This document shows positions 1 to 64,000 of a stretch of 64,000 nt of DNA, one piece after another. This stretch comes from an uncultured Actinomycetes bacterium (GTDB lineage Bacteria; Actinomycetota; Thermoleophilia; RBG-16-64-13). The stretch covers positions 640,001 through 704,000 of the forward strand of contig CAVPLM010000005.1 in NCBI GenBank assembly GCA_963706025.1, in the 5' to 3' direction. A model generated the notes under the pieces. It did not search any database and was not told the origin of the DNA. It worked only from the letters and a program-made list of their open reading frames with translations. Position 1 is the first letter of the stretch. Each line of letters starts with the position of its first letter. A program made the position numbers and the translations under genes.

Positions 1-61
1 CCTTGCGATACCAAGGGAGCCAAGGGGTCGGGCAAACCCGGCTGCGAACGGCCGGGCTCCG

Positions 62-976
<915 letters not shown>

Positions 977-1519
977 GGGTGAACTCCTGCTCCTTCCCGG
1001 AATCGCCTCGTTTGGACCGGCCGGGAGACGCCTGACCACCTGGTCTCGCACGAGGGTCAGAGCTTTCACCACCGTCCTCCCACTCGGAAGGACCAACTCC
1101 GGGGCAAGCTCGGCTAGGGGCTCGAGCACGAAGCGACGCTCCTCCATGCGCGGATGGGGGATCTCCAGATCGGCCTCCTGCAACGAGACCCCATGGTACC
1201 AAAGGATGTCGATATCGACGGTCCGAGGACCCCATCTGACCACACGCTCCCTGCCCAACTCGCTCTCGATCAGCCGAAGGGCGGAGAGAAGATCGCGGGG
1301 GGACAACGTCGTCTGTAGGCCGACCACCTGGTTGAGAAAGTCGCCCTGATCGGGGCCACCCACGGGGGCGGTCACGTAGAGAGCCGATTCTGCCGACACG
1401 CTGGTGCCGGGCAGGGCGGCCAGACGACCCCGGGCCAGCCGAAGCAAGGTCTCCCTGTCTCCCTGGTTGGAGCCCAGCCCCAGATAGACGCGGGCTGGGG
1501 CGCCCCCCGCGGCGCCCAG
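977..1519 (-). CDS. folK: HPPK (2-amino-4-hydroxy-6-hydroxymethyldihydropteridine pyrophosphokinase)
   Basis: VYLGLGSN, DFLNQV, RWGPRTVDIDIL and IPHPRMEERRFVLEPLAEL. Start (possibly CTG at 1519) and stop are uncertain. Confidence 0.88.
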
Positions 1520-1522
1520 CCC

Positions 1523-1903
1523 TCAGCCCTCGAGATCGGCGCGCTGCAGTTCCACGGCAGCGGCCACACTGGCCAGCGCACAGGCCACCGGCGGATGAGG
1601 CTTGGTCACCTGCACCCACACCTCATCGACGGGGAATCTCCGCAGGATGCTCTCGGCCGTCGCCCGGGCCAGACGTTCGAGGAGGGAGAAGCTCTGCGTG
1701 GTCGCCACTTCCACCACGACGTCGAGGACTTCCGTGTAGTCGACGGTATCGACCACGTCGTCGGTCTCGGCCGCGTCGCATTCGTCCATGGTCAGACGCA
1801 CGTCGAAAAGCAGGCGCTGCCCAAGCACCCTCTCTTCAGACGTTACCCCATGGTGGCCGTACACCTCCAGCCCTTGTATGAAGATATCCACCGTAGCCCC
1901 CAT
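1523..1903 (-). CDS. folB: Dihydroneopterin aldolase
   Basis: GHHGV..EERVLGQ, DTVDY, LLERLA and VTKPHPP; lies in the folate operon. Confidence 0.93.
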   Translation of the reverse strand: MGATVDIFIQGLEVYGHHGVTSEERVLGQRLLFDVRLTMDECDAAETDDVVDTVDYTEVLDVVVEVATTQSFSLLERLARATAESILRRFPVDEVWVQVTKPHPPVACALASVAAAVELQRADLEG

Positions 1904-1918
1904 TCCTGATCTGGCCGG

Positions 1919-3133
1919 CTAGCGCCTCCGCGGGCCGAAGACCGCCCGGGCGACGCTCAGGGCATCGCGATTGAGACCTACCCGATGCGCCCGCACAATA
2001 TGCGCGCCGGCTGCCGCCACTATCACGGTCGTGGCGGCGGTGCCCTCGTCCCGAGCCTGCGGCTCCTGGGTCCCAAGGATCTCGCCAAGGAATCTCTTGC
2101 GCGACGTCCCCACGACGATCGGTCGCCCCAGGGAACGGAAGGCTGCCAGATCCCGAAGTATCTCCAGATTGTGAACGGTCGTCTTGCCGAACCCGATACC
2201 CGGGTCTATGAGCAGGTTCTCCTCTTTCAACCCGTTGTCGACAGCCCAGTTGAGCCGCTCCACGAAGAACTCGTACACGTCTCGGACCACGTCGACATAG
2301 GTGGGCGCTTCCTGCATGGTCTTCGGTTCTCCGAGCATATGCATGAGAATCACAGGGCAGTCGGCATCCCGTACGACTGCCACCATCTCGGCGTCCATCC
2401 GTAGAGCGGAGATATCATTGATCATGTAAGCGCCCGCGGCCAGCGCGTCAGCCGCCACCGCGGCCTTGTACGTGTCGACGGAGATCTGCCCCGGCAGGGC
2501 CGCAGCCAAGGCCCTTACGACCGGTAGCACCCGTTCCCGCTCCACCCGCACCGAGAGCGCGTCCGCCCCCGGCCGGGTCGACTCGCCCCCTACGTCCACC
2601 AGCGCCGCCCCTTCGCGGGCCATGTCCAGGCCGGCACGCACCGCTGCTTCCGGGTCGGAGAGAAGGCCTCCGTCGGAGAACGAATCGGGGGTGACGTTGA
2701 CCACTCCCATCACCAGCGGAGCGTCGGACAGGTCGAGACCCGGATGACACGCCGGAACTGGGTTGTCGTGATTACGGAGGGCTGCCTCGATCGAACGGGA
2801 GAGGCGGCGCAGCCCAAACGGCTGGACCTGGAGTTTGGGAAGGAGCCGGTCGAACTGGGCGAGGGTGCCCATCACCAGGCAATCGGCTTCGTCGCCGCGC
2901 GTCTCGTACACGTCCCGGGAAACAGCTACCTCCCCGCCCCGAGACAGCATCTCCTGCTTCAGGATGCTGGCGGCGCGGACATCGAGCCCCGTCACCCGCA
3001 GCACGCGGAAAAGGGCCTTCTTGTCCATGATGTCGACGCCCGCCGGAGAGACCCGGGCTTGGGCCATGGCGGCCCTGATCTCCGCCAGGTCGCGGAGTGC
3101 CAGGACCTGGGGACGACCTTCGTCCGGGATCAT
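1919..3133 (-). CDS. folP: Dihydropteroate synthase with ~130 aa N-terminal extension
   Basis: MGVVNVTPDSFSDGG, DVGGESTRPG, IDPGIGFGK and GTSRKRF. Confidence 0.95.
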   Translation of the reverse strand: MIPDEGRPQVLALRDLAEIRAAMAQARVSPAGVDIMDKKALFRVLRVTGLDVRAASILKQEMLSRGGEVAVSRDVYETRGDEADCLVMGTLAQFDRLLPKLQVQPFGLRRLSRSIEAALRNHDNPVPACHPGLDLSDAPLVMGVVNVTPDSFSDGGLLSDPEAAVRAGLDMAREGAALVDVGGESTRPGADALSVRVERERVLPVVRALAAALPGQISVDTYKAAVAADALAAGAYMINDISALRMDAEMVAVVRDADCPVILMHMLGEPKTMQEAPTYVDVVRDVYEFFVERLNWAVDNGLKEENLLIDPGIGFGKTTVHNLEILRDLAAFRSLGRPIVVGTSRKRFLGEILGTQEPQARDEGTAATTVIVAAAGAHIVRAHRVGLNRDALSVARAVFGPRRR

Positions 3134-3150
3134 CGCGTCCGGCTCCCGGG

Positions 3151-3720
3151 TCAGCCTGGGGGAGCCTCTATAAGGGCCAAGACCTCAGCTCGGGTGGCAG
3201 CGTTGGTCCGGAAGACGCCACGCACCGCAGACGTGACCACCCGCGATCCGGGCGCCCGCACACCCCGCATGGACATGCATAGGTGCTCGGCTTGGATCAG
3301 CACCAGAACCCCTGCGGGGTCGAGAGAAGTCACCAGCGTGTCGGCTATCGTGCTCGTCAACCGCTCCTGCAGTTGCAGCCGCGCAGCCGCGGTACGCACC
3401 AGCCGTACCACCTTGGACAACCCGGTGATCTTGCCGTGCTTCGAAGGGATATAGGCCACGTGGGCCACGCCGAAGAAAGGCAACAGGTGATGCTCGCACA
3501 GTGAGTGAAACGTGATATTCCGGACGAGGACCATCTCCTGGTGGGTGTCGGAACCGATGGCCACCACGATGGAGGAGAGGTCTGCGGACTCTGTGGCGAT
3601 GACGTCTTCATACATCTCCGCCACCCGCCGAGGGGTGTCCACCAGACCCTCGCGTTCGGGGTCCTCCCCGATACCCTCGAGCAGAAGGCGGATACCCTTC
3701 TCGATCTTGGCTCTATCCAC
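3151..3720 (-). CDS. folE: GTP cyclohydrolase I
   Basis: SLCEHHLLPFFG, GLSK, QLQERLT and AEHLCMSMRG. Confidence 0.96.
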   Translation of the reverse strand: MDRAKIEKGIRLLLEGIGEDPEREGLVDTPRRVAEMYEDVIATESADLSSIVVAIGSDTHQEMVLVRNITFHSLCEHHLLPFFGVAHVAYIPSKHGKITGLSKVVRLVRTAAARLQLQERLTSTIADTLVTSLDPAGVLVLIQAEHLCMSMRGVRAPGSRVVTSAVRGVFRTNAATRAEVLALIEAPPG

Positions 3721-3747
3721 GGAGTGGCCTGGGCACGCTCTTCCCGT

Positions 3748-5715
<1,968 letters not shown>

Positions 5716-5766
5716 CTGGACTCCACCAATCGTTGTATCAGGGCCAGAGATACTACCACAAGGGCG

Positions 5767-6282
5767 CTAGTCCAAGTCGTCGATCACACCGATGTAGGGC
5801 AGATTGCGGTACTTCTCGGCATAGTCCAGCCCATATCCCACCACGAACTCGTTCGGGATCTCGAAGCCTGTGTAGCGACACTGAAGCTCCGCCGTCCGGC
5901 GACTGGGCTTGCTGAGCAGGGTGACGATCTCGATGGAGGCCGGGTTGCGAGAGCCCAGGTTGTTGGTAAGGTACTGGAGGGTCAGACCGGAGTCGATGAT
6001 GTCCTCCACTATGAGGACGTGCCGGCCCTCGATGTCGACATCAAGGTCTTTGAGGATCCTCACGACCCCCGAGCTATCGGTCGACTGCCCATAGCTCGAC
6101 ACGGCCATGAACTCGACCTCAAGCTCAAAGGGCAGCCGTCGGGCCAGGTCGGCCATGAAGAAGATGGCTCCCTTGAGGACGCAGACCAGAATAGGGTATT
6201 TGCCTTCGTAATCAGCCCTGATGGCGGCGGCCAGGTCGTCGACCTTGGCCTGCAATTCCTCCCTGGATATGAGGACTCTCAC
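5767..6282 (-). CDS. hpt: Hypoxanthine phosphoribosyltransferase
   Basis: VLIVEDIIDSGLT and FVVGYGLDY; tilS-hpt-ftsH synteny. Confidence 0.96.
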   Translation of the reverse strand: MRVLISREELQAKVDDLAAAIRADYEGKYPILVCVLKGAIFFMADLARRLPFELEVEFMAVSSYGQSTDSSGVVRILKDLDVDIEGRHVLIVEDIIDSGLTLQYLTNNLGSRNPASIEIVTLLSKPSRRTAELQCRYTGFEIPNEFVVGYGLDYAEKYRNLPYIGVIDDLD

Positions 6283-6288
6283 TGCCCT

Positions 6289-7728
6289 CTAGCCCTCTCC
6301 TTTGTCTGCCTCCGGCGATCCGGCGCCGTCCGGACGCGGACTCAAGCTCAACCGCACGATGGTGGTGGTATCGCGCCCTATTCTACCCTCCTCGACGACC
6401 ACCAATCCACACACCCACACGATGCTGTCGCCACAGACCACCAGCGGCGTGCGAGCCCGCGCACCGGCCGGCACCCGGAGGTCGACGAACAAGTCCTGGA
6501 GCTTGCGTGTCCCCGGCGCGCCAAGTGGCCGCAGCCGGTCCCCCGGCTGCGGCGCCCGAACCACCAGCGGACCTGCGAGCAGGCGGGCATCGACATAGGC
6601 CTCGAGTGCGGGATCGGGGGCGAAGAAACGCTCCACACGCTCGGCCCGGATGTGCGCTCCTTCCCATTCCACCTCACCAGGCACGGGCAGCGACATCGGG
6701 CCAGGCACCGGCGGTAGCATCTGGACGCCCCGCTCGAGCCGGATGAGGTCGTACTCCTTGCAGGCGCGCCAGCCGCCGCCGAGCGCGCGTTCCGCCGACC
6801 CCGGCACCGCGAGCAACGCCTCGACGGCCAGCACCGCCGCGCGCGACGCGATGGCCGTCGTCCGCCCCTCGAGCCACTGATGCAACAGCAACCTGCGCAC
6901 CGCCGGAGAGAGCTGCGACAATCTGGATGCGCTCAGTCCCGCGGCGTGGGCCGCGTCCGGGTGACCGACATGGGCACCGGCCTCTGCCAGCACGCCCTTC
7001 ACCAATCCTTCCATCTCAGCGGCCACTTCCGCCGCCCGGGCGGCTGCATCCACCGCACCTGGCAACACGGCTTCCCAAGCGGGGAGAACCTGCTCTCGGA
7101 TGCCGGTCCGCGCGTAGCCCGGGTACGCGTTGCCCCGATCTTCGGCGAACTCGACTCCATGTTCCCGGCAATATGCCGCGGTCTCTTCCCGCCGGCAGCC
7201 CAGCAATGGCCGGACCCACGGCGGGTCACACGGCGTCATGCTCCGGAAGGCCGCCAGACCCCCATAGCGCCCCAGCCGGTAGAGCATGGTCTCCACCTGG
7301 TCGTCCGCGGTATGCCCCAGAGCGATCCTCGTGCAATCCCATTCCCGGGCTGCCTGAAGCGCGGCCTCCTGCCGGGCGGCGCGCGCCGACTCCTGGACGC
7401 TGCCCGCCGCCTTGTCTATGGGCCGATGCGCTACGTCGAGCTCCACCCCCAGTCGGGCACACGTGCGTACCACCAGCGCCTCATCTGCCTGGCTCTCCTC
7501 GCCTCGGAGATGATGATTCACGTGCAGCGCGTATACGGATGCGGGGCCCGCCCGGCCGGCCGATCTGCCGGCCAGCAGATGAAGCAGAGCCAGGGAATCC
7601 TGACCCCCGGACACCATGATCAAGGCGCGGGAACCCGGAGGGAACATACCCTCACGGGACATCAACGCCCGCGCTTTGCGGGCTAGGGATGGTCGCGCTT
7701 GCCTACCCGGCGCCGCCCCCTTCGTCAC
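6289..7728 (-). CDS. tilS: tRNA(Ile)-lysidine synthetase
   Basis: SGGQDS PP-loop, HVNHHLRG, GHTADDQVET, RPLL and a C-terminal RKLQDLFVDL domain. Confidence 0.94.
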   Translation of the reverse strand: MTKGAAPGRQARPSLARKARALMSREGMFPPGSRALIMVSGGQDSLALLHLLAGRSAGRAGPASVYALHVNHHLRGEESQADEALVVRTCARLGVELDVAHRPIDKAAGSVQESARAARQEAALQAAREWDCTRIALGHTADDQVETMLYRLGRYGGLAAFRSMTPCDPPWVRPLLGCRREETAAYCREHGVEFAEDRGNAYPGYARTGIREQVLPAWEAVLPGAVDAAARAAEVAAEMEGLVKGVLAEAGAHVGHPDAAHAAGLSASRLSQLSPAVRRLLLHQWLEGRTTAIASRAAVLAVEALLAVPGSAERALGGGWRACKEYDLIRLERGVQMLPPVPGPMSLPVPGEVEWEGAHIRAERVERFFAPDPALEAYVDARLLAGPLVVRAPQPGDRLRPLGAPGTRKLQDLFVDLRVPAGARARTPLVVCGDSIVWVCGLVVVEEGRIGRDTTTIVRLSLSPRPDGAGSPEADKGEG

Positions 7729-7822
7729 GAGTTCTCACCCTCCCTGGTTTCGTCAGTTGGGGCTGGTATTGTACTACCACTCTCAAAGCACTCCGGAGCA
7801 CGAGCGGGGCAGGAGACGGGCT

Positions 7823-9119
7823 CTGACCAACGCGGTTGGCATATCTGGTACGCACGGACGGCTTCTGATCGTCCACGGACACGAGTTGTCCTCGTACAAC
7901 TTCAGCGATGAACACCCGCTGCAGCCGACCCGGTATGAGCTCACGATGTCCTTGCTCTCCAGTCTGGGATGGCTTGACAGAAGCGATCTCGACGTCGAAG
8001 CTCCGCGGCCCGCCCTCACGGAGGAGTTGCTCACCGTGCACTCGTACCCCTACGTGCAGGCGGTCGCTCACGCGCAGGCGATAGCCCAAGGGATGACCCA
8101 GCCCATCGATCTGAGCCTCTACGGGCTGGGGACAGCGGACAACCCGCTTTTCCCCGCCATTCATGATGCTTCTGCCCTGTACACAGGCGCGACGATACAG
8201 GCCATGAACGCCCTCATGGAGGGGCGAGCGGTCCATGCTTATGCTCCCGCCGGCGGCCAGCACCACGCCATGAGGGCTCGAGCGTCGGGGTTCTGCGTCT
8301 ACAACGATTGTGCGGTCGCCATCACGGCGGCGGTGGCGGCCGGCTACCGGGTCGCGTATGTCGATCTCGACGCCCATCACGGGGACGGGGTACAGGCCGC
8401 CTTCTACAGCGATCCCGCGCGTTCTCACGATCTCGATCCACGAATCTGGACGCTATCTATTCCCTGGGACCGGGGGCGTGGACGAGATGGGCGCCGGCGA
8501 AGGGGCAGGCGCCTCGATCAACGTACCCCTGCCGCCCATGGCGGGCGACGACGCCATCCTTCTCGCGATGGAACGTATAGTCGTCCCAGCAGTGCGCTCT
8601 TTCGCTCCCGATATCATGGTGGCGCAGACGGGGTGTGACACCCATCATAGGGATCCTCTTACCCACCTCACCGCCACCCTCCCTCTCTACCCCAGACTGG
8701 CCGAGCACCTCCACGATCTGGCCCACGAGTGCTGTTCCGGGCGCTGGCTCATCGTCGGCGGGGGCGGATACGACCCGGTCGACGTGACACCACGCGCTTG
8801 GACCGCGTTCTTCGGCACGGTCCTGGGCCAGGAGACCGCCGACGTCGAGTTGCCGCAAGATTGGATCCGGGCCTCCAGGCAACTCGGGGGCGACCCCCCA
8901 AGCCGCCTCCTTGATGATCCCGGTCCGGTCTGCGATCCCCTGCCCGCCGGAACCATCACCCAACTGCTCACGGATATCGAAGACACGGCCCTGGCCGAGC
9001 TCCGGCGGCAGCACGGACGCGATCGACCACGTCGGCGGGCGTCTCTTCGTCACCACCTTGCACTCCACCGCCGGCTTTGCTTATATTGGCACGCCCGAAC
9101 ATCCCAAAGGAGGAGAACC
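7823..9119 (+). CDS. Zn-dependent deacetylase (AcuC/histone deacetylase family), frameshift near 8420
   Basis: HPLQP.R, GGQHHA, SGFCVYND and DLDAHHGDG in one frame; SIHESGRYLFPGTG, GCDTH..DPL and GGGGY in the next. Ends are approximate. Confidence 0.88.
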
Positions 9120-9308
9120 ATGGGTGTCCCCAAAGTCGATCCCGATCTTTGCACCGGCTGCGGTATCTGTGAGGATATCTGCCCCGATGTGTTCGAGATC
9201 GGCGATGACGGCCTGTCTCACGTGATCGACCCGAACGCATGCGAAGACTCAAGCTGCTGCGAAGAAGCGGTCGACGAGTGCCCGGAGGGCGCCATCAACA
9301 TCGAGTGA
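9120..9308 (+). CDS. Ferredoxin (single 4Fe-4S type)
   Basis: CTGCGICEDICPDVF...CPEGAI; own AGGAGG RBS. Confidence 0.9.
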   Translation: MGVPKVDPDLCTGCGICEDICPDVFEIGDDGLSHVIDPNACEDSSCCEEAVDECPEGAINIE

Positions 9309-9361
9309 ACCCACCGCGGTCTTTTCGCGGAGCAATACCTGACTACAGCATTCCGTTCATG

Positions 9362-9395
9362 AAAAAGCCGCCCCTCCCGGAGGAGCGGCTTTTTC
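9362..9395 (+). terminator. Rho-independent terminator
   Basis: AAAAAGCCGC...GCGGCTTTTT hairpin after the ferredoxin. Confidence 0.75.
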
Positions 9396-9989
9396 ATGCT
9401 TCCAAAGGGAGGTCTGCCATGGCCCCTGTTCGACCATGAACGCGTCCCCCCGGGGCAACGCCTCGTGTCCGACTTCCCTGTGCTCCATGCCGGTTCGATA
9501 ATGCGCGTCCAGCGAGACGCCTGGCGTTTGACCATCGACGGGCTCGTCGATCCCTCCCTCACGCTGGATTGGGACGCTCTACTTGCTCTGCCGGCGACCG
9601 AGCAGACCTGCGACATCCATTGCGTGACGGGCTGGACCAAGCTCGACACCCGATGGAAGGGCGTGCGGGTGTCCAGACTGTTCGAGGACCTCGTTCTGTC
9701 CCCCGAGGCCCAGCACGCGGTCGTTCGCGCTTATGGCGGCTGGACGACCAACCTCCCCCTGGAGGAGCTGTTGCGGGACGACGTGCTTCTCGCCTACGAA
9801 TACGAGGGCCAGCCTATCCCCGCCGAGCACGGGGGGCCTGTGCGGCTTATCGTGCCCCGCCTCTACTTCTGGAAGAGCGCCAAGTGGCTCGAGGGGATCG
9901 AGGTGACCGCGGACGAGCGCTTGGGCTACTGGGAACGCCTCGGCTACCACCGCCTCGGCGACCCCTGGCTGGAGCAGCGCTACTCGTAG
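9396..9989 (+). CDS. Sulfite oxidase-like molybdopterin-binding oxidoreductase
   Basis: RVPPGQ, DIHCVTGW and EHGGPVRLIVPRLYFWKSAKW. Confidence 0.88.
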   Translation: MLPKGGLPWPLFDHERVPPGQRLVSDFPVLHAGSIMRVQRDAWRLTIDGLVDPSLTLDWDALLALPATEQTCDIHCVTGWTKLDTRWKGVRVSRLFEDLVLSPEAQHAVVRAYGGWTTNLPLEELLRDDVLLAYEYEGQPIPAEHGGPVRLIVPRLYFWKSAKWLEGIEVTADERLGYWERLGYHRLGDPWLEQRYS

Positions 9990-10089
9990 CGATCATCGGC
10001 GGCCGGGCCGCCGGCCGACAGTGCCCCAGTGCCGGGACCGGCCGCGGCCTGCGGCGGTGCCCGGCCGCTTCCCGTCCCCCGCAGGATAC

Positions 10090-11622
10090 ATGCCCTTTCT
10101 GTCGAACGGTTTTGCCCGAGGAGAAAGGAGCAAGAACATCGAGTTTCCCGGCTTGATCCGACTCGGACTGGCTGTCTTCACAGCCGTCTTGCTGACGACA
10201 GCATGCGTGGTTTCCGTGTGGAGGACCGGCTCCGACCGTCACCTGCGAAAGGCGCGTTTTCTCTCGGAGATCGGGCTGGCCGCCCTTCTGCTTGCTCTAT
10301 GCGCACTGCTGGCCGTCCGACCCACACCGGAGCAGGGATCGTTCCCGTTGGGCCAGGTACTTCTGCTGGCAGCCGCTTTGGCGTCTTGCTCGATCTCCTT
10401 TTCCTTGCGGGCGCGAGGCTCGGTCGACGCCGAGCGGCCGCTCGATACCTCCACCGTCGACGCCCTCACTCATGTCGCCAGCCATAGGGCTTTCCAGGAT
10501 CGCCTGGTCCACGAGTGCGAGCGGGCCTATCGCTTCGGCGACACTTTCATGCTGCTCGTGCTCGACCTGGACGACTTCCACCCCATCAACAACCAGTACG
10601 GACACCGCACCGGAGACCGGATACTCCTCGAACTGGCGCGGCAGCTCCGGGGACAGCTGCGTGAGATCGACATGGTCGCTCGCTTCGGCGGCGACCAGTT
10701 CGCGATGATCCTGCCGCATACCTACGAGAAAGGCGGTACGGACGTCGCCGAACGCCTCCGGCAAAACGTCGCGAGTTGGGTCTTCCTCACCACCGGGGGA
10801 GTTGACATACACCTCACCGTCAGCCTAGGCCTTTGCGCCTATCCCCGGGACGGCGCCTCGGCGCCCGAATTGGTGGAAGCAGCCCAGAAAGCCCTGAAGT
10901 TCGCGAAAGCAATGGGCGGGAATCAGGTCCAGGCGTCTCGAGACCTTCCCAGCAAGGAAGCCCCCGACAACGTGGTATCCCTGTCTCGCTCCGGAAGGGG
11001 AGCCATCGTACGCAGTCTGGCCGCCGCGGTCGACCTGCGCGACGGCTACACGCGCGAGCATTCCCAGCTCGTCTCGGAGCTCTCGGTCGCCGTCGCGCAT
11101 CGTCTCGCCCTCCCCACGGAGGAAGTCGCTCGCATCAGCGAAGGTGCGCTTCTGCACGATGTGGGCAAGATCGGAATCTCCGATGCCATCTTGAGCAAGG
11201 CGGGTGGTCTCTCGTCAGAGGAGTGGAAGAGCATCCGCCGTCATCCGCTATTGGGCAGGAAGATAATCGTCGAACAGGTCCCCGAGTTGATGGACGTCGT
11301 TCCGTTGGTCCTACATCACCAGGAACACTACGATGGTTCGGGGTATCCGGAGCAGCTCGGGGGCGAGGACATCCCCTTGGGCGCGCGCATTATCGCGGCA
11401 GCGGATGCATATCACGCGATCCGGTCCGACCGTCCCTACCGCTCCGGTCGCACGCACGATGAGGCCACACGGGAGCTGCGGCGCTGCAGCGGAGGGCAGT
11501 TCGATCCCCGGGTAGTGGACGCTCTGGTGGCCGCGCTCGACGGCGATCCCGCACTGCAGGGGATGCTTCCGCTCGGGGCCCGGAGGCTGGCCACCGCCGG
11601 TCCTGCAGCCGCCCGCGCCTAG
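10090..11622 (+). CDS. Membrane-bound GGDEF (GGDQF) + HD-GYP domain protein
   Basis: N-terminal TMs; DLDDFHPIN..YGH..GD and ARFGGDQF; HDVGKIG, HHQEHYDGSGYP and ADAYHAI. Start uncertain. Confidence 0.88.
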   Translation: MPFLSNGFARGERSKNIEFPGLIRLGLAVFTAVLLTTACVVSVWRTGSDRHLRKARFLSEIGLAALLLALCALLAVRPTPEQGSFPLGQVLLLAAALASCSISFSLRARGSVDAERPLDTSTVDALTHVASHRAFQDRLVHECERAYRFGDTFMLLVLDLDDFHPINNQYGHRTGDRILLELARQLRGQLREIDMVARFGGDQFAMILPHTYEKGGTDVAERLRQNVASWVFLTTGGVDIHLTVSLGLCAYPRDGASAPELVEAAQKALKFAKAMGGNQVQASRDLPSKEAPDNVVSLSRSGRGAIVRSLAAAVDLRDGYTREHSQLVSELSVAVAHRLALPTEEVARISEGALLHDVGKIGISDAILSKAGGLSSEEWKSIRRHPLLGRKIIVEQVPELMDVVPLVLHHQEHYDGSGYPEQLGGEDIPLGARIIAAADAYHAIRSDRPYRSGRTHDEATRELRRCSGGQFDPRVVDALVAALDGDPALQGMLPLGARRLATAGPAAARA

Positions 11623-11652
11623 TCGAACCGGGGCCCTCACGGCGGGGAGCCG

Positions 11653-12147
11653 CTACCAGAAGGCGACCATGCCCAGGATGTGGTAGAAGAACACCCCCAC
11701 GAAGACCACCAGCATCACCAGTGCTACTTCAAGAGCGCTGCGAAAGCGCCGGAGCCGCCAGATCACCAGACTGGTCGCGAGAACGGCGGCGATCTTGAAG
11801 AGACCCGCATAGGCCGGGTTCAACTCAAACAGCGAACGCATGATCGGGTTGGCTTCGCCCCCTCCCATGGCCAGTACGTTCACCGTGAGCAAGAAATCGG
11901 CAAGGTTCAGCATGTTCACGGTCAGCAGGATGACCCGCAGGGTCGCCGGGCGGTCTCTAAGTCCGGTCAGAACGCCCTCGAAGGCCACAGTCGCCCTGCC
12001 CGAGGAGGCTGATCCCCGCCGCTCGAAGCCGCTCCTGCGCTCGGGCCAGACCAGACTGACGCGGCGCCGGCGACGGTCGCCCTCGCGACGCTCGCCCTGG
12101 CGCCGGGCGTTCGACTCTGAGTCGATTGTAGCCCTCATCTTGCCCAT
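11653..12147 (-). CDS. Small membrane protein (DUF5658-like)
   Basis: LNLADFLLT...GEANPIM...FKI pattern with three hydrophobic helices. Confidence 0.65.
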   Translation of the reverse strand: MGKMRATIDSESNARRQGERREGDRRRRRVSLVWPERRSGFERRGSASSGRATVAFEGVLTGLRDRPATLRVILLTVNMLNLADFLLTVNVLAMGGGEANPIMRSLFELNPAYAGLFKIAAVLATSLVIWRLRRFRSALEVALVMLVVFVGVFFYHILGMVAFW

Positions 12148-12168
12148 GTGTAGAATAGTATAGCGGCA

Positions 12169-13476
12169 TCAGTCTGGAATGGATACCCCCACAGGGCCTT
12201 CGCTATTCTCCGCTGCCTGGAGGCTGAGACGGTTCCACTCTCTGTAGAGGATGGGCGCCGCGAAGACCAGGCCCAGCAGTGACACAATGCCGGCCACGCT
12301 GATCACGTACCCGGACAGATGCACGTAGAGTATCGGTGCCACCAGAGTGCCGATCAGCGCTGCAAGCTGCACGAAAGTCTGTTCCAAGCCCTGCACGCTT
12401 CCCAGCCATCGAGGCGGCACCACCTGCACCATGAAACCTTGCTTGGCCGGGTAGGACCAGGCCACCGCAAAGCCTTCGATCACATTCACCGTAAGAAAAA
12501 GGATCATGTTGGTGGTGGACCCGTACAGAATCCAGGCCAACGCTGAGACCGTGTACCCAGAGAACATGAGCACCCAGCGGTTGTAGCGATCGGCCAGATA
12601 CCCGCCGACCCAGGACAGCAGCATGGGCGCGCTGAACGCGATCCAGGTCAGGCCGATGAAGCGCACCGACGCCCCCAGCTGGCGAAGCCACAGACTCCAT
12701 AGGACCTCGAAGACTCCCATGGCGAAATGCCCTGTGGTCGCCACCACGATGAAGGCCAGCACCGGCCGGGTGACCAACCGCCTGTAGGACGGACGCTTGA
12801 CCTTCACGGCCCGGCGGCGGCGGGCGTGCTCGGGCTCCTTGATGGTGAAGAAGAGCACCACCGCCGTGATGGCCGACAGCACGCTGCCGAACAGGAAGAT
12901 CGCGTAGAAGGCCCATTTCCCCTCGCCGCCGCCCAGGCTATACAGAGGCCAGGCCAAGACCGGTCCTGCCACGAGCCCCCCGAACTGGGCGGTCGTCAGC
13001 CAGCCGTAGGCCCGGCTCCGCGTCTCCTCGGTGGAGAGGTCCGCCACCAGGGCCTGCCCGGCCGGGGTCACGGCCGCAGCCCCCACCCCTTCCAAGAATC
13101 TGAAGAAGATGAACCACGCCGGGTGCGTAGTGGTCACGAACAGAGCGGTGGCCACCGCGTACAGTGCCACCCCACCGACGATCACCGGTTTGCGCCCCAC
13201 CGAATCGCTCAGACGGCCAAAGGGAGCGGAGAACAAGAACGTACCCACGTAATAGGCGGCGGCCACCACGCCTATCAGCCACACCGGGGCCAAGGCCTGC
13301 TCCTGGAGGAACACCGGCAGGTAGGGCAAGATGGCGCCGAAACCCAGCCAGACGACCAGGCTGGCGGCGCATATCACGCCGAGCTGGAACCAATGGGTCC
13401 GCGCCGGGCCGGCGCCCGGATCGCTCGGGTCTCTATTCGGGACAGGGTCCGACTGACTTGCCACAACCGTGCTCAT
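12169..13476 (-). CDS. MFS transporter
   Basis: About 12 TM segments; motif A GRLSDSVGRK. Confidence 0.9.
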   Translation of the reverse strand: MSTVVASQSDPVPNRDPSDPGAGPARTHWFQLGVICAASLVVWLGFGAILPYLPVFLQEQALAPVWLIGVVAAAYYVGTFLFSAPFGRLSDSVGRKPVIVGGVALYAVATALFVTTTHPAWFIFFRFLEGVGAAAVTPAGQALVADLSTEETRSRAYGWLTTAQFGGLVAGPVLAWPLYSLGGGEGKWAFYAIFLFGSVLSAITAVVLFFTIKEPEHARRRRAVKVKRPSYRRLVTRPVLAFIVVATTGHFAMGVFEVLWSLWLRQLGASVRFIGLTWIAFSAPMLLSWVGGYLADRYNRWVLMFSGYTVSALAWILYGSTTNMILFLTVNVIEGFAVAWSYPAKQGFMVQVVPPRWLGSVQGLEQTFVQLAALIGTLVAPILYVHLSGYVISVAGIVSLLGLVFAAPILYREWNRLSLQAAENSEGPVGVSIPD

Positions 13477-13576
13477 GTGGGAACTTTGGGTACGATCTAC
13501 ACCACAAGATCGCGCAGCGCGCGCAGTCACACAGGCTATCACTTTGTGGCCGGTCATCGAATCAGCGGGAGGAAAG

Positions 13577-14422
13577 ATGGTCGAGCATCCGGGACGGGCC
13601 TTCCAAGAGAAGACGGCCTACCACCGGTACTCCATGGAGCAACACGAACTCGATTGGCGGAGCAAACCGCCCATCTACAAGTTCTACCCCCACGCCCCGG
13701 TGATCAGCCTGCCGTCTCCTGCCGCGAACCTAGATCAAGACCGGGCCCCCGACCTCTGGACATGTGTCAGCCGGAGGCGCAGCGTACGGGCCTTCGGCAC
13801 CGCCCCGCTGACTCTTCTCGACCTGTCCCGTCTCCTCTGGGCCTCAGCCGGCGTGACCACATCCTTCATCACCCCGCACGGGCAGGACTTCTATCGAGCC
13901 GCCCCAACTGCCGGGGCCCTCTATCCCATCGAGACCTACGTGGTCGCCAACAACGTGGAGGACCTTGAGCCGGGCCTCTATCACTACCGCGTCACCGGCG
14001 TCGACATCCTCGAGCGCCCCATCGTAGAGGGCAGCCACGCGTTGGAGCAGCTCAAGACCGGAGACTTGAGGAGCCAGATCGCGGCCGCGGCGCTTGATCA
14101 GCCTATGTGCGGGAAAGCCGGAGCCGTCCTCGTTTGGACGGCAGTATTCGCGCGCAGCGAGTGGAAGTATAGGGAGCGCGCCTATCGCTACTTCTATCTC
14201 GATGCCGGTCACATCGCCGCCCACCTGTCGCTGGCGGCAGTCGCGCAAGGATTGGGCAGCTGCCCCGTCGCAGCGTTCTTCGACGACGAGGTCAACGCTC
14301 TCGTGGGCATCGACGGACGCACCGAGGGCGTCGTCTATATGGCCGCGGTGGGAAGACCTAGCAGGCCCTTCTTCGGCGGTGGTCGGGTCGACCTGCGTCA
14401 TACCGCCCGGCCGAAAGAATAG
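13577..14422 (+). CDS. SagB/ThcOx-family nitroreductase-like dehydrogenase
   Basis: RRRSVRAF, RAAPTAGALYPIE and KYRERAYRY..LDAGH. Confidence 0.88.
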   Translation: MVEHPGRAFQEKTAYHRYSMEQHELDWRSKPPIYKFYPHAPVISLPSPAANLDQDRAPDLWTCVSRRRSVRAFGTAPLTLLDLSRLLWASAGVTTSFITPHGQDFYRAAPTAGALYPIETYVVANNVEDLEPGLYHYRVTGVDILERPIVEGSHALEQLKTGDLRSQIAAAALDQPMCGKAGAVLVWTAVFARSEWKYRERAYRYFYLDAGHIAAHLSLAAVAQGLGSCPVAAFFDDEVNALVGIDGRTEGVVYMAAVGRPSRPFFGGGRVDLRHTARPKE

Positions 14423-14451
14423 GTCGGACTGCGAGCGGCCGGCGCCGGTTC

Positions 14452-14940
14452 CTAAGTATCCGGGGACCGCCTGCGGCTGAAGTACTCGATCTCAGGGTCG
14501 TGCACATATCCGATGGCGCGGAAAAAGCGCAGCGAGCCCTCGTTGGGCGTCTCGATGAGAGCTGCGATGATCTCGAGGCCGAGTGCCTCCAGCCGAGCTT
14601 CGACCTCGCGTACCAGCAGGCGGGCGATCCCCAGGCGCTGAACCTCCGGAGCCACGGCCAACCGGTTGATCCACCCTTTCCGGCCATCGTGGGTGCCGAG
14701 GACCGTACCGACGAGTCTGCCCCCCATCTCGGCCACGAGAAACACCGATCTGTCCGCCCTCAATTCCGCGGCCACCCTCTCGCGGCTGTCCCGTCCCTGG
14801 GGACGGAACGGCAGACCGGCCTTCGACCAGAGCGAAAGCACCGAGTCGTAGTCTTCGATCCGGAGCTCACGGACGGTTATGTCCGGCTTTCCCGCCGCGG
14901 TCGCCATCTCCCGGGGCCTCTCTTTCGTCTGGGCCTGCAT
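14452..14940 (-). CDS. GNAT acetyltransferase
   Basis: GTHDGRKGWINRLAV.P..QRLGIA. Confidence 0.88.
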   Translation of the reverse strand: MQAQTKERPREMATAAGKPDITVRELRIEDYDSVLSLWSKAGLPFRPQGRDSRERVAAELRADRSVFLVAEMGGRLVGTVLGTHDGRKGWINRLAVAPEVQRLGIARLLVREVEARLEALGLEIIAALIETPNEGSLRFFRAIGYVHDPEIEYFSRRRSPDT

Positions 14941-15143
14941 TCACGCTTGTCCTGCGGTCGCGCAGGGCTCTCGGTTACCCTCCATTGTGCGACCAGAAGG
15001 CGAGCTTCGCAAACAGACTTGCGGCGCCCAGGCCTCCCGGTGCTGACCTTGCCGTTTCGGCAAGACCGTCCCCTGCTATTGACTTTTAGCGACGCTTTCT
15101 GTCACATTGATCCGCAGAGCGCCCGCGACCCTCGGGAGCAGCC

Positions 15144-15636
15144 ATGGCCTTTGGCTTAGATGCCGTCGATCGCCGCATCCTGGCCCTGCTCGTGGAAGAC
15201 GGCCGTATGCCGGCCGCTGAGATAGCGCGCCGCATCGGCCGACGTCTCCGAGCGCTCGGTCCGTTACCGCATCGATCGTTTGCAGCGCCTCGGAGTGGTG
15301 CGTATCTCGGCGATCGTCAATCCCCTGCCGCTCGGCTACACAACCATCGGCGACGTGGCGATCGACGTGGCTCCCGGTTGCCTGCAGGACGTGGCCGCCC
15401 ACCTCGTCGACCTCGACCAGGTGAGCTACGTGGCCGGGTCGGTCGGCGATGGCGACCTGGTAGTCCAGGTCTACGCCCGCGACCCGGAAGAGCTGGTGCG
15501 CCTCGTCAACGAGGTCATCGGTGCCATCTCCGGAGTGACCCGGGTGCGCACGAATATCGTGCCGTGGAAGCTCAAGGAAGTGTGCGATTGGCACGTCCCG
15601 GCGGAGCTCGCCGAGGAAGGGGCGGCGATGGTCTGA
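15144..15636 (+). CDS. Lrp/AsnC transcriptional regulator (frameshift near 15240)
   Basis: LDAVDRRILALLVEDGRM..AEIARRIG HTH, with the AsnC C-terminal domain in the shifted frame. Confidence 0.85.
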
Positions 15637-15681
15637 GCAGGCGGGTCCGGTCAACCTGAATCGGGCGCGGAATGAGCCAAC

Positions 15682-17361
15682 ATGTGCTTCCGCGCCAAGT
15701 CCATGGGGGTGAACATGCAAGGGCAAGGAGAGGGCGAGATAGCATTCGCGCGAAAGGCCAGCGGACTCGTCCGCGGTCTGAGCATGTGGGACGCCTTTGG
15801 CGTCGGCTTCATGAACCAGGGGCTGACTCCCAGCATCTGGGTCATGGTCAGCCTGGGTCTGGGCGTGTATCTGGGTGGCAACCTGATCATCGCCACCATC
15901 ATCTCTTTGGTGCTCGCCGGTATCGGCTTCCCGCTGGTATGGGGCATCCTGGGCGGGTCCATGCCCCGGTCCGGGGGCGAGTACATCTACAACTCGAGGA
16001 TCATCCACCCCCTGATAGGTATCGGGGAATCGTTCGGTAACGCGTTCATCTGGCTCATGTGGATCTACGTCCTGGCCCCGTGGATGGCCGACCCGGGATC
16101 CATCATGCTTTCGGAGTTCATGGGCTGGACCTGGCTCTATGACTCCGCCAGCGAGACGTTCTTCGGCGGCCTCTCCTACGCGTGGGGCTCGTTCGTCATC
16201 GCCACCATCGCCAGCATCATCGCGTTCTTCTTCGTCGTCTTCGGGATCAAGGTCTTCGCCCGGGTGCAGAAGGTGGTCATGGGCGTCGGTATCCTCGGGG
16301 CTATCGTCATAATCATCGTGCTACTTTGGTACAGCAAGGCGGACTTCATCGCCTCCTGGAACAGCCTGGCGGCGGAATACGGGTCGCTGAACTACGATGA
16401 CTTCATCGCGGCCGCCAGCACCGCGGCCGGCACCGAGATGCCGACGACCTGGAACTGGTACGACACCTTCGGGGTGATGGTCGCGGGCTCGTGGCTCTTC
16501 GCCTACTCGTACTGCATCACGTTCATCGCCGGCGAGGTGAAGCGACCGGATAAGAGCATCATCCTGTCGAACCTCTTCGCCATCGTCGTCCCGGCGATTT
16601 TCATGATCCTCACGGCGATCGGCCTGTACACCCTGGTCGACTTCAACTTCCTTTCCGCCTCGGCCTGGGTGGACAACGCCGGGACCGACGCGATAGAGGG
16701 CTACAACATGCCCTGGAGTCCGCACTTCGTAGGGCTGGCTGCGGTCGTGAATTCGAACCCGGTGATACTGTTCCTCATGGCCTTCTCGTTCCTGCTCTTC
16801 ACTCTGTGGTGGGTTGCCCTGTCGTACCTGGCCTTCCCGCGCATCATCTTCGCGTGGGGCATGGACCGCATGGGTCCCAAATGGTTCACGGACGTGAACG
16901 CGCGCTTCGCTTCCCCGATCAAGAACTACATTTTGTGCTTCTTCATCGCCGAGCTCCTCATCGCGCTCTATGTTTTCTGGCTGAACGAGCCCATGCAGGG
17001 CCTGTCGGTGACCGCCCTCGAGATCTTCTCGGTGTTCGGCGTCACCGCCATCGCGGCCGCCATCTTCCCCTTCTCCAAACGCGCCAAGCATATCTGGGAG
17101 GCTTCACCGTACCGGAAGTGGAACCTGCTCGGAGTGCCCGCGGTGACGTTGGGGGCAGTGGTCAATATCGCCTACTTGGCGATCCTGGCCGTCTTCTTCT
17201 TCTTCCAGCCCACCAATCTGGAAGGGTTCACCCTCACGACCGGGATGCTGATTCTCGCGACCTGGGCGCTCGGTCTCATCTGGTACTGGTTCTGGAGTTG
17301 GCGGGTGAAGAAGACCGCCGGCATCAGCACCAGCTATGCTTACTGGGGAGCTGCCACCTGA
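15682..17361 (+). CDS. APC-family amino acid permease
   Basis: FARKASGLVR, SMPRSGGEY.Y.SR and AGEVK; about 12 TMs. Confidence 0.88.
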   Translation: MCFRAKSMGVNMQGQGEGEIAFARKASGLVRGLSMWDAFGVGFMNQGLTPSIWVMVSLGLGVYLGGNLIIATIISLVLAGIGFPLVWGILGGSMPRSGGEYIYNSRIIHPLIGIGESFGNAFIWLMWIYVLAPWMADPGSIMLSEFMGWTWLYDSASETFFGGLSYAWGSFVIATIASIIAFFFVVFGIKVFARVQKVVMGVGILGAIVIIIVLLWYSKADFIASWNSLAAEYGSLNYDDFIAAASTAAGTEMPTTWNWYDTFGVMVAGSWLFAYSYCITFIAGEVKRPDKSIILSNLFAIVVPAIFMILTAIGLYTLVDFNFLSASAWVDNAGTDAIEGYNMPWSPHFVGLAAVVNSNPVILFLMAFSFLLFTLWWVALSYLAFPRIIFAWGMDRMGPKWFTDVNARFASPIKNYILCFFIAELLIALYVFWLNEPMQGLSVTALEIFSVFGVTAIAAAIFPFSKRAKHIWEASPYRKWNLLGVPAVTLGAVVNIAYLAILAVFFFFQPTNLEGFTLTTGMLILATWALGLIWYWFWSWRVKKTAGISTSYAYWGAAT

Positions 17362-17508
17362 GTGATCTGTCGGTTTGATGCGGCCGAGCATGACCGGGCC
17401 GCGACAACGGGGTCGCCGCCGCTTCGCGGCGGCGACCTCCGCATATGCCGGCCGCCGAGCGCGGGGATCTACGCACCCAGGCCTCGAGCAGCCGGAGAAG
17501 GAGTGATC

Positions 17509-18453
17509 GTGCTCAAGCTGTTCTACGTTACCGATATCCACGGATCGAACGTCTGCTACCGGAAGTTTCTGAACGCGCTGCCCATATACGGGGTGGACAT
17601 AGCCATTCTGAACGGCGATCTTTTGGGCAAGGTGCTCATCCCTCTGGTGGAGAAGGCAGGCGGAGGACGTGAATGCCATCTCATGGGCCAGTACACCGAG
17701 ATGAACTCGGCCGAGGAAGTGGCGGCGACAAAGAAGACCATCGAAAACGCCGGCTACTACTGGTCCGAGCAGACTCGGGAAGAGTACGACGCCATCAGGG
17801 CCGACCCGACGGCGATAGACAAGCTGTTCAAGAAGCGGGCGATCGAGCGTATCGAGGAGTGGCTGGAACTGGCGGACGAGCGCCTGGCCGGCAAGAGCCA
17901 TGTGGTCTACATCTGCCCGGGCAACGACGACTGGTGGGAGATCGACGACATGATCGCCCAGTCCAAGTCGCTGCGACCCTGCGACGACATGATCGTCGAG
18001 TTCGACGACTATCGGATGGTGTCGTCCTCGCGCTCCAACCCCACCCCATGGGACACGCCGCGAGAAGGGCCAGAAGAAGAGCTGACAGAATACCTCGAGA
18101 GCTTGTGCCAGAGAGTGGGCACCTCGCCCAAGGACTTCGAGAACGTGATCTTCAACTTCCACGTGCCCCCCTACGGCTACTCGCTCGATCTCTGTCCCAA
18201 GCTCGATGCGAACATGCGCATGGCGGCGGAGGAGAAGATCCACGCGGGCAGCGTTGGAGCCAAGCAGGTGATAGAAAAGTACCAGCCTCTCCTGGGATTG
18301 CACGGCCATATCCACGAATCCCGCGGCGCCCAGAAGGCCGGCCGCACCCTCATGATCAATCCTGGGAGCGAGTACTCCGAGGGAATCCTCAAAGGCGTCG
18401 TGGTGATGCTGGACAAGAAGAAGATCACAGACTACGTCTTCACCTCGGGCTAG
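17509..18453 (+). CDS. Calcineurin-like metallophosphoesterase (Icc-related)
   Basis: TDIHGS, NGD, PGNDD, HVPP, LHGHIHES and NPGS. Confidence 0.9.
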   Translation: MLKLFYVTDIHGSNVCYRKFLNALPIYGVDIAILNGDLLGKVLIPLVEKAGGGRECHLMGQYTEMNSAEEVAATKKTIENAGYYWSEQTREEYDAIRADPTAIDKLFKKRAIERIEEWLELADERLAGKSHVVYICPGNDDWWEIDDMIAQSKSLRPCDDMIVEFDDYRMVSSSRSNPTPWDTPREGPEEELTEYLESLCQRVGTSPKDFENVIFNFHVPPYGYSLDLCPKLDANMRMAAEEKIHAGSVGAKQVIEKYQPLLGLHGHIHESRGAQKAGRTLMINPGSEYSEGILKGVVVMLDKKKITDYVFTSG

Positions 18454-18465
18454 AAGGAGCTGACC

Positions 18466-19276
18466 ATGCCCAAACCGTTCATCCTTCCCAAAGACATCCC
18501 CATGGATCGGTATCCGGGGCCCCAGGTATTCCTCTCTGAGGGCCGGCGGATCGTCGACGCGGCTCGCGACGCCGGCTTCGCCATGAGGGTGATGGGGCCG
18601 CTCGCGCTCCACTACTACTTCCCCGAGCAGGTGGAGCTATACGCGCGGCTCGAACGGTTGGGGGAACGTTACTTCACCGACATCGACTTCGTCGCCTACA
18701 GCAAGGCCGGGGGGAAACTGAAGGGTTTCATGGAGAAGCTGGGCTACGACTGCGACGTCAACACCCTGATGACGACCGGCAAGACCCGTCAGATCTACTA
18801 CGGCGGAGCCGTGCCCATGATCGATGTCTTCCTGGACAAGCTCGACTACTGTCATGAGGTCAACTTCAGAGGCCGGTTGGAGTTCGACGAGTACTGCATC
18901 TCCCTCACCGACATCACCCTGCAGAAGCTCCAGATCTGGGAGATAAACGACAAGGACCTCAAAGACCTGGAGTTCCTTTTCACGGTGGCGGACGTCGGCG
19001 ACGATGAGGCGCAAGAAGATCAACCGCTCCTATGTCTCCAAGCGCCTGGCCGACGACTGGGGCTTTTGGTACACGGCCACCACCAACCTCGGCCGGGTGA
19101 AGGCCCACGTCGAGGGAGTGGACGTGCTGGACGATGCCCAGAAGGCACACGTCAAGCAGCGCTGCGACGACTTCCTGGCCCGCATCGAGGAGGAGCCCAA
19201 GACCAAGGACTGGCAGAAGCGCGCCAAGAAGGGCACGGACAAGATCTGGTACAACACGAGCTTCTCGGACTGGTAG
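18466..19276 (+). CDS. Conserved hypothetical protein, possible nucleotidyltransferase-like fold (frameshift near 19010)
   Basis: RVMGPLAL...TDIDF (G..DxD), QKLQIWEINDKD and C-terminal DWGFWYT...WY. Operonic with the upstream genes. Confidence 0.6.
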
Positions 19277-19442
19277 AGGGCGGCGCGCGGCTGCCTTCTA
19301 CCTGCGCCGCGGTTGCTCACGTCGACCCCTTGATCGGGTAGGGGCCGGGCTCACCCCGGCCCCTCCCACACCACCGGACATGCGGGCCGCGCATCCGGCG
19401 GTTCGCCGAGCATCCCCACCTCACTCCGTCCTCACTCCGTCC

Positions 19443-19982
19443 TCACTCCATCTTCTCGATCCAACCTGTCCACGCCGATCTAGAGGAAGGGGGCTCCATG
19501 GCTTCGTAGATGTTGTACAAGTGCTCCAGCACGCGAAGCGTGTAGCCTTCGTATTCACCTGTGCCCTGGGCCTGGTTGAAGACGTACTGCTCTACGTACC
19601 CGCTGCTGACGGCCCCGGTCCACTTGTCGCACACCCAGCTTCCCTTGTCGTTGGTGATGACACTGGACCCCCACAAGGTGGCGCTCTGGTCCGAACGGAG
19701 ATCCAAGTTGAACGTGACCTCAATGGTCCCGCTGACCCTGGGATCGGAGGCCTCGACCGTGGCTGTAAGCTTCCCGTCCCGGTACTCAGTGACGTCGCCC
19801 ACCACGGTCGCGGTGGCCTCCTGCGCCCCGGTATACATGGCGTTTCCGACGAAGGGCTCCAATCCCGAGAGCACTGCGCCTTCTGTCGATGATGCCTGGT
19901 CCCCGCATCCAGCCCAGGCCAGCGCCCCGGCCAGCAGCAGGAAAGCGGTGATCAGTACGCATGTGGTCTTTGCCCCACTCAT
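19443..19982 (-). CDS. Putative lipoprotein
   Basis: Signal peptide with lipobox-like WAGC; beta-rich domain. Confidence 0.7.
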   Translation of the reverse strand: MSGAKTTCVLITAFLLLAGALAWAGCGDQASSTEGAVLSGLEPFVGNAMYTGAQEATATVVGDVTEYRDGKLTATVEASDPRVSGTIEVTFNLDLRSDQSATLWGSSVITNDKGSWVCDKWTGAVSSGYVEQYVFNQAQGTGEYEGYTLRVLEHLYNIYEAMEPPSSRSAWTGWIEKME

Positions 19983-20036
19983 GACCCTGTCTCCTTCTTC
20001 ACAGCACGTTTCTCTGCCCGTTTCCTCTTTCGGTCT

Positions 20037-20801
20037 TCAGTCGGCCGACTGGATCCAACCCGTGATGGAACCTGAAGTGGCAGGTGGAACGGCGGCAGGT
20101 GTGGTCGATCCCGACACCTGCGTGGAATGCCACAGCAGGTACAGGCGCAGCCCGTCGTATCCACCGAAGCCAAGCGCCTCTCCAAAGGAGAACTGTTCCA
20201 ACCCGTCCGCGGTGAGGACACCCTCCCAGGAGGCGCACTTCCACGTGCCCTGGTCGTTGCTCAGGACCCATGAGCCCTGGATTTCGGCGCTGCCATCCGC
20301 GCGCACCCCGATGTCAGCGGTGATCTCCAGAGTGCCGCTGATTCCCGACTGGGACATGTCCAGCTCATACACCAGCACCCGGCCGCTGATCTGGGTGGTG
20401 TAGTTGATGTCGATGGCCGGGCTGGTGACCCCCTCGTTCTTCACCTGCTCAAGCGTGGCCGTGCCCATCACCGGTACGAGTCCGGCGGCCACGGAGGTCG
20501 CTGCCCCGGTCCCCGAGGTCGCCGTTCCGCCGGCAGGCAGGGTCGAGTCGGTGATCACCAGTGCAGGCCTACCCTGCAGGTAGGTCACCGTTTCATATGC
20601 GCCATAAGCCACTCCGCCGGCAAGGACGATGGAGGCGAACACTACGGCCACGGTCCGCGCCGTCCGCGCCCTCCGCCTTCTCCTTCGCCTGCGCGGCAGC
20701 CTATCGTCGATGCGCTCGCACAGCGCGGCTTCGTCCACGTACGGAGCGTTACGCTTGAACAGGTCACTCAGAAGCATATCGGTCTCGCGTTCGTTCATCA
20801 T
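20037..20801 (-). CDS. Putative anti-sigma factor (single TM)
   Basis: ATGA overlap with the ECF sigma gene; short cytoplasmic N-terminus, Arg patch, TM, extracellular domain. Confidence 0.65.
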   Translation of the reverse strand: MMNERETDMLLSDLFKRNAPYVDEAALCERIDDRLPRRRRRRRRARTARTVAVVFASIVLAGGVAYGAYETVTYLQGRPALVITDSTLPAGGTATSGTGAATSVAAGLVPVMGTATLEQVKNEGVTSPAIDINYTTQISGRVLVYELDMSQSGISGTLEITADIGVRADGSAEIQGSWVLSNDQGTWKCASWEGVLTADGLEQFSFGEALGFGGYDGLRLYLLWHSTQVSGSTTPAAVPPATSGSITGWIQSAD

Positions 20802-21340
20802 CCCGCCTCCACCAGCCCCCTGAGCGCCTCTCGCGCGCGGTGCAGATGGCTGTTCACGGCTCCTTCGGAGATGTTCATGATCCTGGCAATCTCCCCCACA
20901 GAAAGGTCGTTCAGGTAGTAGAGAGTGGCCGCGGTCCGCTGGCGCTTGGGGAGCGACCGGAAGGTCGACACGAAGTCCAGGTCCGGCGTCCACTCCACCA
21001 GCTCGTCGCCGCCGGTCTCGGGGTCGCCATGAGCGCCTTGACTTTGGGAGCCCAGGCGCTCCACCACCCGGGCGGTGCGGGACAGGAACCGGCGATAGTC
21101 TTTGCAGCGGTTGATCCCCACCCGGTAGAGCCACGCCACCGGGTCCCGGTATTCATCCACCCGGTCCCAGCGAAGGTAGAGCTGGATGAAGGCCTCCTGG
21201 GCCGCGTCCGCGGCAGCCTCCCGGTCGAGCGAGATCATGGTGAGGCTCTGGACCAAGCGGGCGCAGTGGGTCTGCATGAAGGACTCGAAACTGCCGCTCC
21301 GGGTCTTGGCACGAACGGCTGTGAGATCGACCGGTATCAC
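20798..21340 (-). CDS. ECF RNA polymerase sigma factor
   Basis: AADAAQEAF, AWLYRVGIN and LPKRQR...LSVGEIARIMNISEGAVNSHLHRAR. Confidence 0.92.
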   Translation of the reverse strand: MIPVDLTAVRAKTRSGSFESFMQTHCARLVQSLTMISLDREAAADAAQEAFIQLYLRWDRVDEYRDPVAWLYRVGINRCKDYRRFLSRTARVVERLGSQSQGAHGDPETGGDELVEWTPDLDFVSTFRSLPKRQRTAATLYYLNDLSVGEIARIMNISEGAVNSHLHRAREALRGLVEAG

Positions 21341-21664
21341 GCGCTCACCTATGACCAGAGCCGGTCTCGTGGCTCCTCCCTCGATCGTCCTAGCCTTCTA
21401 TCAAGTAAGACGTCCGAGGAGTGCTGCCGGCTTTACATCGAGTATAGGCTCCAGATCGGGTACAGGCCTCGGATCGAGCGTAGACCTCAGGTCAAGTGTA
21501 GACACCAAGGCGGGGCTGCGCGACGGCGTCGGGACCAACAAGTGAATCTCGCAGTCCATGCCCGCTGTGGCGAGATTTCCGAATGAAGTGCGGGCAGACG
21601 GAGGAGACTCCTCTATCTCGGCCTCTGGCAACAGGAGGTGGGAAAGCCTGGACGTCAGCTGGCG

Positions 21665-22558
21665 TCAGTCAGGGGTGAATCCCTTGATCAGTGCGTCCAG
21701 GCTGGCAACGAAACCGGTGCCGTTTGCGAAGTCGCCCTCGGCCCCAAAGCCCACCGAGGTTCCAGACCCAGGCTGCTCATCGACCACAAGGTCGGACCCG
21801 GGTCCGACCGGCGGGGTATCAGGGGATCCTCCATCAAGGGCCATCACCAACTGCCCTCCGCTCGACCGCGACACCGCTTCCGGGAAGAGCTTGTGCAACC
21901 ACACCCGTGAGCCATCCGCGTCTACATCGGCAGCCCCGTCGCCGCTTGCCGCGGCCCGGACGCCCTGGGGGGTGGCGCCGAGCCCCTCCCCCTTTTGGGC
22001 GCCGTTCGTCAACCCTGCCTCCTCCCGCACCCACAGAGACAGGTACGTGTGCCCCACGAGAAGCGCTACCAGACTGCTTATCAGACTTGCACTGGCGCTC
22101 GGGTCCAACCCTGCTCGCGAGACCAGCTTCAGAAGAACGTTGGCCCGCTTCTTGGCCACCGGAGAGTAGGCGAGATCCCGCACCAACAGAGGAGCAGCAT
22201 TTGGATGAGTCTGGATGAAGTCCCAAAGTTGCACGAACGTGCCCTTCACCTGCTCTGTCCAGTCTACCTCGGTCGGCGGTGTGCCAAGCTTCCTATACAG
22301 GAACTCAGCGATGCCGGTCAACAACTCGTCCTTGTTTTCGAAGTGGTAGTAGAGAGAGCTGGCTTTGATTCCCAGGGCGCTCGCCAACGTCCGCATGCTG
22401 AGCGATTCAAGACCCGCCTCGTCGATGGCCTCGAGCGCGACCTCGCAGATGCGATCCCTGGTCAGCCGCTCCTTGACTCCGACGCCGTTCCCCGCGTCCA
22501 CCACGTCCCCCAAAACCGATTTGACATGGCCGCCTAACATCGTTAGACTGGCCGCCAA
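21665..22558 (-). CDS. TetR-family regulator
   Basis: LTRDRICEVALEAIDEAGLESLSMRTLA..LGIKASSLYYHFENKDELL. Start uncertain. Confidence 0.88.
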   Translation of the reverse strand: MAASLTMLGGHVKSVLGDVVDAGNGVGVKERLTRDRICEVALEAIDEAGLESLSMRTLASALGIKASSLYYHFENKDELLTGIAEFLYRKLGTPPTEVDWTEQVKGTFVQLWDFIQTHPNAAPLLVRDLAYSPVAKKRANVLLKLVSRAGLDPSASASLISSLVALLVGHTYLSLWVREEAGLTNGAQKGEGLGATPQGVRAAASGDGAADVDADGSRVWLHKLFPEAVSRSSGGQLVMALDGGSPDTPPVGPGSDLVVDEQPGSGTSVGFGAEGDFANGTGFVASLDALIKGFTPD

Positions 22559-23195
22559 CTAACGTCGTTAGTTGGCTACGACAAACAATCGTCCGCCTTG
22601 CCGGAGTGCAACGGGCGCTGTTGCAGATACGGAGCGAAAGGAGCCGATGGTGCGCTTCCTCATACTCCCCTGCCCACCCGAGACGACCGCAAAGACGGCA
22701 CCGTCCGCAAAGACGGCACCATCTATATTCTCGACTCATCGTCGTTTTCCCTGAAGGAGCCCCGGGATCGATAGCGATATTCTTCTTGGGGTGATCTTCA
22801 ACGACACTTGCGTGTCGACCACTACGTGTCTTCTGATCCCTTCGGCGATGGCGCAGGAACGCGCCCCACCCTGGGACATCCCGCGCAAACAAGAGGGGCC
22901 GAAGCTCTCACTGGAAGCCGGCCCCTCGATGGGGAGACTGCGCGTCTCCTCGCGGATCAGGTTGCCTGCCGGCGCCCTAACTCGCACCTTGCTATTACCG
23001 CGTCATGGGCTCGACGTAAACCTCGGCCCGACGATTCCAAGGGTGCGCCTGTCGGGTGACCGCTGCCGTCGAACAGCGGCCACCCGACAGGGTATGGCAC
23101 AGAGGCCTGATTCGCAGGGTCACCTGTAACTCCCGCCCCTAGCACCGGCGGGACGTGTGTGACCTTCATGTAAGCGATTCTAGGGAGTTAGTTCT

Positions 23196-25650
23196 GTGCG
23201 TAGACTGATAGCCATATTGGCGGTTTCTGCCCTGTTCTGCGGGCTCTCGCTTGCGACGGGGAGCTCGCCCTCATATGCGGCGACTGAACAGGGAACGGGC
23301 GACGGCCGGACATTCAGGGTCATTGCCGGTTCAGATAGATACGAGACAGCCGTCCTGGTCTCCCAAGCAGGATTTCCACACGGAGCGCCGGCCGTTGTGA
23401 TAGCCCGGGGCGATGATTTCGCGGACGCGCTCTGCAGCGCTCCGCTGGCCTATGCCTACGGTGGTCCGCTCCTGCTGACACCAGAGAGCGGCCTCCCGGA
23501 GACGGTCGTGGCCGAACTAGAGCGTCTCGATCCATCCCAGGTCTTCCTCATCGGGATCGGAGACGGGTCGTCACCCGTTCTGAGACAGGTGGAGAGCATC
23601 GTCGAGCCGGAGAACGTCACCACCCTCGTCGGCAGAGACCGATATGAGACGGCCGCTTTGGTCGCCGATCAACTCGAAGCTCAAAGCCGGGGCCCCCGAC
23701 GCAAGGTGGTGATCGCTCCTGGGGACAGTTTCGCGGACGCTCTGGCCGTGGGCCCGCTGGCCGCGGTCAATCACTGGCCGATCCTCTACACCCCCCGGTA
23801 CGGGGATCTGCCGCAGATAACACGGGACGAGATCCGGAAGCTTGGGGTGGACTCGGCTCTCGAGGTAGGAACCTACGCTCGCATCGATCTCCCAAACGTG
23901 GTCAGGAAGGTAGGGATCAGATCGCTACGAGACTTGCGCCCATGATCGCTGAGTACGCGCTGACTCAAGGCCTCACCACGAGCCACGTTGCCTTCGCCAC
24001 CGGAGAGAAGTTCCCGGACGGCCTGGCCGCAGCCCCCTATCTTGCTCTGAATCAGGGGATCTTGCTCCTGACGAAGGGGGCCGTGGCTACTCCTGCCGTG
24101 GCGGGATTCCTGAGCCCCCGGGCCGCCGGTGTCCGCACCCTTGAGGCCATCGGGCTCTCGGCGGTTCCCGCCGGTCCTTGGCTCTCCTCGGGCAGCACCG
24201 AACCCTCCCGTGTCGGGACAAGACGGCACGCAGCCCGACCCCGACACCGCCGAGACGCCCGTGCCGCCCCCAGTTCGACGACGACCACGACGGCTAGGCC
24301 TACCACCACGACCACGACGTCGACGCCGCCTACGACCACCACCACGACCACCCCACCGACCGGACCACGACCACGGTGCCGCCACGCACGACCACCACGA
24401 CCCGGCCCGGCGACCACCACCACCACGGCCCCCACGAGCACCACCACCACGGTCCGCGTGACCAGCACGACGGTGAAACAGGCTACGACGACTACCACGG
24501 CTTCCTACCCACCGATCGTGACAACGACAACCCTGCCGCCGGCCACAACCCCCTCGGGTGTTGTCAGTGTCCGTGACTACGGGGCCAAGGGCGACGGGAC
24601 CGCCGATGACATTGGCGCTATCTGGGCCTGCATCACGGCAGCGGCAGCGGCCGACAAAGAGGTGTACTTCCCGGCCGGCACCTACAAGGTGAGCGATGGC
24701 ATCTGGCTACCCACTGGCTGACTCCCAATATAGCGGACTTGTCATCCGGGGGGCTGGGGTGGGGCAGACCATCATAACCATGAACGCCCAGCCCTCTACC
24801 GCCTATATGTTCTATGCCGTCGATTTGTCCGACGTGCATCTTTCCGATATGACCTTTCGCACTCCCGCGTCCTATTCGAACAACATCAGGGCCATCTTCT
24901 CTACCGGGATGCAGAACTCCTCCATCCGGCGACATCAAGATCGAGAACTGCGACTACGGCATCAAGCTGGGCCTCGGGCAACTCCCATGGCATGGCTCAA
25001 CCCGGCACAATGCGGGCAGATCGCTAGCATCATCGAACGTCACCAGCGGACGCTACGGAACCTGGACTTGCGGTATCTCCGAGCCCACCGGACGGCACGC
25101 TCATCTCCGTCTTCACGAGACCGGACAAACTACAACCTCACTCGAAACCGCGCTGCGCGGGGGTCCGGCACTGTCTGACAGTTCTGGTGTGAAAGCATCA
25201 CCACCACTGATGTCGCTCTTCGAACGGCTCTGAACGCCCACTCATCCCGTCGTCGGGTATCGAGCGCAACGTGTGACCTTGCACGCAATACCACCATCAC
25301 CGGACGGACTATGGCTGGCAAGTCACTGATGTGTCGAAGTCACCGTGGCACGGATTCACCGCTTTGAGCGGCATCGATCCCCTGGGTGACACCTATCAAG
25401 GCGGTGGTCCGACAGCACCGTCACCTTCCGCAACGGTCCTCAGCTGGATCGTAACTGGTGCGTCAACTGAGAGAAGACCTACAGCAACTACTGGTGATTG
25501 AGAACGCTGCATCCGCCCTGAGCTACTGCAGGCTTACGAGGTGCCATTCGATGGCGCAAACCGCTTCGGCCGGACTTCACCGGATCGAACTGGGCAATTG
25601 CTCGTCGGGAGACGGACACGGCAACCTGAGCGTAGATCGATGCGAAGGCA
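23196..25650 (+). CDS. Secreted protein: three cell-wall-binding repeat 2 domains, Thr-rich linker, pectin-lyase-like beta-helix (many frameshifts, 3' part garbled)
   Basis: Signal peptide; G.DRYETA and FADAL/FPDGL CWB2 motifs; VSVRDYGAKGDG..DD..AI...VYFPAGTY. End approximate. Confidence 0.75.
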
Positions 25651-25684
25651 CGTAGTCGATGCGAAGCCCATGCGAAGTCGCACA

Positions 25685-25736
25685 TGCCGGAGGCGGGACT
25701 CGAACCTGCACGGGCATAGCCCTACGGTGTTTAAGA
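25685..25736 (-). repeat. tRNA-Leu(TAA) 3' fragment, copy L1 (attR-like, distal island end)
   Basis: 52 bp matching 52432-52483 with one substitution; ends at the anticodon loop. Followed by a flank (25737-25857) homologous to 41562-41697. Confidence 0.92.
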
Positions 25737-26710
25737 GATCGGTCCTGAGGTCCGGCGGCGGTTGAGCCTGTTGTCCTGCCAGAATACCGCTCTTGTGATG
25801 GGCTGATCTATCGAGCTCTGGTGGCATCCGGGGAGTTTGTCACCCGGATGTCACCAACGGGGCTGGCAAGTCTGCTCCCGCCTTGCACCCGATCGAGCCG
25901 GCGCCCTATGTACGTGCGTAACCTCTCAGCAGCATCGAGATCGCACCGTCACACTCGACGACGTTATGCAGGCCAGTGAGCACCAAGGAGAAACCGACCT
26001 CATCCGCGGTGGGCCCTTCCGCTGCTCCCGTAAGCAAGGCTGTCATTGGGTCTTTGCCTCTCGCCGTCACCAGCCTCGGAAAAGCTCCCGGAAGACCCGC
26101 GTCTCCCAGGCTGGCTCCCTTGTCACGGTTGGGAATTCGGCTGTGGGAGTCCGGCGTGCCTCGGCTGCGTCGCGCCAGGCCTCGTCGTCGGAGTGGACAT
26201 ACGAACAAAGGAAGTAGTACTACGACTGTAGGCTGGAGACATCCTTCTTGGGGCCGCTTCCTAGAGGCCCGTCGCAACGTTACGGAGCGTGCAAAACGCC
26301 CTCCCGGGCTTGAATCTGTTTTCCCACTGCTCCGTGCGCTCAGCTTCGTAGAGGTCCTGGTCGAAACTCGTGTCGGCGTTGCCCGAAAAGAACCACTGCT
26401 CGAACAGCTTCCGATCGGATGCCAGAACAACTGTGCGAAGCGTCGTGTCTATCAACTGCCGGATCATGGCGGGAACCGAGAAGCCCTCTCTCTGGCTCAG
26501 CGGCGTCCCGGGTCGATCCCACGCGTATGATGTACGCACCCCCGGGCAGGACGGGCACCACAGATCCCTCTTTCACATCTTGCGGGATCGCACTGCCGTC
26601 GTGGGCCGGCCGTCTGCGCTTCAGCTCGGCAATACTGCCCTTGACCTCCTTCGCCTTGTCTTTGTCCATGGTGCGTATCGAAGTCGGGACAACTCCGCGA
26701 ACGTTCTCCC

Positions 26711-27871
26711 TCACGCCCCTGGGCCGCTGAGGACCACTTGCTGCAGTAGTTCGCGTATCCGCTGTCCGATAACGGGGTAGGACAAGCGCTCGACGTAGTC
26801 CCGGCGCGCTCTAAGCGCAAACTCGGCAAAAACTTCCGGGCTCAAAACGATCTGCTCCACTGCGTCCGCGTAGCTCTCCGCGGCGCTGCCCTCCGGGATC
26901 AAAAAGCCCGTGCTGCCTTCTACCACACACGAGGGGGTTCCACCCGTACGTGTCGCCACTGAGGGGACTCCGTAGGCGGACGCTTCGGCCAGACCCAGGC
27001 CCATGCACTCCGCGACGGTTGGGAGTAGGTGCACGTGGCTGCTCAGAAAGAGCGAAGCAAGACGCTCTGTGTCCTTTTCGGATGAGCGGCGGAGAGTCCC
27101 GAGACTTTTCACCCATGGTAGCTGGGCCACGTCCTTTTCGGCAGGACCGCCCACCAGGGTAAGCCGAACAGCATGTCCTCTGTCCCGGAGGATCTGCCCG
27201 ATCTCGATCGCCCGGTCTCCCCCTTTGCGAAACCAATTGCCTCCCATCCACACAAGGCCGATCTCGCTTTGGGTCGATCGCCGGCGTATGGATTCGAGGA
27301 CGGCCGCCGAGGAGGGCAACGCGGGCAGGACTCCACCGAAAGGGATCACCCGGATCTTTTCATCCGGCACCTGGTACAGCCGCCGCGCCTGTTCCGCCGC
27401 CCATTCACTTAAGAAGACGACGGCCGTCGCTCGGTGCAATGCGGATCTCTCGGCCTCGTCGCCTCTGCGCACCGTCCCGGGCGAGAGCCCCGTGAAGTCG
27501 GGGTAGTAACCCACCATGCCGCCGAAGACCGCGTCGGTCCAGGTCACGACGGGAACGTCCAGCCGAGCCAGAGCGATTACAGGGCTCTCAGAGACCAGGA
27601 CCACGTCCGCGTCATGGCGGCGCTGCGCCGCCTCCACTGCCGACGCGTACGCGCGAAGCAGCGGGCGCGCTCTGTCGAAGGCCAGTCGCCGGCCGGTAGC
27701 GAATGACAAAAGCTTTCCCATCAGACGCGCGAGGTCCCGGCGCCGCCGGCAGAGGCCGTCGACGCAGACCACTTCTAGATCAGCCGCTCTCAAGACCAGG
27801 GGCACCGCCCCTTGGCGGCCCTCGGGAGATCCAGAGTCGGCCGAAGCCGTTGTCAGATAGAGGACCCTCAC
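26711..27871 (-). CDS. Glycosyltransferase family 4
   Basis: RKGG and ECMGLGLAEASAYGVPSVATRTGG...TGFL (EX7E motif). Confidence 0.88.
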   Translation of the reverse strand: MRVLYLTTASADSGSPEGRQGAVPLVLRAADLEVVCVDGLCRRRRDLARLMGKLLSFATGRRLAFDRARPLLRAYASAVEAAQRRHDADVVLVSESPVIALARLDVPVVTWTDAVFGGMVGYYPDFTGLSPGTVRRGDEAERSALHRATAVVFLSEWAAEQARRLYQVPDEKIRVIPFGGVLPALPSSAAVLESIRRRSTQSEIGLVWMGGNWFRKGGDRAIEIGQILRDRGHAVRLTLVGGPAEKDVAQLPWVKSLGTLRRSSEKDTERLASLFLSSHVHLLPTVAECMGLGLAEASAYGVPSVATRTGGTPSCVVEGSTGFLIPEGSAAESYADAVEQIVLSPEVFAEFALRARRDYVERLSYPVIGQRIRELLQQVVLSGPGA

Positions 27872-28198
27872 TCCAGTCCTGCCGCGCGATTCAGAAAGAA
27901 ACCCGCCGGTGTCCCAGTATGGCGAATCTTGTGCTGGACCGACACGGCACCTCCTCTCTGCCACCTGCCTCACCTGAGAACATTCTAGCCCGCTCCGGCT
28001 GTGGTGGCCCCACGCCTGGCCCGCCGATGGCGCGCCAGGGAGAGAGGGTTGTCTGCCCCCGGGACTCCGACCCAGGGCGCCGTCCGGCCCAGTAACTCGG
28101 GGGCCGGGTGTTACACTCATCCAGCACGCGCGTCGAGGGTCGGGCGCAGCAGCTCATGGTAGGCCGGCCCGCAGCCTCGGGCCTCAAGAAGGAATCCA

Positions 28199-29443
28199 AT
28201 GAGTGCCATTTCGTTGAGTCGTCCCTCCCGTAGCTACGGCGGCGGAAGTACCTTGGCCACCTGCACGGTCTCGATCCCCGGTAAACCGCCCCGAGAACTG
28301 TGGATCCGAACCAGCGGGGCAGGGCTCGTGGAATCCGCCGATCCGTTCGTGGCGCTCGTTCTGCTGCCGGCGATGGTGCTCGGGGTACCGGTGTCGAGTG
28401 AGGGTCCCGTGTCGCGAACGCTGCTCGAGTCCGGCCTCCCGAGCATCCAAAAGATCTATGCGCTGTGGCGGTACGACAGATGGTATCCCCGATACCGGCG
28501 CTTCCACGAGGTGAAGATCGATGCCCCGGTGGCAGAAGACATCCCGTCGGCCGGAGGTGTGGGCCTGTTCTTCTCGGGCGGCGTCGACTCAAGCTTCAGC
28601 CTCGTCGACGCCCGCGATGAAATCACCCATCTCATCTTCATCCAAGACTGGGAGGGCACATTCCCGACGGACCAAGGGGAGCGAGCACTGTCCGGTGTGA
28701 CGAACGTCGCCCAAGGGTTCGGCAAAGCCGTCATTACGGTGGAGACGAACGCCAAATCGTTCCTCCTCTGGGATTATCTCTCGTGGCTACACTTTCATGG
28801 AGCGTTGCTTGCGGCGGTCGCACTCGAGTTGCAGGGGCGGCTCTCCAAAGTGCACGTGCCGGCGACCTACGACGTCAGCACGCTTCAACCATGGGGATCC
28901 CATCCATACCTCGATCCATTGTGGTCAACGACCGCGACCGAGGTCGTTCATGACCGGATCGACGTCACTCGTCTGCAGAAGCTCGCCGTCATCGCCGATG
29001 ACCGGCTGCTCATGGAGAATCTGCGGGTATGTGGAGAGCCGTATCACAACTGCGGCAGCTGTGAAAAATGCGTGCGTACGATGTTCACACTCCAGGCGCT
29101 CGGCCGCTACGAGCAGGGGCTCCCGTTCGACAGGCCGCCCCTTACCCCTCGGGAAATCGCTCGCCTGAATTGGTCGACCCGGGAGTATCCCGAGTACATT
29201 CAGGAAGTCGTGGACTATCTAAAGGACACCGGAGGTCATCCCGAGCTACTGAAGGCTACGCGGATAGCCCACTCCGGCTTCTACTACCACGGCCCCGGCA
29301 GGCTCATCAGGGGCAATCTTGGCCCGCGTCTGAGAGCCAGAGCCGGGCGAGAGTTGACGCAGCTCGTCGGGTCTGTGCGGAGGACGGCTGGATACCGGCG
29401 GATCGCTGGGCTCAAGCGGAACGGCTTGTCCGAACGCTCTTGA
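28199..29443 (+). CDS. PP-loop (adenine nucleotide alpha-hydrolase-like) protein with Cys cluster
   Basis: FFSGGVDS, WGSHPYLDPLWS and LRVC....NCGSCEKCVRT. Confidence 0.72.
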   Translation: MSAISLSRPSRSYGGGSTLATCTVSIPGKPPRELWIRTSGAGLVESADPFVALVLLPAMVLGVPVSSEGPVSRTLLESGLPSIQKIYALWRYDRWYPRYRRFHEVKIDAPVAEDIPSAGGVGLFFSGGVDSSFSLVDARDEITHLIFIQDWEGTFPTDQGERALSGVTNVAQGFGKAVITVETNAKSFLLWDYLSWLHFHGALLAAVALELQGRLSKVHVPATYDVSTLQPWGSHPYLDPLWSTTATEVVHDRIDVTRLQKLAVIADDRLLMENLRVCGEPYHNCGSCEKCVRTMFTLQALGRYEQGLPFDRPPLTPREIARLNWSTREYPEYIQEVVDYLKDTGGHPELLKATRIAHSGFYYHGPGRLIRGNLGPRLRARAGRELTQLVGSVRRTAGYRRIAGLKRNGLSERS

Positions 29444-30344
29444 CTTCGGGAAGCCGCCAGCGCTGACCGAACCACCTGTCCCCCCCGGACGGATAGCCAT
29501 AGGATGCTGCCGCGGGGGTCGTCGTCAATTCACCGAAATACACGCGGCCGTCCACGCAATAGAGATCTACACGAACGAAATCGAACTCCGCGGAAAGAGC
29601 CCGCGCCACATCAAGCATCTCCCCGAGGCCGGCCGGCGGGGGAATCAGTGGGCCGCAGGGATACGATACACCGTCGAAAGGCAGAAGATTCCAGGAGGGA
29701 TCCAGCCAGGTGGTACGGTACGGTGAGAATCGCTGGTCATTGAAGTTCAGCCCTGCCGGCTCCCCGTCGAAGCAGTAGAACTTGTAGTCATCGGGGAGGT
29801 TCCCATCCACTCCGACAAAACGCTCGACCATGATCCGCCTGGGCACGTGCTTGTACGACCACTCCGAGTTGGCGTGATAGTAGTTTGTTCTCAGCCATCG
29901 GTTGAGCATGCGGCAGAATCCTTCTTGGTCGACCTCTGCCCTGTCCCGGACGACGATGTTCCACTTGCACCCGTGCGTGGCCTTGACCACGTATGGGGGG
30001 GAAAGATCTGCCCAGGGGATGTCCTCGGGCTTTTCGAACACCCCAAGAAGCGGGGCGAGATACTTTTCGCCGGCGCGTGCCGCGACGTAGTCCCTCACCG
30101 CTATCCGGTCGGAGCAGACCTGGAGCAACGGGCGCCGGTCGTAGAGCATGCGCCAGAGGATCTTCTCGTTAAAGCCTTCGGGATGCACGAGATCGGGCAC
30201 TCTCCCGAAGGCCCTTTGCTGCAGGCGCAGGGCGGCCAGGAGCTTCAGCCCGGAATGCCTCCAGGCACGGTACCCCCTCAGAGCGAACGGCAAGAAACGG
30301 GGGGGCAGAGCGTCCCGGACCCTGTGCCTAAGAACTCGTTTCAC
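29412..30344 (-). CDS. TupA-like ATP-grasp amidoligase
   Basis: FNEKILWR, VVKATHGC, DYKFYCFDG and FVRVDLY...YFGELT. Confidence 0.88.
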   Translation of the reverse strand: MKRVLRHRVRDALPPRFLPFALRGYRAWRHSGLKLLAALRLQQRAFGRVPDLVHPEGFNEKILWRMLYDRRPLLQVCSDRIAVRDYVAARAGEKYLAPLLGVFEKPEDIPWADLSPPYVVKATHGCKWNIVVRDRAEVDQEGFCRMLNRWLRTNYYHANSEWSYKHVPRRIMVERFVGVDGNLPDDYKFYCFDGEPAGLNFNDQRFSPYRTTWLDPSWNLLPFDGVSYPCGPLIPPPAGLGEMLDVARALSAEFDFVRVDLYCVDGRVYFGELTTTPAAASYGYPSGGDRWFGQRWRLPEVKSVRTSRSA

Positions 30345-31224
30345 TTCGCCGCCACTCGGGGAGTCGAGCAAGCCGTGGCGGGCTCTCCCGCGCGCGCATA
30401 TATGCTTCCGCCCAGGTCCGGGACGCGACCGGGCCATCCGGTGGCTCACACGCACCCAGCATGAACCTGCCGCAGTGCGCACAGAAGATCTGCGACTCCG
30501 CTTTCATGTCGTCCTGTTCCTGGGGAAGGACCTTTCTCCCCAGATCGAAGCCGAAGATCCGGTCGATCGAGCCGGCTACCGGGCAAGGATAGTAGCCGTA
30601 GGGAGTCACTCCCAGGCCACACTCCTGAGTCTCCCAGCAGCCGTTGGAGAAGTCGGCTCCCCTGTACTCCGGCACGTCGATCGGAGCTACCTGGTAGGTA
30701 TGGAACGAAGGTTGGACCCGGCCGCTCTTGGCAGAATCGCGTACCCGTACACCGGGAGGCAGCCGCGCGACCATCGTTCTCGCCCGCTCGCTGTAACCGT
30801 TGGTGACGACCCCGACCCTGGTCTCGGAGGAGTACTCGTCGCGGTACCGGACTACCAGGTCGACGATTTCCAGGAACTCCGGGTGACACGTCGGTTCTCC
30901 CCCTCCGACCACGAGTTGCTTCCATCGGATCTGGTGCTCTCTGCTATCTTCCAAGAACTGCCGGACTTGTCCGACAGACATGTGATCGCCAGTGGGATGC
31001 TGCGCGCAGGAGCGATTGCAGTTGTGACAACCCAGGTCACATTCGTATGTGATGTCGATCACGGCAGCGTCCCGGCTTCGGTTCCATTTGGGGCCGAGCA
31101 TTCGGGTGGGCCCGGGCGAGAGCCGCCACAGGTCGTAACGCCGACCGACTCGGTGCAAGGCCGTGTGGACCCTCGGCGGCACGTGGGGCTTGATGCTCGT
31201 CTTGTAGATGGCACGGAGACTCAC
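30328..31224 (-). CDS. Radical SAM protein
   Basis: CDLGCHNC, GGEPT and TNG. Confidence 0.88.
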   Translation of the reverse strand: MSLRAIYKTSIKPHVPPRVHTALHRVGRRYDLWRLSPGPTRMLGPKWNRSRDAAVIDITYECDLGCHNCNRSCAQHPTGDHMSVGQVRQFLEDSREHQIRWKQLVVGGGEPTCHPEFLEIVDLVVRYRDEYSSETRVGVVTNGYSERARTMVARLPPGVRVRDSAKSGRVQPSFHTYQVAPIDVPEYRGADFSNGCWETQECGLGVTPYGYYPCPVAGSIDRIFGFDLGRKVLPQEQDDMKAESQIFCAHCGRFMLGACEPPDGPVASRTWAEAYMRARESPPRLARLPEWRRSETSS

Positions 31225-31281
31225 TGCTGGTCCACCCCCGGCGCAGAGCCGATCAGAACATGGTCGGGCGCAACGGCGACT

Positions 31282-32889
31282 CTAGGACCCCGATAGGACC
31301 TCGCCGATGGGTCGTCCGTCCAGTTCGTCGCAGCTCAACCCGAACCATTCAAGGAAGGTGGCGGCGAAATCCATGACGGACACCGTTCGGGCCACGGTTC
31401 CAGGCTGCAGTCCCGGCCCGACCACCGCGAACAGACCATCCGGTCTGTGATCACCGGTCCGGCAATAGCGATATTCTCCCTCCACCACGCCGATCTTACC
31501 CGAAGCGGCCCGCACCCGATAGGACAGATCGCTGCTCACCGCCTTGCTGCCCATGCGTACCTCCTGATTCCACTCGACCAGGAGATCCGGCAGATGCTCG
31601 AGGCGCTCCCCTCGGTAGAGGTCAGAGGTCTTCATGACCTTCTTCACCAGGGGCCGGCCACCGGCAACCTCGGTGACGGCCAGCAGGTCTTCGCTCAGCC
31701 GACGGCAGAGGTCATCGAACTCCGCGCCCGGCTCGATAATGCCTTGTGGTTCTCTACCCGCGAGGTTGACGCGGATGCCGCTGATCAGGTCTCCGTTGTC
31801 CTGAGGAAAACAAGCGCACTTCGCCAGGTCCAATCGGTCGGAGAGCCGGCGCGGGCCCGTGGTCTCCGGGTCTCGGGCCCAGCCGAGCATCGGTGACACG
31901 ACCGGCCTCAGGGAGCGCTGGACCGGCTTCGGCAACCTGCTCCATCCCCGCGCCCCGGTGCGGAAGAGCCTCCGGGGCATCGGCTCCGGGTGACCGGCAC
32001 CGGGCGGTCTCCGGACCAGACCGAGCCTCTCCAGGATCTCTTCGAGCATGAAGCCTTTGCCCACGCTGTCCTTCATGCCGTGCGTGGCGAGGAAGAACAC
32101 GTAGCTGTCCTGGTCGACCTGAGCGAGGATCTCTCCGATGGCACGATCGATGGCCACATAGATCTCTCGGATCGGGTCACCCGTGCGCGCGACCGTATGT
32201 CGACGGTAGTTCGGATGAGCCGGGTCATGGAGATGCCAGCATTGATGACCGGCGCAGTGGCCTTCGGTGAATACCTGGACAAAGAAATCCCAGTCATCCT
32301 GCTCGAGATAGTGCAGCGTCAGTTCGCACTTCTTACTGACCCCCGCGATGAGTTCATCGCGGAATCGGCGGAAATCCTTCACGCTCCTACCCGGGGAGTC
32401 GCAGCACTCTCCGGCTGGATGCCGTCCGAACCGCCGTATCACATCCGCCTCTAGTTCCTGAGGCCATGCCCGAAAGCCGTACACGGCGTCATGGGACCCC
32501 CATTCGACGGTCTGGATCCCGTTCACGTCCTTCGAGATCCCCGACAAGGGGACGTCCAGGATGGCGACCTTCTTCCCGGCTCTGCTGAGATGGTTCCAGA
32601 ATGGTTCCTGGTTGATGAACTCACCAGGGCTGCACCGATCGAACTCGTACGTTCCCGGTCTGAGCTGGATCATGCGATGAAAGCCGTGTCGCGCCGGATT
32701 GACGCCGGTGTAGAAGCACGGCCAGGTCGATCCCTCGTACAGACCGTCGACGCTCGTGGTATCTCCCACGAGACCCCGGGAAAAGAGCGCGCGCAAGGCC
32801 GGCAACGTGCCATCCGCAGCCCATTCTCTGAGCAGATGCTTGTCTCCCGCGTCCATCGCCAGGAGTACGATTCTTCTCGGACGAGTCAA
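31282..32889 (-). CDS. Alkaline phosphatase superfamily (type I phosphodiesterase/NPP-like) protein
   Basis: MDAG, W..FYTGVNPARHG, THG, NLAGREPQG and GDHRPDG. Confidence 0.82.
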   Translation of the reverse strand: MTRPRRIVLLAMDAGDKHLLREWAADGTLPALRALFSRGLVGDTTSVDGLYEGSTWPCFYTGVNPARHGFHRMIQLRPGTYEFDRCSPGEFINQEPFWNHLSRAGKKVAILDVPLSGISKDVNGIQTVEWGSHDAVYGFRAWPQELEADVIRRFGRHPAGECCDSPGRSVKDFRRFRDELIAGVSKKCELTLHYLEQDDWDFFVQVFTEGHCAGHQCWHLHDPAHPNYRRHTVARTGDPIREIYVAIDRAIGEILAQVDQDSYVFFLATHGMKDSVGKGFMLEEILERLGLVRRPPGAGHPEPMPRRLFRTGARGWSRLPKPVQRSLRPVVSPMLGWARDPETTGPRRLSDRLDLAKCACFPQDNGDLISGIRVNLAGREPQGIIEPGAEFDDLCRRLSEDLLAVTEVAGGRPLVKKVMKTSDLYRGERLEHLPDLLVEWNQEVRMGSKAVSSDLSYRVRAASGKIGVVEGEYRYCRTGDHRPDGLFAVVGPGLQPGTVARTVSVMDFAATFLEWFGLSCDELDGRPIGEVLSGS

Positions 32890-32911
32890 CTCGGCACGAC
32901 CTCACAGACCT

Positions 32912-34100
32912 TCAGAAACTGTGCATCCAACTGCATCTCTGACAGCCGGGGAACGACCCGCATCGGCGGACGGCCGCGCGGAAGCGCTCGGCCTTCACGT
33001 TGGTCCAGATGTCCTCGAGCCGGTCCTCCCTGATGTTCCCGAGCACGTAGTCGTCGATCCACTCGTCCGGACAGAATCTCACATCGCCGTTGGGTTTGAT
33101 GACGGCCACGCGGAGCGAGGCTCGACACCGTTTGTTCGCCCGGTAGCCCTCGGAGTAGTACTCGCGTATCTCGCCGCCCTGGAGATCTGGGAAGAAGGTC
33201 ACCCCCCTCGTGCCTCTCAGCTGAGAGAGTTCCTCCGACAGCGCCGCCAGATCGATCGACTCGACCGAGGGAAGATGGTGAGCACGCGCTCCTGGAGCGG
33301 ATAGGCCGAGCGCCTTCCCCACCGCGTCCTGGTGGGCCTGCAGTTCCGCGGGGGTGATGAACCACAGGTGGTGGATCACGAATTCGTCGACGCCATCCGC
33401 CGTCTCACTTCTGATGGATCCAACGGTCTCCCGCAGGCGACCGACGACCGAGGGGCCTATGGTCACGTTGACGGTGATGACGGGCTTCGCGCCGCCGCAT
33501 GCTGCCCGTACTCGCAGGACCTCGTTGAGGTTCTCCACCACCCGTGCGTAGACACCCGGTCCACGCAGAGCATCATGGACATCGGGAGGCCCATCCAGCG
33601 AGATGTTCAGATTGTCGACGCCCAGCCTCACAGCCGTGCTGATCAGCTCGGTGTCGAGAAGGGTCCCGTTGGTCGTGAGCGACATCGGCAGCCCGTGCCG
33701 CTTGACGCACGCCGCTATCGTTCCGAGATCGTCCCTGATCAGCGGCTCCCCTCCACCCAGGTAGATGTTGGGACGATACGCCGCCAATCGCTCGATGAGG
33801 CCCAGGACCTCGTCCGTCGTCAGCTCGGACGTGCCATAGCGATCGCCGACACCGTTCGTCCCGTGAAACCAACACATGTCGCAGCGCAGGTTGCACCGGT
33901 TGGTCAACTCGATGTCGATGAAGGCGGGCAACCCGCCAGGCCTGTGGGGCCGGCGAAGCCCCGGTGGTACCAGCCATCGCGGCACCAGAAGCCCAAGGCG
34001 CCTTCTCCAGGGGGCACGAGCCGTGTCAGGCATCGGCCGGACGGTAAGGCGGTCCACCAAGTATCGTTTCGTCGATAAGCCGATAGATGGTCTCATCGAC
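32912..34100 (-). CDS. Radical SAM protein with SPASM/Twitch domain
   Basis: CNLRCDMC, GGEPL, SLDG and C-terminal C...GDVRFC...LGNI...CQRC. Start uncertain. Confidence 0.88.
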
Positions 34101-34958
34101 ATCGGGATCGAACTTCCGGGCGTACAGAGCCGGAGAACCGACAAGAGCAGCCAGATCATCGACAGTCATGACCGCGGGGTGAGCTCCACCCATGCACCAA
34201 TCGGTGTGGTGCAGATTGTGACCGGCATTGCTTTCTGCCAGTTCTGAGTTGCCGAGCACGATCTGGAAGAAGAGCTCATCAGGACAGCATACATACTTGA
34301 AGTACCTTACAAACGACACCTCTCGCTTGACGAACTCGTCCACGTACTGGGCGCACGCCTTTGACATCACCCATTGCGCAGAGCCGGTGTACGGCGTGTA
34401 CCCCCTCAGGGGCCTGCGCTTCTTGGGCATGCAGTAAGAGAGGACGTGGATCGGCCACTTGCGAGGCGTGCGCAGTATCACCAGGCCGGCGTTTCTCCTG
34501 GGCAGCAAGAACGGCTTACCCAGCATGCGCACGTGCCAGGACCGCAGCCTCGTAGCCGCCTCGGGCCAGTCTCTGCAGGGCACCGGGTGGAGATCGAGGT
34601 ATGACCGGCCGGCGCTGCGCTCGAGGAAGGTGCTGATGTAGTCGTTGGTCTTGATCGGGTAGTCCTGGCCGGTCAGGAGCGCCACGTAGCCGGCGGAAGG
34701 TTGCCTCCGAAGAACCTCGCCGATACCCTCCAGAGTCGCGCGGACAAGTCCGAACTCACCCCAGCGGCTCAGGTAACGCTTCAGGAAGTACACGTTGGGC
34801 AGATGGTCGAGGCCGTTCACGAACTGCTGGTAGACCTCGTTCTTTGTCTTCTTGTCGATGTGTATGAAGAAGCTCGCCTCGCTGCTGTTCAGCCTGGAAA
34901 CGAGACGCATCAGCTGCTCTGGGTTCTTGTGTACGAGAATGATGTAGGCGATCTTCAA
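34026..34958 (-). CDS. Core-2/I-branching beta-1,6-GlcNAc transferase family (GT14-like)
   Basis: KIAYIILVHK, IHIDKK, LLTGQDYPIK, GSAQW, PDELFFQ and ARKFD. Confidence 0.88.
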   Translation of the reverse strand: MKIAYIILVHKNPEQLMRLVSRLNSSEASFFIHIDKKTKNEVYQQFVNGLDHLPNVYFLKRYLSRWGEFGLVRATLEGIGEVLRRQPSAGYVALLTGQDYPIKTNDYISTFLERSAGRSYLDLHPVPCRDWPEAATRLRSWHVRMLGKPFLLPRRNAGLVILRTPRKWPIHVLSYCMPKKRRPLRGYTPYTGSAQWVMSKACAQYVDEFVKREVSFVRYFKYVCCPDELFFQIVLGNSELAESNAGHNLHHTDWCMGGAHPAVMTVDDLAALVGSPALYARKFDPDVDETIYRLIDETILGGPPYRPADA

Positions 34959-35360
34959 CCGGAGAAAAACCCCTCTCGCCGGCGGAGTGCGTCCCGCTGC
35001 GCCTCGGCCGGATCGCCCTGCCTGCCTCCACATACCGAGACCCGAGTGGGTTCGTTGTCTGCGTACGATCTGAGCGCTGCTCCACAGGCCAGCCTAGACC
35101 GGATGGACGCGCAAAGCAAACCCTCTCGGCGAAGCCGGAGGCCCGCACGGCCAAGAACAAGAAGCGCACTTGAGTTGAACCCCTGGCACTGTTCAGCGAG
35201 GGGGCTCCTCCTGTTCGGCCAGCATCATGTCCTCTTTCGTGGACCAAGCAAAGGCGCTCAGCGCGAAGTACCTCGGGGCGTAATAGGGCTGGCTTAGTTC
35301 CCAGGCTGCTCGTGCGTTTGTCTTGGAGCGTATTGTTGGTCGCTGCGGTAGAATTATGTC

Positions 35361-35390
35361 TTGACAGACTATCCACCTTCGTAATAGGAT
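35361..35390 (+). promoter_or_regulatory. Putative sigma-A promoter
   Basis: TTGACA-18 bp-TAGGAT upstream of the riboswitch. Confidence 0.5.
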
Positions 35391-35456
35391 ATAAAAGCGC
35401 TCATACTTTTTCGTTTGAGTGCATAGGGCGGGCCGGGCGAGCGGAGTCCGGGCTGT

Positions 35457-35548
35457 TATCCACGAGAAGGGCAAACCCGTCGTAAGGCGGGGACGCAAAA
35501 CCATCGGTCCAGTCTATTGGTTCCACTGGGCGGCCGGGTTGCCGGGAT
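35457..35548 (+). ncRNA. c-di-GMP-I (GEMM) riboswitch
   Basis: AGGGCAAACCCGTC-GTAA-GGCGGGGACGCAAAACC...GGTCCAG...CTGGGCGGCCGGGTTGCCG fits the GEMM consensus. An overlapping hairpin plus T-run follows to ~35575. Confidence 0.85.
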
Positions 35549-35740
35549 TTCGGCACCTGGCTGCTTTTTGTTTCTGTACGGCCTCCCTTTGGGTCTTCGG
35601 TCGATTGGAGACACTCAGGCCGCGGACTGCTGTTCTGTCCCAGATCGGTCAGAAGCGGGGGAGGTGCTGCTGTTTGATCAACTGCTCTCTGAGTTTCACA
35701 AGCGCCAGCGCAAGAAGAAAGAAGAGAAAAGAGGATCGAC

Positions 35741-36385
35741 ATGAAAAAGAGGTATCTTGTTGCCCTTATCGTTGTCGTGGTGATAGGAATAATGGCAGGG
35801 GGAGCGGTCGGAACTGCGGCCTGGTTCACTGACACGGACTCGATCGCAGGAAATAGTCTCGCTGCCGGCAAGCTGCAGATCGACCTTCGGGCGGATGGTG
35901 GTGGCGCCGTCGTCCCGATGGTCGTATCCGGCATGTTCCCGGCTGAATCTGGCGATCTAGGAGCCTGGGTTCCGGTCGGACAGACCTTCCGCCTCAACGC
36001 CTACAACGACAAGTGGCCCGAGGATGGAATCACCCCGCTGCCTCTCAAGTACCAGCTCGCGTTTGCGAACATCGTTCCGTCGGGGGGAACCGGAGGCGTG
36101 GCGCTTCAGAACAAGCTTTGGGTGCATGTCGACGGCTGGTATGGCGGCATGGCTCCCGGTGCTTGGGTTCCTGTCTTCGAGGGGCCGTTCAATGACTTCC
36201 TCCTGCAGTCAACGGTGAACGGTGAGGTCCGCCTGCACAACGGTGGCATTCTCGATCCCAACAACTCGAGCCTCTACCGGTTCCAGTTCCGCCTGGATTC
36301 GAGTGCCGGCAACGACTATCAGGGTGCGAAGATTGTGTTCGACGTAAAGATAGACGCCTACCAACCCAATGATCCCGTCTTCTAA
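35741..36385 (+). CDS. TasA/CalY-family protein with SipW-class signal peptide
   Basis: GT.AWFTD....GN..AAGKLQI and FRLDSSAGNDYQG; adjacent to a SipW-like gene. Confidence 0.8.
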   Translation: MKKRYLVALIVVVVIGIMAGGAVGTAAWFTDTDSIAGNSLAAGKLQIDLRADGGGAVVPMVVSGMFPAESGDLGAWVPVGQTFRLNAYNDKWPEDGITPLPLKYQLAFANIVPSGGTGGVALQNKLWVHVDGWYGGMAPGAWVPVFEGPFNDFLLQSTVNGEVRLHNGGILDPNNSSLYRFQFRLDSSAGNDYQGAKIVFDVKIDAYQPNDPVF

Positions 36386-36436
36386 GGCGACTGAGCACGA
36401 GAGCAAGGATATCTGAGCGGGCCAGGCAGAGCTGAG

Positions 36437-37336
36437 ATGCAAAAGCCACTGATCTACCTGGGCTTCGGAGGAGGCGTGGGGGCGGCCGGGCACCGGGCGT
36501 TTCTCGCTCTCTCCCTTCAGGATTGGGAGGAGCCGAGCGTCAAGCCGGCTCCTCCCCCCTCTCACCCAGTGCCGACAAGAAGCACGCAATCGGAGCGAAC
36601 GCGCGGACGATGGTGGAAGCTCCTGTCACACGTCGCCACCGTGTTCCTTGTCCTGGTCCTGTGTTTCGTTGTGGCCGTCGGGTATGGACTTCTCGACAAC
36701 CGCTGGTATCACGTTCTGGCTGTAGACGGCGGCTCGATGCAGCCGACGATCGACTGGGGTGACCTCATAGTCATCACAAAAGCTCCCAAAGAGCTGAAAC
36801 CGGGCATGATCGTGACCATGCAGGTCAAGGACAAGATCGTAACCCACCGGGTGCTGCAAGTGGACCCGCTGGTGACTCAAGGTGATGCCAATGGCGCTCC
36901 GGACACGTGGAAGCTGGAGGACGTGCGAGTTGTCGGTGTGGTCCGGTTCTGGGTCCCGAAGTTGGGCCGAATGCTGGAGAACGTGCACCTCACCGCATCG
37001 GCATCCGGTGCTTGGTTCCGTCGCAGCGAGGGGGTGTCTGGTGAGGTGAGTGCAGGCCATTGGGAGGTTACAGAAGAAGAAACGACGGGGACGGCCGACG
37101 CTGTGCTGAATCCGGACACCACATTGTCAACCATGGAGTTGCCAGCCGAACGAGCGCCCGACGCTGCGGGCGGAGATTCACCTCCGGTCAGCACGGTGGT
37201 CATCGACTCGAGCGAGCCGGCACCACCGCCAGACACTGAGACGACGACCGGCTCGTCTGAGTTCACGACCACGACCGTCGAGCTGCCGCCGGACCCGCTG
37301 ACCACCCCTACAGGCGCGACGACTCCCACGAGTTGA
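36437..37336 (+). CDS. Signal peptidase I, SipW/ER-type, with Thr/Pro-rich C-terminal tail
   Basis: GGSMQPTI..GDLIV, IVTHRV and TQGDAN..PD (Ser-His dyad). Start uncertain. Confidence 0.85.
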   Translation: MQKPLIYLGFGGGVGAAGHRAFLALSLQDWEEPSVKPAPPPSHPVPTRSTQSERTRGRWWKLLSHVATVFLVLVLCFVVAVGYGLLDNRWYHVLAVDGGSMQPTIDWGDLIVITKAPKELKPGMIVTMQVKDKIVTHRVLQVDPLVTQGDANGAPDTWKLEDVRVVGVVRFWVPKLGRMLENVHLTASASGAWFRRSEGVSGEVSAGHWEVTEEETTGTADAVLNPDTTLSTMELPAERAPDAAGGDSPPVSTVVIDSSEPAPPPDTETTTGSSEFTTTTVELPPDPLTTPTGATTPTS

Positions 37337-37559
37337 CGACCAGCCGAAGTTAATGGCGGCCGCTGCAGCGGGACATCGCTGCGCCCACGATTCCCCAGCG
37401 AGAGAGACGGCCCCTTCTTGACCTGACAAGTGCCTAGTCGAACACGACAGCATGAAGCCGTTCTGGATTAAGAAGTGGCACCGACTGCAATGGCAGCCCT
37501 TCAACGAACTCCCACCCCGCCAACTCCAGCAGACACCCCTCCAGCCCCTGGATGACCGT

Positions 37560-37865
37560 CTCCCTGCTGATCGAGGCCGCGATCAGAAGGGATTGGAACA
37601 ACTGCTGACCGGCGCCTTTGGGCGTCTGATGAAGAACCTGGAACTCCCCCCGGTCCGCTTTCACGATCTCCGGCATGGGCACATCACCCATCTGCTGCTG
37701 AGGGGGGTGCCATTCAAGGTAGCAAGCGTCCGGGTGGGACACTCAGGGGCTGCGATCACCGCAGATCTGTACGGGCGCCTTCTCCCCGGTGCCGATGAGC
37801 AGGCCGCGGCGAAGATGGACGATGCCTACTGGCCCAAACCCCGTGCGGCAGTCGACGGCAGCTGA
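37560..37865 (+). pseudogene. Tyrosine integrase C-terminal remnant
   Basis: RFHDLRHGHITHLL..GVP.KVAS.RVGHS...ITADLY. No N-terminal or core-binding domains; ends next to a Leu att fragment. Confidence 0.88.
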
Positions 37866-37953
37866 AAGTCGTGCGGCAGTCGTGCGGCCACCGGGGCAAA
37901 ATGGATTGCATGCACATGTGAACAAAAGCAGAAAAACGCTGGAAATCACCATA

Positions 37954-38004
37954 TGCCGGAGGCGGGACTCGAACCCGCACGGGCATAGCCCTACGGTGTT
38001 TAAG
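37954..38004 (-). repeat. tRNA-Leu 3' fragment, copy L2
   Basis: 51 bp identical to the tRNA-Leu 3' half up to the anticodon loop. Confidence 0.92.
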
Positions 38005-38337
38005 TTGGAACCCAGCGTTTGTTCTCGTGCGCGGTCGGGCGCGGCAGGGTGCGGTGATGCTCAGGTGTTGGCTGCAACACTGGGCAAAAGCCACCATCCT
38101 GCTGCGCACCCGCGTACTGTCGTGTGCAGTCGTTTGCGGTGGGGTGCGTGCATGTCGGGTGGCAACTGGGTGGCAGCTGGGTGGCAATTGAGAGCCCCCG
38201 CTGGCAGCGCTGGTAGCGGCCAATCGGGGCAAGAACAGCACACGGGAGCGGAGGCCCCTAAGGGCCTCCGCTCCTCGTCTCTGCCTCGTCGTATCCGAGC
38301 GAGGGTACGGATCGCGGTGGACCGATCCTAGAAGCTG

Positions 38338-39066
38338 TCAAAAGTCCGGGGTGCCCACATGCACCTTGATGTCGCCTTTGAAGAACGGGACGGGATCGTC
38401 CGGTACGTTCATCGGATACCAGAGCCAGGGGGTTGCGGGGTCTGTGGGGTCCCCCGCGGGGACGAATGACCAGGCCATGAATACGTCGTTCCCTTTCCAG
38501 GGCTTACCGAAGTCTAGGAGAACATACCTGAGAGGCATCGAGTCCGGGAAGAGCGGAAGCCACTCCGGCGGCAGTTGGTCGGCCGGCACGTACACCACGA
38601 AGTCGGCTATGTCGGCCTCCGCGAAGGTAGCGAAGCTCGATGGTGGCGATGGCGGGTCTGTCCACCAGTACGTGGGCCACAGCGTGGCGGGGTAGGCCGC
38701 ACCGTGACAGAAATACGCTTGGCTGAGGCTTGGCAGCCCACGCGCAGCCTGGAACGCATCCCAGTACTCGGACTCGAAGCTCCTGCTGCTAAAGCGGTAT
38801 GAATACTCTCCGGCCTTGCCGATGGACTTGTCCAGGTACGTGCCCCTCACGGTTCCGTCCTGCAGTTTCTGCACATGGATCGCATCCATCGTCCAAACAG
38901 GGAGGTCGTCGGTTGGGCTACACAGGAAGCTGGCCGAGACCCAGTTCACCGGCTTCCCGCAGTCCGATCCTCCCGGAGTGGCAAACGCCACTCCGGGCAC
39001 GACGAGCAGCACGACGAGCAGGATGACGGCGAACGCGACTGGAAGTAGTGGTTTCTTGGCTTTCAT
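38338..39066 (-). CDS. Secreted hypothetical protein
   Basis: MKAKKPLL...VAFA signal peptide after a GGAGGAGG RBS of the repeated leader. Confidence 0.72.
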   Translation of the reverse strand: MKAKKPLLPVAFAVILLVVLLVVPGVAFATPGGSDCGKPVNWVSASFLCSPTDDLPVWTMDAIHVQKLQDGTVRGTYLDKSIGKAGEYSYRFSSRSFESEYWDAFQAARGLPSLSQAYFCHGAAYPATLWPTYWWTDPPSPPSSFATFAEADIADFVVYVPADQLPPEWLPLFPDSMPLRYVLLDFGKPWKGNDVFMAWSFVPAGDPTDPATPWLWYPMNVPDDPVPFFKGDIKVHVGTPDF

Positions 39067-39230
39067 GACGCGCACCTCCTCCTCGGGCAGGATCGGTGTC
39101 CGTACGGAGCGATGCGCGGGCGATACGCTCGTGCGAGGCCCCGTCTTCACGGCCTCCCCGAGCTATAAGTGGGGACAGTCACTTGGTCCCCGTATAGATT
39201 CAGTATAGGCCGGTTTTGACTCTGGGTCAA
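39067..39230 (-). promoter_or_regulatory. Repeated promoter + structured leader + RBS module, copy 1
   Basis: TTGACC-17-TATACT, two hairpins, GAGGAGGAGGTG; near-identical to 44688-44853 and 45281-45445. Confidence 0.85.
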
Positions 39231-39331
39231 CAAGGGAGAAAAGAGCCCCCAGCGGCCAAGCGGGTACGCTACCGAAGGGGGCTCTCCCCCATGCTGGGCC
39301 GACATTGTCCGGGGCTCTTCTCCCCCGGCCA

Positions 39332-39607
39332 TCATTCACCATCGTCTGAGGTGGCCTCCTTCTTGGGGGCGATGGTTTTGCGGGCATCGACGGCCTTCTG
39401 GGTGCGCTTGTCCCGCTCCTTGGGAGTGTCCCGTCGCCGCTGCTGGAGGAACTCTTGGAGGTCAGATTCCAGGACCACCCAACCCTCGCCGATGGCCGTA
39501 CCTCGGATCTTGCCCTCGAGTATCCAGGTCTTGATGGTAGACGGCTCCTGGTCGAGCATGCTGGCTACCTTGTCTATGGTGTACGGGGTGTCTAGCATGG
39601 CGGTCAC
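39332..39607 (-). CDS. Excisionase-like helix-turn-helix protein
   Basis: YTIDKVASML...STIKTWI..GKIRG..IG..WVV.ESDL..FL. Confidence 0.75.
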   Translation of the reverse strand: MTAMLDTPYTIDKVASMLDQEPSTIKTWILEGKIRGTAIGEGWVVLESDLQEFLQQRRRDTPKERDKRTQKAVDARKTIAPKKEATSDDGE

Positions 39608-40016
39608 GGCCTCCGCTTCTGGGTGTGCTGCCTATGTACTACCACCTTCGCGTCCGATTTATGTAGGTCTACGCGTATTGTACGAACCCGGTCTCCCACT
39701 GGCGGGCGTTTGCGGTAGACGGGGTTGGGGTATTTGGAAACCAGCCCTCGTAGGACGAGGGTATGCAGGGTGGGGTAAGGCGAGGCACGAGTACGTGTCT
39801 CGCTTTCGTTGTTCTGGAAGCGCCATGAGCCCCCGCCGGCCAAGCGTGCCAACAGGCATTGGATCACCCTGAGTTGGACGATGCCTACAAACTAGGGCCG
39901 CAGCCTGCGGCAGTCACCAGGAACTGAGGAGCCGTGCGGCAGTCGTGCGGCAGTCGGCCTGGATCGGTAGGGTAAGAGCGTTGGGCATGAACAGAAAAGT
40001 CCTGCAAAACCCTATA

Positions 40017-40041
40017 TGCCGGAGGCGGGACTCGAACCCGC
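40017..40041 (-). repeat. tRNA-Leu 3' fragment, copy L3 (short)
   Basis: 25 bp covering acceptor and T arm. Its flank (39931-40016) resembles 37868-37953. Confidence 0.85.
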
Positions 40042-40269
40042 GAGTGCATGGCTGCACTATTGGCTCCGGTGGCGTCTGGAGAGATCGTCGCCGAGTCAAC
40101 GGTCGTTCCCATCGCGCCGGCCGCCCGATCTCCCAACGGCGCGTCGTTAATCCAAACGGTATTGGGACTGACCCGCTCGTCGAGCAGCTAAGGGAACCCT
40201 TTGGGCAGGCCGATAACTATCATCGTACTGGCCCGCGAGGTTGTTCGCCCCGCGTCGGGAGCCGAGCCG

Positions 40270-41340
40270 ATGGCGGACACTGCGACCAGAGGAGAGACCT
40301 TGACCGCGCGCGAATCGAAAGACACCCGCCGTCACCATATCCGCTGGTGGTTGCTGGCGCTGATCGCCCTGGTGGTGCTTGTGCCCGCTGGTATTGCGGC
40401 ATACCTGGTCAACAGGGAGCCCCCGGAACCGATCTATCTGGCATTCGCGATCACAGCCGATGGAACCGCCGTCGAACTTGGCACCCGGGGGACGGACTGG
40501 CACACGGCCACGGACATCAACGCCGATGGAACTGTGGTGGGAGTAGCCGCGGGGACCGACGGCGCGATCCACGCGTTCCTCTCCCGGGGCGGGACCTTAA
40601 CCGACCTCGGTGCGTCCCGCTACCCCAAGGCGATTAACGACACCGGGCAGGTCCTGGTCGCCAACATGGACCCGGCCCCGGACGGGTGGCAGCCGATCCT
40701 GTGGACCGAGGGAGTGGCGCGCGAACTGACCTCCAACCTTGGCCCCTTGTACGAGGCCAATGACTTGGACAAACAAGGCCTGGTGGTCGGGGAGATCGTC
40801 GCCGCTCCCAAGTCCTACGCCTGGCCCATCGAGGACACCGATCGCCCCACGGGTCCCATCGGGGTCCTTTGGGAGAACGGCCGGGTGACCCTGCTCGAAA
40901 CCGCTGACGCCATGCTGACGCGCACCGTCCGCATCAACGAGGCCGGGACGGTCCTGGGCCAGGGGCGCGTCAAGGGCTCATGGCCGAACCATATCCTCCT
41001 GTGGCAGGCTGGCAGCATTACCGACCTGGGAATAGGCCAGGCCATCGGCATGAACGATCATGGGCAGATCGTGTTGCAGAAGCCGAAGGACAACGACCCG
41101 GGCGAACCTACCCTCTCCTACCTCTGGGAGGCTGGGCGACTCACCCCCCTGAGCAACGCGGACGGCTCCAACCTGCGGCCCTACGACATCAACGGCTCAG
41201 GCCTCGTCGTCGGTCAGATAGACGACAAGGCAGCGTTCTGGCAGAACGGGCGCGTAACCCTCCTGGATCTGCATTCGAAGAACAGCTGGGTCGCCGCGAT
41301 CAGCGACGCGGGGACGATGGTGGGGACGCGGCAGAAGTAG
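40270..41340 (+). CDS. Membrane-anchored protein with HAF-type extracellular repeats
   Basis: One TM; repeated A.DIN..G.VVG, HAFL..GG...DLG and LW..G...L. Confidence 0.8.
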   Translation: MADTATRGETLTARESKDTRRHHIRWWLLALIALVVLVPAGIAAYLVNREPPEPIYLAFAITADGTAVELGTRGTDWHTATDINADGTVVGVAAGTDGAIHAFLSRGGTLTDLGASRYPKAINDTGQVLVANMDPAPDGWQPILWTEGVARELTSNLGPLYEANDLDKQGLVVGEIVAAPKSYAWPIEDTDRPTGPIGVLWENGRVTLLETADAMLTRTVRINEAGTVLGQGRVKGSWPNHILLWQAGSITDLGIGQAIGMNDHGQIVLQKPKDNDPGEPTLSYLWEAGRLTPLSNADGSNLRPYDINGSGLVVGQIDDKAAFWQNGRVTLLDLHSKNSWVAAISDAGTMVGTRQK

Positions 41341-41509
41341 GGCTATGGAGCTCGTCGGATCAAGGGTTCGGCAGGAAGACCGCCGTTCATCCTCCAGCAG
41401 ATGCCGCCGTCAACTCCCGGTACGGCCTTCTGCGACCCTCGCGCTGAGCGCGCAACGCGGTCTGCGCGGACTCCCCACTCGGGCAAGAACGTCCTGCCAA
41501 TCAACGACA

Positions 41510-41561
41510 TGCCGGAGGCGGGACTCGAACCCGCACGGGCATAGCCCTACGGTGTTTAAGA
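41510..41561 (-). repeat. tRNA-Leu 3' fragment, copy L4
   Basis: 52 bp identical to 52432-52483; followed by the conserved flank 41562-41697. Confidence 0.92.
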
Positions 41562-42014
41562 GATCGGTCCGGCGTCCGGCGGCGGCTGCCCAGTGTGCAT
41601 GGATACCGTCTTGTCCTGCCGGAATACCGCTCTTGTGATGGGCTGGGATAGGCAGTCCGGTGGCAGTCCGGGGAGTTCGTCACCAGAATGTCACCAAGAG
41701 CAGCCGGCCGGGGTCTGGCCACGGGCCTATCGGACCGGTTTTGAAGACCGCGGGAGCGAACCGCTTCACACGGCGCGAAACGCTCCGAAGCAGCGTCTCC
41801 ATAGGTCCGTCACCAGGCGCAACGCCTTCTCCCATTCTAACGCGTGCTCTCCCGACGTCACCGAGGACGGCAGAAGGACGGCAACGGGTCGGTAGAGGTA
41901 GCCAAGATCGATGCCGCTCTCGGCGACAGCCATAGGGGGTAGCAGCCGATTTCTGCCTCGGCTCTCCGTGGTCAACACTGGGCCCGATCACACCCAGACC
42001 GGAAGGAGCCTCCC

Positions 42015-42254
42015 ATGGCCAAGACCTACAAGCTGACCGAGAGCCAGATCCCCGAACGCCGGAGCCAGAGCCTCTACGCGGACATTATCGCCGACTTCAT
42101 CGCGCAGGGCGCCGAGTCCATGCAGGTGACCATCGAGGGGATGAAGCCCGCGACCCTGCGGGCCGGGCTGCGACGGGCGCTCAAGGGCAACGAGGACGTG
42201 AAGATGGCGCAGAGGGGTGAGGAAACGTTCCTGCTGAGGCAGAAGACGGAGTAG
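42015..42254 (+). CDS. Small hypothetical protein
   Basis: AAGGAG RBS, ATG start, typical GC3 codon bias. Confidence 0.65.
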   Translation: MAKTYKLTESQIPERRSQSLYADIIADFIAQGAESMQVTIEGMKPATLRAGLRRALKGNEDVKMAQRGEETFLLRQKTE

Positions 42255-42291
42255 CCCTTACCCCGGCCGAGACCACGATAGGGAGGGTGAC

Positions 42292-42531
42292 GTGAGACCT
42301 GAGACACTAGACCGTAACGACCCCCGCAACAGCTTTGTGTTCGACGGCATCCCCATGTGCTGGGTCTGCTACTGGTACGTTGGCGGCATGACCTGCCGGG
42401 CGTTCGGGCTGATGGAGCCGATCCCCGACGAGATCATGAGCTTCGGCTTTGACCACCGCGACCCTTACCCGGGTGATAACGGCAGGCGGTTCGTTCCACA
42501 TGACGCGGATCCACCGCCAGAAGACTGGTAG
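42292..42531 (+). CDS. Small Cys-rich phage-like protein
   Basis: CWVC...TCRAF....IPDEI...FDHRDPYPGDNG; GGGAGG RBS. Confidence 0.6.
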   Translation: MRPETLDRNDPRNSFVFDGIPMCWVCYWYVGGMTCRAFGLMEPIPDEIMSFGFDHRDPYPGDNGRRFVPHDADPPPEDW

Positions 42532-42643
42532 AGGGCATGGCACAAGAGGACGGGGGCCCCGAAGACCGCCGTCCCGTTCACCAATGCTCTTGGCAGTCGT
42601 TCCTACTGGTTCAGCCAGATCGTGCAAGCCCCAGACTAGACCG

Positions 42644-43060
42644 TCACTCCTTCCAGATGGCGCCCGAGTACTGCACCCCTCCCTCGTCAGCCCAGGTGCC
42701 CTGTCCCTGCAGGCCCTTCAGGCCCCCAGTCGCGTTGATGACGGTCCACTCGCCTCCGAACCAGGAGCCGTCATCCGGCTGGAACGCGGTGAGGCGCAGG
42801 TCCAGGCCACCGTGGGTGCCGTTCACGTTTGCGTCCTCGAAGTGGATCCACAGCATCGCCCACATGGCCGAGCAGCCGGCGGGGAGCCACGCTACGAACG
42901 GCTCCTTCGAGAAGCCTCCGAAGGTCCCGGTCCACGTCACCGTCTGTAGCCGATGTAAGGAAGAGCCGCCGGTCCAGCGTCCTCTTGGCCCATCTCGTTT
43001 ACTACCCAATTCCACTTGCCGGAGACCTCTGTGGATCCCGGGGTGCGCGCTCGTCGACAC
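42644..43060 (-). CDS. Beta-rich hypothetical domain (start unclear; may be part of a frameshifted gene)
   Basis: GEWTVINATGGLKGLQGQGTW; coding-like composition. Confidence 0.5.
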   Translation of the reverse strand: MSTSAHPGIHRGLRQVELGSKRDGPRGRWTGGSSLHRLQTVTWTGTFGGFSKEPFVAWLPAGCSAMWAMLWIHFEDANVNGTHGGLDLRLTAFQPDDGSWFGGEWTVINATGGLKGLQGQGTWADEGGVQYSGAIWKE

Positions 43061-43099
43061 GGGCGGCGATGGACGCGATCGCCTGCACGAACGCGGGGC

Positions 43100-44687
43100 T
43101 CACGAGCTGACCCGAGTTCCACCGTGGCCTGCCGCAGCAGCTTGGTGCCTGCCTCGCCTAGGATCTTGGGAGCCTTCGAGTTCACGTTCGTCTTCATCTC
43201 TTCGATGACCTTGGTCTCGGCCTCCAGGAATGCGGCCAAGTGCTTGTACGCGTCCTCGGAGCCGGCAGGGGCCTTCATCCCGGCGGCGCGTTCTGTGGCC
43301 GCCTCAATGGTCGTCTGCCGCCCAGGCGAAGTCGTCCTTGTCGGTCTGCGACCAGTCCGGGTAGCGCAAGACGCGTGGAGGAGATCTTGGCGTGGGCCGG
43401 GCTGAGGTTCCTCGACCATCATGACGTCCAGCTCGGTCTTGGTGGCCGGGACGGTGGTGGTCGTCGTAGAGGACGCGACAGAGCGTCGGGCCTGTTGTGC
43501 CGGCCGGCTGGAGCTCGGTCCAGGTGTTGGCGGCAGGGTCGTAGGCCCAGGTATCGTCGAGGTACGGCGGCGTCCGGCGTTCCCGAGGGACAGGATCATC
43601 CTCTTGCCGTCCGGATCGTAGACCATCGCAGCAGCCGAACCGCGCGGAAGGCAGGCTGCCGGCAGGCTTGAGCTCCGTCCAGCTGTTGGCGGCCAGGATC
43701 GTAGGCCCAGGTATCGTTGAGATAGGCGCTCATTGGATCTTCCGGAGCCCCCGTGATGCCTCCAAAGAGAAACATCCTGCCGCTTGCTGGATCGTACGCC
43801 GCGCAGTTTGCGACACGCGCAAGAGGGCCCGCTGCCCGCAGGAGGGAGTTCGGTCCAGGTGTTGGCGGCAGGGTCGTAGGCCCAGGTGTCGTCGTAGGAC
43901 TCGCCCGTACCTCCGACCCTCCAAAGAGAATCATCTGGCCAGTGGCCGGATCGTAGACCATGGGAGTGGCCGTTGCGCGCGGACGGCACGCTGCCGGCGG
44001 GCTTGAGTTCGGTCCAGGTGTTGGCGGCGGGGTCGTAGGCCCAGGTGTCGTTGACGCTGGTGCTCGTGATCGGCGTCCGAGCGCCTCCGAAGAGGATCAC
44101 CTTGTCGGTGCCCGGGTCGTAGACCATGGCGTGGGCAACGCGCGCAGACGGCAGCGCTGCCGGCGGGCTTGAGCTCCGTCCAGGTATTGGCGGCAGGGTC
44201 GTAGGCCCAGGTGTCGTTGAAGTAGGTGCGGGGATCGAAAATGTCTGCAGCCCCTCCGAACATGAGCATCCTACCGATCGGCGACGTCGTAGACCATGCG
44301 AGGAAAGGCGCGGTGCCGAGGGCACGGTCCCGGTAGGATCGAGTTTGGTCCAGCTGCAGGCGGCAGGGTCGTAGGCCCAGGTGTTGTCTTTCGCACCGCG
44401 AGGAGTCCATTGGCCTCCGAAGAGGATTACCTTTGCGCTGGCCGGGTCGTACACCATGGCAGAGGGCCATCGCGATGGCAGGAGGCGGCGGCCGCGGTGG
44501 TCAACCGTGTGGCCGTGGTCACCGGCTTGGGTCGTGGATGGTCACGGGGCTCAGCTGAGTGGTGGTCACGGCCTGGGTGGTGGTTGTCTCTTCGCCGCCA
44601 CAGGCTGACGCAACGAGTGTGATGGCGAGCAGCACGAATAGAGTGAGAGCGACCAGAAGCACAAGGAGCGGTCTTCTCGGCTTTCAT
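43100..44687 (-). CDS. Kelch-repeat lipoprotein (multiple frameshifts)
   Basis: About six repeats of MVYDP....ILFGG....NDTWAYDPAANTWTEL.P.G; lipoprotein signal ASACGG after indel correction. End approximate. Confidence 0.8.
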
Positions 44688-44853
44688 AGGACGCGCACCT
44701 CCTCCTCGGGCAGGATCGGTGTCCGTACGGAGCGATGCGCGGGCGATGACGCTCGTGCGAGGCCCCGTCTTCACGGCCTCCCCGAGCTATAAATGGGGAC
44801 AGTCACTTGGTCCCCGTATAGATTCAGTATAGGCCGGTTCGACCCTGAGTCAA
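44688..44853 (-). promoter_or_regulatory. Repeated promoter + leader module, copy 2
   Basis: TTGACT-16-TATACT; near-identical to copy 1. Confidence 0.85.
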
Positions 44854-44983
44854 CGAGGAATAGGAGCCCCCGTGGCCGAGCTTGGAACCGGGGGATAAGA
44901 ACGGAGGCCCTGAAGGACCTCCGTCGTTCCGAAGCGACACCACGTCTGATTACTGACCTGCGGACCCTCCGCTAGGCGTTCTC

Positions 44984-45280
44984 TCACAGGACAATCAGGC
45001 GACGGTTGACAGGATCAAAGGCCAGCCTTGTAATCATTGATGAAGGCCCCGAAGGGTATCCCGAGGTCATGACAATAATGGGCGTAGAAAGGAGCATGTG
45101 CTCGCCAAGGTTTCGCCACACACCCGTTTCTCCCGGTATCTCGCCCGGAAGCAGCGCGTTCGTGGATTTCATCATCTGGCCCCAGGCATTCGGAGGATGC
45201 GACGCCCCGGCCAGGGCTGGCACAGACAACGCCAGGAGCAGGACGCCAGTAATGATGAGGACAGCCAGTAACTTGCGCAT
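44984..45280 (-). CDS. Small secreted hypothetical protein
   Basis: MRKLLAVLII...PALA signal peptide directly after the leader RBS. Confidence 0.65.
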   Translation of the reverse strand: MRKLLAVLIITGVLLLALSVPALAGASHPPNAWGQMMKSTNALLPGEIPGETGVWRNLGEHMLLSTPIIVMTSGYPSGPSSMITRLAFDPVNRRLIVL

Positions 45281-45445
45281 GCGAACGCACCTCCTCCTCG
45301 GGCAGGCTCGGTGTCCGTACGGAGCGATGCGCGGGCGATGAGGCTCGTGCAAGGCCCCGTTCCGGCGGCCTGTCCGAGCTATAAATGGGGAGAGTCACTT
45401 ACTCCCCGTATAGATTCAGTATAGGCCGGTTCTTCTGAGCGTCAA
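45281..45445 (-). promoter_or_regulatory. Repeated promoter + leader module, copy 3 (diverged)
   Basis: TTGACG-16-TATACT; compensatory change in the first hairpin. Confidence 0.83.
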
Positions 45446-45537
45446 TCGAACGAATCTCGATAAGACGGGGTTGCAGGGGACGACCATTCTGCTGCGTAGC
45501 ACGTTTGCGTCCGTCCCAAGTCCCGTTGACTGCTGTC

Positions 45538-45691
<154 letters not shown>

Positions 45692-45981
45692 GGCTCTCGT
45701 CGTAGGTCCGGTGCGGGGTATCGAGTGTGCATAGATACCGTTCTGTGCGGCGGGAATACCGCTTTGGTGGTGTCCTGTCCGGTGAGCACCGGGGAGTCTG
45801 CCACCAAGATGGCACCAAGATCGGGCGGCAGGGCTCATACGAGGGGAATGGCGGCATAGAGCGGGTAGTGGATGCCAATGGCACTGAACTGGGCCCGGCG
45901 GAGGAAATGTGTGCCCACGAACAAATGGCAGCTGGCCGAGCTCCGGCCACTGGGTCGGACGAGACCGTATGTATGGGATGG

Positions 45982-46653
45982 CTAACGCCAGTTGATGCGC
46001 ACCTGCTTAGACCAGGGGACGATCAGCCAAATCAGGACCGGGGTATCGTCTTCCTTGATATTGAAGCGAACAATCCCGCGCGCGCTCTGCCCCGAAGACA
46101 GCGTTCCACTCCCCAGATCCGATAGTCCAACTCCTGACGGTTCTGTGCTTACGCCTGTCCCCCCACTGCTGCTCGCCTCCAAACTGAAGTCGTCGGGCGA
46201 ATAGGAGATGGCGGTTTCGCCTGCGTTTACGATGGTTACCATGCTGTAGACGACGGCAGATCCCGGGTGTGGTGACTGCGCATCAGAATCGATCACCGGG
46301 GCCTCCACGGTTACAGTTCCACCCCCCACGGTTGTAGTCTCACCCCACTTCAATTCTTCCGTCTGGAGAGTCGTCACCGCGCCTGTTTCCGAGGAGGGTG
46401 TCGAAACTGTCGTCTGCGCCTGACCAGAGGTCGTGGATACCTCAGTCTGCGTAGCTGTGGTTACCGTCAACTCGACACTCGAAGTCGACGCCTGCCCGGA
46501 GTCCTGCGTTGTGCCGCAACCCCACGTGGCTAGCCCAGCCATAAGAAGCACGACCGAACATGTTGCAGCGACTCTGGTTCTGAGGGGTTGCCGGGCTGGC
46601 CTCGTCGTCATTTCGGCCCTACGAGGAAGGCCCTCAGAAGTGTCGATACGCAA
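45982..46653 (-). CDS. Lipoprotein with DUF4352-like Ig-fold domain
   Basis: Lipobox-like TWGC, S/T-rich linker, VTIVNAG...YSPDDFSL...GTLSSGQSARGIVRF. Confidence 0.68.
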   Translation of the reverse strand: MRIDTSEGLPRRAEMTTRPARQPLRTRVAATCSVVLLMAGLATWGCGTTQDSGQASTSSVELTVTTATQTEVSTTSGQAQTTVSTPSSETGAVTTLQTEELKWGETTTVGGGTVTVEAPVIDSDAQSPHPGSAVVYSMVTIVNAGETAISYSPDDFSLEASSSGGTGVSTEPSGVGLSDLGSGTLSSGQSARGIVRFNIKEDDTPVLIWLIVPWSKQVRINWR

Positions 46654-47140
46654 GTCTGCCTCCTCTTGTCTTCAAGCCATGTCAGCGGCCGCGAGAAACG
46701 CCAGAAGGTCTTGGCATCAAGACCTTCTGGCAACGATCTGCCGACGTCTTGCTCATCAGACTCCCTGATTGATGCCCTAGCACCTGATGCCGCCCACCCG
46801 TATGGCAGCGTTGTCGTCTGGGCGCTCAGTATACGGTGTGGACGTGGAAGCTAGCATCGACCGTGTGCCAACGAACACCCGGGTCTATATCGTGGGTAAA
46901 TGAAGCAATCCCGTGGCCATCGCCGTAGCCACGAGCACGAATATTGGTGAAGATATGATCTCCCGTACCCTGCTGCACGAAACCGAATCGGCCGGTAGCA
47001 GGAACATTCGCGGCTGGGACGCCGCCGATAGTACAGGTCGGCCCCGAGTACGTATGCCAGACACCCCCCGTTCCAAACGGGTCGTTATAGACACTCATGC
47101 CGGCCCAGTAGTTAGCGGCGGTCACGTAGCCTCCCGAGTT

Positions 47141-47221
<81 letters not shown>

Positions 47222-47244
47222 CATGTCCAGACTATACTTGCGCC

Positions 47245-47820
47245 ATGCAGGTGAAGCAGCCACAACTCGAAACGCGTCGCTGCATTCTTCGAGATGCGGA
47301 CGCCAACGATCTCGATGTCGTGGTCTCCGCCGTGAGCTCACCGTTGTTCCCTCAGCGGCTTCCGCTGGCCGAGATGGAGAAGTCCGGGCAACTCTTGCAC
47401 TGGCTTGAGCAAATGTCCTCCCGCTCAGCCAGCGGGTCGGCATTCTGCTGGTCCATCGATCTGAAAGAAGCCACGCGCTGCATCGGCCAGGTTTCTCTTT
47501 CGGCAAGGCGTGACTCGACCGCCTGGAACATCGCATTCTGGCTGCACCCGCTCTACTGGGGCCGTGGTCTTGCCCTCGAGACGGTATCGAGTGTGATTGA
47601 GGTCGCCTTTCAGTCGTTAGATATTCCAGAGCTGTGGGCGGGTGTTGCGCTCTGGAATGATCGGTCCATCGCCACGCTGGAACGCCTCGGCTTCCATTTC
47701 AGTGGAGATAGTCCTGCCGGCTACTTCCTGGGCGGCATTGCCGAGCCGGTTCACGAATATCGACTAACACGACAACACTGGCAAGACCAGCGATCTTCCA
47801 CATCAGACACGTCGAGGTGA
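47245..47820 (+). CDS. GNAT acetyltransferase (RimJ/RimL-like)
   Basis: LETRRCILR, IAFWLHP.YWGRGLALE and NDRSIATLERLGF. Confidence 0.85.
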   Translation: MQVKQPQLETRRCILRDADANDLDVVVSAVSSPLFPQRLPLAEMEKSGQLLHWLEQMSSRSASGSAFCWSIDLKEATRCIGQVSLSARRDSTAWNIAFWLHPLYWGRGLALETVSSVIEVAFQSLDIPELWAGVALWNDRSIATLERLGFHFSGDSPAGYFLGGIAEPVHEYRLTRQHWQDQRSSTSDTSR

Positions 47821-47986
47821 GGGGAATCCTCGAAAGAGGTATTTGAAGCAGAAACCCTGACTAGTGCGGGGAGGCCGACGCGTGGAGGATCGGCGACCTC
47901 GTGACCGGCACTCCCGCATGAGTGCGGTGGCGGCGCCCTGGTGCATCCGGTGTCGCCTCGTACGCCCAGGCATATTCTGTGGTGTC

Positions 47987-48115
<129 letters not shown>

Positions 48116-48124
48116 GATACACAC

Positions 48125-49277
48125 GGTCGTCGACCCTACCGGCCCTGCCAGATCACCTTGCCGGTCTATCGAGGTAGGTCGGCGAGATGGAGCCGTCGGC
48201 GGTCATGGGATCGAAGCGAGCGAGACCGCCCGGAGAACGGATAGATAGCCTGGGCTTCACGCTCCATGGGGATGACGAAGGCGCCGGTCTTGTCGATGTA
48301 GCCAAAGAGACCGGAGTTCGTCCCCACCGCCGCCAGCCCTTCGGAGAACTCCGCGGCCCACTCGAACTGCGGCTTGATGACCACTGTCCCCGTCTTGTCA
48401 ATGTAGCCATATCTGCGGCATCGTCTTGCACAGACCGCCACCACCGCCAGACCCTCGGAGAAGGGATCGGCCCCGTCGAACTGCGGTTCGATGACAAAGG
48501 CCCCGGTCTTGTCGATGTAGCCCCATCTTGCGGCATCGTTGTTTGCCGGGAACCCCACCGCCGCCAGTCCTTCGGAGAAGCCCCGAATCGCAATCGAACT
48601 GCGGCTCGATGAGCCATGGCGCCGGTCATGTCCATGTAGCCCCACTTCACGGCATCGTTTTCCCCGAACCCCACCGCCGCCAGCCCTTCGGAGAAGCTCG
48701 TAGACCACTCGAACGGCCCGATCACCACGGTGCCCGTCTTGTCGATGTACTCGTTTTGCAGCTTGCCGCCCTTCAGCCGTTCATCGACCGTCACCGCACA
48801 CAGACCTTCCGAGAACGCACCGGGGCTGCTCGTACTGCGTCGGGATGACGACGGTGCCGGTCTTGTCGATGAAGCCCCAGAGATAGTTGTCGCCGACCAC
48901 CGCCGCCAGCCCCTCTGAGAAGGGATTGGCGATGTCGAACTGCGGCTCGATGACCATGGTGCCGGTCATATCGATGTAGCCGAACTTCTCCCCAACGGAT
49001 ACAGGAGCGAGGCCCTCAGAGAATTGGGAATAGGGCCAGTCGACGAACTGGGGCGGGATGACCATCTCGCCCTGCGCTGTTGATGTACCCCAGCTTGCCG
49101 TCGACCACGACGGGGTACAGTTGCGCGGTCTCGGTGGCGAGTGAGGTCTCGGTGCTGACGGCTGTCTCGGTGGTGATAGTGGTTTCAGCGGTGACTGCCG
49201 AGCCGCACCCCGCTACGACGAGAAGGCAGGTGCAAGAGAAGAGCAATCGTAACGGCCATCAGTCTGGGCACGGTCAT
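48125..49277 (-). CDS. WG-repeat lipoprotein (multiple frameshifts)
   Basis: Lipobox VAGC; repeated FSEGLAAV....WGYIDKTG..VIEPQF. Confidence 0.83.
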
Positions 49278-49454
49278 GGATTCCCCCATGGTTCGCGTGC
49301 GCGACGGCTTCATGATAAGGCATTAGCCGTGAAGGATGCGAAGCTCCCAGCGGCCGAGCTTGATACCGCAGAGACATCCCGCGGACACCAACAGGGGATC
49401 AGGTCGCTATATCGTTCAGTTTTGCCCCGTCCGTTTCGTCCGTTGGTTGCCGTT

Positions 49455-49593
49455 GAGTTTGCCACCGACTTGCCCCCGAACTCGCCCGAAAGACGCGAAA
49501 ACCCGGTCTCGTCGACCGGGTCGACGCTGCCGTTCTTGGCCTTCTGAAGCGGAGAGGGGGGATTCGAACCCCCGGTACCGCTTGCGCGGCACA
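49455..49593 (-). repeat. tRNA-Ser 3' fragment (49549-49593) + conserved flank, unit S4
   Basis: About 45 bp tRNA match plus the full flank. Confidence 0.9.
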
Positions 49594-49670
49594 CAACGAC
49601 TCATCTCCCCAGCCGCTCGTATCCTCTCCTGACCCCGGGGGCCGTGGACGGTGACGCCACCGCAGAAGCA

Positions 49671-49695
49671 AAGGAGCCCCAGTTCGGGGCTCCTT
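49671..49695. terminator. Hairpin, probable terminator of the MBL gene
   Basis: AAGGAGCCCC-AGTTC-GGGGCTCCTT perfect inverted repeat. Confidence 0.65.
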
Positions 49696-49752
49696 CAGGA
49701 TTGGTAGTGGGCCGTCGTGGCCGGCCCGATAATCCTCGCGGCCGCCGGGTGG

Positions 49753-50898
49753 TCACTCAAGTGGAATACGTGCCTCGGCCCACCAAGCGGGCGGAGTCGG
49801 CAGCACGGGAACGAAGGCCACGCGCTGTTCCCCCGGAATCGGGGGCAGCTGGTCCATGACCTGAGCCTGACGCGCGACTACGGCTTCCTTGGTCACATTG
49901 AACACCGTCAGGTCCTGAGTTTGGACAACGGGACCGCCATAGACGGTGCCGAGCTCGGCGAAGATCATCTGAATGACCTGGGGCGAAAGCAGGGTGTGCC
50001 ACAGGCCCGCCACGCGCGGCTTCACCAGGCTGAACACCTTGCCTGCAGCCGTCGGCGAGGTGTGCGCGGCGTTAAGCGCTATCGTCGCGCGCTCGATCGA
50101 GAGACCCGAAGCGGCCGCGAGAGCCGCGGCAGGCGGGAAACACTCGTGGATGAGCAGGTCGAGGCCACCCTCGTTGGCGCGCACCAGCGGCCAAGCCGCG
50201 CACGTGTCGCCCGAGTAGGAAAACGACAGCCCCGCGAAGTCGACTCGGTAGCCGACGGCGCCGCTCAGAGAGTGGACGACCGGAAAGGACGTCACTCTGA
50301 CGCCGTTCTCCTCGTACACGACCCCGGTCTGGCTCCAGTCGAATTCGTGCGCCACGATCCTCATGCTGTCCTCGTTGATCGGGCCGCGCCCCGCTTCACT
50401 GTCCCAGGCGAGCGCCATCTCGATTCCCTGGCAGAAGTGCCGGGTGCCGAGACGAGGCTCGGTGCCGCTGGGACCCCACACCTTGACCGGGCCGTCCGCC
50501 CGTCCCACCTTCGCGTAGCTTCCGGAGAGCGTGAGTAGATCGGCGGTATGGTCGGCGTGAAGGTGGGTCAAGAAGACCTTATCGAGCTTGTTGACCGGCA
50601 ACTTCAGGCTCGCGTAGTTGGCGAGGGAACCGCTTCCCAGATCGAAGACGAGCACGTCCCTCTCCGGATTCCCGACCTCGACCAGGATGCTCGCCGAGGC
50701 CTGGGCGCGCGTCACCCACGGATTGCCACTGCCGAGCACCGTCACGCGCAGCTCGCCATCCTCCAGCGGCTCATCACCGGGGACGAACGTCTCGGCGTAC
50801 TCTCGTCGCGGCGCACCGACGATCGGCGTTGTGGTGATGGCCTTCGTCCCACCGGCGAACGTCGGCGGGGGTAGAGGCATTGAATCGCTACTTGTCAT
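49753..50898 (-). CDS. Metallo-beta-lactamase-fold hydrolase (RNase Z/AtsA-like)
   Basis: LGSG.P, FDLGSG, FLTHLHADH, YSGDT, LLIHEC and AHT. Confidence 0.88.
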   Translation of the reverse strand: MTSSDSMPLPPPTFAGGTKAITTTPIVGAPRREYAETFVPGDEPLEDGELRVTVLGSGNPWVTRAQASASILVEVGNPERDVLVFDLGSGSLANYASLKLPVNKLDKVFLTHLHADHTADLLTLSGSYAKVGRADGPVKVWGPSGTEPRLGTRHFCQGIEMALAWDSEAGRGPINEDSMRIVAHEFDWSQTGVVYEENGVRVTSFPVVHSLSGAVGYRVDFAGLSFSYSGDTCAAWPLVRANEGGLDLLIHECFPPAAALAAASGLSIERATIALNAAHTSPTAAGKVFSLVKPRVAGLWHTLLSPQVIQMIFAELGTVYGGPVVQTQDLTVFNVTKEAVVARQAQVMDQLPPIPGEQRVAFVPVLPTPPAWWAEARIPLE

Positions 50899-51035
50899 CT
50901 CGGATTCCTCCCGCTTCAGAGTGCCAGCTCAACTCAATCTAACACGAAAGGCCTAATGTGAACGCGGGCTCAGCCGGTCTGTCATCTGGTGCCGTCGCTT
51001 CTGTCCTGGTCCGTTTTCGGCTGTTTTCGGCTGTT

Positions 51036-51181
<146 letters not shown>

Positions 51182-51273
51182 GTCGTGATCCTCCGGCGCC
51201 GTGAGCTTGCCGGGCCCAATACATTGAACTACCCTGGAGAGGACCGGACCGAAGCAACTCTGGGATAGAGCCC

Positions 51274-52254
51274 ATGAAAGCGATCGTCTTCACCAGATAC
51301 GGAACACCCGATGATCTCGAGCTACGGGAGGTAGACAAACCCGTTCCCAGGGACGATGAGGTTCTGGTGCGAGTCCACGCGGTAGCCATAAACGATTGGG
51401 ACTGGGGGATCCTCCAAGGTATTCCGTTCTTGAACCGCCTGAGATTCGGTCTTCGCAGACCGAAGAAACAGATACTCGGCTCCGACATAGCCGGGCGGAT
51501 CGAAGCAGTCGGCAAGAACGTGGAGCGGTTTCAGCCGGGGGATGAGGTCTTCGGGGATTTAAGCGGCCACTGGGGCGGTTTCGCTGAGTATGTCTGCGCT
51601 CCTCAAAAGGCCTTGGCTCCGAAACCGAGGGGCATGACCTTCGAGGAAGCCGCCGCGATACCTCAGGCGGCACAGCTGGCTGTGCAGAGCCTTCGCGACA
51701 AAGGGCGGATCCAACAAGGACAGAAGCTTCTCATCAATGGGGCGGGCGGGGGCGTAGGTACCTTTGCTATCCAGATCGCGAGATCATATGGGGTTGAAGC
51801 AACTGGCGTAGACAGCTCGGGGAAACTGGACATGCTGCGCGCGATGGGCTTCGACCATGTCCTTGACTATACACAAGAGGATTTCACCAAGAAGGGGCGG
51901 CACTACGATCTGATCCTTGATGTCAAGACAAATCGGTCAATACTCGATTACCTGCGCGTATTGAGTGCTAGTGGCGTCTACGTCACGGTCGGGGGCTCCA
52001 CGGCTCGGGTTACTCAAGCCTTGCTGCTGGGACCGTTGATCTCGCTGGTGAGTAAGAAGCGAGTACGCATTGTTCCCCTGAAGCCGAACAAGGACTTGAG
52101 CTACATGACTGAGCTCTTCGAAGCCGGCACGGTCAAACCGGTGATAGATGGTCGTTACAGGCTGAGTGAAGTCGCTGAAGCCATGCGGTACTTCGGGCAA
52201 GGTAACCACAAGGGCAAGATCGTCATAACTGTGGAAGACGACAATACGGCCTAG
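51274..52254 (+). CDS. NAD(P)-dependent alcohol dehydrogenase / quinone reductase (MDR family)
   Basis: MKAIV...YG.PD.L, LGSDIAG, INGAGGGVGTFAIQIA and GKIVI. Confidence 0.9.
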   Translation: MKAIVFTRYGTPDDLELREVDKPVPRDDEVLVRVHAVAINDWDWGILQGIPFLNRLRFGLRRPKKQILGSDIAGRIEAVGKNVERFQPGDEVFGDLSGHWGGFAEYVCAPQKALAPKPRGMTFEEAAAIPQAAQLAVQSLRDKGRIQQGQKLLINGAGGGVGTFAIQIARSYGVEATGVDSSGKLDMLRAMGFDHVLDYTQEDFTKKGRHYDLILDVKTNRSILDYLRVLSASGVYVTVGGSTARVTQALLLGPLISLVSKKRVRIVPLKPNKDLSYMTELFEAGTVKPVIDGRYRLSEVAEAMRYFGQGNHKGKIVITVEDDNTA

Positions 52255-52431
52255 CGAGACGCCAGCGCCGTGGTTTCGGCTCAGGGTGTCTTCCGGTGCG
52301 TTCCAGTCCATCACAGTCCGTTAGCGGGTGCCAAGTTCGTCACCAGGATGTCACCAAGCGGCCCCTAGAGACGCCAAAACCGGCCTCGCTGACCGGGCTT
52401 CAGAGCAAGAATTACCTGCAAATCACACCAA

Positions 52432-52513
52432 TGCCGGAGGCGGGACTCGAACCCGCACGGGCATAGCCCTACGGTGTTTAAGACCGTTGCGTCTGCCATT
52501 CCGCCACTCCGGC
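52432..52513 (-). tRNA. tRNA-Leu(TAA)
   Basis: Complete cloverleaf GCCGGAG-TGGCGGAATGGCAGACGC-A-ACGGT-CTTAAAC-ACCGT-variable arm-GCGGGTTCGAGTCCCGC-CTCCGGC-A. CCA not encoded. Confidence 0.96.
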
Positions 52514-52569
52514 AACCACGCTAACCCGCCCGTGACTCCCGGAGTCGTGGGCAGGGAGCTTTGCCTACC

Positions 52570-53520
52570 TTAGCACGCCCTGTGGAGAACGAGACCGTCC
52601 AAAAGGTCGCGCTCCGACACCGTCACTTCGTCGTATCCAAGCGTCTCCATAGCCGCCAGGAGGATCACGGTCCCGGCGACGATCACAGGGGCGCGGCCCG
52701 CCTGGACACAGGATAAGGATGCCCGCTCCTCCATCGTCATATCGCTCAGCAGCGCCAGAAGTTCCCGGACCCTCGTAACCGGAAGGATCCTGAGATGGAG
52801 GACTTCAGAGTCGTACTGTTCGAGACCCGCATCCAAACAGGCCAAGGTGGTGACCGTACCGGCTACTCCCACCAGGCGGGGCATCTCAGAGACGTGTGCA
52901 TCCGCGGATCCGTCGATCCGCCCGGCGCTCCGGCCATATTGGGAGCCTAGCGCGTCAATCGCGCGCGCGGCCTCGTCATAGATGCTCTCGATCTCCCGCG
53001 GTCGTTGGCGGGTCCGTGCGAATCCAGCGTTCAGTGGCCCGGCTTGCTCCCAGCTCGAGACTGACGACCTCTTCCAGGACTCCCCCCTGGCCCCGGCTCA
53101 GCTCCGTGCTCCCGCCCCCCACATCGACTACCACCAGATCTCCTTCGAGATCCAGAGATACGCCGGCGTACGCAAGCTCCGCCTCTTCCGGACCCGAAAG
53201 CACCATGGCCCTTACCCCGCCGTCCACGGTCAGTGAGCTGATGAAGTCCGCACCGTCAGCCGCCTCACGAACGGCGCTGGTGCCGGCCACCACGATAGAG
53301 CCTGCTTGATAGCAACGAGCCTTCTGCGCGTAGGTCGCCACGACCGCCGCCGTCCGGCGCCGGGCATCAGGATTCAGCCTGCCGCCGCGTTCCAGGCCCT
53401 CGCCCAACCTCGTCACCTCCGCCTGCCGAGAGATGGTCTCCAGCTTCCCTCCGTGTGCCCGCGCCACCAACAGGCGCACCGAGATCGTGCCGACATCGAT
53501 CGCGGCCCGGATCTCACAAG
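52570..53520 (-). CDS. ppx: Ppx/GppA exopolyphosphatase (frameshifted)
   Basis: AAIDVGTISVRL, TRLGEGL, GTSAVREA, DVGGGSTE and GVAGT.TT. Confidence 0.88.
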
Positions 53521-53522
53521 GG

Positions 53523-54203
53523 TCAAATCGAGCACAGGAGCCGTCCCGGCACCATGTCTCCTCGACGGCCGGGAGAAACCGCGCCCAGATTCGCCGCGGC
53601 CAGTCGAATCGAGGCCGCATCTGCGGCAGGCCTCGAGGCCCCGGTCATACCGGCCACCCCTATCGCACCCGCCACCTCTGCCGGGCCTGCAACCGTTCTC
53701 GCCTCGGCGGAGCCGGGGTTCCCATCCGACTCTTCGCCGAGCCAACCGGACATTACAGCCAGCAAGGCAGCGGCATAAGCGTGTAGGCAGGAAGCCCTTT
53801 CGGGCCCCGATGGTCCCCCGATCCCGGCGTCGAGACGGATTTGCGGAGACTGCTCCCGTGCCAAGAATGCCCGGCGTTCCCGATACCGTCGTGTGATCTG
53901 CTCCAAGGCCCGGCCGGCCTCCGGATCCGTGCCCACCCATTCTCGGAACGCCTTCACCGCCCCGGTCGCTTCTGCTCTGCTCACGGCGGTGACCATCGTC
54001 GGACAGGTGAGATAGAGAAGCGTGGGGTTCGGCGCTTCGGCGAGCACCGGTGCGGTCTCAATGACCGCCGGATAACCGAATGGACACCTTGCTGCTATGC
54101 CGGTGAGATCACGCGGAGGGCGGCCGAGTTGGCCCGCGACCACCGCCAGATCACCCGGGGTGATACGCCCGCCGACGTTACTCAGGCTCGGCCCGAGACT
54201 CAC
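53523..54203 (-). CDS. DUF501 family protein
   Basis: QLGR.PR, RCPFGYP, PTLLYLTCP, GIGG and CLHA; eno-divIC-DUF501-ppx synteny. Confidence 0.88.
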   Translation of the reverse strand: MSLGPSLSNVGGRITPGDLAVVAGQLGRPPRDLTGIAARCPFGYPAVIETAPVLAEAPNPTLLYLTCPTMVTAVSRAEATGAVKAFREWVGTDPEAGRALEQITRRYRERRAFLAREQSPQIRLDAGIGGPSGPERASCLHAYAAALLAVMSGWLGEESDGNPGSAEARTVAGPAEVAGAIGVAGMTGASRPAADAASIRLAAANLGAVSPGRRGDMVPGRLLCSI

Positions 54204-54691
54204 TAGGACGCGTCGGCGACGCCCTCGGCTTGGGTGTCGTCTCCGACGGCGGTGTCTGTCCCGACCGGGGCACCGGTCGCCGCCGCGCCGCCGATCGCCG
54301 CCGAATCAGCGCCGGGGCTTAGACCGGCGCTCGCCGCCGGTGCCGTCGTGCCGGTGGTCGACATGACCGTCGTCGAGGACGAAGTGGTCACTGCGGTAGT
54401 CGTCGAGCCAGAAGTGCCCGAAGTGGATGCCGGCACGGTGATCGGTAGGAGACTGAAGGGCGGAGAGTCACCCTGGCCGTCCTCGCCGCGGACCGAAGCC
54501 CCAACCGTCGCCCCGATAACCGCGATGACCAGAGCAACCAGTACCAGCACTACCACGGCCACGGTCCGCGATCGGCGATCCCTTCGAGGACGCGAACGGT
54601 CCGAACGCGGACGGGAAGCCCCGAGACCGTCCGGTCCGCCCTGGGCGCCTTGCTCACGGCGAAGCCCGTTGTCGCTTCCGTTGGGCGTCAT
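54203..54691 (-). CDS. Single-TM protein with S/T-rich tail
   Basis: Operonic position, TM helix. Confidence 0.55.
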   Translation of the reverse strand: MTPNGSDNGLRREQGAQGGPDGLGASRPRSDRSRPRRDRRSRTVAVVVLVLVALVIAVIGATVGASVRGEDGQGDSPPFSLLPITVPASTSGTSGSTTTAVTTSSSTTVMSTTGTTAPAASAGLSPGADSAAIGGAAATGAPVGTDTAVGDDTQAEGVADAS

Positions 54692-54724
54692 CGGGGCTCC
54701 AGCATGGCGGGGCTGTCCCGCATG

Positions 54725-55336
54725 TCAGAAGAGTCCGGTGATCGCCGCAACGATGCGCTCCAGGAAACCGGCTCTGCCGGCCTCGTCGCTATCCGACCTT
54801 TCCGCACCCGGTGCCGCTGCTCCCGTCCCGAAGCCGGTCACCGGACTTGCGCCCACTACCGCTGCGCCGATTCCCGCTGTGGGAACCTGGCCCTCTTCCT
54901 CGACGTCTCCCGTCCCCAAAGCCGTGGATCCAGCCGCAGCGGCCGCATCGCCGGCGCCCTTCCCGGCAACGCCGCCCTCGGCGTCTGCCGGTCCCGTGAC
55001 GATGTACAGTTGCTCGTCCGGCCGCGCATAGGTCAGCTCCTGCCTAGCAAGGCCCTCGAGGTAGCCGGCCTCGCTGAGCTTGCCCAGTTGGGCCTGCAGC
55101 GCGGCCTTCTGTTCCTCGAGCCCCGCCACCTCTGTAGCCGCCTTCTCGAGACGATCGCGAGCATCCTGGTAGTGCCGCACCGGACCGTAATTGGCCGCCA
55201 CACCGGCGACCACGAGCAGGACGAAGCAGCCGAGCAACAGCAGTCGCCGACGAGTACCGCAGCGCGAACGCCGGGAGTCGGGCGATACCACGTCGCCGGG
55301 CAGTGCCGGCGCTGTCTGCGCACTCGCGTTGCTCAT
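54725..55336 (-). CDS. Septum formation initiator (DivIC/FtsB)
   Basis: TM, coiled coil, YLEGLARQELTYARPDE; downstream of eno. Confidence 0.82.
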   Translation of the reverse strand: MSNASAQTAPALPGDVVSPDSRRSRCGTRRRLLLLGCFVLLVVAGVAANYGPVRHYQDARDRLEKAATEVAGLEEQKAALQAQLGKLSEAGYLEGLARQELTYARPDEQLYIVTGPADAEGGVAGKGAGDAAAAAGSTALGTGDVEEEGQVPTAGIGAAVVGASPVTGFGTGAAAPGAERSDSDEAGRAGFLERIVAAITGLF

Positions 55337-55535
55337 GGTCCTTCTTCTATTCGCCCTCGCCGCGGCACTGTCCTCCGCGCCGGCCGCGGGATTCCCGGCT
55401 CGGGCGTCGAATTCCCGCGCTCATCTCGTCCGCCCGGCTACCCAGCGCGTGCCCTTGGCTGCGCCCTGCGCCCGCTACGTGCCCGCGCCGGTCCTGCGCC
55501 TGTCAGCCGCCCGCGCGCCGTCGCTCCTGCGCAGG

Positions 55536-57703
<2,168 letters not shown>

Positions 57704-57712
57704 GCGGTCTCG

Positions 57713-58801
57713 CTACTTCTGGTCGGAGGTGCTGGTGGTCGACCGCTCGGTCGTGTCGCTCGTGGGAGGAGGGAGGCTCGAGTCCCGCCCGATATCCCAC
57801 GCCCAGCTCGGCGTGCTTGCCGGCCAGCCACTCCTGCCAGGTCTGCGGTCTGCTTCTATTCCAGAAGGGTGCTCTTGATGTTCTCCTTCACCTGGTCGAA
57901 GGCAAGCTGGTCCTCGGGCGTGATGTCGGTCACCTCGATCAGGTGATAGCCGTACTGGGTCTTGACCGGCTCAGAGAGCTCGCCCTTCTGGAGAGCTCGA
58001 ACACCGCTTCCTCGAAGGCTGGAACCATCTGCCCTCTGGTCACCGGGCCCAGCTCGCCTCCCGACTCCTTGGTGGCGGCGTCGTCGGAGTACTTCCCGGC
58101 CTCGCGACTTGAAATCGGCGCCGTTCTGGATCTCGCTGCGGACTTTCTCGGCCTCGGCCCTGGCCGCGTCCCAGTCGGCCTGGGTGGGAGTGGTCGACAT
58201 GCGTGCCGTCGTCCTCAAGTTGCACAGGAGCGATGAGGATGTGGCGGGTCTCCCGCGCTTCCGGCTCCACGTAATCGGCCTTGTGGGCCTCGTAGTAGGC
58301 CTCGACCTCCGCCTCGCTCACCCTCACATCCTCGGTGACGGCGGCCTTCATCCGTTCCAGGAGCAGACCGTCTCGAGGGACTCCGTGAGCTGCTCCAGGG
58401 TGATGTTCTGCTTCTCGAGCGCCTCGTCGAACTTCTTCTCGTCGCCCTGGAAGTACTGCTTGATCTCTTCCACCTCAGCCTGCACGTCTTGCTCGGTGAC
58501 GGTGACATCGTAGGCGGCGGCCTCCTGCCGGAGCACCTCCAGGGTCACCAGATACTCGGCCAACCCCTGCTCGAAGCTGCGGTACTCGTCCTCCTGCTTG
58601 TCCTTGTCCGGGGCTCGGCCCGCCGCCTCATACACGGCCTTCAATCTTGTCGAACTGGTCCTGGGAGACGAGCGCCTGCCCCACCATGGCCACCGCCCCG
58701 TCGGGCAGGTCCTCTGCGCAACCAATGACCGCCGCGACCGGCAGAAGGAGCAGGCAGAAGGCGAGCAGCCTTATCGCTATCGACCTCTTTGTGTGGATCA
58801 C
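57713..58801 (-). CDS. PrsA/SurA-type peptidyl-prolyl isomerase (frameshifts)
   Basis: RHILI, GE.LG, GELSEPVKTQYGYHLI and SurA_N-like helices. Confidence 0.82.
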
Positions 58802-61800
58802 GCTGCGTCCTCCCCGCCGGCGAGCGCGAGTATATCATCCAGCACTTCCCGAACCGCTTGTCGGGGACCCCGCTCGTCCCCGCGTAATCCCAGGGAGAGC
58901 TGCCCCTGCACCGATGCGTACACGTAGCGACGGTCGCGCGCGCGCAGCCGCTCGCGCGAGCCCGGAGGCAGCGTCAGCCCGGTGGCGACCAACCGGCCCT
59001 GCCGCACCGAGAGCGAGTCGGCGCCCAGCTCCTGCAGCGTCGACCCGCACCTCTCCCAGGAAGATGAGGTTGTCCACCGGCTCCGGGATCTCGCCGAAGC
59101 GATCCTTCAGCTCGACGCGTAGCTCGTCCAGCTCGTTCCGTCGTGCCGGCGGAGGCGATGCGCCGGTGCAGGTCGACCCGGGCCGCTTCGTAGCCGATGA
59201 AGCCGGCCGGCACGTGCGCGTCGATCCCCACTTCCACCCGGGGCAGCTTCTCCGTGCTCACCTTCTGTCCCTGGAGCTCGGCAGCAGCGTCCTGCAGCAT
59301 GGACAGGTACATCTCGAAGCCCACGGCTGCGATGTGGCCCGACTGCTCCTCCCCCAACAACTCGCCCGCCCCTCGGATCTCCAGGTCGCGCATGGCGATC
59401 TTGAAGCCCGAGCCCAGCTCCGTGTAGTCGGCCAGGGTGGACAGCCGAGCCATCGCCTCCTCGGTCAGCACGGCCTCGTCCGGGTGGAACAGGAAGGCGT
59501 GCGCCACCCGGGCCGAACGGCCGATGCGCCCTCGGATCTGGTAGAGCTGCGCCAGGCCGAGCAGGTCGGCCCGTTCGACGATGAGCGTGTTGGCGTTGGG
59601 GATGTCGAGCCCGCTCTCGATGATGGTGGTGGTCACCAGCACGTCGGAGTCGCCGCGCAGGAACTCGAGCATGACCCGCTCCAGCTCCTGCTCGGGCATC
59701 TGCCCGTGGGCCACAGCGAAGCGCACCTGGGGCATGAGGCCGCGCAGCCGCGCGGCCGTCTTGTCGATGGTCTCCACCCGGTTGTGCAGGTAGTAGACCT
59801 GGCCGCCACGGTCGATCTCCCGCTCGATGGCCCGCTTGACCATGCCCTCGTCGTACAGGCCCACGTAGGTCTGGATGGGATGGCGGTCGCGGGGCGGGGT
59901 CTCGATGACGGTGATGTCGCGCACCCCGGAGAGCGACATCTGCAGCGTGCGCGGGATGGGGGTGGCCGTGAGGGTGAGCACGTCCACCCGCACCTTGAGA
60001 CGGCGCAGGGCCTCCTTCTGGGCCACGCCGAAGCGCTGCTCCTCGTCCACGATGACCAGACCCAGATCCTTGGGCATTGACGTCCTGCGAAAGGAGCCGG
60101 TGGGTGCCGATGAGCACGTCCACCCTGCCGGCGGAGAAATCCTTGAGGATGCGCTTCTGCTCCGCGGCCGAGCGGAAGCGGGAGAGCATCTCCACCTTCA
60201 CCGGGAAATCGGCGAACCGCTCCCGGAACGTGCCGTAGTGTTGCTGAGCCAGGATGGTGGTGGGGACCAGAACCATGACCTGTTTGCTGTCCAGCGTCGC
60301 CTTGAAGGCCGCCCGCAGCGCCACCTCGGTCTTGCCGTAGCCCACGTCGCCGCAGAGGAGCCGGTCCATGGGCTGCGCGGACTCCATGTCGTCCTTGACG
60401 GCATCGATGGCCCGTCGTTGGTCCTCGGTCTCCTCGTAGGGGAAGGCCTTCTCGAAGCGCACCTGCCACTCGCCGTCTTCGGAGAAGCGATGACCGAACG
60501 TGGCCTGACGGAGCGCGTACAGATGCAGCAGCTCCCCCGCCACCTGACGGGCGGCCTTGCGCACCCGGCTCTTGAGGTGCTCCCAGGCTTCTGCCCCCCA
60601 GCTTGGCGAGTGCGGGAGGAGTCCCCCCGCTCCCACGTAGCGCATGACCTTGGCTATCTGGTCGTGGGGGATGTAGAGCATGTCCCCGTCCCGGTAGGCC
60701 AGGTCGAGGTAGTCTCTCGTGACCCCGGCGACGGTCTTGGTGGAGATGCCCTCGAAGCGACCCACCCCGTGATCTTCGTGCACCACGAAGTCGCCCTTGC
60801 GCAGGTCGCGAAAAGCTGGAGAGCTCCAGCCCGGCCAACGGCCGGCGCGCAGCCGCGGCCTTGTGCCGGCGGGGAAAGATCAACGCGTCGGTGAGCAGCG
60901 CAAGCTTCAGGTCGGGCAGCATGAAGTGGCGGCGGTGCGGCACCGGCAGGAACGTCACTCCGGGGCCACGACCAACGTCTCCGGCCGTGCCCACAGACCC
61001 CGTCACGCGCCGCAGAATGTAGCCCGCCCGTTCCGCCTCCGCCCGTTGCTCGAACGCGATGACCACCCGGTATCCGTCGTCTACCAGCCGACGGATGGCT
61101 TCCTCGGCCTCCGGCAGATTGGCGACAGGTAGCTCACCGCTGGTCGCGCGGAAGGCCGGCGCCGGGTCCGCCCCCGCAACCTGCCCCAGCGAGTCAAGGA
61201 TGACGGCAGGAAACGCGGCAAGAGCCTCCTCGATCTCGGGCCAGCCGGCATACCAGCGCCCTTTCCCTCGGTCGCCCAGCACGTCGCTCAGATCGCTCTG
61301 GAACCCATCGATTGCCGCCCGGGCCCGAGCCGGATCGGTCTGGATGACGAGTGCGCCCTCCGGAAGAAGCGAGACGACACTCACCGGCTCCACGCCCGGC
61401 TCCTCCGCGGCTGCGTGAAGCCGCACTCTCTCCAGCGGCCCCAGGGAACGCTGGGAATAGACAGAGAAGCTGCGCAGGTTCTCCACCTCGTCGCCCCAGA
61501 ATTCGATCCGCATCGGATAGCGCTCGGTCGTCGGGAACACGTCGATGATCCCGCCCCGCACGGAGAAATCGCCCGCGTCCTCCACTTGGTCCACCCGCAC
61601 GTAGCCCAGACGGGCCAGGCTCCTCGTGAGTCCCTCGAAATCAAGGTACGCTCCCGCCGAGACCGTCAGCGGCGGTTCCGTCGGCGCCACCACCCCCTCC
61701 AGCAGGGTGGCCGCCTCGACTACGAGCACTGGATACCCCTGCTCGCCCACCACTTGGGGGCTGAGAGCGCCCACCGCCCGGGCGCGTCTTCCGGCCACCC

Positions 61801-62161
61801 GCGGCTTGACTTCTCCCTCCGATCCGTACCAGACCCCCCGGCGGGGCAGGTAGACGACCGGACGCTCCCCACAGTAGAGGCCGATCTCGTGCTCCATCTC
61901 GAGCGCAGCCTCCTGGCTCGGGGCGATCACAAGTACGACGCTCTCGCTCCAAGGACGACGCTGCAGAAGACCGGCCGCGAGATAGGCATGGATGTGCGAG
62001 GGACACGTCACCTCGACCGAGATCCGGGACGCCGCATCAGTGACCCGCGACCCCGTCCGAGCGACCTCGCTCGGAGGCGCGAGGCGGGCCTGAGGCGCCG
62101 CTTGGGCCAGCAACTGCTCGAACGGCGGATAGCCGCCCAGATAGTCGATCAGGCGGGGCAT
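58798..62161 (-). CDS. mfd: Transcription-repair coupling factor (frameshifts)
   Basis: [37 protein letters not shown] and [12 protein letters not shown]. Confidence 0.95.
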
Positions 62162-62763
62162 GCGCCGTCACCCCGCGCGATCAACCACTCCTCCGCGAGG
62201 TCGGCGGCCCGGCCGATCAGTATGAGCACCTCTTCCCGAGGCTCGTCGAACGGTTCGAGCACGTGATCGATGAGCGGCCGCCCAGACGATCCCGGCCGCC
62301 CCACGCCCACCCGTACGCGCCAGAAATCCCGGCTGCGGAGGGATCCCTCGATGCTGCGCAGCCCGTTGTGTCCTCCCAGGCCCCCGCCTTCTTTCAAGCG
62401 GACCTCGCCGAAGGCCACCTCGACCTCGTCGTGGATCACCAGTATCTGCTCGACGGGGATCTTGTGGTAGCGCGCGGCCTCGGCGGCCGCGCGCCCGGAA
62501 AGGTTCATGAAGGTCATAGGTAGCAGCAACACCACCCGGCGCCCGGCCATCAAGCCGTCCCCGACGAGTCCCTGAAAGCGCGAGCGCAAACGCGGCAGAT
62601 CGTGGCGCCGCCTGAGTTCCTCGCCCACCATGAATCCGACATTGTGGCGGTCGAACTGATACTCGGGCCCAGGATTACCCAGGGCGACTATGAGGTAGGT
62701 GGGGACAGCCTGCACCTTACGTCCCATCGGTAGTGGGCGACAAGGCTTACGGACCAGGGCCAC
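62149..62763 (-). CDS. pth: Peptidyl-tRNA hydrolase
   Basis: LGNPG.EY...RHNVGF, TFMNLSG, HDE and GGHNGLRSI. Confidence 0.95.
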   Translation of the reverse strand: MALVRKPCRPLPMGRKVQAVPTYLIVALGNPGPEYQFDRHNVGFMVGEELRRRHDLPRLRSRFQGLVGDGLMAGRRVVLLLPMTFMNLSGRAAAEAARYHKIPVEQILVIHDEVEVAFGEVRLKEGGGLGGHNGLRSIEGSLRSRDFWRVRVGVGRPGSSGRPLIDHVLEPFDEPREEVLILIGRAADLAEEWLIARGDGACPA

Positions 62764-62775
62764 CCCGCCGCGGGG

Positions 62776-63456
62776 TTACTCCTCGCTCGGGGCTTCGCCG
62801 ATGACCTCAGGCTCCTCGGGGGCCTCAGCCGCTTCTTCCGCAGCCACTTCGACCTCCACGCGCGGCGGGAGAACAGCGGCGACGATCGTCTCGGGATCGT
62901 CGACGATGGTCACTCCGGCTGGAGCCGACAAGGCCCCTACCACCGCATGCTGGCCGATCTCAAGAGCGCTGATGTCGAGCTGCAGGACCGGCGGTACATC
63001 GCCGGGAAGAGCCCGCACCAGCACTTCGCGGTGTTCCCAGTCCAACACTCCACCTTCGACCACTCCGGCCGGCTTGCCGACGAGCTCGATGGCCACAGCG
63101 GCTTCGATCTCCACGGCCAGGTCGACCTCGTGCAGATCGACGTGGAGTAGACGTCGCCGCGTGGGAAGGAACTGGAGCTCCTTGACGACCGCGTAGCGGG
63201 CGGCCGTCTTCTTACCCCGCGATCCTCCCTTCGCCGTCTTCGCCGGCGTGGACCCGCTCTCGAATTCGAGCTGGAGCACCACGTTCTGACCATGAGTCAG
63301 AGCCGCCCTGAGATCATCCAGGTCGATCGATATGGCGGTAGCCGTCGCGCCTTTCCCATAGGTCACGCCGGGGATCCGGCCTTCCGCGCGCAGCCGCCGG
63401 GCCGGGCCGTTACCGGTCTCTTCCCGTTCGCGTACCGCCAATTTGATCGTATCCAT
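62776..63456 (-). CDS. rplY: 50S ribosomal protein L25/Ctc
   Basis: ARRLRAEGRIPGVTYG, LLHVDL and GV..GGVL; prs-rplY-pth synteny. Confidence 0.93.
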   Translation of the reverse strand: MDTIKLAVREREETGNGPARRLRAEGRIPGVTYGKGATATAISIDLDDLRAALTHGQNVVLQLEFESGSTPAKTAKGGSRGKKTAARYAVVKELQFLPTRRRLLHVDLHEVDLAVEIEAAVAIELVGKPAGVVEGGVLDWEHREVLVRALPGDVPPVLQLDISALEIGQHAVVGALSAPAGVTIVDDPETIVAAVLPPRVEVEVAAEEAAEAPEEPEVIGEAPSEE

Positions 63457-63470
63457 ACCCGTCTCCTCAG

Positions 63471-64000
63471 CTAGAACAGCTGGTTATCTCCTTGAAAGAG
63501 CTCGCTCACCGATTCGTCGGTGAACACGTTCCTGATGGTATCTGCCAGAATACCGGCCGTGGATAGTACCACAATCTTGGTCTGGTCCGTCCCGTCACGC
63601 AGGGGAATGGTGTCGGTGACCACGCACTCCTTGAGCGATGACTCGGCGATACGTTCGTAGGCCGGACCGGATAGCACGGGATGGGTACAGGCTGCGTACA
63701 CTGCTTCGGCCCCTCCGTCGAGGAGAGCCTGGACTCCGTTGACCAGGGTGCCGGCGGTGTCGATGATGTCGTCCACGATGATGGCCGTCTTGCCGTCCAC
63801 CTCGCCAATGACGTGCATGACCCGGGACACGTTGTGCTCGGGCCGCAGCTTCGTCAGTACCGCGACCGAGCATTCCAGGCGATCGGCCATCCGCTTGGCG
63901 GTCTTGAGACCGCCGGCGTCCGGGGAGACCACGACCTTTTCGCCGAGGTCCTTGAGTCTGAAGTAGTCGGCGATCATGGAGAGGGCGGTCATGTGATCGA
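63471..64000 (-). CDS. prs: Ribose-phosphate pyrophosphokinase (3' part, cut by window edge)
   Basis: VVSPDAGG, IIVDDIIDTAGT, THPVLSG and VTDTIP. Confidence 0.95.
   Translation of the reverse strand, partial: DHMTALSMIADYFRLKDLGEKVVVSPDAGGLKTAKRMADRLECSVAVLTKLRPEHNVSRVMHVIGEVDGKTAIIVDDIIDTAGTLVNGVQALLDGGAEAVYAACTHPVLSGPAYERIAESSLKECVVTDTIPLRDGTDQTKIVVLSTAGILADTIRNVFTDESVSELFQGDNQLF

Follow-up and report, generated by a model that had tools for sequence, protein, structure and literature searches.

Results

The window analysed here, a 64,000-nucleotide stretch of DNA, comes from an uncultured Gaiellales-like actinobacterium and carries an accretion island anchored at a tRNA gene. The island is of a known kind in an unusually cassette-like form and has been left by repeated site-specific insertions, the corresponding integrase genes now being lost or broken. 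In our assessment, it was probably formed by serial tyrosine-integrase accretion and decay, the small blocks being mostly CIME-like, integrase-less cassettes and the Ser array being nested in a Leu island.

Structure of the island and placement of the tRNA fragments

The Leu fragments were located by BLAST of the island tRNA-Leu against the whole genome, and the Ser fragments with the tRNA-Ser(CGA) of this genome, which lies on other contigs; the window contains no intact tRNA-Ser. In this way, the nine co-oriented tRNA 3' fragments (four Leu, five Ser) reported by a previous sequence-only reading were all placed, each on the minus strand like the tRNA-Leu itself (Table 1). The 24-nt Ser core and the 25-nt Leu core have five matches each in the window, compared to an expectation of 0.00 for either in 100 shuffles. 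The block sizes calculated from the fragment coordinates (0.86, 1.25, 1.4, 1.46, 1.5, 1.5, 2.0, 4.07 and 12.2 kb) reproduce the earlier estimate of about 0.9-4 kb plus one block of 12 kb, the recomputed range being 0.86-4.07 kb. According to ARAGORN and Rfam, the only real tRNA of the region is the tRNA-Leu(TAA); a 94-nt 'tRNA-Pro(AGG)' called by ARAGORN at 39718-39811 received no support from the Rfam tRNA model.

The island lies inside a 1.2-Mb contig of a metagenome-assembled genome (MAG) that is 92% complete with 7.3% contamination, and ppx, DUF501, DivIC and enolase genes adjoin the tRNA-Leu. In G002 (same genus) and G007 (same family), the flanks are conserved (eno-DivIC-DUF501-ppx on one side) and the tRNA is intact and lacks the Leu repeat, with 3-5 kb to the left flank; the array is thus not fixed. 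The contigs of G001 and G003 end at tRNA-Leu.

Table 1 Features of the island, with positions in the window.
Feature	Position	Strand	Remarks
Island	25684-52430		26.7 kb (~27 kb), behind tRNA-Leu, far end at Leu fragment L4
tRNA-Leu(TAA), intact	52431..52514	minus	Island anchor, attL side; ARAGORN, Rfam tRNA 61.2 bits
Leu-type P' arm	52287..52430	minus	Spacer, hairpin + TTTT, then GGTGAC-N5-GGTGAC repeats
Alcohol dehydrogenase-like gene, Zn-dependent	51274..52254	plus	Pfam ADH_N/ADH_zinc_N_2
Ser unit S1	51000..51181	minus	Fragment 51131-51181 (51 nt) + conserved P' arm
Metallo-beta-lactamase-fold protein	49753..50898	minus	Pfam Lactamase_B_2
Ser unit S2	49411..49593	minus	Fragment 49556-49593 (38 nt)
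WG-repeat protein	48153..49065	minus	Pfam WG_beta_rep; reads as two ORFs
Ser unit S3	47944..48115	minus	Fragment 48082-48115 (34 nt) + full P' arm
GNAT acetyltransferase	47245..47820	plus	Pfam Acetyltransf_3
Ser unit S4	47140..47221	minus	Fragment 47179-47221 (43 nt, 95%); arm stops after ~40 nt
DUF4352 protein	45982..46653	minus	Pfam
Ser-type P arm	45692..45860	minus	GGTGCC/GGTGGCA repeats; attR side of autonomous-type Ser element
Ser unit S5	45497..45691	minus	Fragment 45634-45691 (58 nt, from anticodon loop) + P' arm
Kelch-repeat protein	42937..44457	minus	Pfam Kelch families
orf79	42015..42254	plus	Intact, 79 aa; next after the cognate integrase in related elements
Integrase C-terminus remnant	41889..41939	plus	17 codons (..VAKIDAALG..stop); remainder of gene deleted
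Leu-type P arm	41562..41730	minus	GGTGAC repeats; families D18/D19
Leu fragment L1	41509-41561	minus	53 nt, 100%, starts in anticodon loop
379-aa protein	40201..41340	plus	Weak DUF3466 match only; no PHROG
Leu fragment L2	40016-40041; 40016-40052	minus	26 nt exact; 37 nt at 89%; T-arm only, then GACTGCCGCACG repeats
Leu fragment L3	37953-38004	minus	52 nt, 100%; then GACTGCCGCACG repeats
Integrase C-terminal fragment	37452..37865	plus	137 aa, HxxR..Y catalytic region only; abuts L3; PF00589 positions 108-165; PHROG integrase
12-kb block cargo	35461..37336	plus	c-di-GMP-I-GGC riboswitch (Rfam 62.4 bits, gathering 59); camelysin-like and S24/S26 peptidase-like proteins (Pfam)
12-kb block cargo, continued	26711..35033	minus	GT4 glycosyltransferase, TupA-like ATP-grasp, two radical SAM (one SPASM), phosphodiesterase, GT14 Branch enzyme (Pfam)
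Leu-type P arm, oldest block	25737..25905	minus	85% identity over 88 nt to arm at 41611-41697
Leu fragment L4, terminal	25684-25736	minus	53 nt, 98%, 1 mismatch; far island end

In a Pfam scan of 30 island ORFs, 17 had a family match, and none matched a transposase, replication, conjugation or virion family, in line with the sequence-only reading. The cargo lies on both strands (+, -, -, +, - and - for the alcohol dehydrogenase, metallo-beta-lactamase, WG, GNAT, DUF4352 and Kelch genes, respectively), with promoter-like sites inside the blocks.

The Ser unit and its arms

The Ser unit of ~170 nt consists of a T-arm core, a hairpin and GGNGGCAA repeats, and an alignment of 42 units from five genomes showed a conserved core plus a P' arm of ~140 nt for each Ser fragment. 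The view that att-type tRNA repeats delimit the blocks is supported. The fragments have a sharp left border, nearly all of them retaining at least GGTACCGGGGG, the left half-site. The unit is present in ~30 copies in this genome, and relatives have arrays in which as many as 30 units follow one another in a single orientation (in 79 kb). Using nhmmer, we obtained 113 unit matches in this genome and 10 loci of relatives, 83 of them with and 30 without the core, at a median core-to-core spacing of 2.9 kb (IQR 1.6-4.4 kb, n=68). The exact arm motif was found in 52 stretches from 23 assemblies (genome_contigs), all of which are Actinomycetota/Thermoleophilia-type MAGs or unnamed bins, except for one 2.3-kb contig binned as Burkholderiales.

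The Leu-type P' arm next to the intact tRNA-Leu weakly matches positions 56-173 of the unit HMM, and a related arm lies behind both the tRNA-Leu and the tRNA-Ser of G007, the arm-like sequence behind the tRNA-Leu being present there nonetheless. A conserved P arm occurs in the window only before S5, L1 and L4, and in relatives at a few sites; the one before S5 is 92-93% identical to G001 L057:8945-9069 and also has matches in G007, G001 L060 and the attR of the G072 element. Integrases of the lambda type as a rule require arm sites flanking attP on either side, so a cassette with one arm may not be capable of integrating alone, a point against the accretion explanation.

Integrase remnants, intact relatives and the extent of erosion

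The sequence-only reading had recognised no intact integrase, which holds for the 30 island ORFs scanned with Pfam, where no intact PF00589 gene was found; it had missed the integrase fragment, the 17-codon stump and orf79. The fragment is 47-57% identical to array-associated integrases, and the segment 41898-42240 shows 76.5% DNA identity to orf79 and the 3' end of int in G072. The orf79 product, which has no Pfam or PHROG family, is 76-89% identical (tblastn) to those of genes beside int in three loci (L089, L091 and L152). Given these remnants and orf79, we infer an autonomous origin for two of the four Leu-bounded blocks, whose integrase would have been deleted in the course of erosion. 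The earlier proposal of minimal integrase-less cassettes is supported in that most blocks carry no integrase, and contradicted in part by these two, which answer to one of the refuting conditions named with it, eroded remnants of integrase-bearing islands.

Further remnants of the cognate integrase were detected on contigs C18 and C10 of this genome and in G001. The complete protein of ~380 aa comprises SAM-like and catalytic domains and is followed by orf79; intact frames of 384-387 aa are present in G076 and G072, which belong to other genera. In G072, an 18.8-kb element has an intact tRNA-Ser with the same P' arm at one end and, at the other, a P arm followed by a Ser fragment of 56 nt (about 58 nt), with int and orf79 inside. 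The first block of the G001 array is a 9.1-kb relative of this element with the same arms, int and orf79, and in G076 a single-gene block of 1.1 kb lies between the tRNA-Ser and an integrase-bearing element. Thus, the cognate integrase sought by the sequence-only reading exists intact on same-arm elements elsewhere in the family, but this genome (a 92% complete MAG) has no intact copy, which counts against the accretion explanation. The array is not self-sufficient in this genome.

Nine arrays from five genomes comprise 71 Ser-bounded blocks; of these, none has an intact int, five have an int or orf79 trace (E<=1e-4) and 66 have none; no recombinase family was found in the Ser-bounded blocks of the window, and PF00589 had no match in the arrays of G007, G003 and G011. 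These counts bear on pure erosion, according to which each block is the stump of its own autonomous integrase-bearing element and nothing was ever mobilised without its own integrase. Such a history would fit the stumps in two of the four Leu-bounded and 5/71 Ser-bounded blocks, the further short int pieces elsewhere in array loci, the core lost in 30/113 unit matches and the size of the autonomous relatives (9-19 kb), which are far bigger than the blocks. The coreless units, the stumps and the split WG gene are likewise signs against the accretion-cassette reading. However, a 1.15-kb integrase gene has left no trace in the 66 integrase-free blocks, although their cargo gene is still open, both half-sites of the core are preserved and the P' arm is full, whereas random deletion would be expected to give more partial stumps and more damaged cores. 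Moreover, a cargo-less insert of ~190 nt, described below, is too small ever to have held an integrase, and the WG cassette (48082-49408) has an 84.7% identical counterpart (blastn) at G003:C8:66-1390, the homology stopping at the unit borders. We therefore regard erosion as the whole explanation as unlikely.

The WG cassette has different neighbours in the two genomes, and contigs C7 and C8 have three blocks in common (77.5, 81 and 95% identity) in different order. Cassette-sized pieces are thus common to genomes with different neighbours, which supports the sequence-only reading. These C7 and C8 contigs hold two tRNA-Ser(CGA) loci with flanks only 73% identical.

Other routes to the array

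The ~170-nt units could also have served as portable homology for RecA-type crossovers after DNA uptake, with no site-specific recombinase involved after the first arrivals. Their length and their 80-90% likeness would be sufficient for this, arrays persist in genomes without the cognate integrase, and chimeric units with a Ser core and a Leu-type arm are present at C8:130376 and behind the tRNA-Ser of G007. The ~190-nt insert argues otherwise: this genome has it in four different units, including the intact tRNA-Ser, and it is bounded by a mere 18-nt core repeat (CGAATCCCCCCCTCTCCG) exactly in the T-loop/acceptor region. The sharp left border of the fragments with its GGTACCGGGGG half-site and the classical attL/attR layout of the autonomous relatives also speak against homologous recombination, which we consider quite improbable as the general route. 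The four copies of the insert, three of which are 97-100% identical, could nevertheless have been spread between units by gene conversion instead of integrase.

An action of host XerC/XerD on the units, as in Xer-dependent (pdif-type) modules or IMEX elements, would agree with array-bearing G003 (96% complete), whose two PF00589 matches in total were judged Xer-like by size and score alone; it is very improbable, since the core is by inspection a tRNA T-arm and not dif-like, the units are direct repeats with the one-sided arm repeats typical of lambda-type integrases, and a dedicated integrase family is physically linked to the same arms. That the array consists of mis-joined repeats of several strains or organisms in the bin is hardly credible either: the contamination, the divergent C7 and C8 tRNA-Ser loci and the contig breaks of G001 and G003 at tRNA-Leu would fit, but the island is inside a large contig, similar arrays lie inside the 3.56-Mb G007 contig and other large contigs, and the units are not collapsible repeats because they differ by 10-20%.

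Discussion

Under the favoured history of serial accretion and decay, one family of integrative elements would have inserted serially into the T-loop region of tRNA-Leu(TAA) by tyrosine-integrase recombination, every insertion restoring the tRNA and displacing a 3' fragment plus the P' arm of the element outward. Taking the Ser-type core within the newest Leu element as given, Ser(CGA)-specific relatives would later have inserted there, so that a nested Ser array could arise without any tRNA-Ser gene. The Ser-bounded, mostly single-gene blocks would then be integrase-less att-flanked (CIME-like) modules, presumably inserted, excised or co-carried by the integrase of a related resident or transient element, and recombination between any two cores may reshuffle or delete blocks. 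We infer that the small blocks are mobile in trans; no excision or circle junctions were seen in public contigs, which are themselves too fragmentary. With eroded elements and integrase-less modules side by side, the array would therefore combine fossils with cassettes that can be mobilised passively.

For tandem islands, att-flanked modules lacking an integrase have already been proposed, namely in the Dehalococcoides ssrA islands and the streptococcal CIMEs. The latter, which Pavlovic and colleagues are said to have described in 2004, are reportedly att-flanked modules without integrase or transfer genes that are co-carried by an adjacently integrating related element; the ICESt-type/CIME arrays are said to hold two or three modules and to depend on a conjugative ICE. 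In contrast, the ORFs scanned here include no conjugation genes. In agreement with a CIME, att repeats of one specificity with core and arm (S1-S5) lie on both sides, the lack of integrase, excision and transfer genes expected of such a module agrees with the Ser-bounded blocks of the window, which have no recombinase family, and with the 66/71 blocks across the nine arrays that have no int or orf79, and related autonomous elements with cognate integrase and the same att exist in G072 (18.8 kb) and G001 (9.1 kb), although none is intact here.

The likeness to an integron put forward by the sequence-only reading is limited to function: ordered co-oriented recombination sites, mostly single-gene unrelated cargo and no recombinase in the cassettes. 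Membership has to be rejected, as there is no IntI/attI head beside the array, where the neighbours are the ppx-to-enolase genes listed above, and there are no attC sites; instead of imperfect inverted repeats, tRNA 3' ends repeated in direct orientation and armed on one side only serve as sites, and the cargo, rather than being co-oriented and promoterless, points both ways with apparently its own promoters. A truncated ORF on another contig is presumably IntI-like, judged by its signature.

Precedents are the Dehalococcoides ssrA islands and the Prochlorococcus islands. In the sections of McMurdie et al. 2011 (PMC3146451) considered here, the Dehalococcoides ssrA islands are tandem, strain-variable, multi-gene islands downstream of one small-RNA gene, inserted at its T-loop by the serine integrase DsiB and bounded by 20-bp direct repeats of the ssrA 3' end; 16 have an integration module and 15 do not, the latter being proposed as cis-mobilizable elements moved by accretion, or now fixed. 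As far as those sections go, both systems share tandem blocks behind one RNA gene, 3'-end repeats and many blocks without integration module, whereas here the integrase is of the tyrosine type, the targets are tRNA-Leu and tRNA-Ser, fragments of 33-58 nt are joined to a conserved arm of ~140 nt, and the blocks are of a far smaller size (median spacing 2.9 kb) and greatly exceed those islands in number (up to 30 units per 79 kb), the Ser array being nested in a Leu island. The Prochlorococcus islands, in the portions of Hackl et al. (bioRxiv 10.1101/2020.12.28.424599) drawn on here, are tRNA-anchored, with adjoining elements parted by a partial tRNA only, older elements displaced inward by newer ones, and broken integrases and additional partial tRNAs scattered throughout. 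The variable tRNA-anchored form, the partial tRNAs between elements and the broken integrases are common to both; the tycheposons themselves are defined in these portions by their own integrase (a tyrosine recombinase) and replication modules, whereas in the window blocks primase and helicase families are absent and no recombinase is intact. Islander islands, as characterised in the pertinent parts of Hudson et al. 2015 (PMC4383910), have an intact tDNA and a displaced 3' fragment in the same orientation, and one crossover class lies in the T-stem/T-loop; a tandem array must have an integrase ORF per island, each of at least 2 kb, and 125 tandems of two or more and only four of three or more were reported. 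The present array shows this signature (tRNA-Leu and four Leu fragments, all minus) and is absent at the same site in G002 and G007, but integrase pieces occur in only 2/9 blocks (the 137-aa fragment and the 17-codon stump), and most blocks would fail the filters as stated in those parts.

As a tentative possibility beyond the favoured history, Gaiellales-like Thermoleophilia may share a lineage-wide cassette system that has the ~170-nt unit as its dedicated recombination site and is mobilised in trans by Int-Orf79. If so, a rare tyrosine integrase borne by an element would capture, shuffle and release single-gene, integrase-less cassettes and the cargo-less ~190-nt ones, giving tRNA-anchored arrays of 10-30 cassettes that are able to nest in islands at other tRNAs, and this lineage would possess a functional analogue of the integron made from one-armed tRNA-derived att sites.

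The island at tRNA-Leu(TAA)

The window comprises bases 640001-704000 of a 1.2-Mb contig of a MAG (G000; 3.66 Mb, 30 contigs, 92% complete, 7.3% contamination), and every genome compared to it is likewise a MAG. Based on one conserved protein, the host belongs to uncultured Thermoleophilia/Gaiellales-like Actinomycetota. The sequence-only reading had described nine co-oriented tRNA fragments separating blocks of cargo. The positions and shared orientation of the tRNA-Leu and tRNA-Ser(CGA) 3' fragments, together with five matches each to the 24-25-nt Ser and Leu core motifs in the window compared to zero expected, confirm this observation, block sizes included. A 94-nt tRNA-Pro(AGG) called by ARAGORN at 39718-39811 (+) is probably a false call, since the Rfam tRNA model had no match there at E<=0.1.

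The housekeeping genes ppx, DUF501, DivIC and enolase border the island on its tRNA side. The Ppx/GppA gene beside tRNA-Leu is split into two ORFs (52570-52884 and 52976-53620, minus strand; profile positions 189-279 and 1-159), which is due to a frameshift, a pseudogene or an assembly indel. The flanks of the island are also present in a relative of the same genus (G002) and in one of the same family (G007, contig of 3.56 Mb), each with one intact tRNA-Leu at a distance of 3-5 kb from the left-flank homologues, compared to about 28 kb in G000, and with no Leu fragment at this site. An identical array in all relatives would have spoken against the sequence-only reading, and none is seen at this site in G002 and G007; the island is an insertion at the tRNA-Leu site. 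An arm-like sequence lies behind tRNA-Leu of G007, so this site may hold an old remnant, and the contigs of two further relatives, G001 and G003, stop at tRNA-Leu. With 62.4%, the G+C content of the island is below that of the tRNA-side flank (67.4%) and of the whole genome (64.0%).

The intact tRNA-Ser(CGA) genes of G000 are located on contigs C7 and C8. The two tRNAs are identical, but their flanks are just 73% identical, and C7 may therefore belong to another organism of the bin. In addition, a tRNA-Ser(GCT)/tRNA-Arg pair at the start of C22 is duplicated (other copy on C8). Given the contamination of the bin, C7 and C22 may derive from a second organism or strain.

Coordinates of features in the window and in related genomes
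Feature	Location	Strand	Remarks
tRNA-Leu(TAA)	52431-52514	minus	sole well-supported tRNA in the range of the island
tRNA-Leu 3' fragments	41509-41561, 40016-40052, 37953-38004, 25684-25736	minus	same strand as tRNA-Leu
tRNA-Ser(CGA) 3' fragments	45634-45691, 47179-47221, 48082-48115, 49556-49593, 51131-51181		co-oriented with tRNA-Leu
orf79, intact	42015-42254	+	homologues beside integrases in loci L089, L091, L152, L057
c-di-GMP-I-GGC riboswitch	35461-35547	+	Rfam 62.4 bits, gathering 59; in 12-kb block
Conserved leader, ~190 nt	45286-45445, 44694-44853, 39070-39229	minus	window
Further leader copies	G000 C8:8533-8746, C11:72340-72516, C11:94838-95009, C5:588657-588883; G001 L057:13990-14205
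Array	G001:C6		30 units in 79 kb
Array	G007:C6		14 units in 28 kb; ends at intact tRNA-Ser of G007
Further arrays	G003:C8, G011:C1

Structure of the repeated unit

Each Ser fragment is followed by about 140 conserved bases, consisting of the spacer GAAAGCCAAGAA, a GC-rich hairpin with TTTT and the repeats of the P' arm, i.e. CGCGTCTTTCGGGCGAGTTC-GGGGGCAA-N3-GGKGGCAAAC and ACGGAC repeats. The arm of tRNA-Leu has the same layout with GGTGAC-N5-GGTGAC, and GACTGCCGCACG repeats follow the Leu fragments L2 and L3. The arm repeats are of the type GGNGGCAA for Ser and GGTGAC for Leu. Arm-type integrase sites look like direct repeats of 8-12 bp at helical spacing beside the core, and the arm repeats of the unit are putative sites of this type. 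On the opposite (P) side, conservation in the window was found solely before the fragments S5, L1 and L4, where the same repeat motifs recur. The left border of tRNA identity varies between 33 and 58 nt.

In 42 aligned units from five genomes, GGTACCGGGGG-TTCGAAT-CCCCCCC, covering both T-arm halves, is kept in nearly all copies and the hairpin is 93% paired. Its covariation does not exceed that of shuffles, as 55-57 out of 500 attain the same value. A reading of the hairpin as terminator was not supported by a consensus terminator scan, which asks for 5 T in 8 and does not list these hairpins with their 4 T; with neither covariation nor a scan hit, we use 'terminator-like' as a description only. 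A search of the window and two array loci against Rfam (E<=0.1) yielded tRNAs, the antisense plastid psbI-rps4 family (overlapping trnS) and one riboswitch, and no family for the unit arm, the mini insert or the leader described below. Two units, at G000 C8:130376-130544 and G007 L056:13589-13760, are chimeras in which a Ser(CGA) core is joined to an arm of the Leu type (GGTGAC), so cores and arms have been swapped between the specificities.

Distribution and decay of the units

A profile of the unit gave 113 matches in G000 and ten loci of four relatives, with the core present in 83 and missing in 30 of them. In G000, both tRNA-Ser(CGA) genes (C7, C8) and tRNA-Ser(TGA) (C10) have Ser units behind them, and further Ser units occur within the tRNA-Leu island and on contigs C3, C11 and C18. 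The arrays are co-oriented, and the core-to-core spacing has a median of 2.9 kb (IQR 1.6-4.4 kb, n=68). When the coreless units of G000 were compared to its 53 tRNAs, no fragment of another tRNA was detected before the arms, the tRNA-Leu arm of the window being the sole exception. Decay is also seen in S4, which is devoid of most of its arm, in stumps of the integrase gene (int) and its partner gene orf79 scattered through the arrays, and in a WG-repeat gene that reads as two ORFs.

Among the matches listed, those extending into the arm came from relatives within the same family (at least 11 of 24), and none came from the 16 genomes of other families. The exact arm motif was found in 52 stretches from 23 assemblies of a species-representative collection, essentially all of this clade, with no match in viral contigs, and the unit had no match in phage or plasmid collections. 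The unit thus appears to be a lineage-wide feature.

A family of tyrosine integrases associated with the arrays

The tyrosine integrase domain PF00589 has eight matches in G000, one of which, a C-terminal fragment (37452-37865) abutting L3, is located in the window. This fragment belongs to one integrase family, defined by profile and tblastn over about 700 kb of array-associated loci, whose other members are stumps on C18 and C10, several shorter pieces, a copy cut by the contig end in L089 and a copy with a single TGA in frame, located in block 1 of the G001 array. In 61 genomes searched across the family, intact frames of 384 and 387 aa, with 65-66% identity, were revealed in G076 and G072, and more distant intact relatives of about 40-50% identity in many genomes. 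The proposed search for intact integrases at tRNA-Leu or tRNA-Ser was thus successful: the G072 gene resides in an 18.8-kb element, which starts at an intact tRNA-Ser(CGA) with the same P' arm as the units of the window and ends with a P arm and a Ser fragment of about 56-58 nt. In sequence, these ends correspond to a classical attL/attR pair, and block 1 of the G001 array is a 9.1-kb relative of this element with the same ends.

The integrase gene is always followed by orf79, coding for 79 aa. In the window, intact orf79 is preceded by the last 17 integrase codons (..VAKIDAALG..stop) and, about 160 nt farther upstream, by the Leu-type P arm and L1. Together with the integrase fragment at L3, this suggests that both stretches, the one between tRNA-Leu and L1 (10.9 kb) and the one between L3 and L4 (12.2 kb), represent eroded integrase-bearing elements. 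The claim of the sequence-only reading that no intact integrase is present stands, with a C-terminal fragment and the 17-codon remnant in the window, but its interpretation as minimal cassettes would not hold for these two Leu-bounded elements. No Pfam or PHROG family matched orf79. Its AlphaFold2 model (pLDDT 78.5) has the order beta-alpha-beta-alpha-beta-beta and weakly resembles Smr/Alba-type folds. Since the Foldseek matches are weak (best, an Smr domain, E 0.02, TM 0.57), we claim no function, although the protein could be a candidate directionality factor.

PHROGs searches with 10 unexplained ORFs returned the integrase fragment and nothing else. Serine recombinases are absent from G000, with no PF00239 (resolvase) match there or in the arrays of G001, G003, G007 and G011. 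PF00589 had no match in the arrays of G007, G003 and G011, and the 96% complete G003 has two matches genome-wide, both judged Xer-like by size and score. A short Xer-like tyrosine recombinase of about 200 aa (G001 L057:6412-7020, G072 L152:15023-15535) resides within integrase-bearing elements at tRNA-Ser. The protein is 90.6% identical between the two genera, which suggests a recent transfer of such an element. As cassette recombinase this short protein (202 aa) was rejected, as G000 contains no close copy and the best matches there are Xer-like genes of 35% identity. Separately, G000 C3:452263-452940 (L124:8263-8940, +) encodes a 225-aa tyrosine recombinase ORF whose N-terminal part is missing. 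It carries an apparent insertion (..LDRKHPNA..WRRQWVFP..) which we take to be specific for integron integrases and a candidate IntI signature.

Cargo and modularity of the blocks

The Ser-bounded blocks of the window encode a metallo-beta-lactamase-fold protein, a WG-repeat protein, a GNAT and a DUF4352 protein, whereas an alcohol dehydrogenase is encoded between tRNA-Leu and S1 and a Kelch protein after S5. The 12-kb block contains a cell-envelope glycan type cluster and a riboswitch-led operon, in which the riboswitch precedes a weakly camelysin-like ORF (35741-36385) and an S24/S26 signal-peptidase-like ORF (36437-37336). The suggested comparison of cassettes between genomes identified a block common to G000 and G003: the WG block (48082-49408) matches G003:C8:66-1390 with 84.7% identity. 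The homology extends from where the arm of one unit ends to the 3' end of the fragment that comes next, with different neighbouring blocks in the two genomes. Similarly, C7 and C8 have three blocks in common (77.5, 81 and 95% identity) in a different order.

Four different units, including the intact tRNA-Ser of C8, carry a non-coding mini insert of about 190 nt with an 18-nt core repeat at its borders; three of the four copies are 97-100% identical, and among 60 other genomes of the family 25 have related copies, in many cases directly behind tRNA-Ser. The insert maps the crossover to the T-loop/acceptor portion of the core, and it is too small to encode its own recombinase. Spread by gene conversion is possible; an SRP or other RNA gene beside tRNA-Ser found no support from Rfam. 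In G076, a 1.1-kb single-gene block lies between tRNA-Ser and an integrase-bearing element, which is the position expected for a later arrival. In public reads, the best run contained at most 0.18 of the sampled words, and the contigs of four runs at 90% likeness were short, with a depth that peaked at units and few joints, all with sides below 30 nt or in repeats.

A conserved leader at several genes

Several genes of the window and of other loci in G000 and G001 share a leader. It comprises a promoter-like TTGAC(G/T)-16-TATACT (10/12 matches), two or three predicted hairpins with a few compensatory changes and then a GAGGAGG ribosome site followed by the starts of different genes, whose predicted N-termini look, by eye, signal-peptide-like. 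With no Rfam family matching, the leader is a candidate for a new cis-regulatory RNA.

Origin of the arrays and relation to known systems

We propose that one element family integrates at the T-loop of tRNA-Leu or tRNA-Ser via a lambda-type tyrosine integrase, each element supplying a hairpin and an arm of its own along with the replacement tRNA 3' end. Repeated insertions would stack the blocks, the newest adjoining the tRNA. Since the mini insert sits in orphan units, every core in the stack would be usable as a further target, and the Ser array would have grown in this way inside a Leu-anchored element. Integrase genes would be lost quickly, while cargo genes between cores would persist.

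Traces of int or orf79 (E<=1e-4) were detected in 5 of 71 blocks between consecutive core-bearing Ser units (nine arrays, five genomes), and an intact integrase in none of the 71. The erosion of integrase-bearing islands, which the sequence-only reading had named as the finding that would speak against it if true of each block, thus applies to the two Leu-bounded stretches and these five blocks, and 66 have no trace. The small blocks could be extreme stumps of such elements. We consider this less likely, and the main point against pure decay is that the 66 clean blocks have intact cores and arms. More likely, the small blocks had no integrase when they were inserted, either in trans or in cis through accretion alongside a helper. 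The main point against independent integration is that a P arm is missing from most blocks.

The proposed likeness to integrons does not amount to membership, as all three defining features tested fail here. The closest described case are the ssrA islands of Dehalococcoides, which are tandem with 3' repeats as borders; 16 contain an integration module and 15 do not, and the latter were proposed to be cis-mobilizable by accretion (PMC3146451). In Prochlorococcus islands, partial tRNAs alone separate elements and integrases are fragmented (bioRxiv 10.1101/2020.12.28.424599). Islander formalised the signature of tDNA plus fragment, but accepts an island only if it carries an integrase and measures 2 kb or more; in 2168 genomes, just four of its tandems had three or more members (PMC4383910). 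The arrays differ from described systems in the combination of a tyrosine integrase with tRNA targets, a long conserved one-sided arm, small and numerous blocks, one specificity nested inside another and a cargo-less mini insert. Searches for Gaiellales genomic islands and integron-like tRNA attachment sites returned no published description of such arrays.

Known tandem islands at tRNA genes are usually treated as few large elements with an integrase in each. In these uncultured soil and sediment actinobacteria, the same process is far advanced, leading to long arrays of small, mostly single-gene blocks that are separated by one conserved att unit and almost never contain a recombinase; nearly all of these arrays would escape tools that demand an integrase in each island. 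Should the blocks be fossils, the arrays would nonetheless show in which order and at what rate insertions took place in the past. If a shared integrase moves the blocks, they would represent a second route to an integron-like gene-capture platform, would provide att sites that are short, orthogonal and naturally occurring (Ser and Leu cores, three or more types of arm) along with their cognate integrases, and would explain the turnover of flexible genes in a lineage where other recognisable mobile elements are few.
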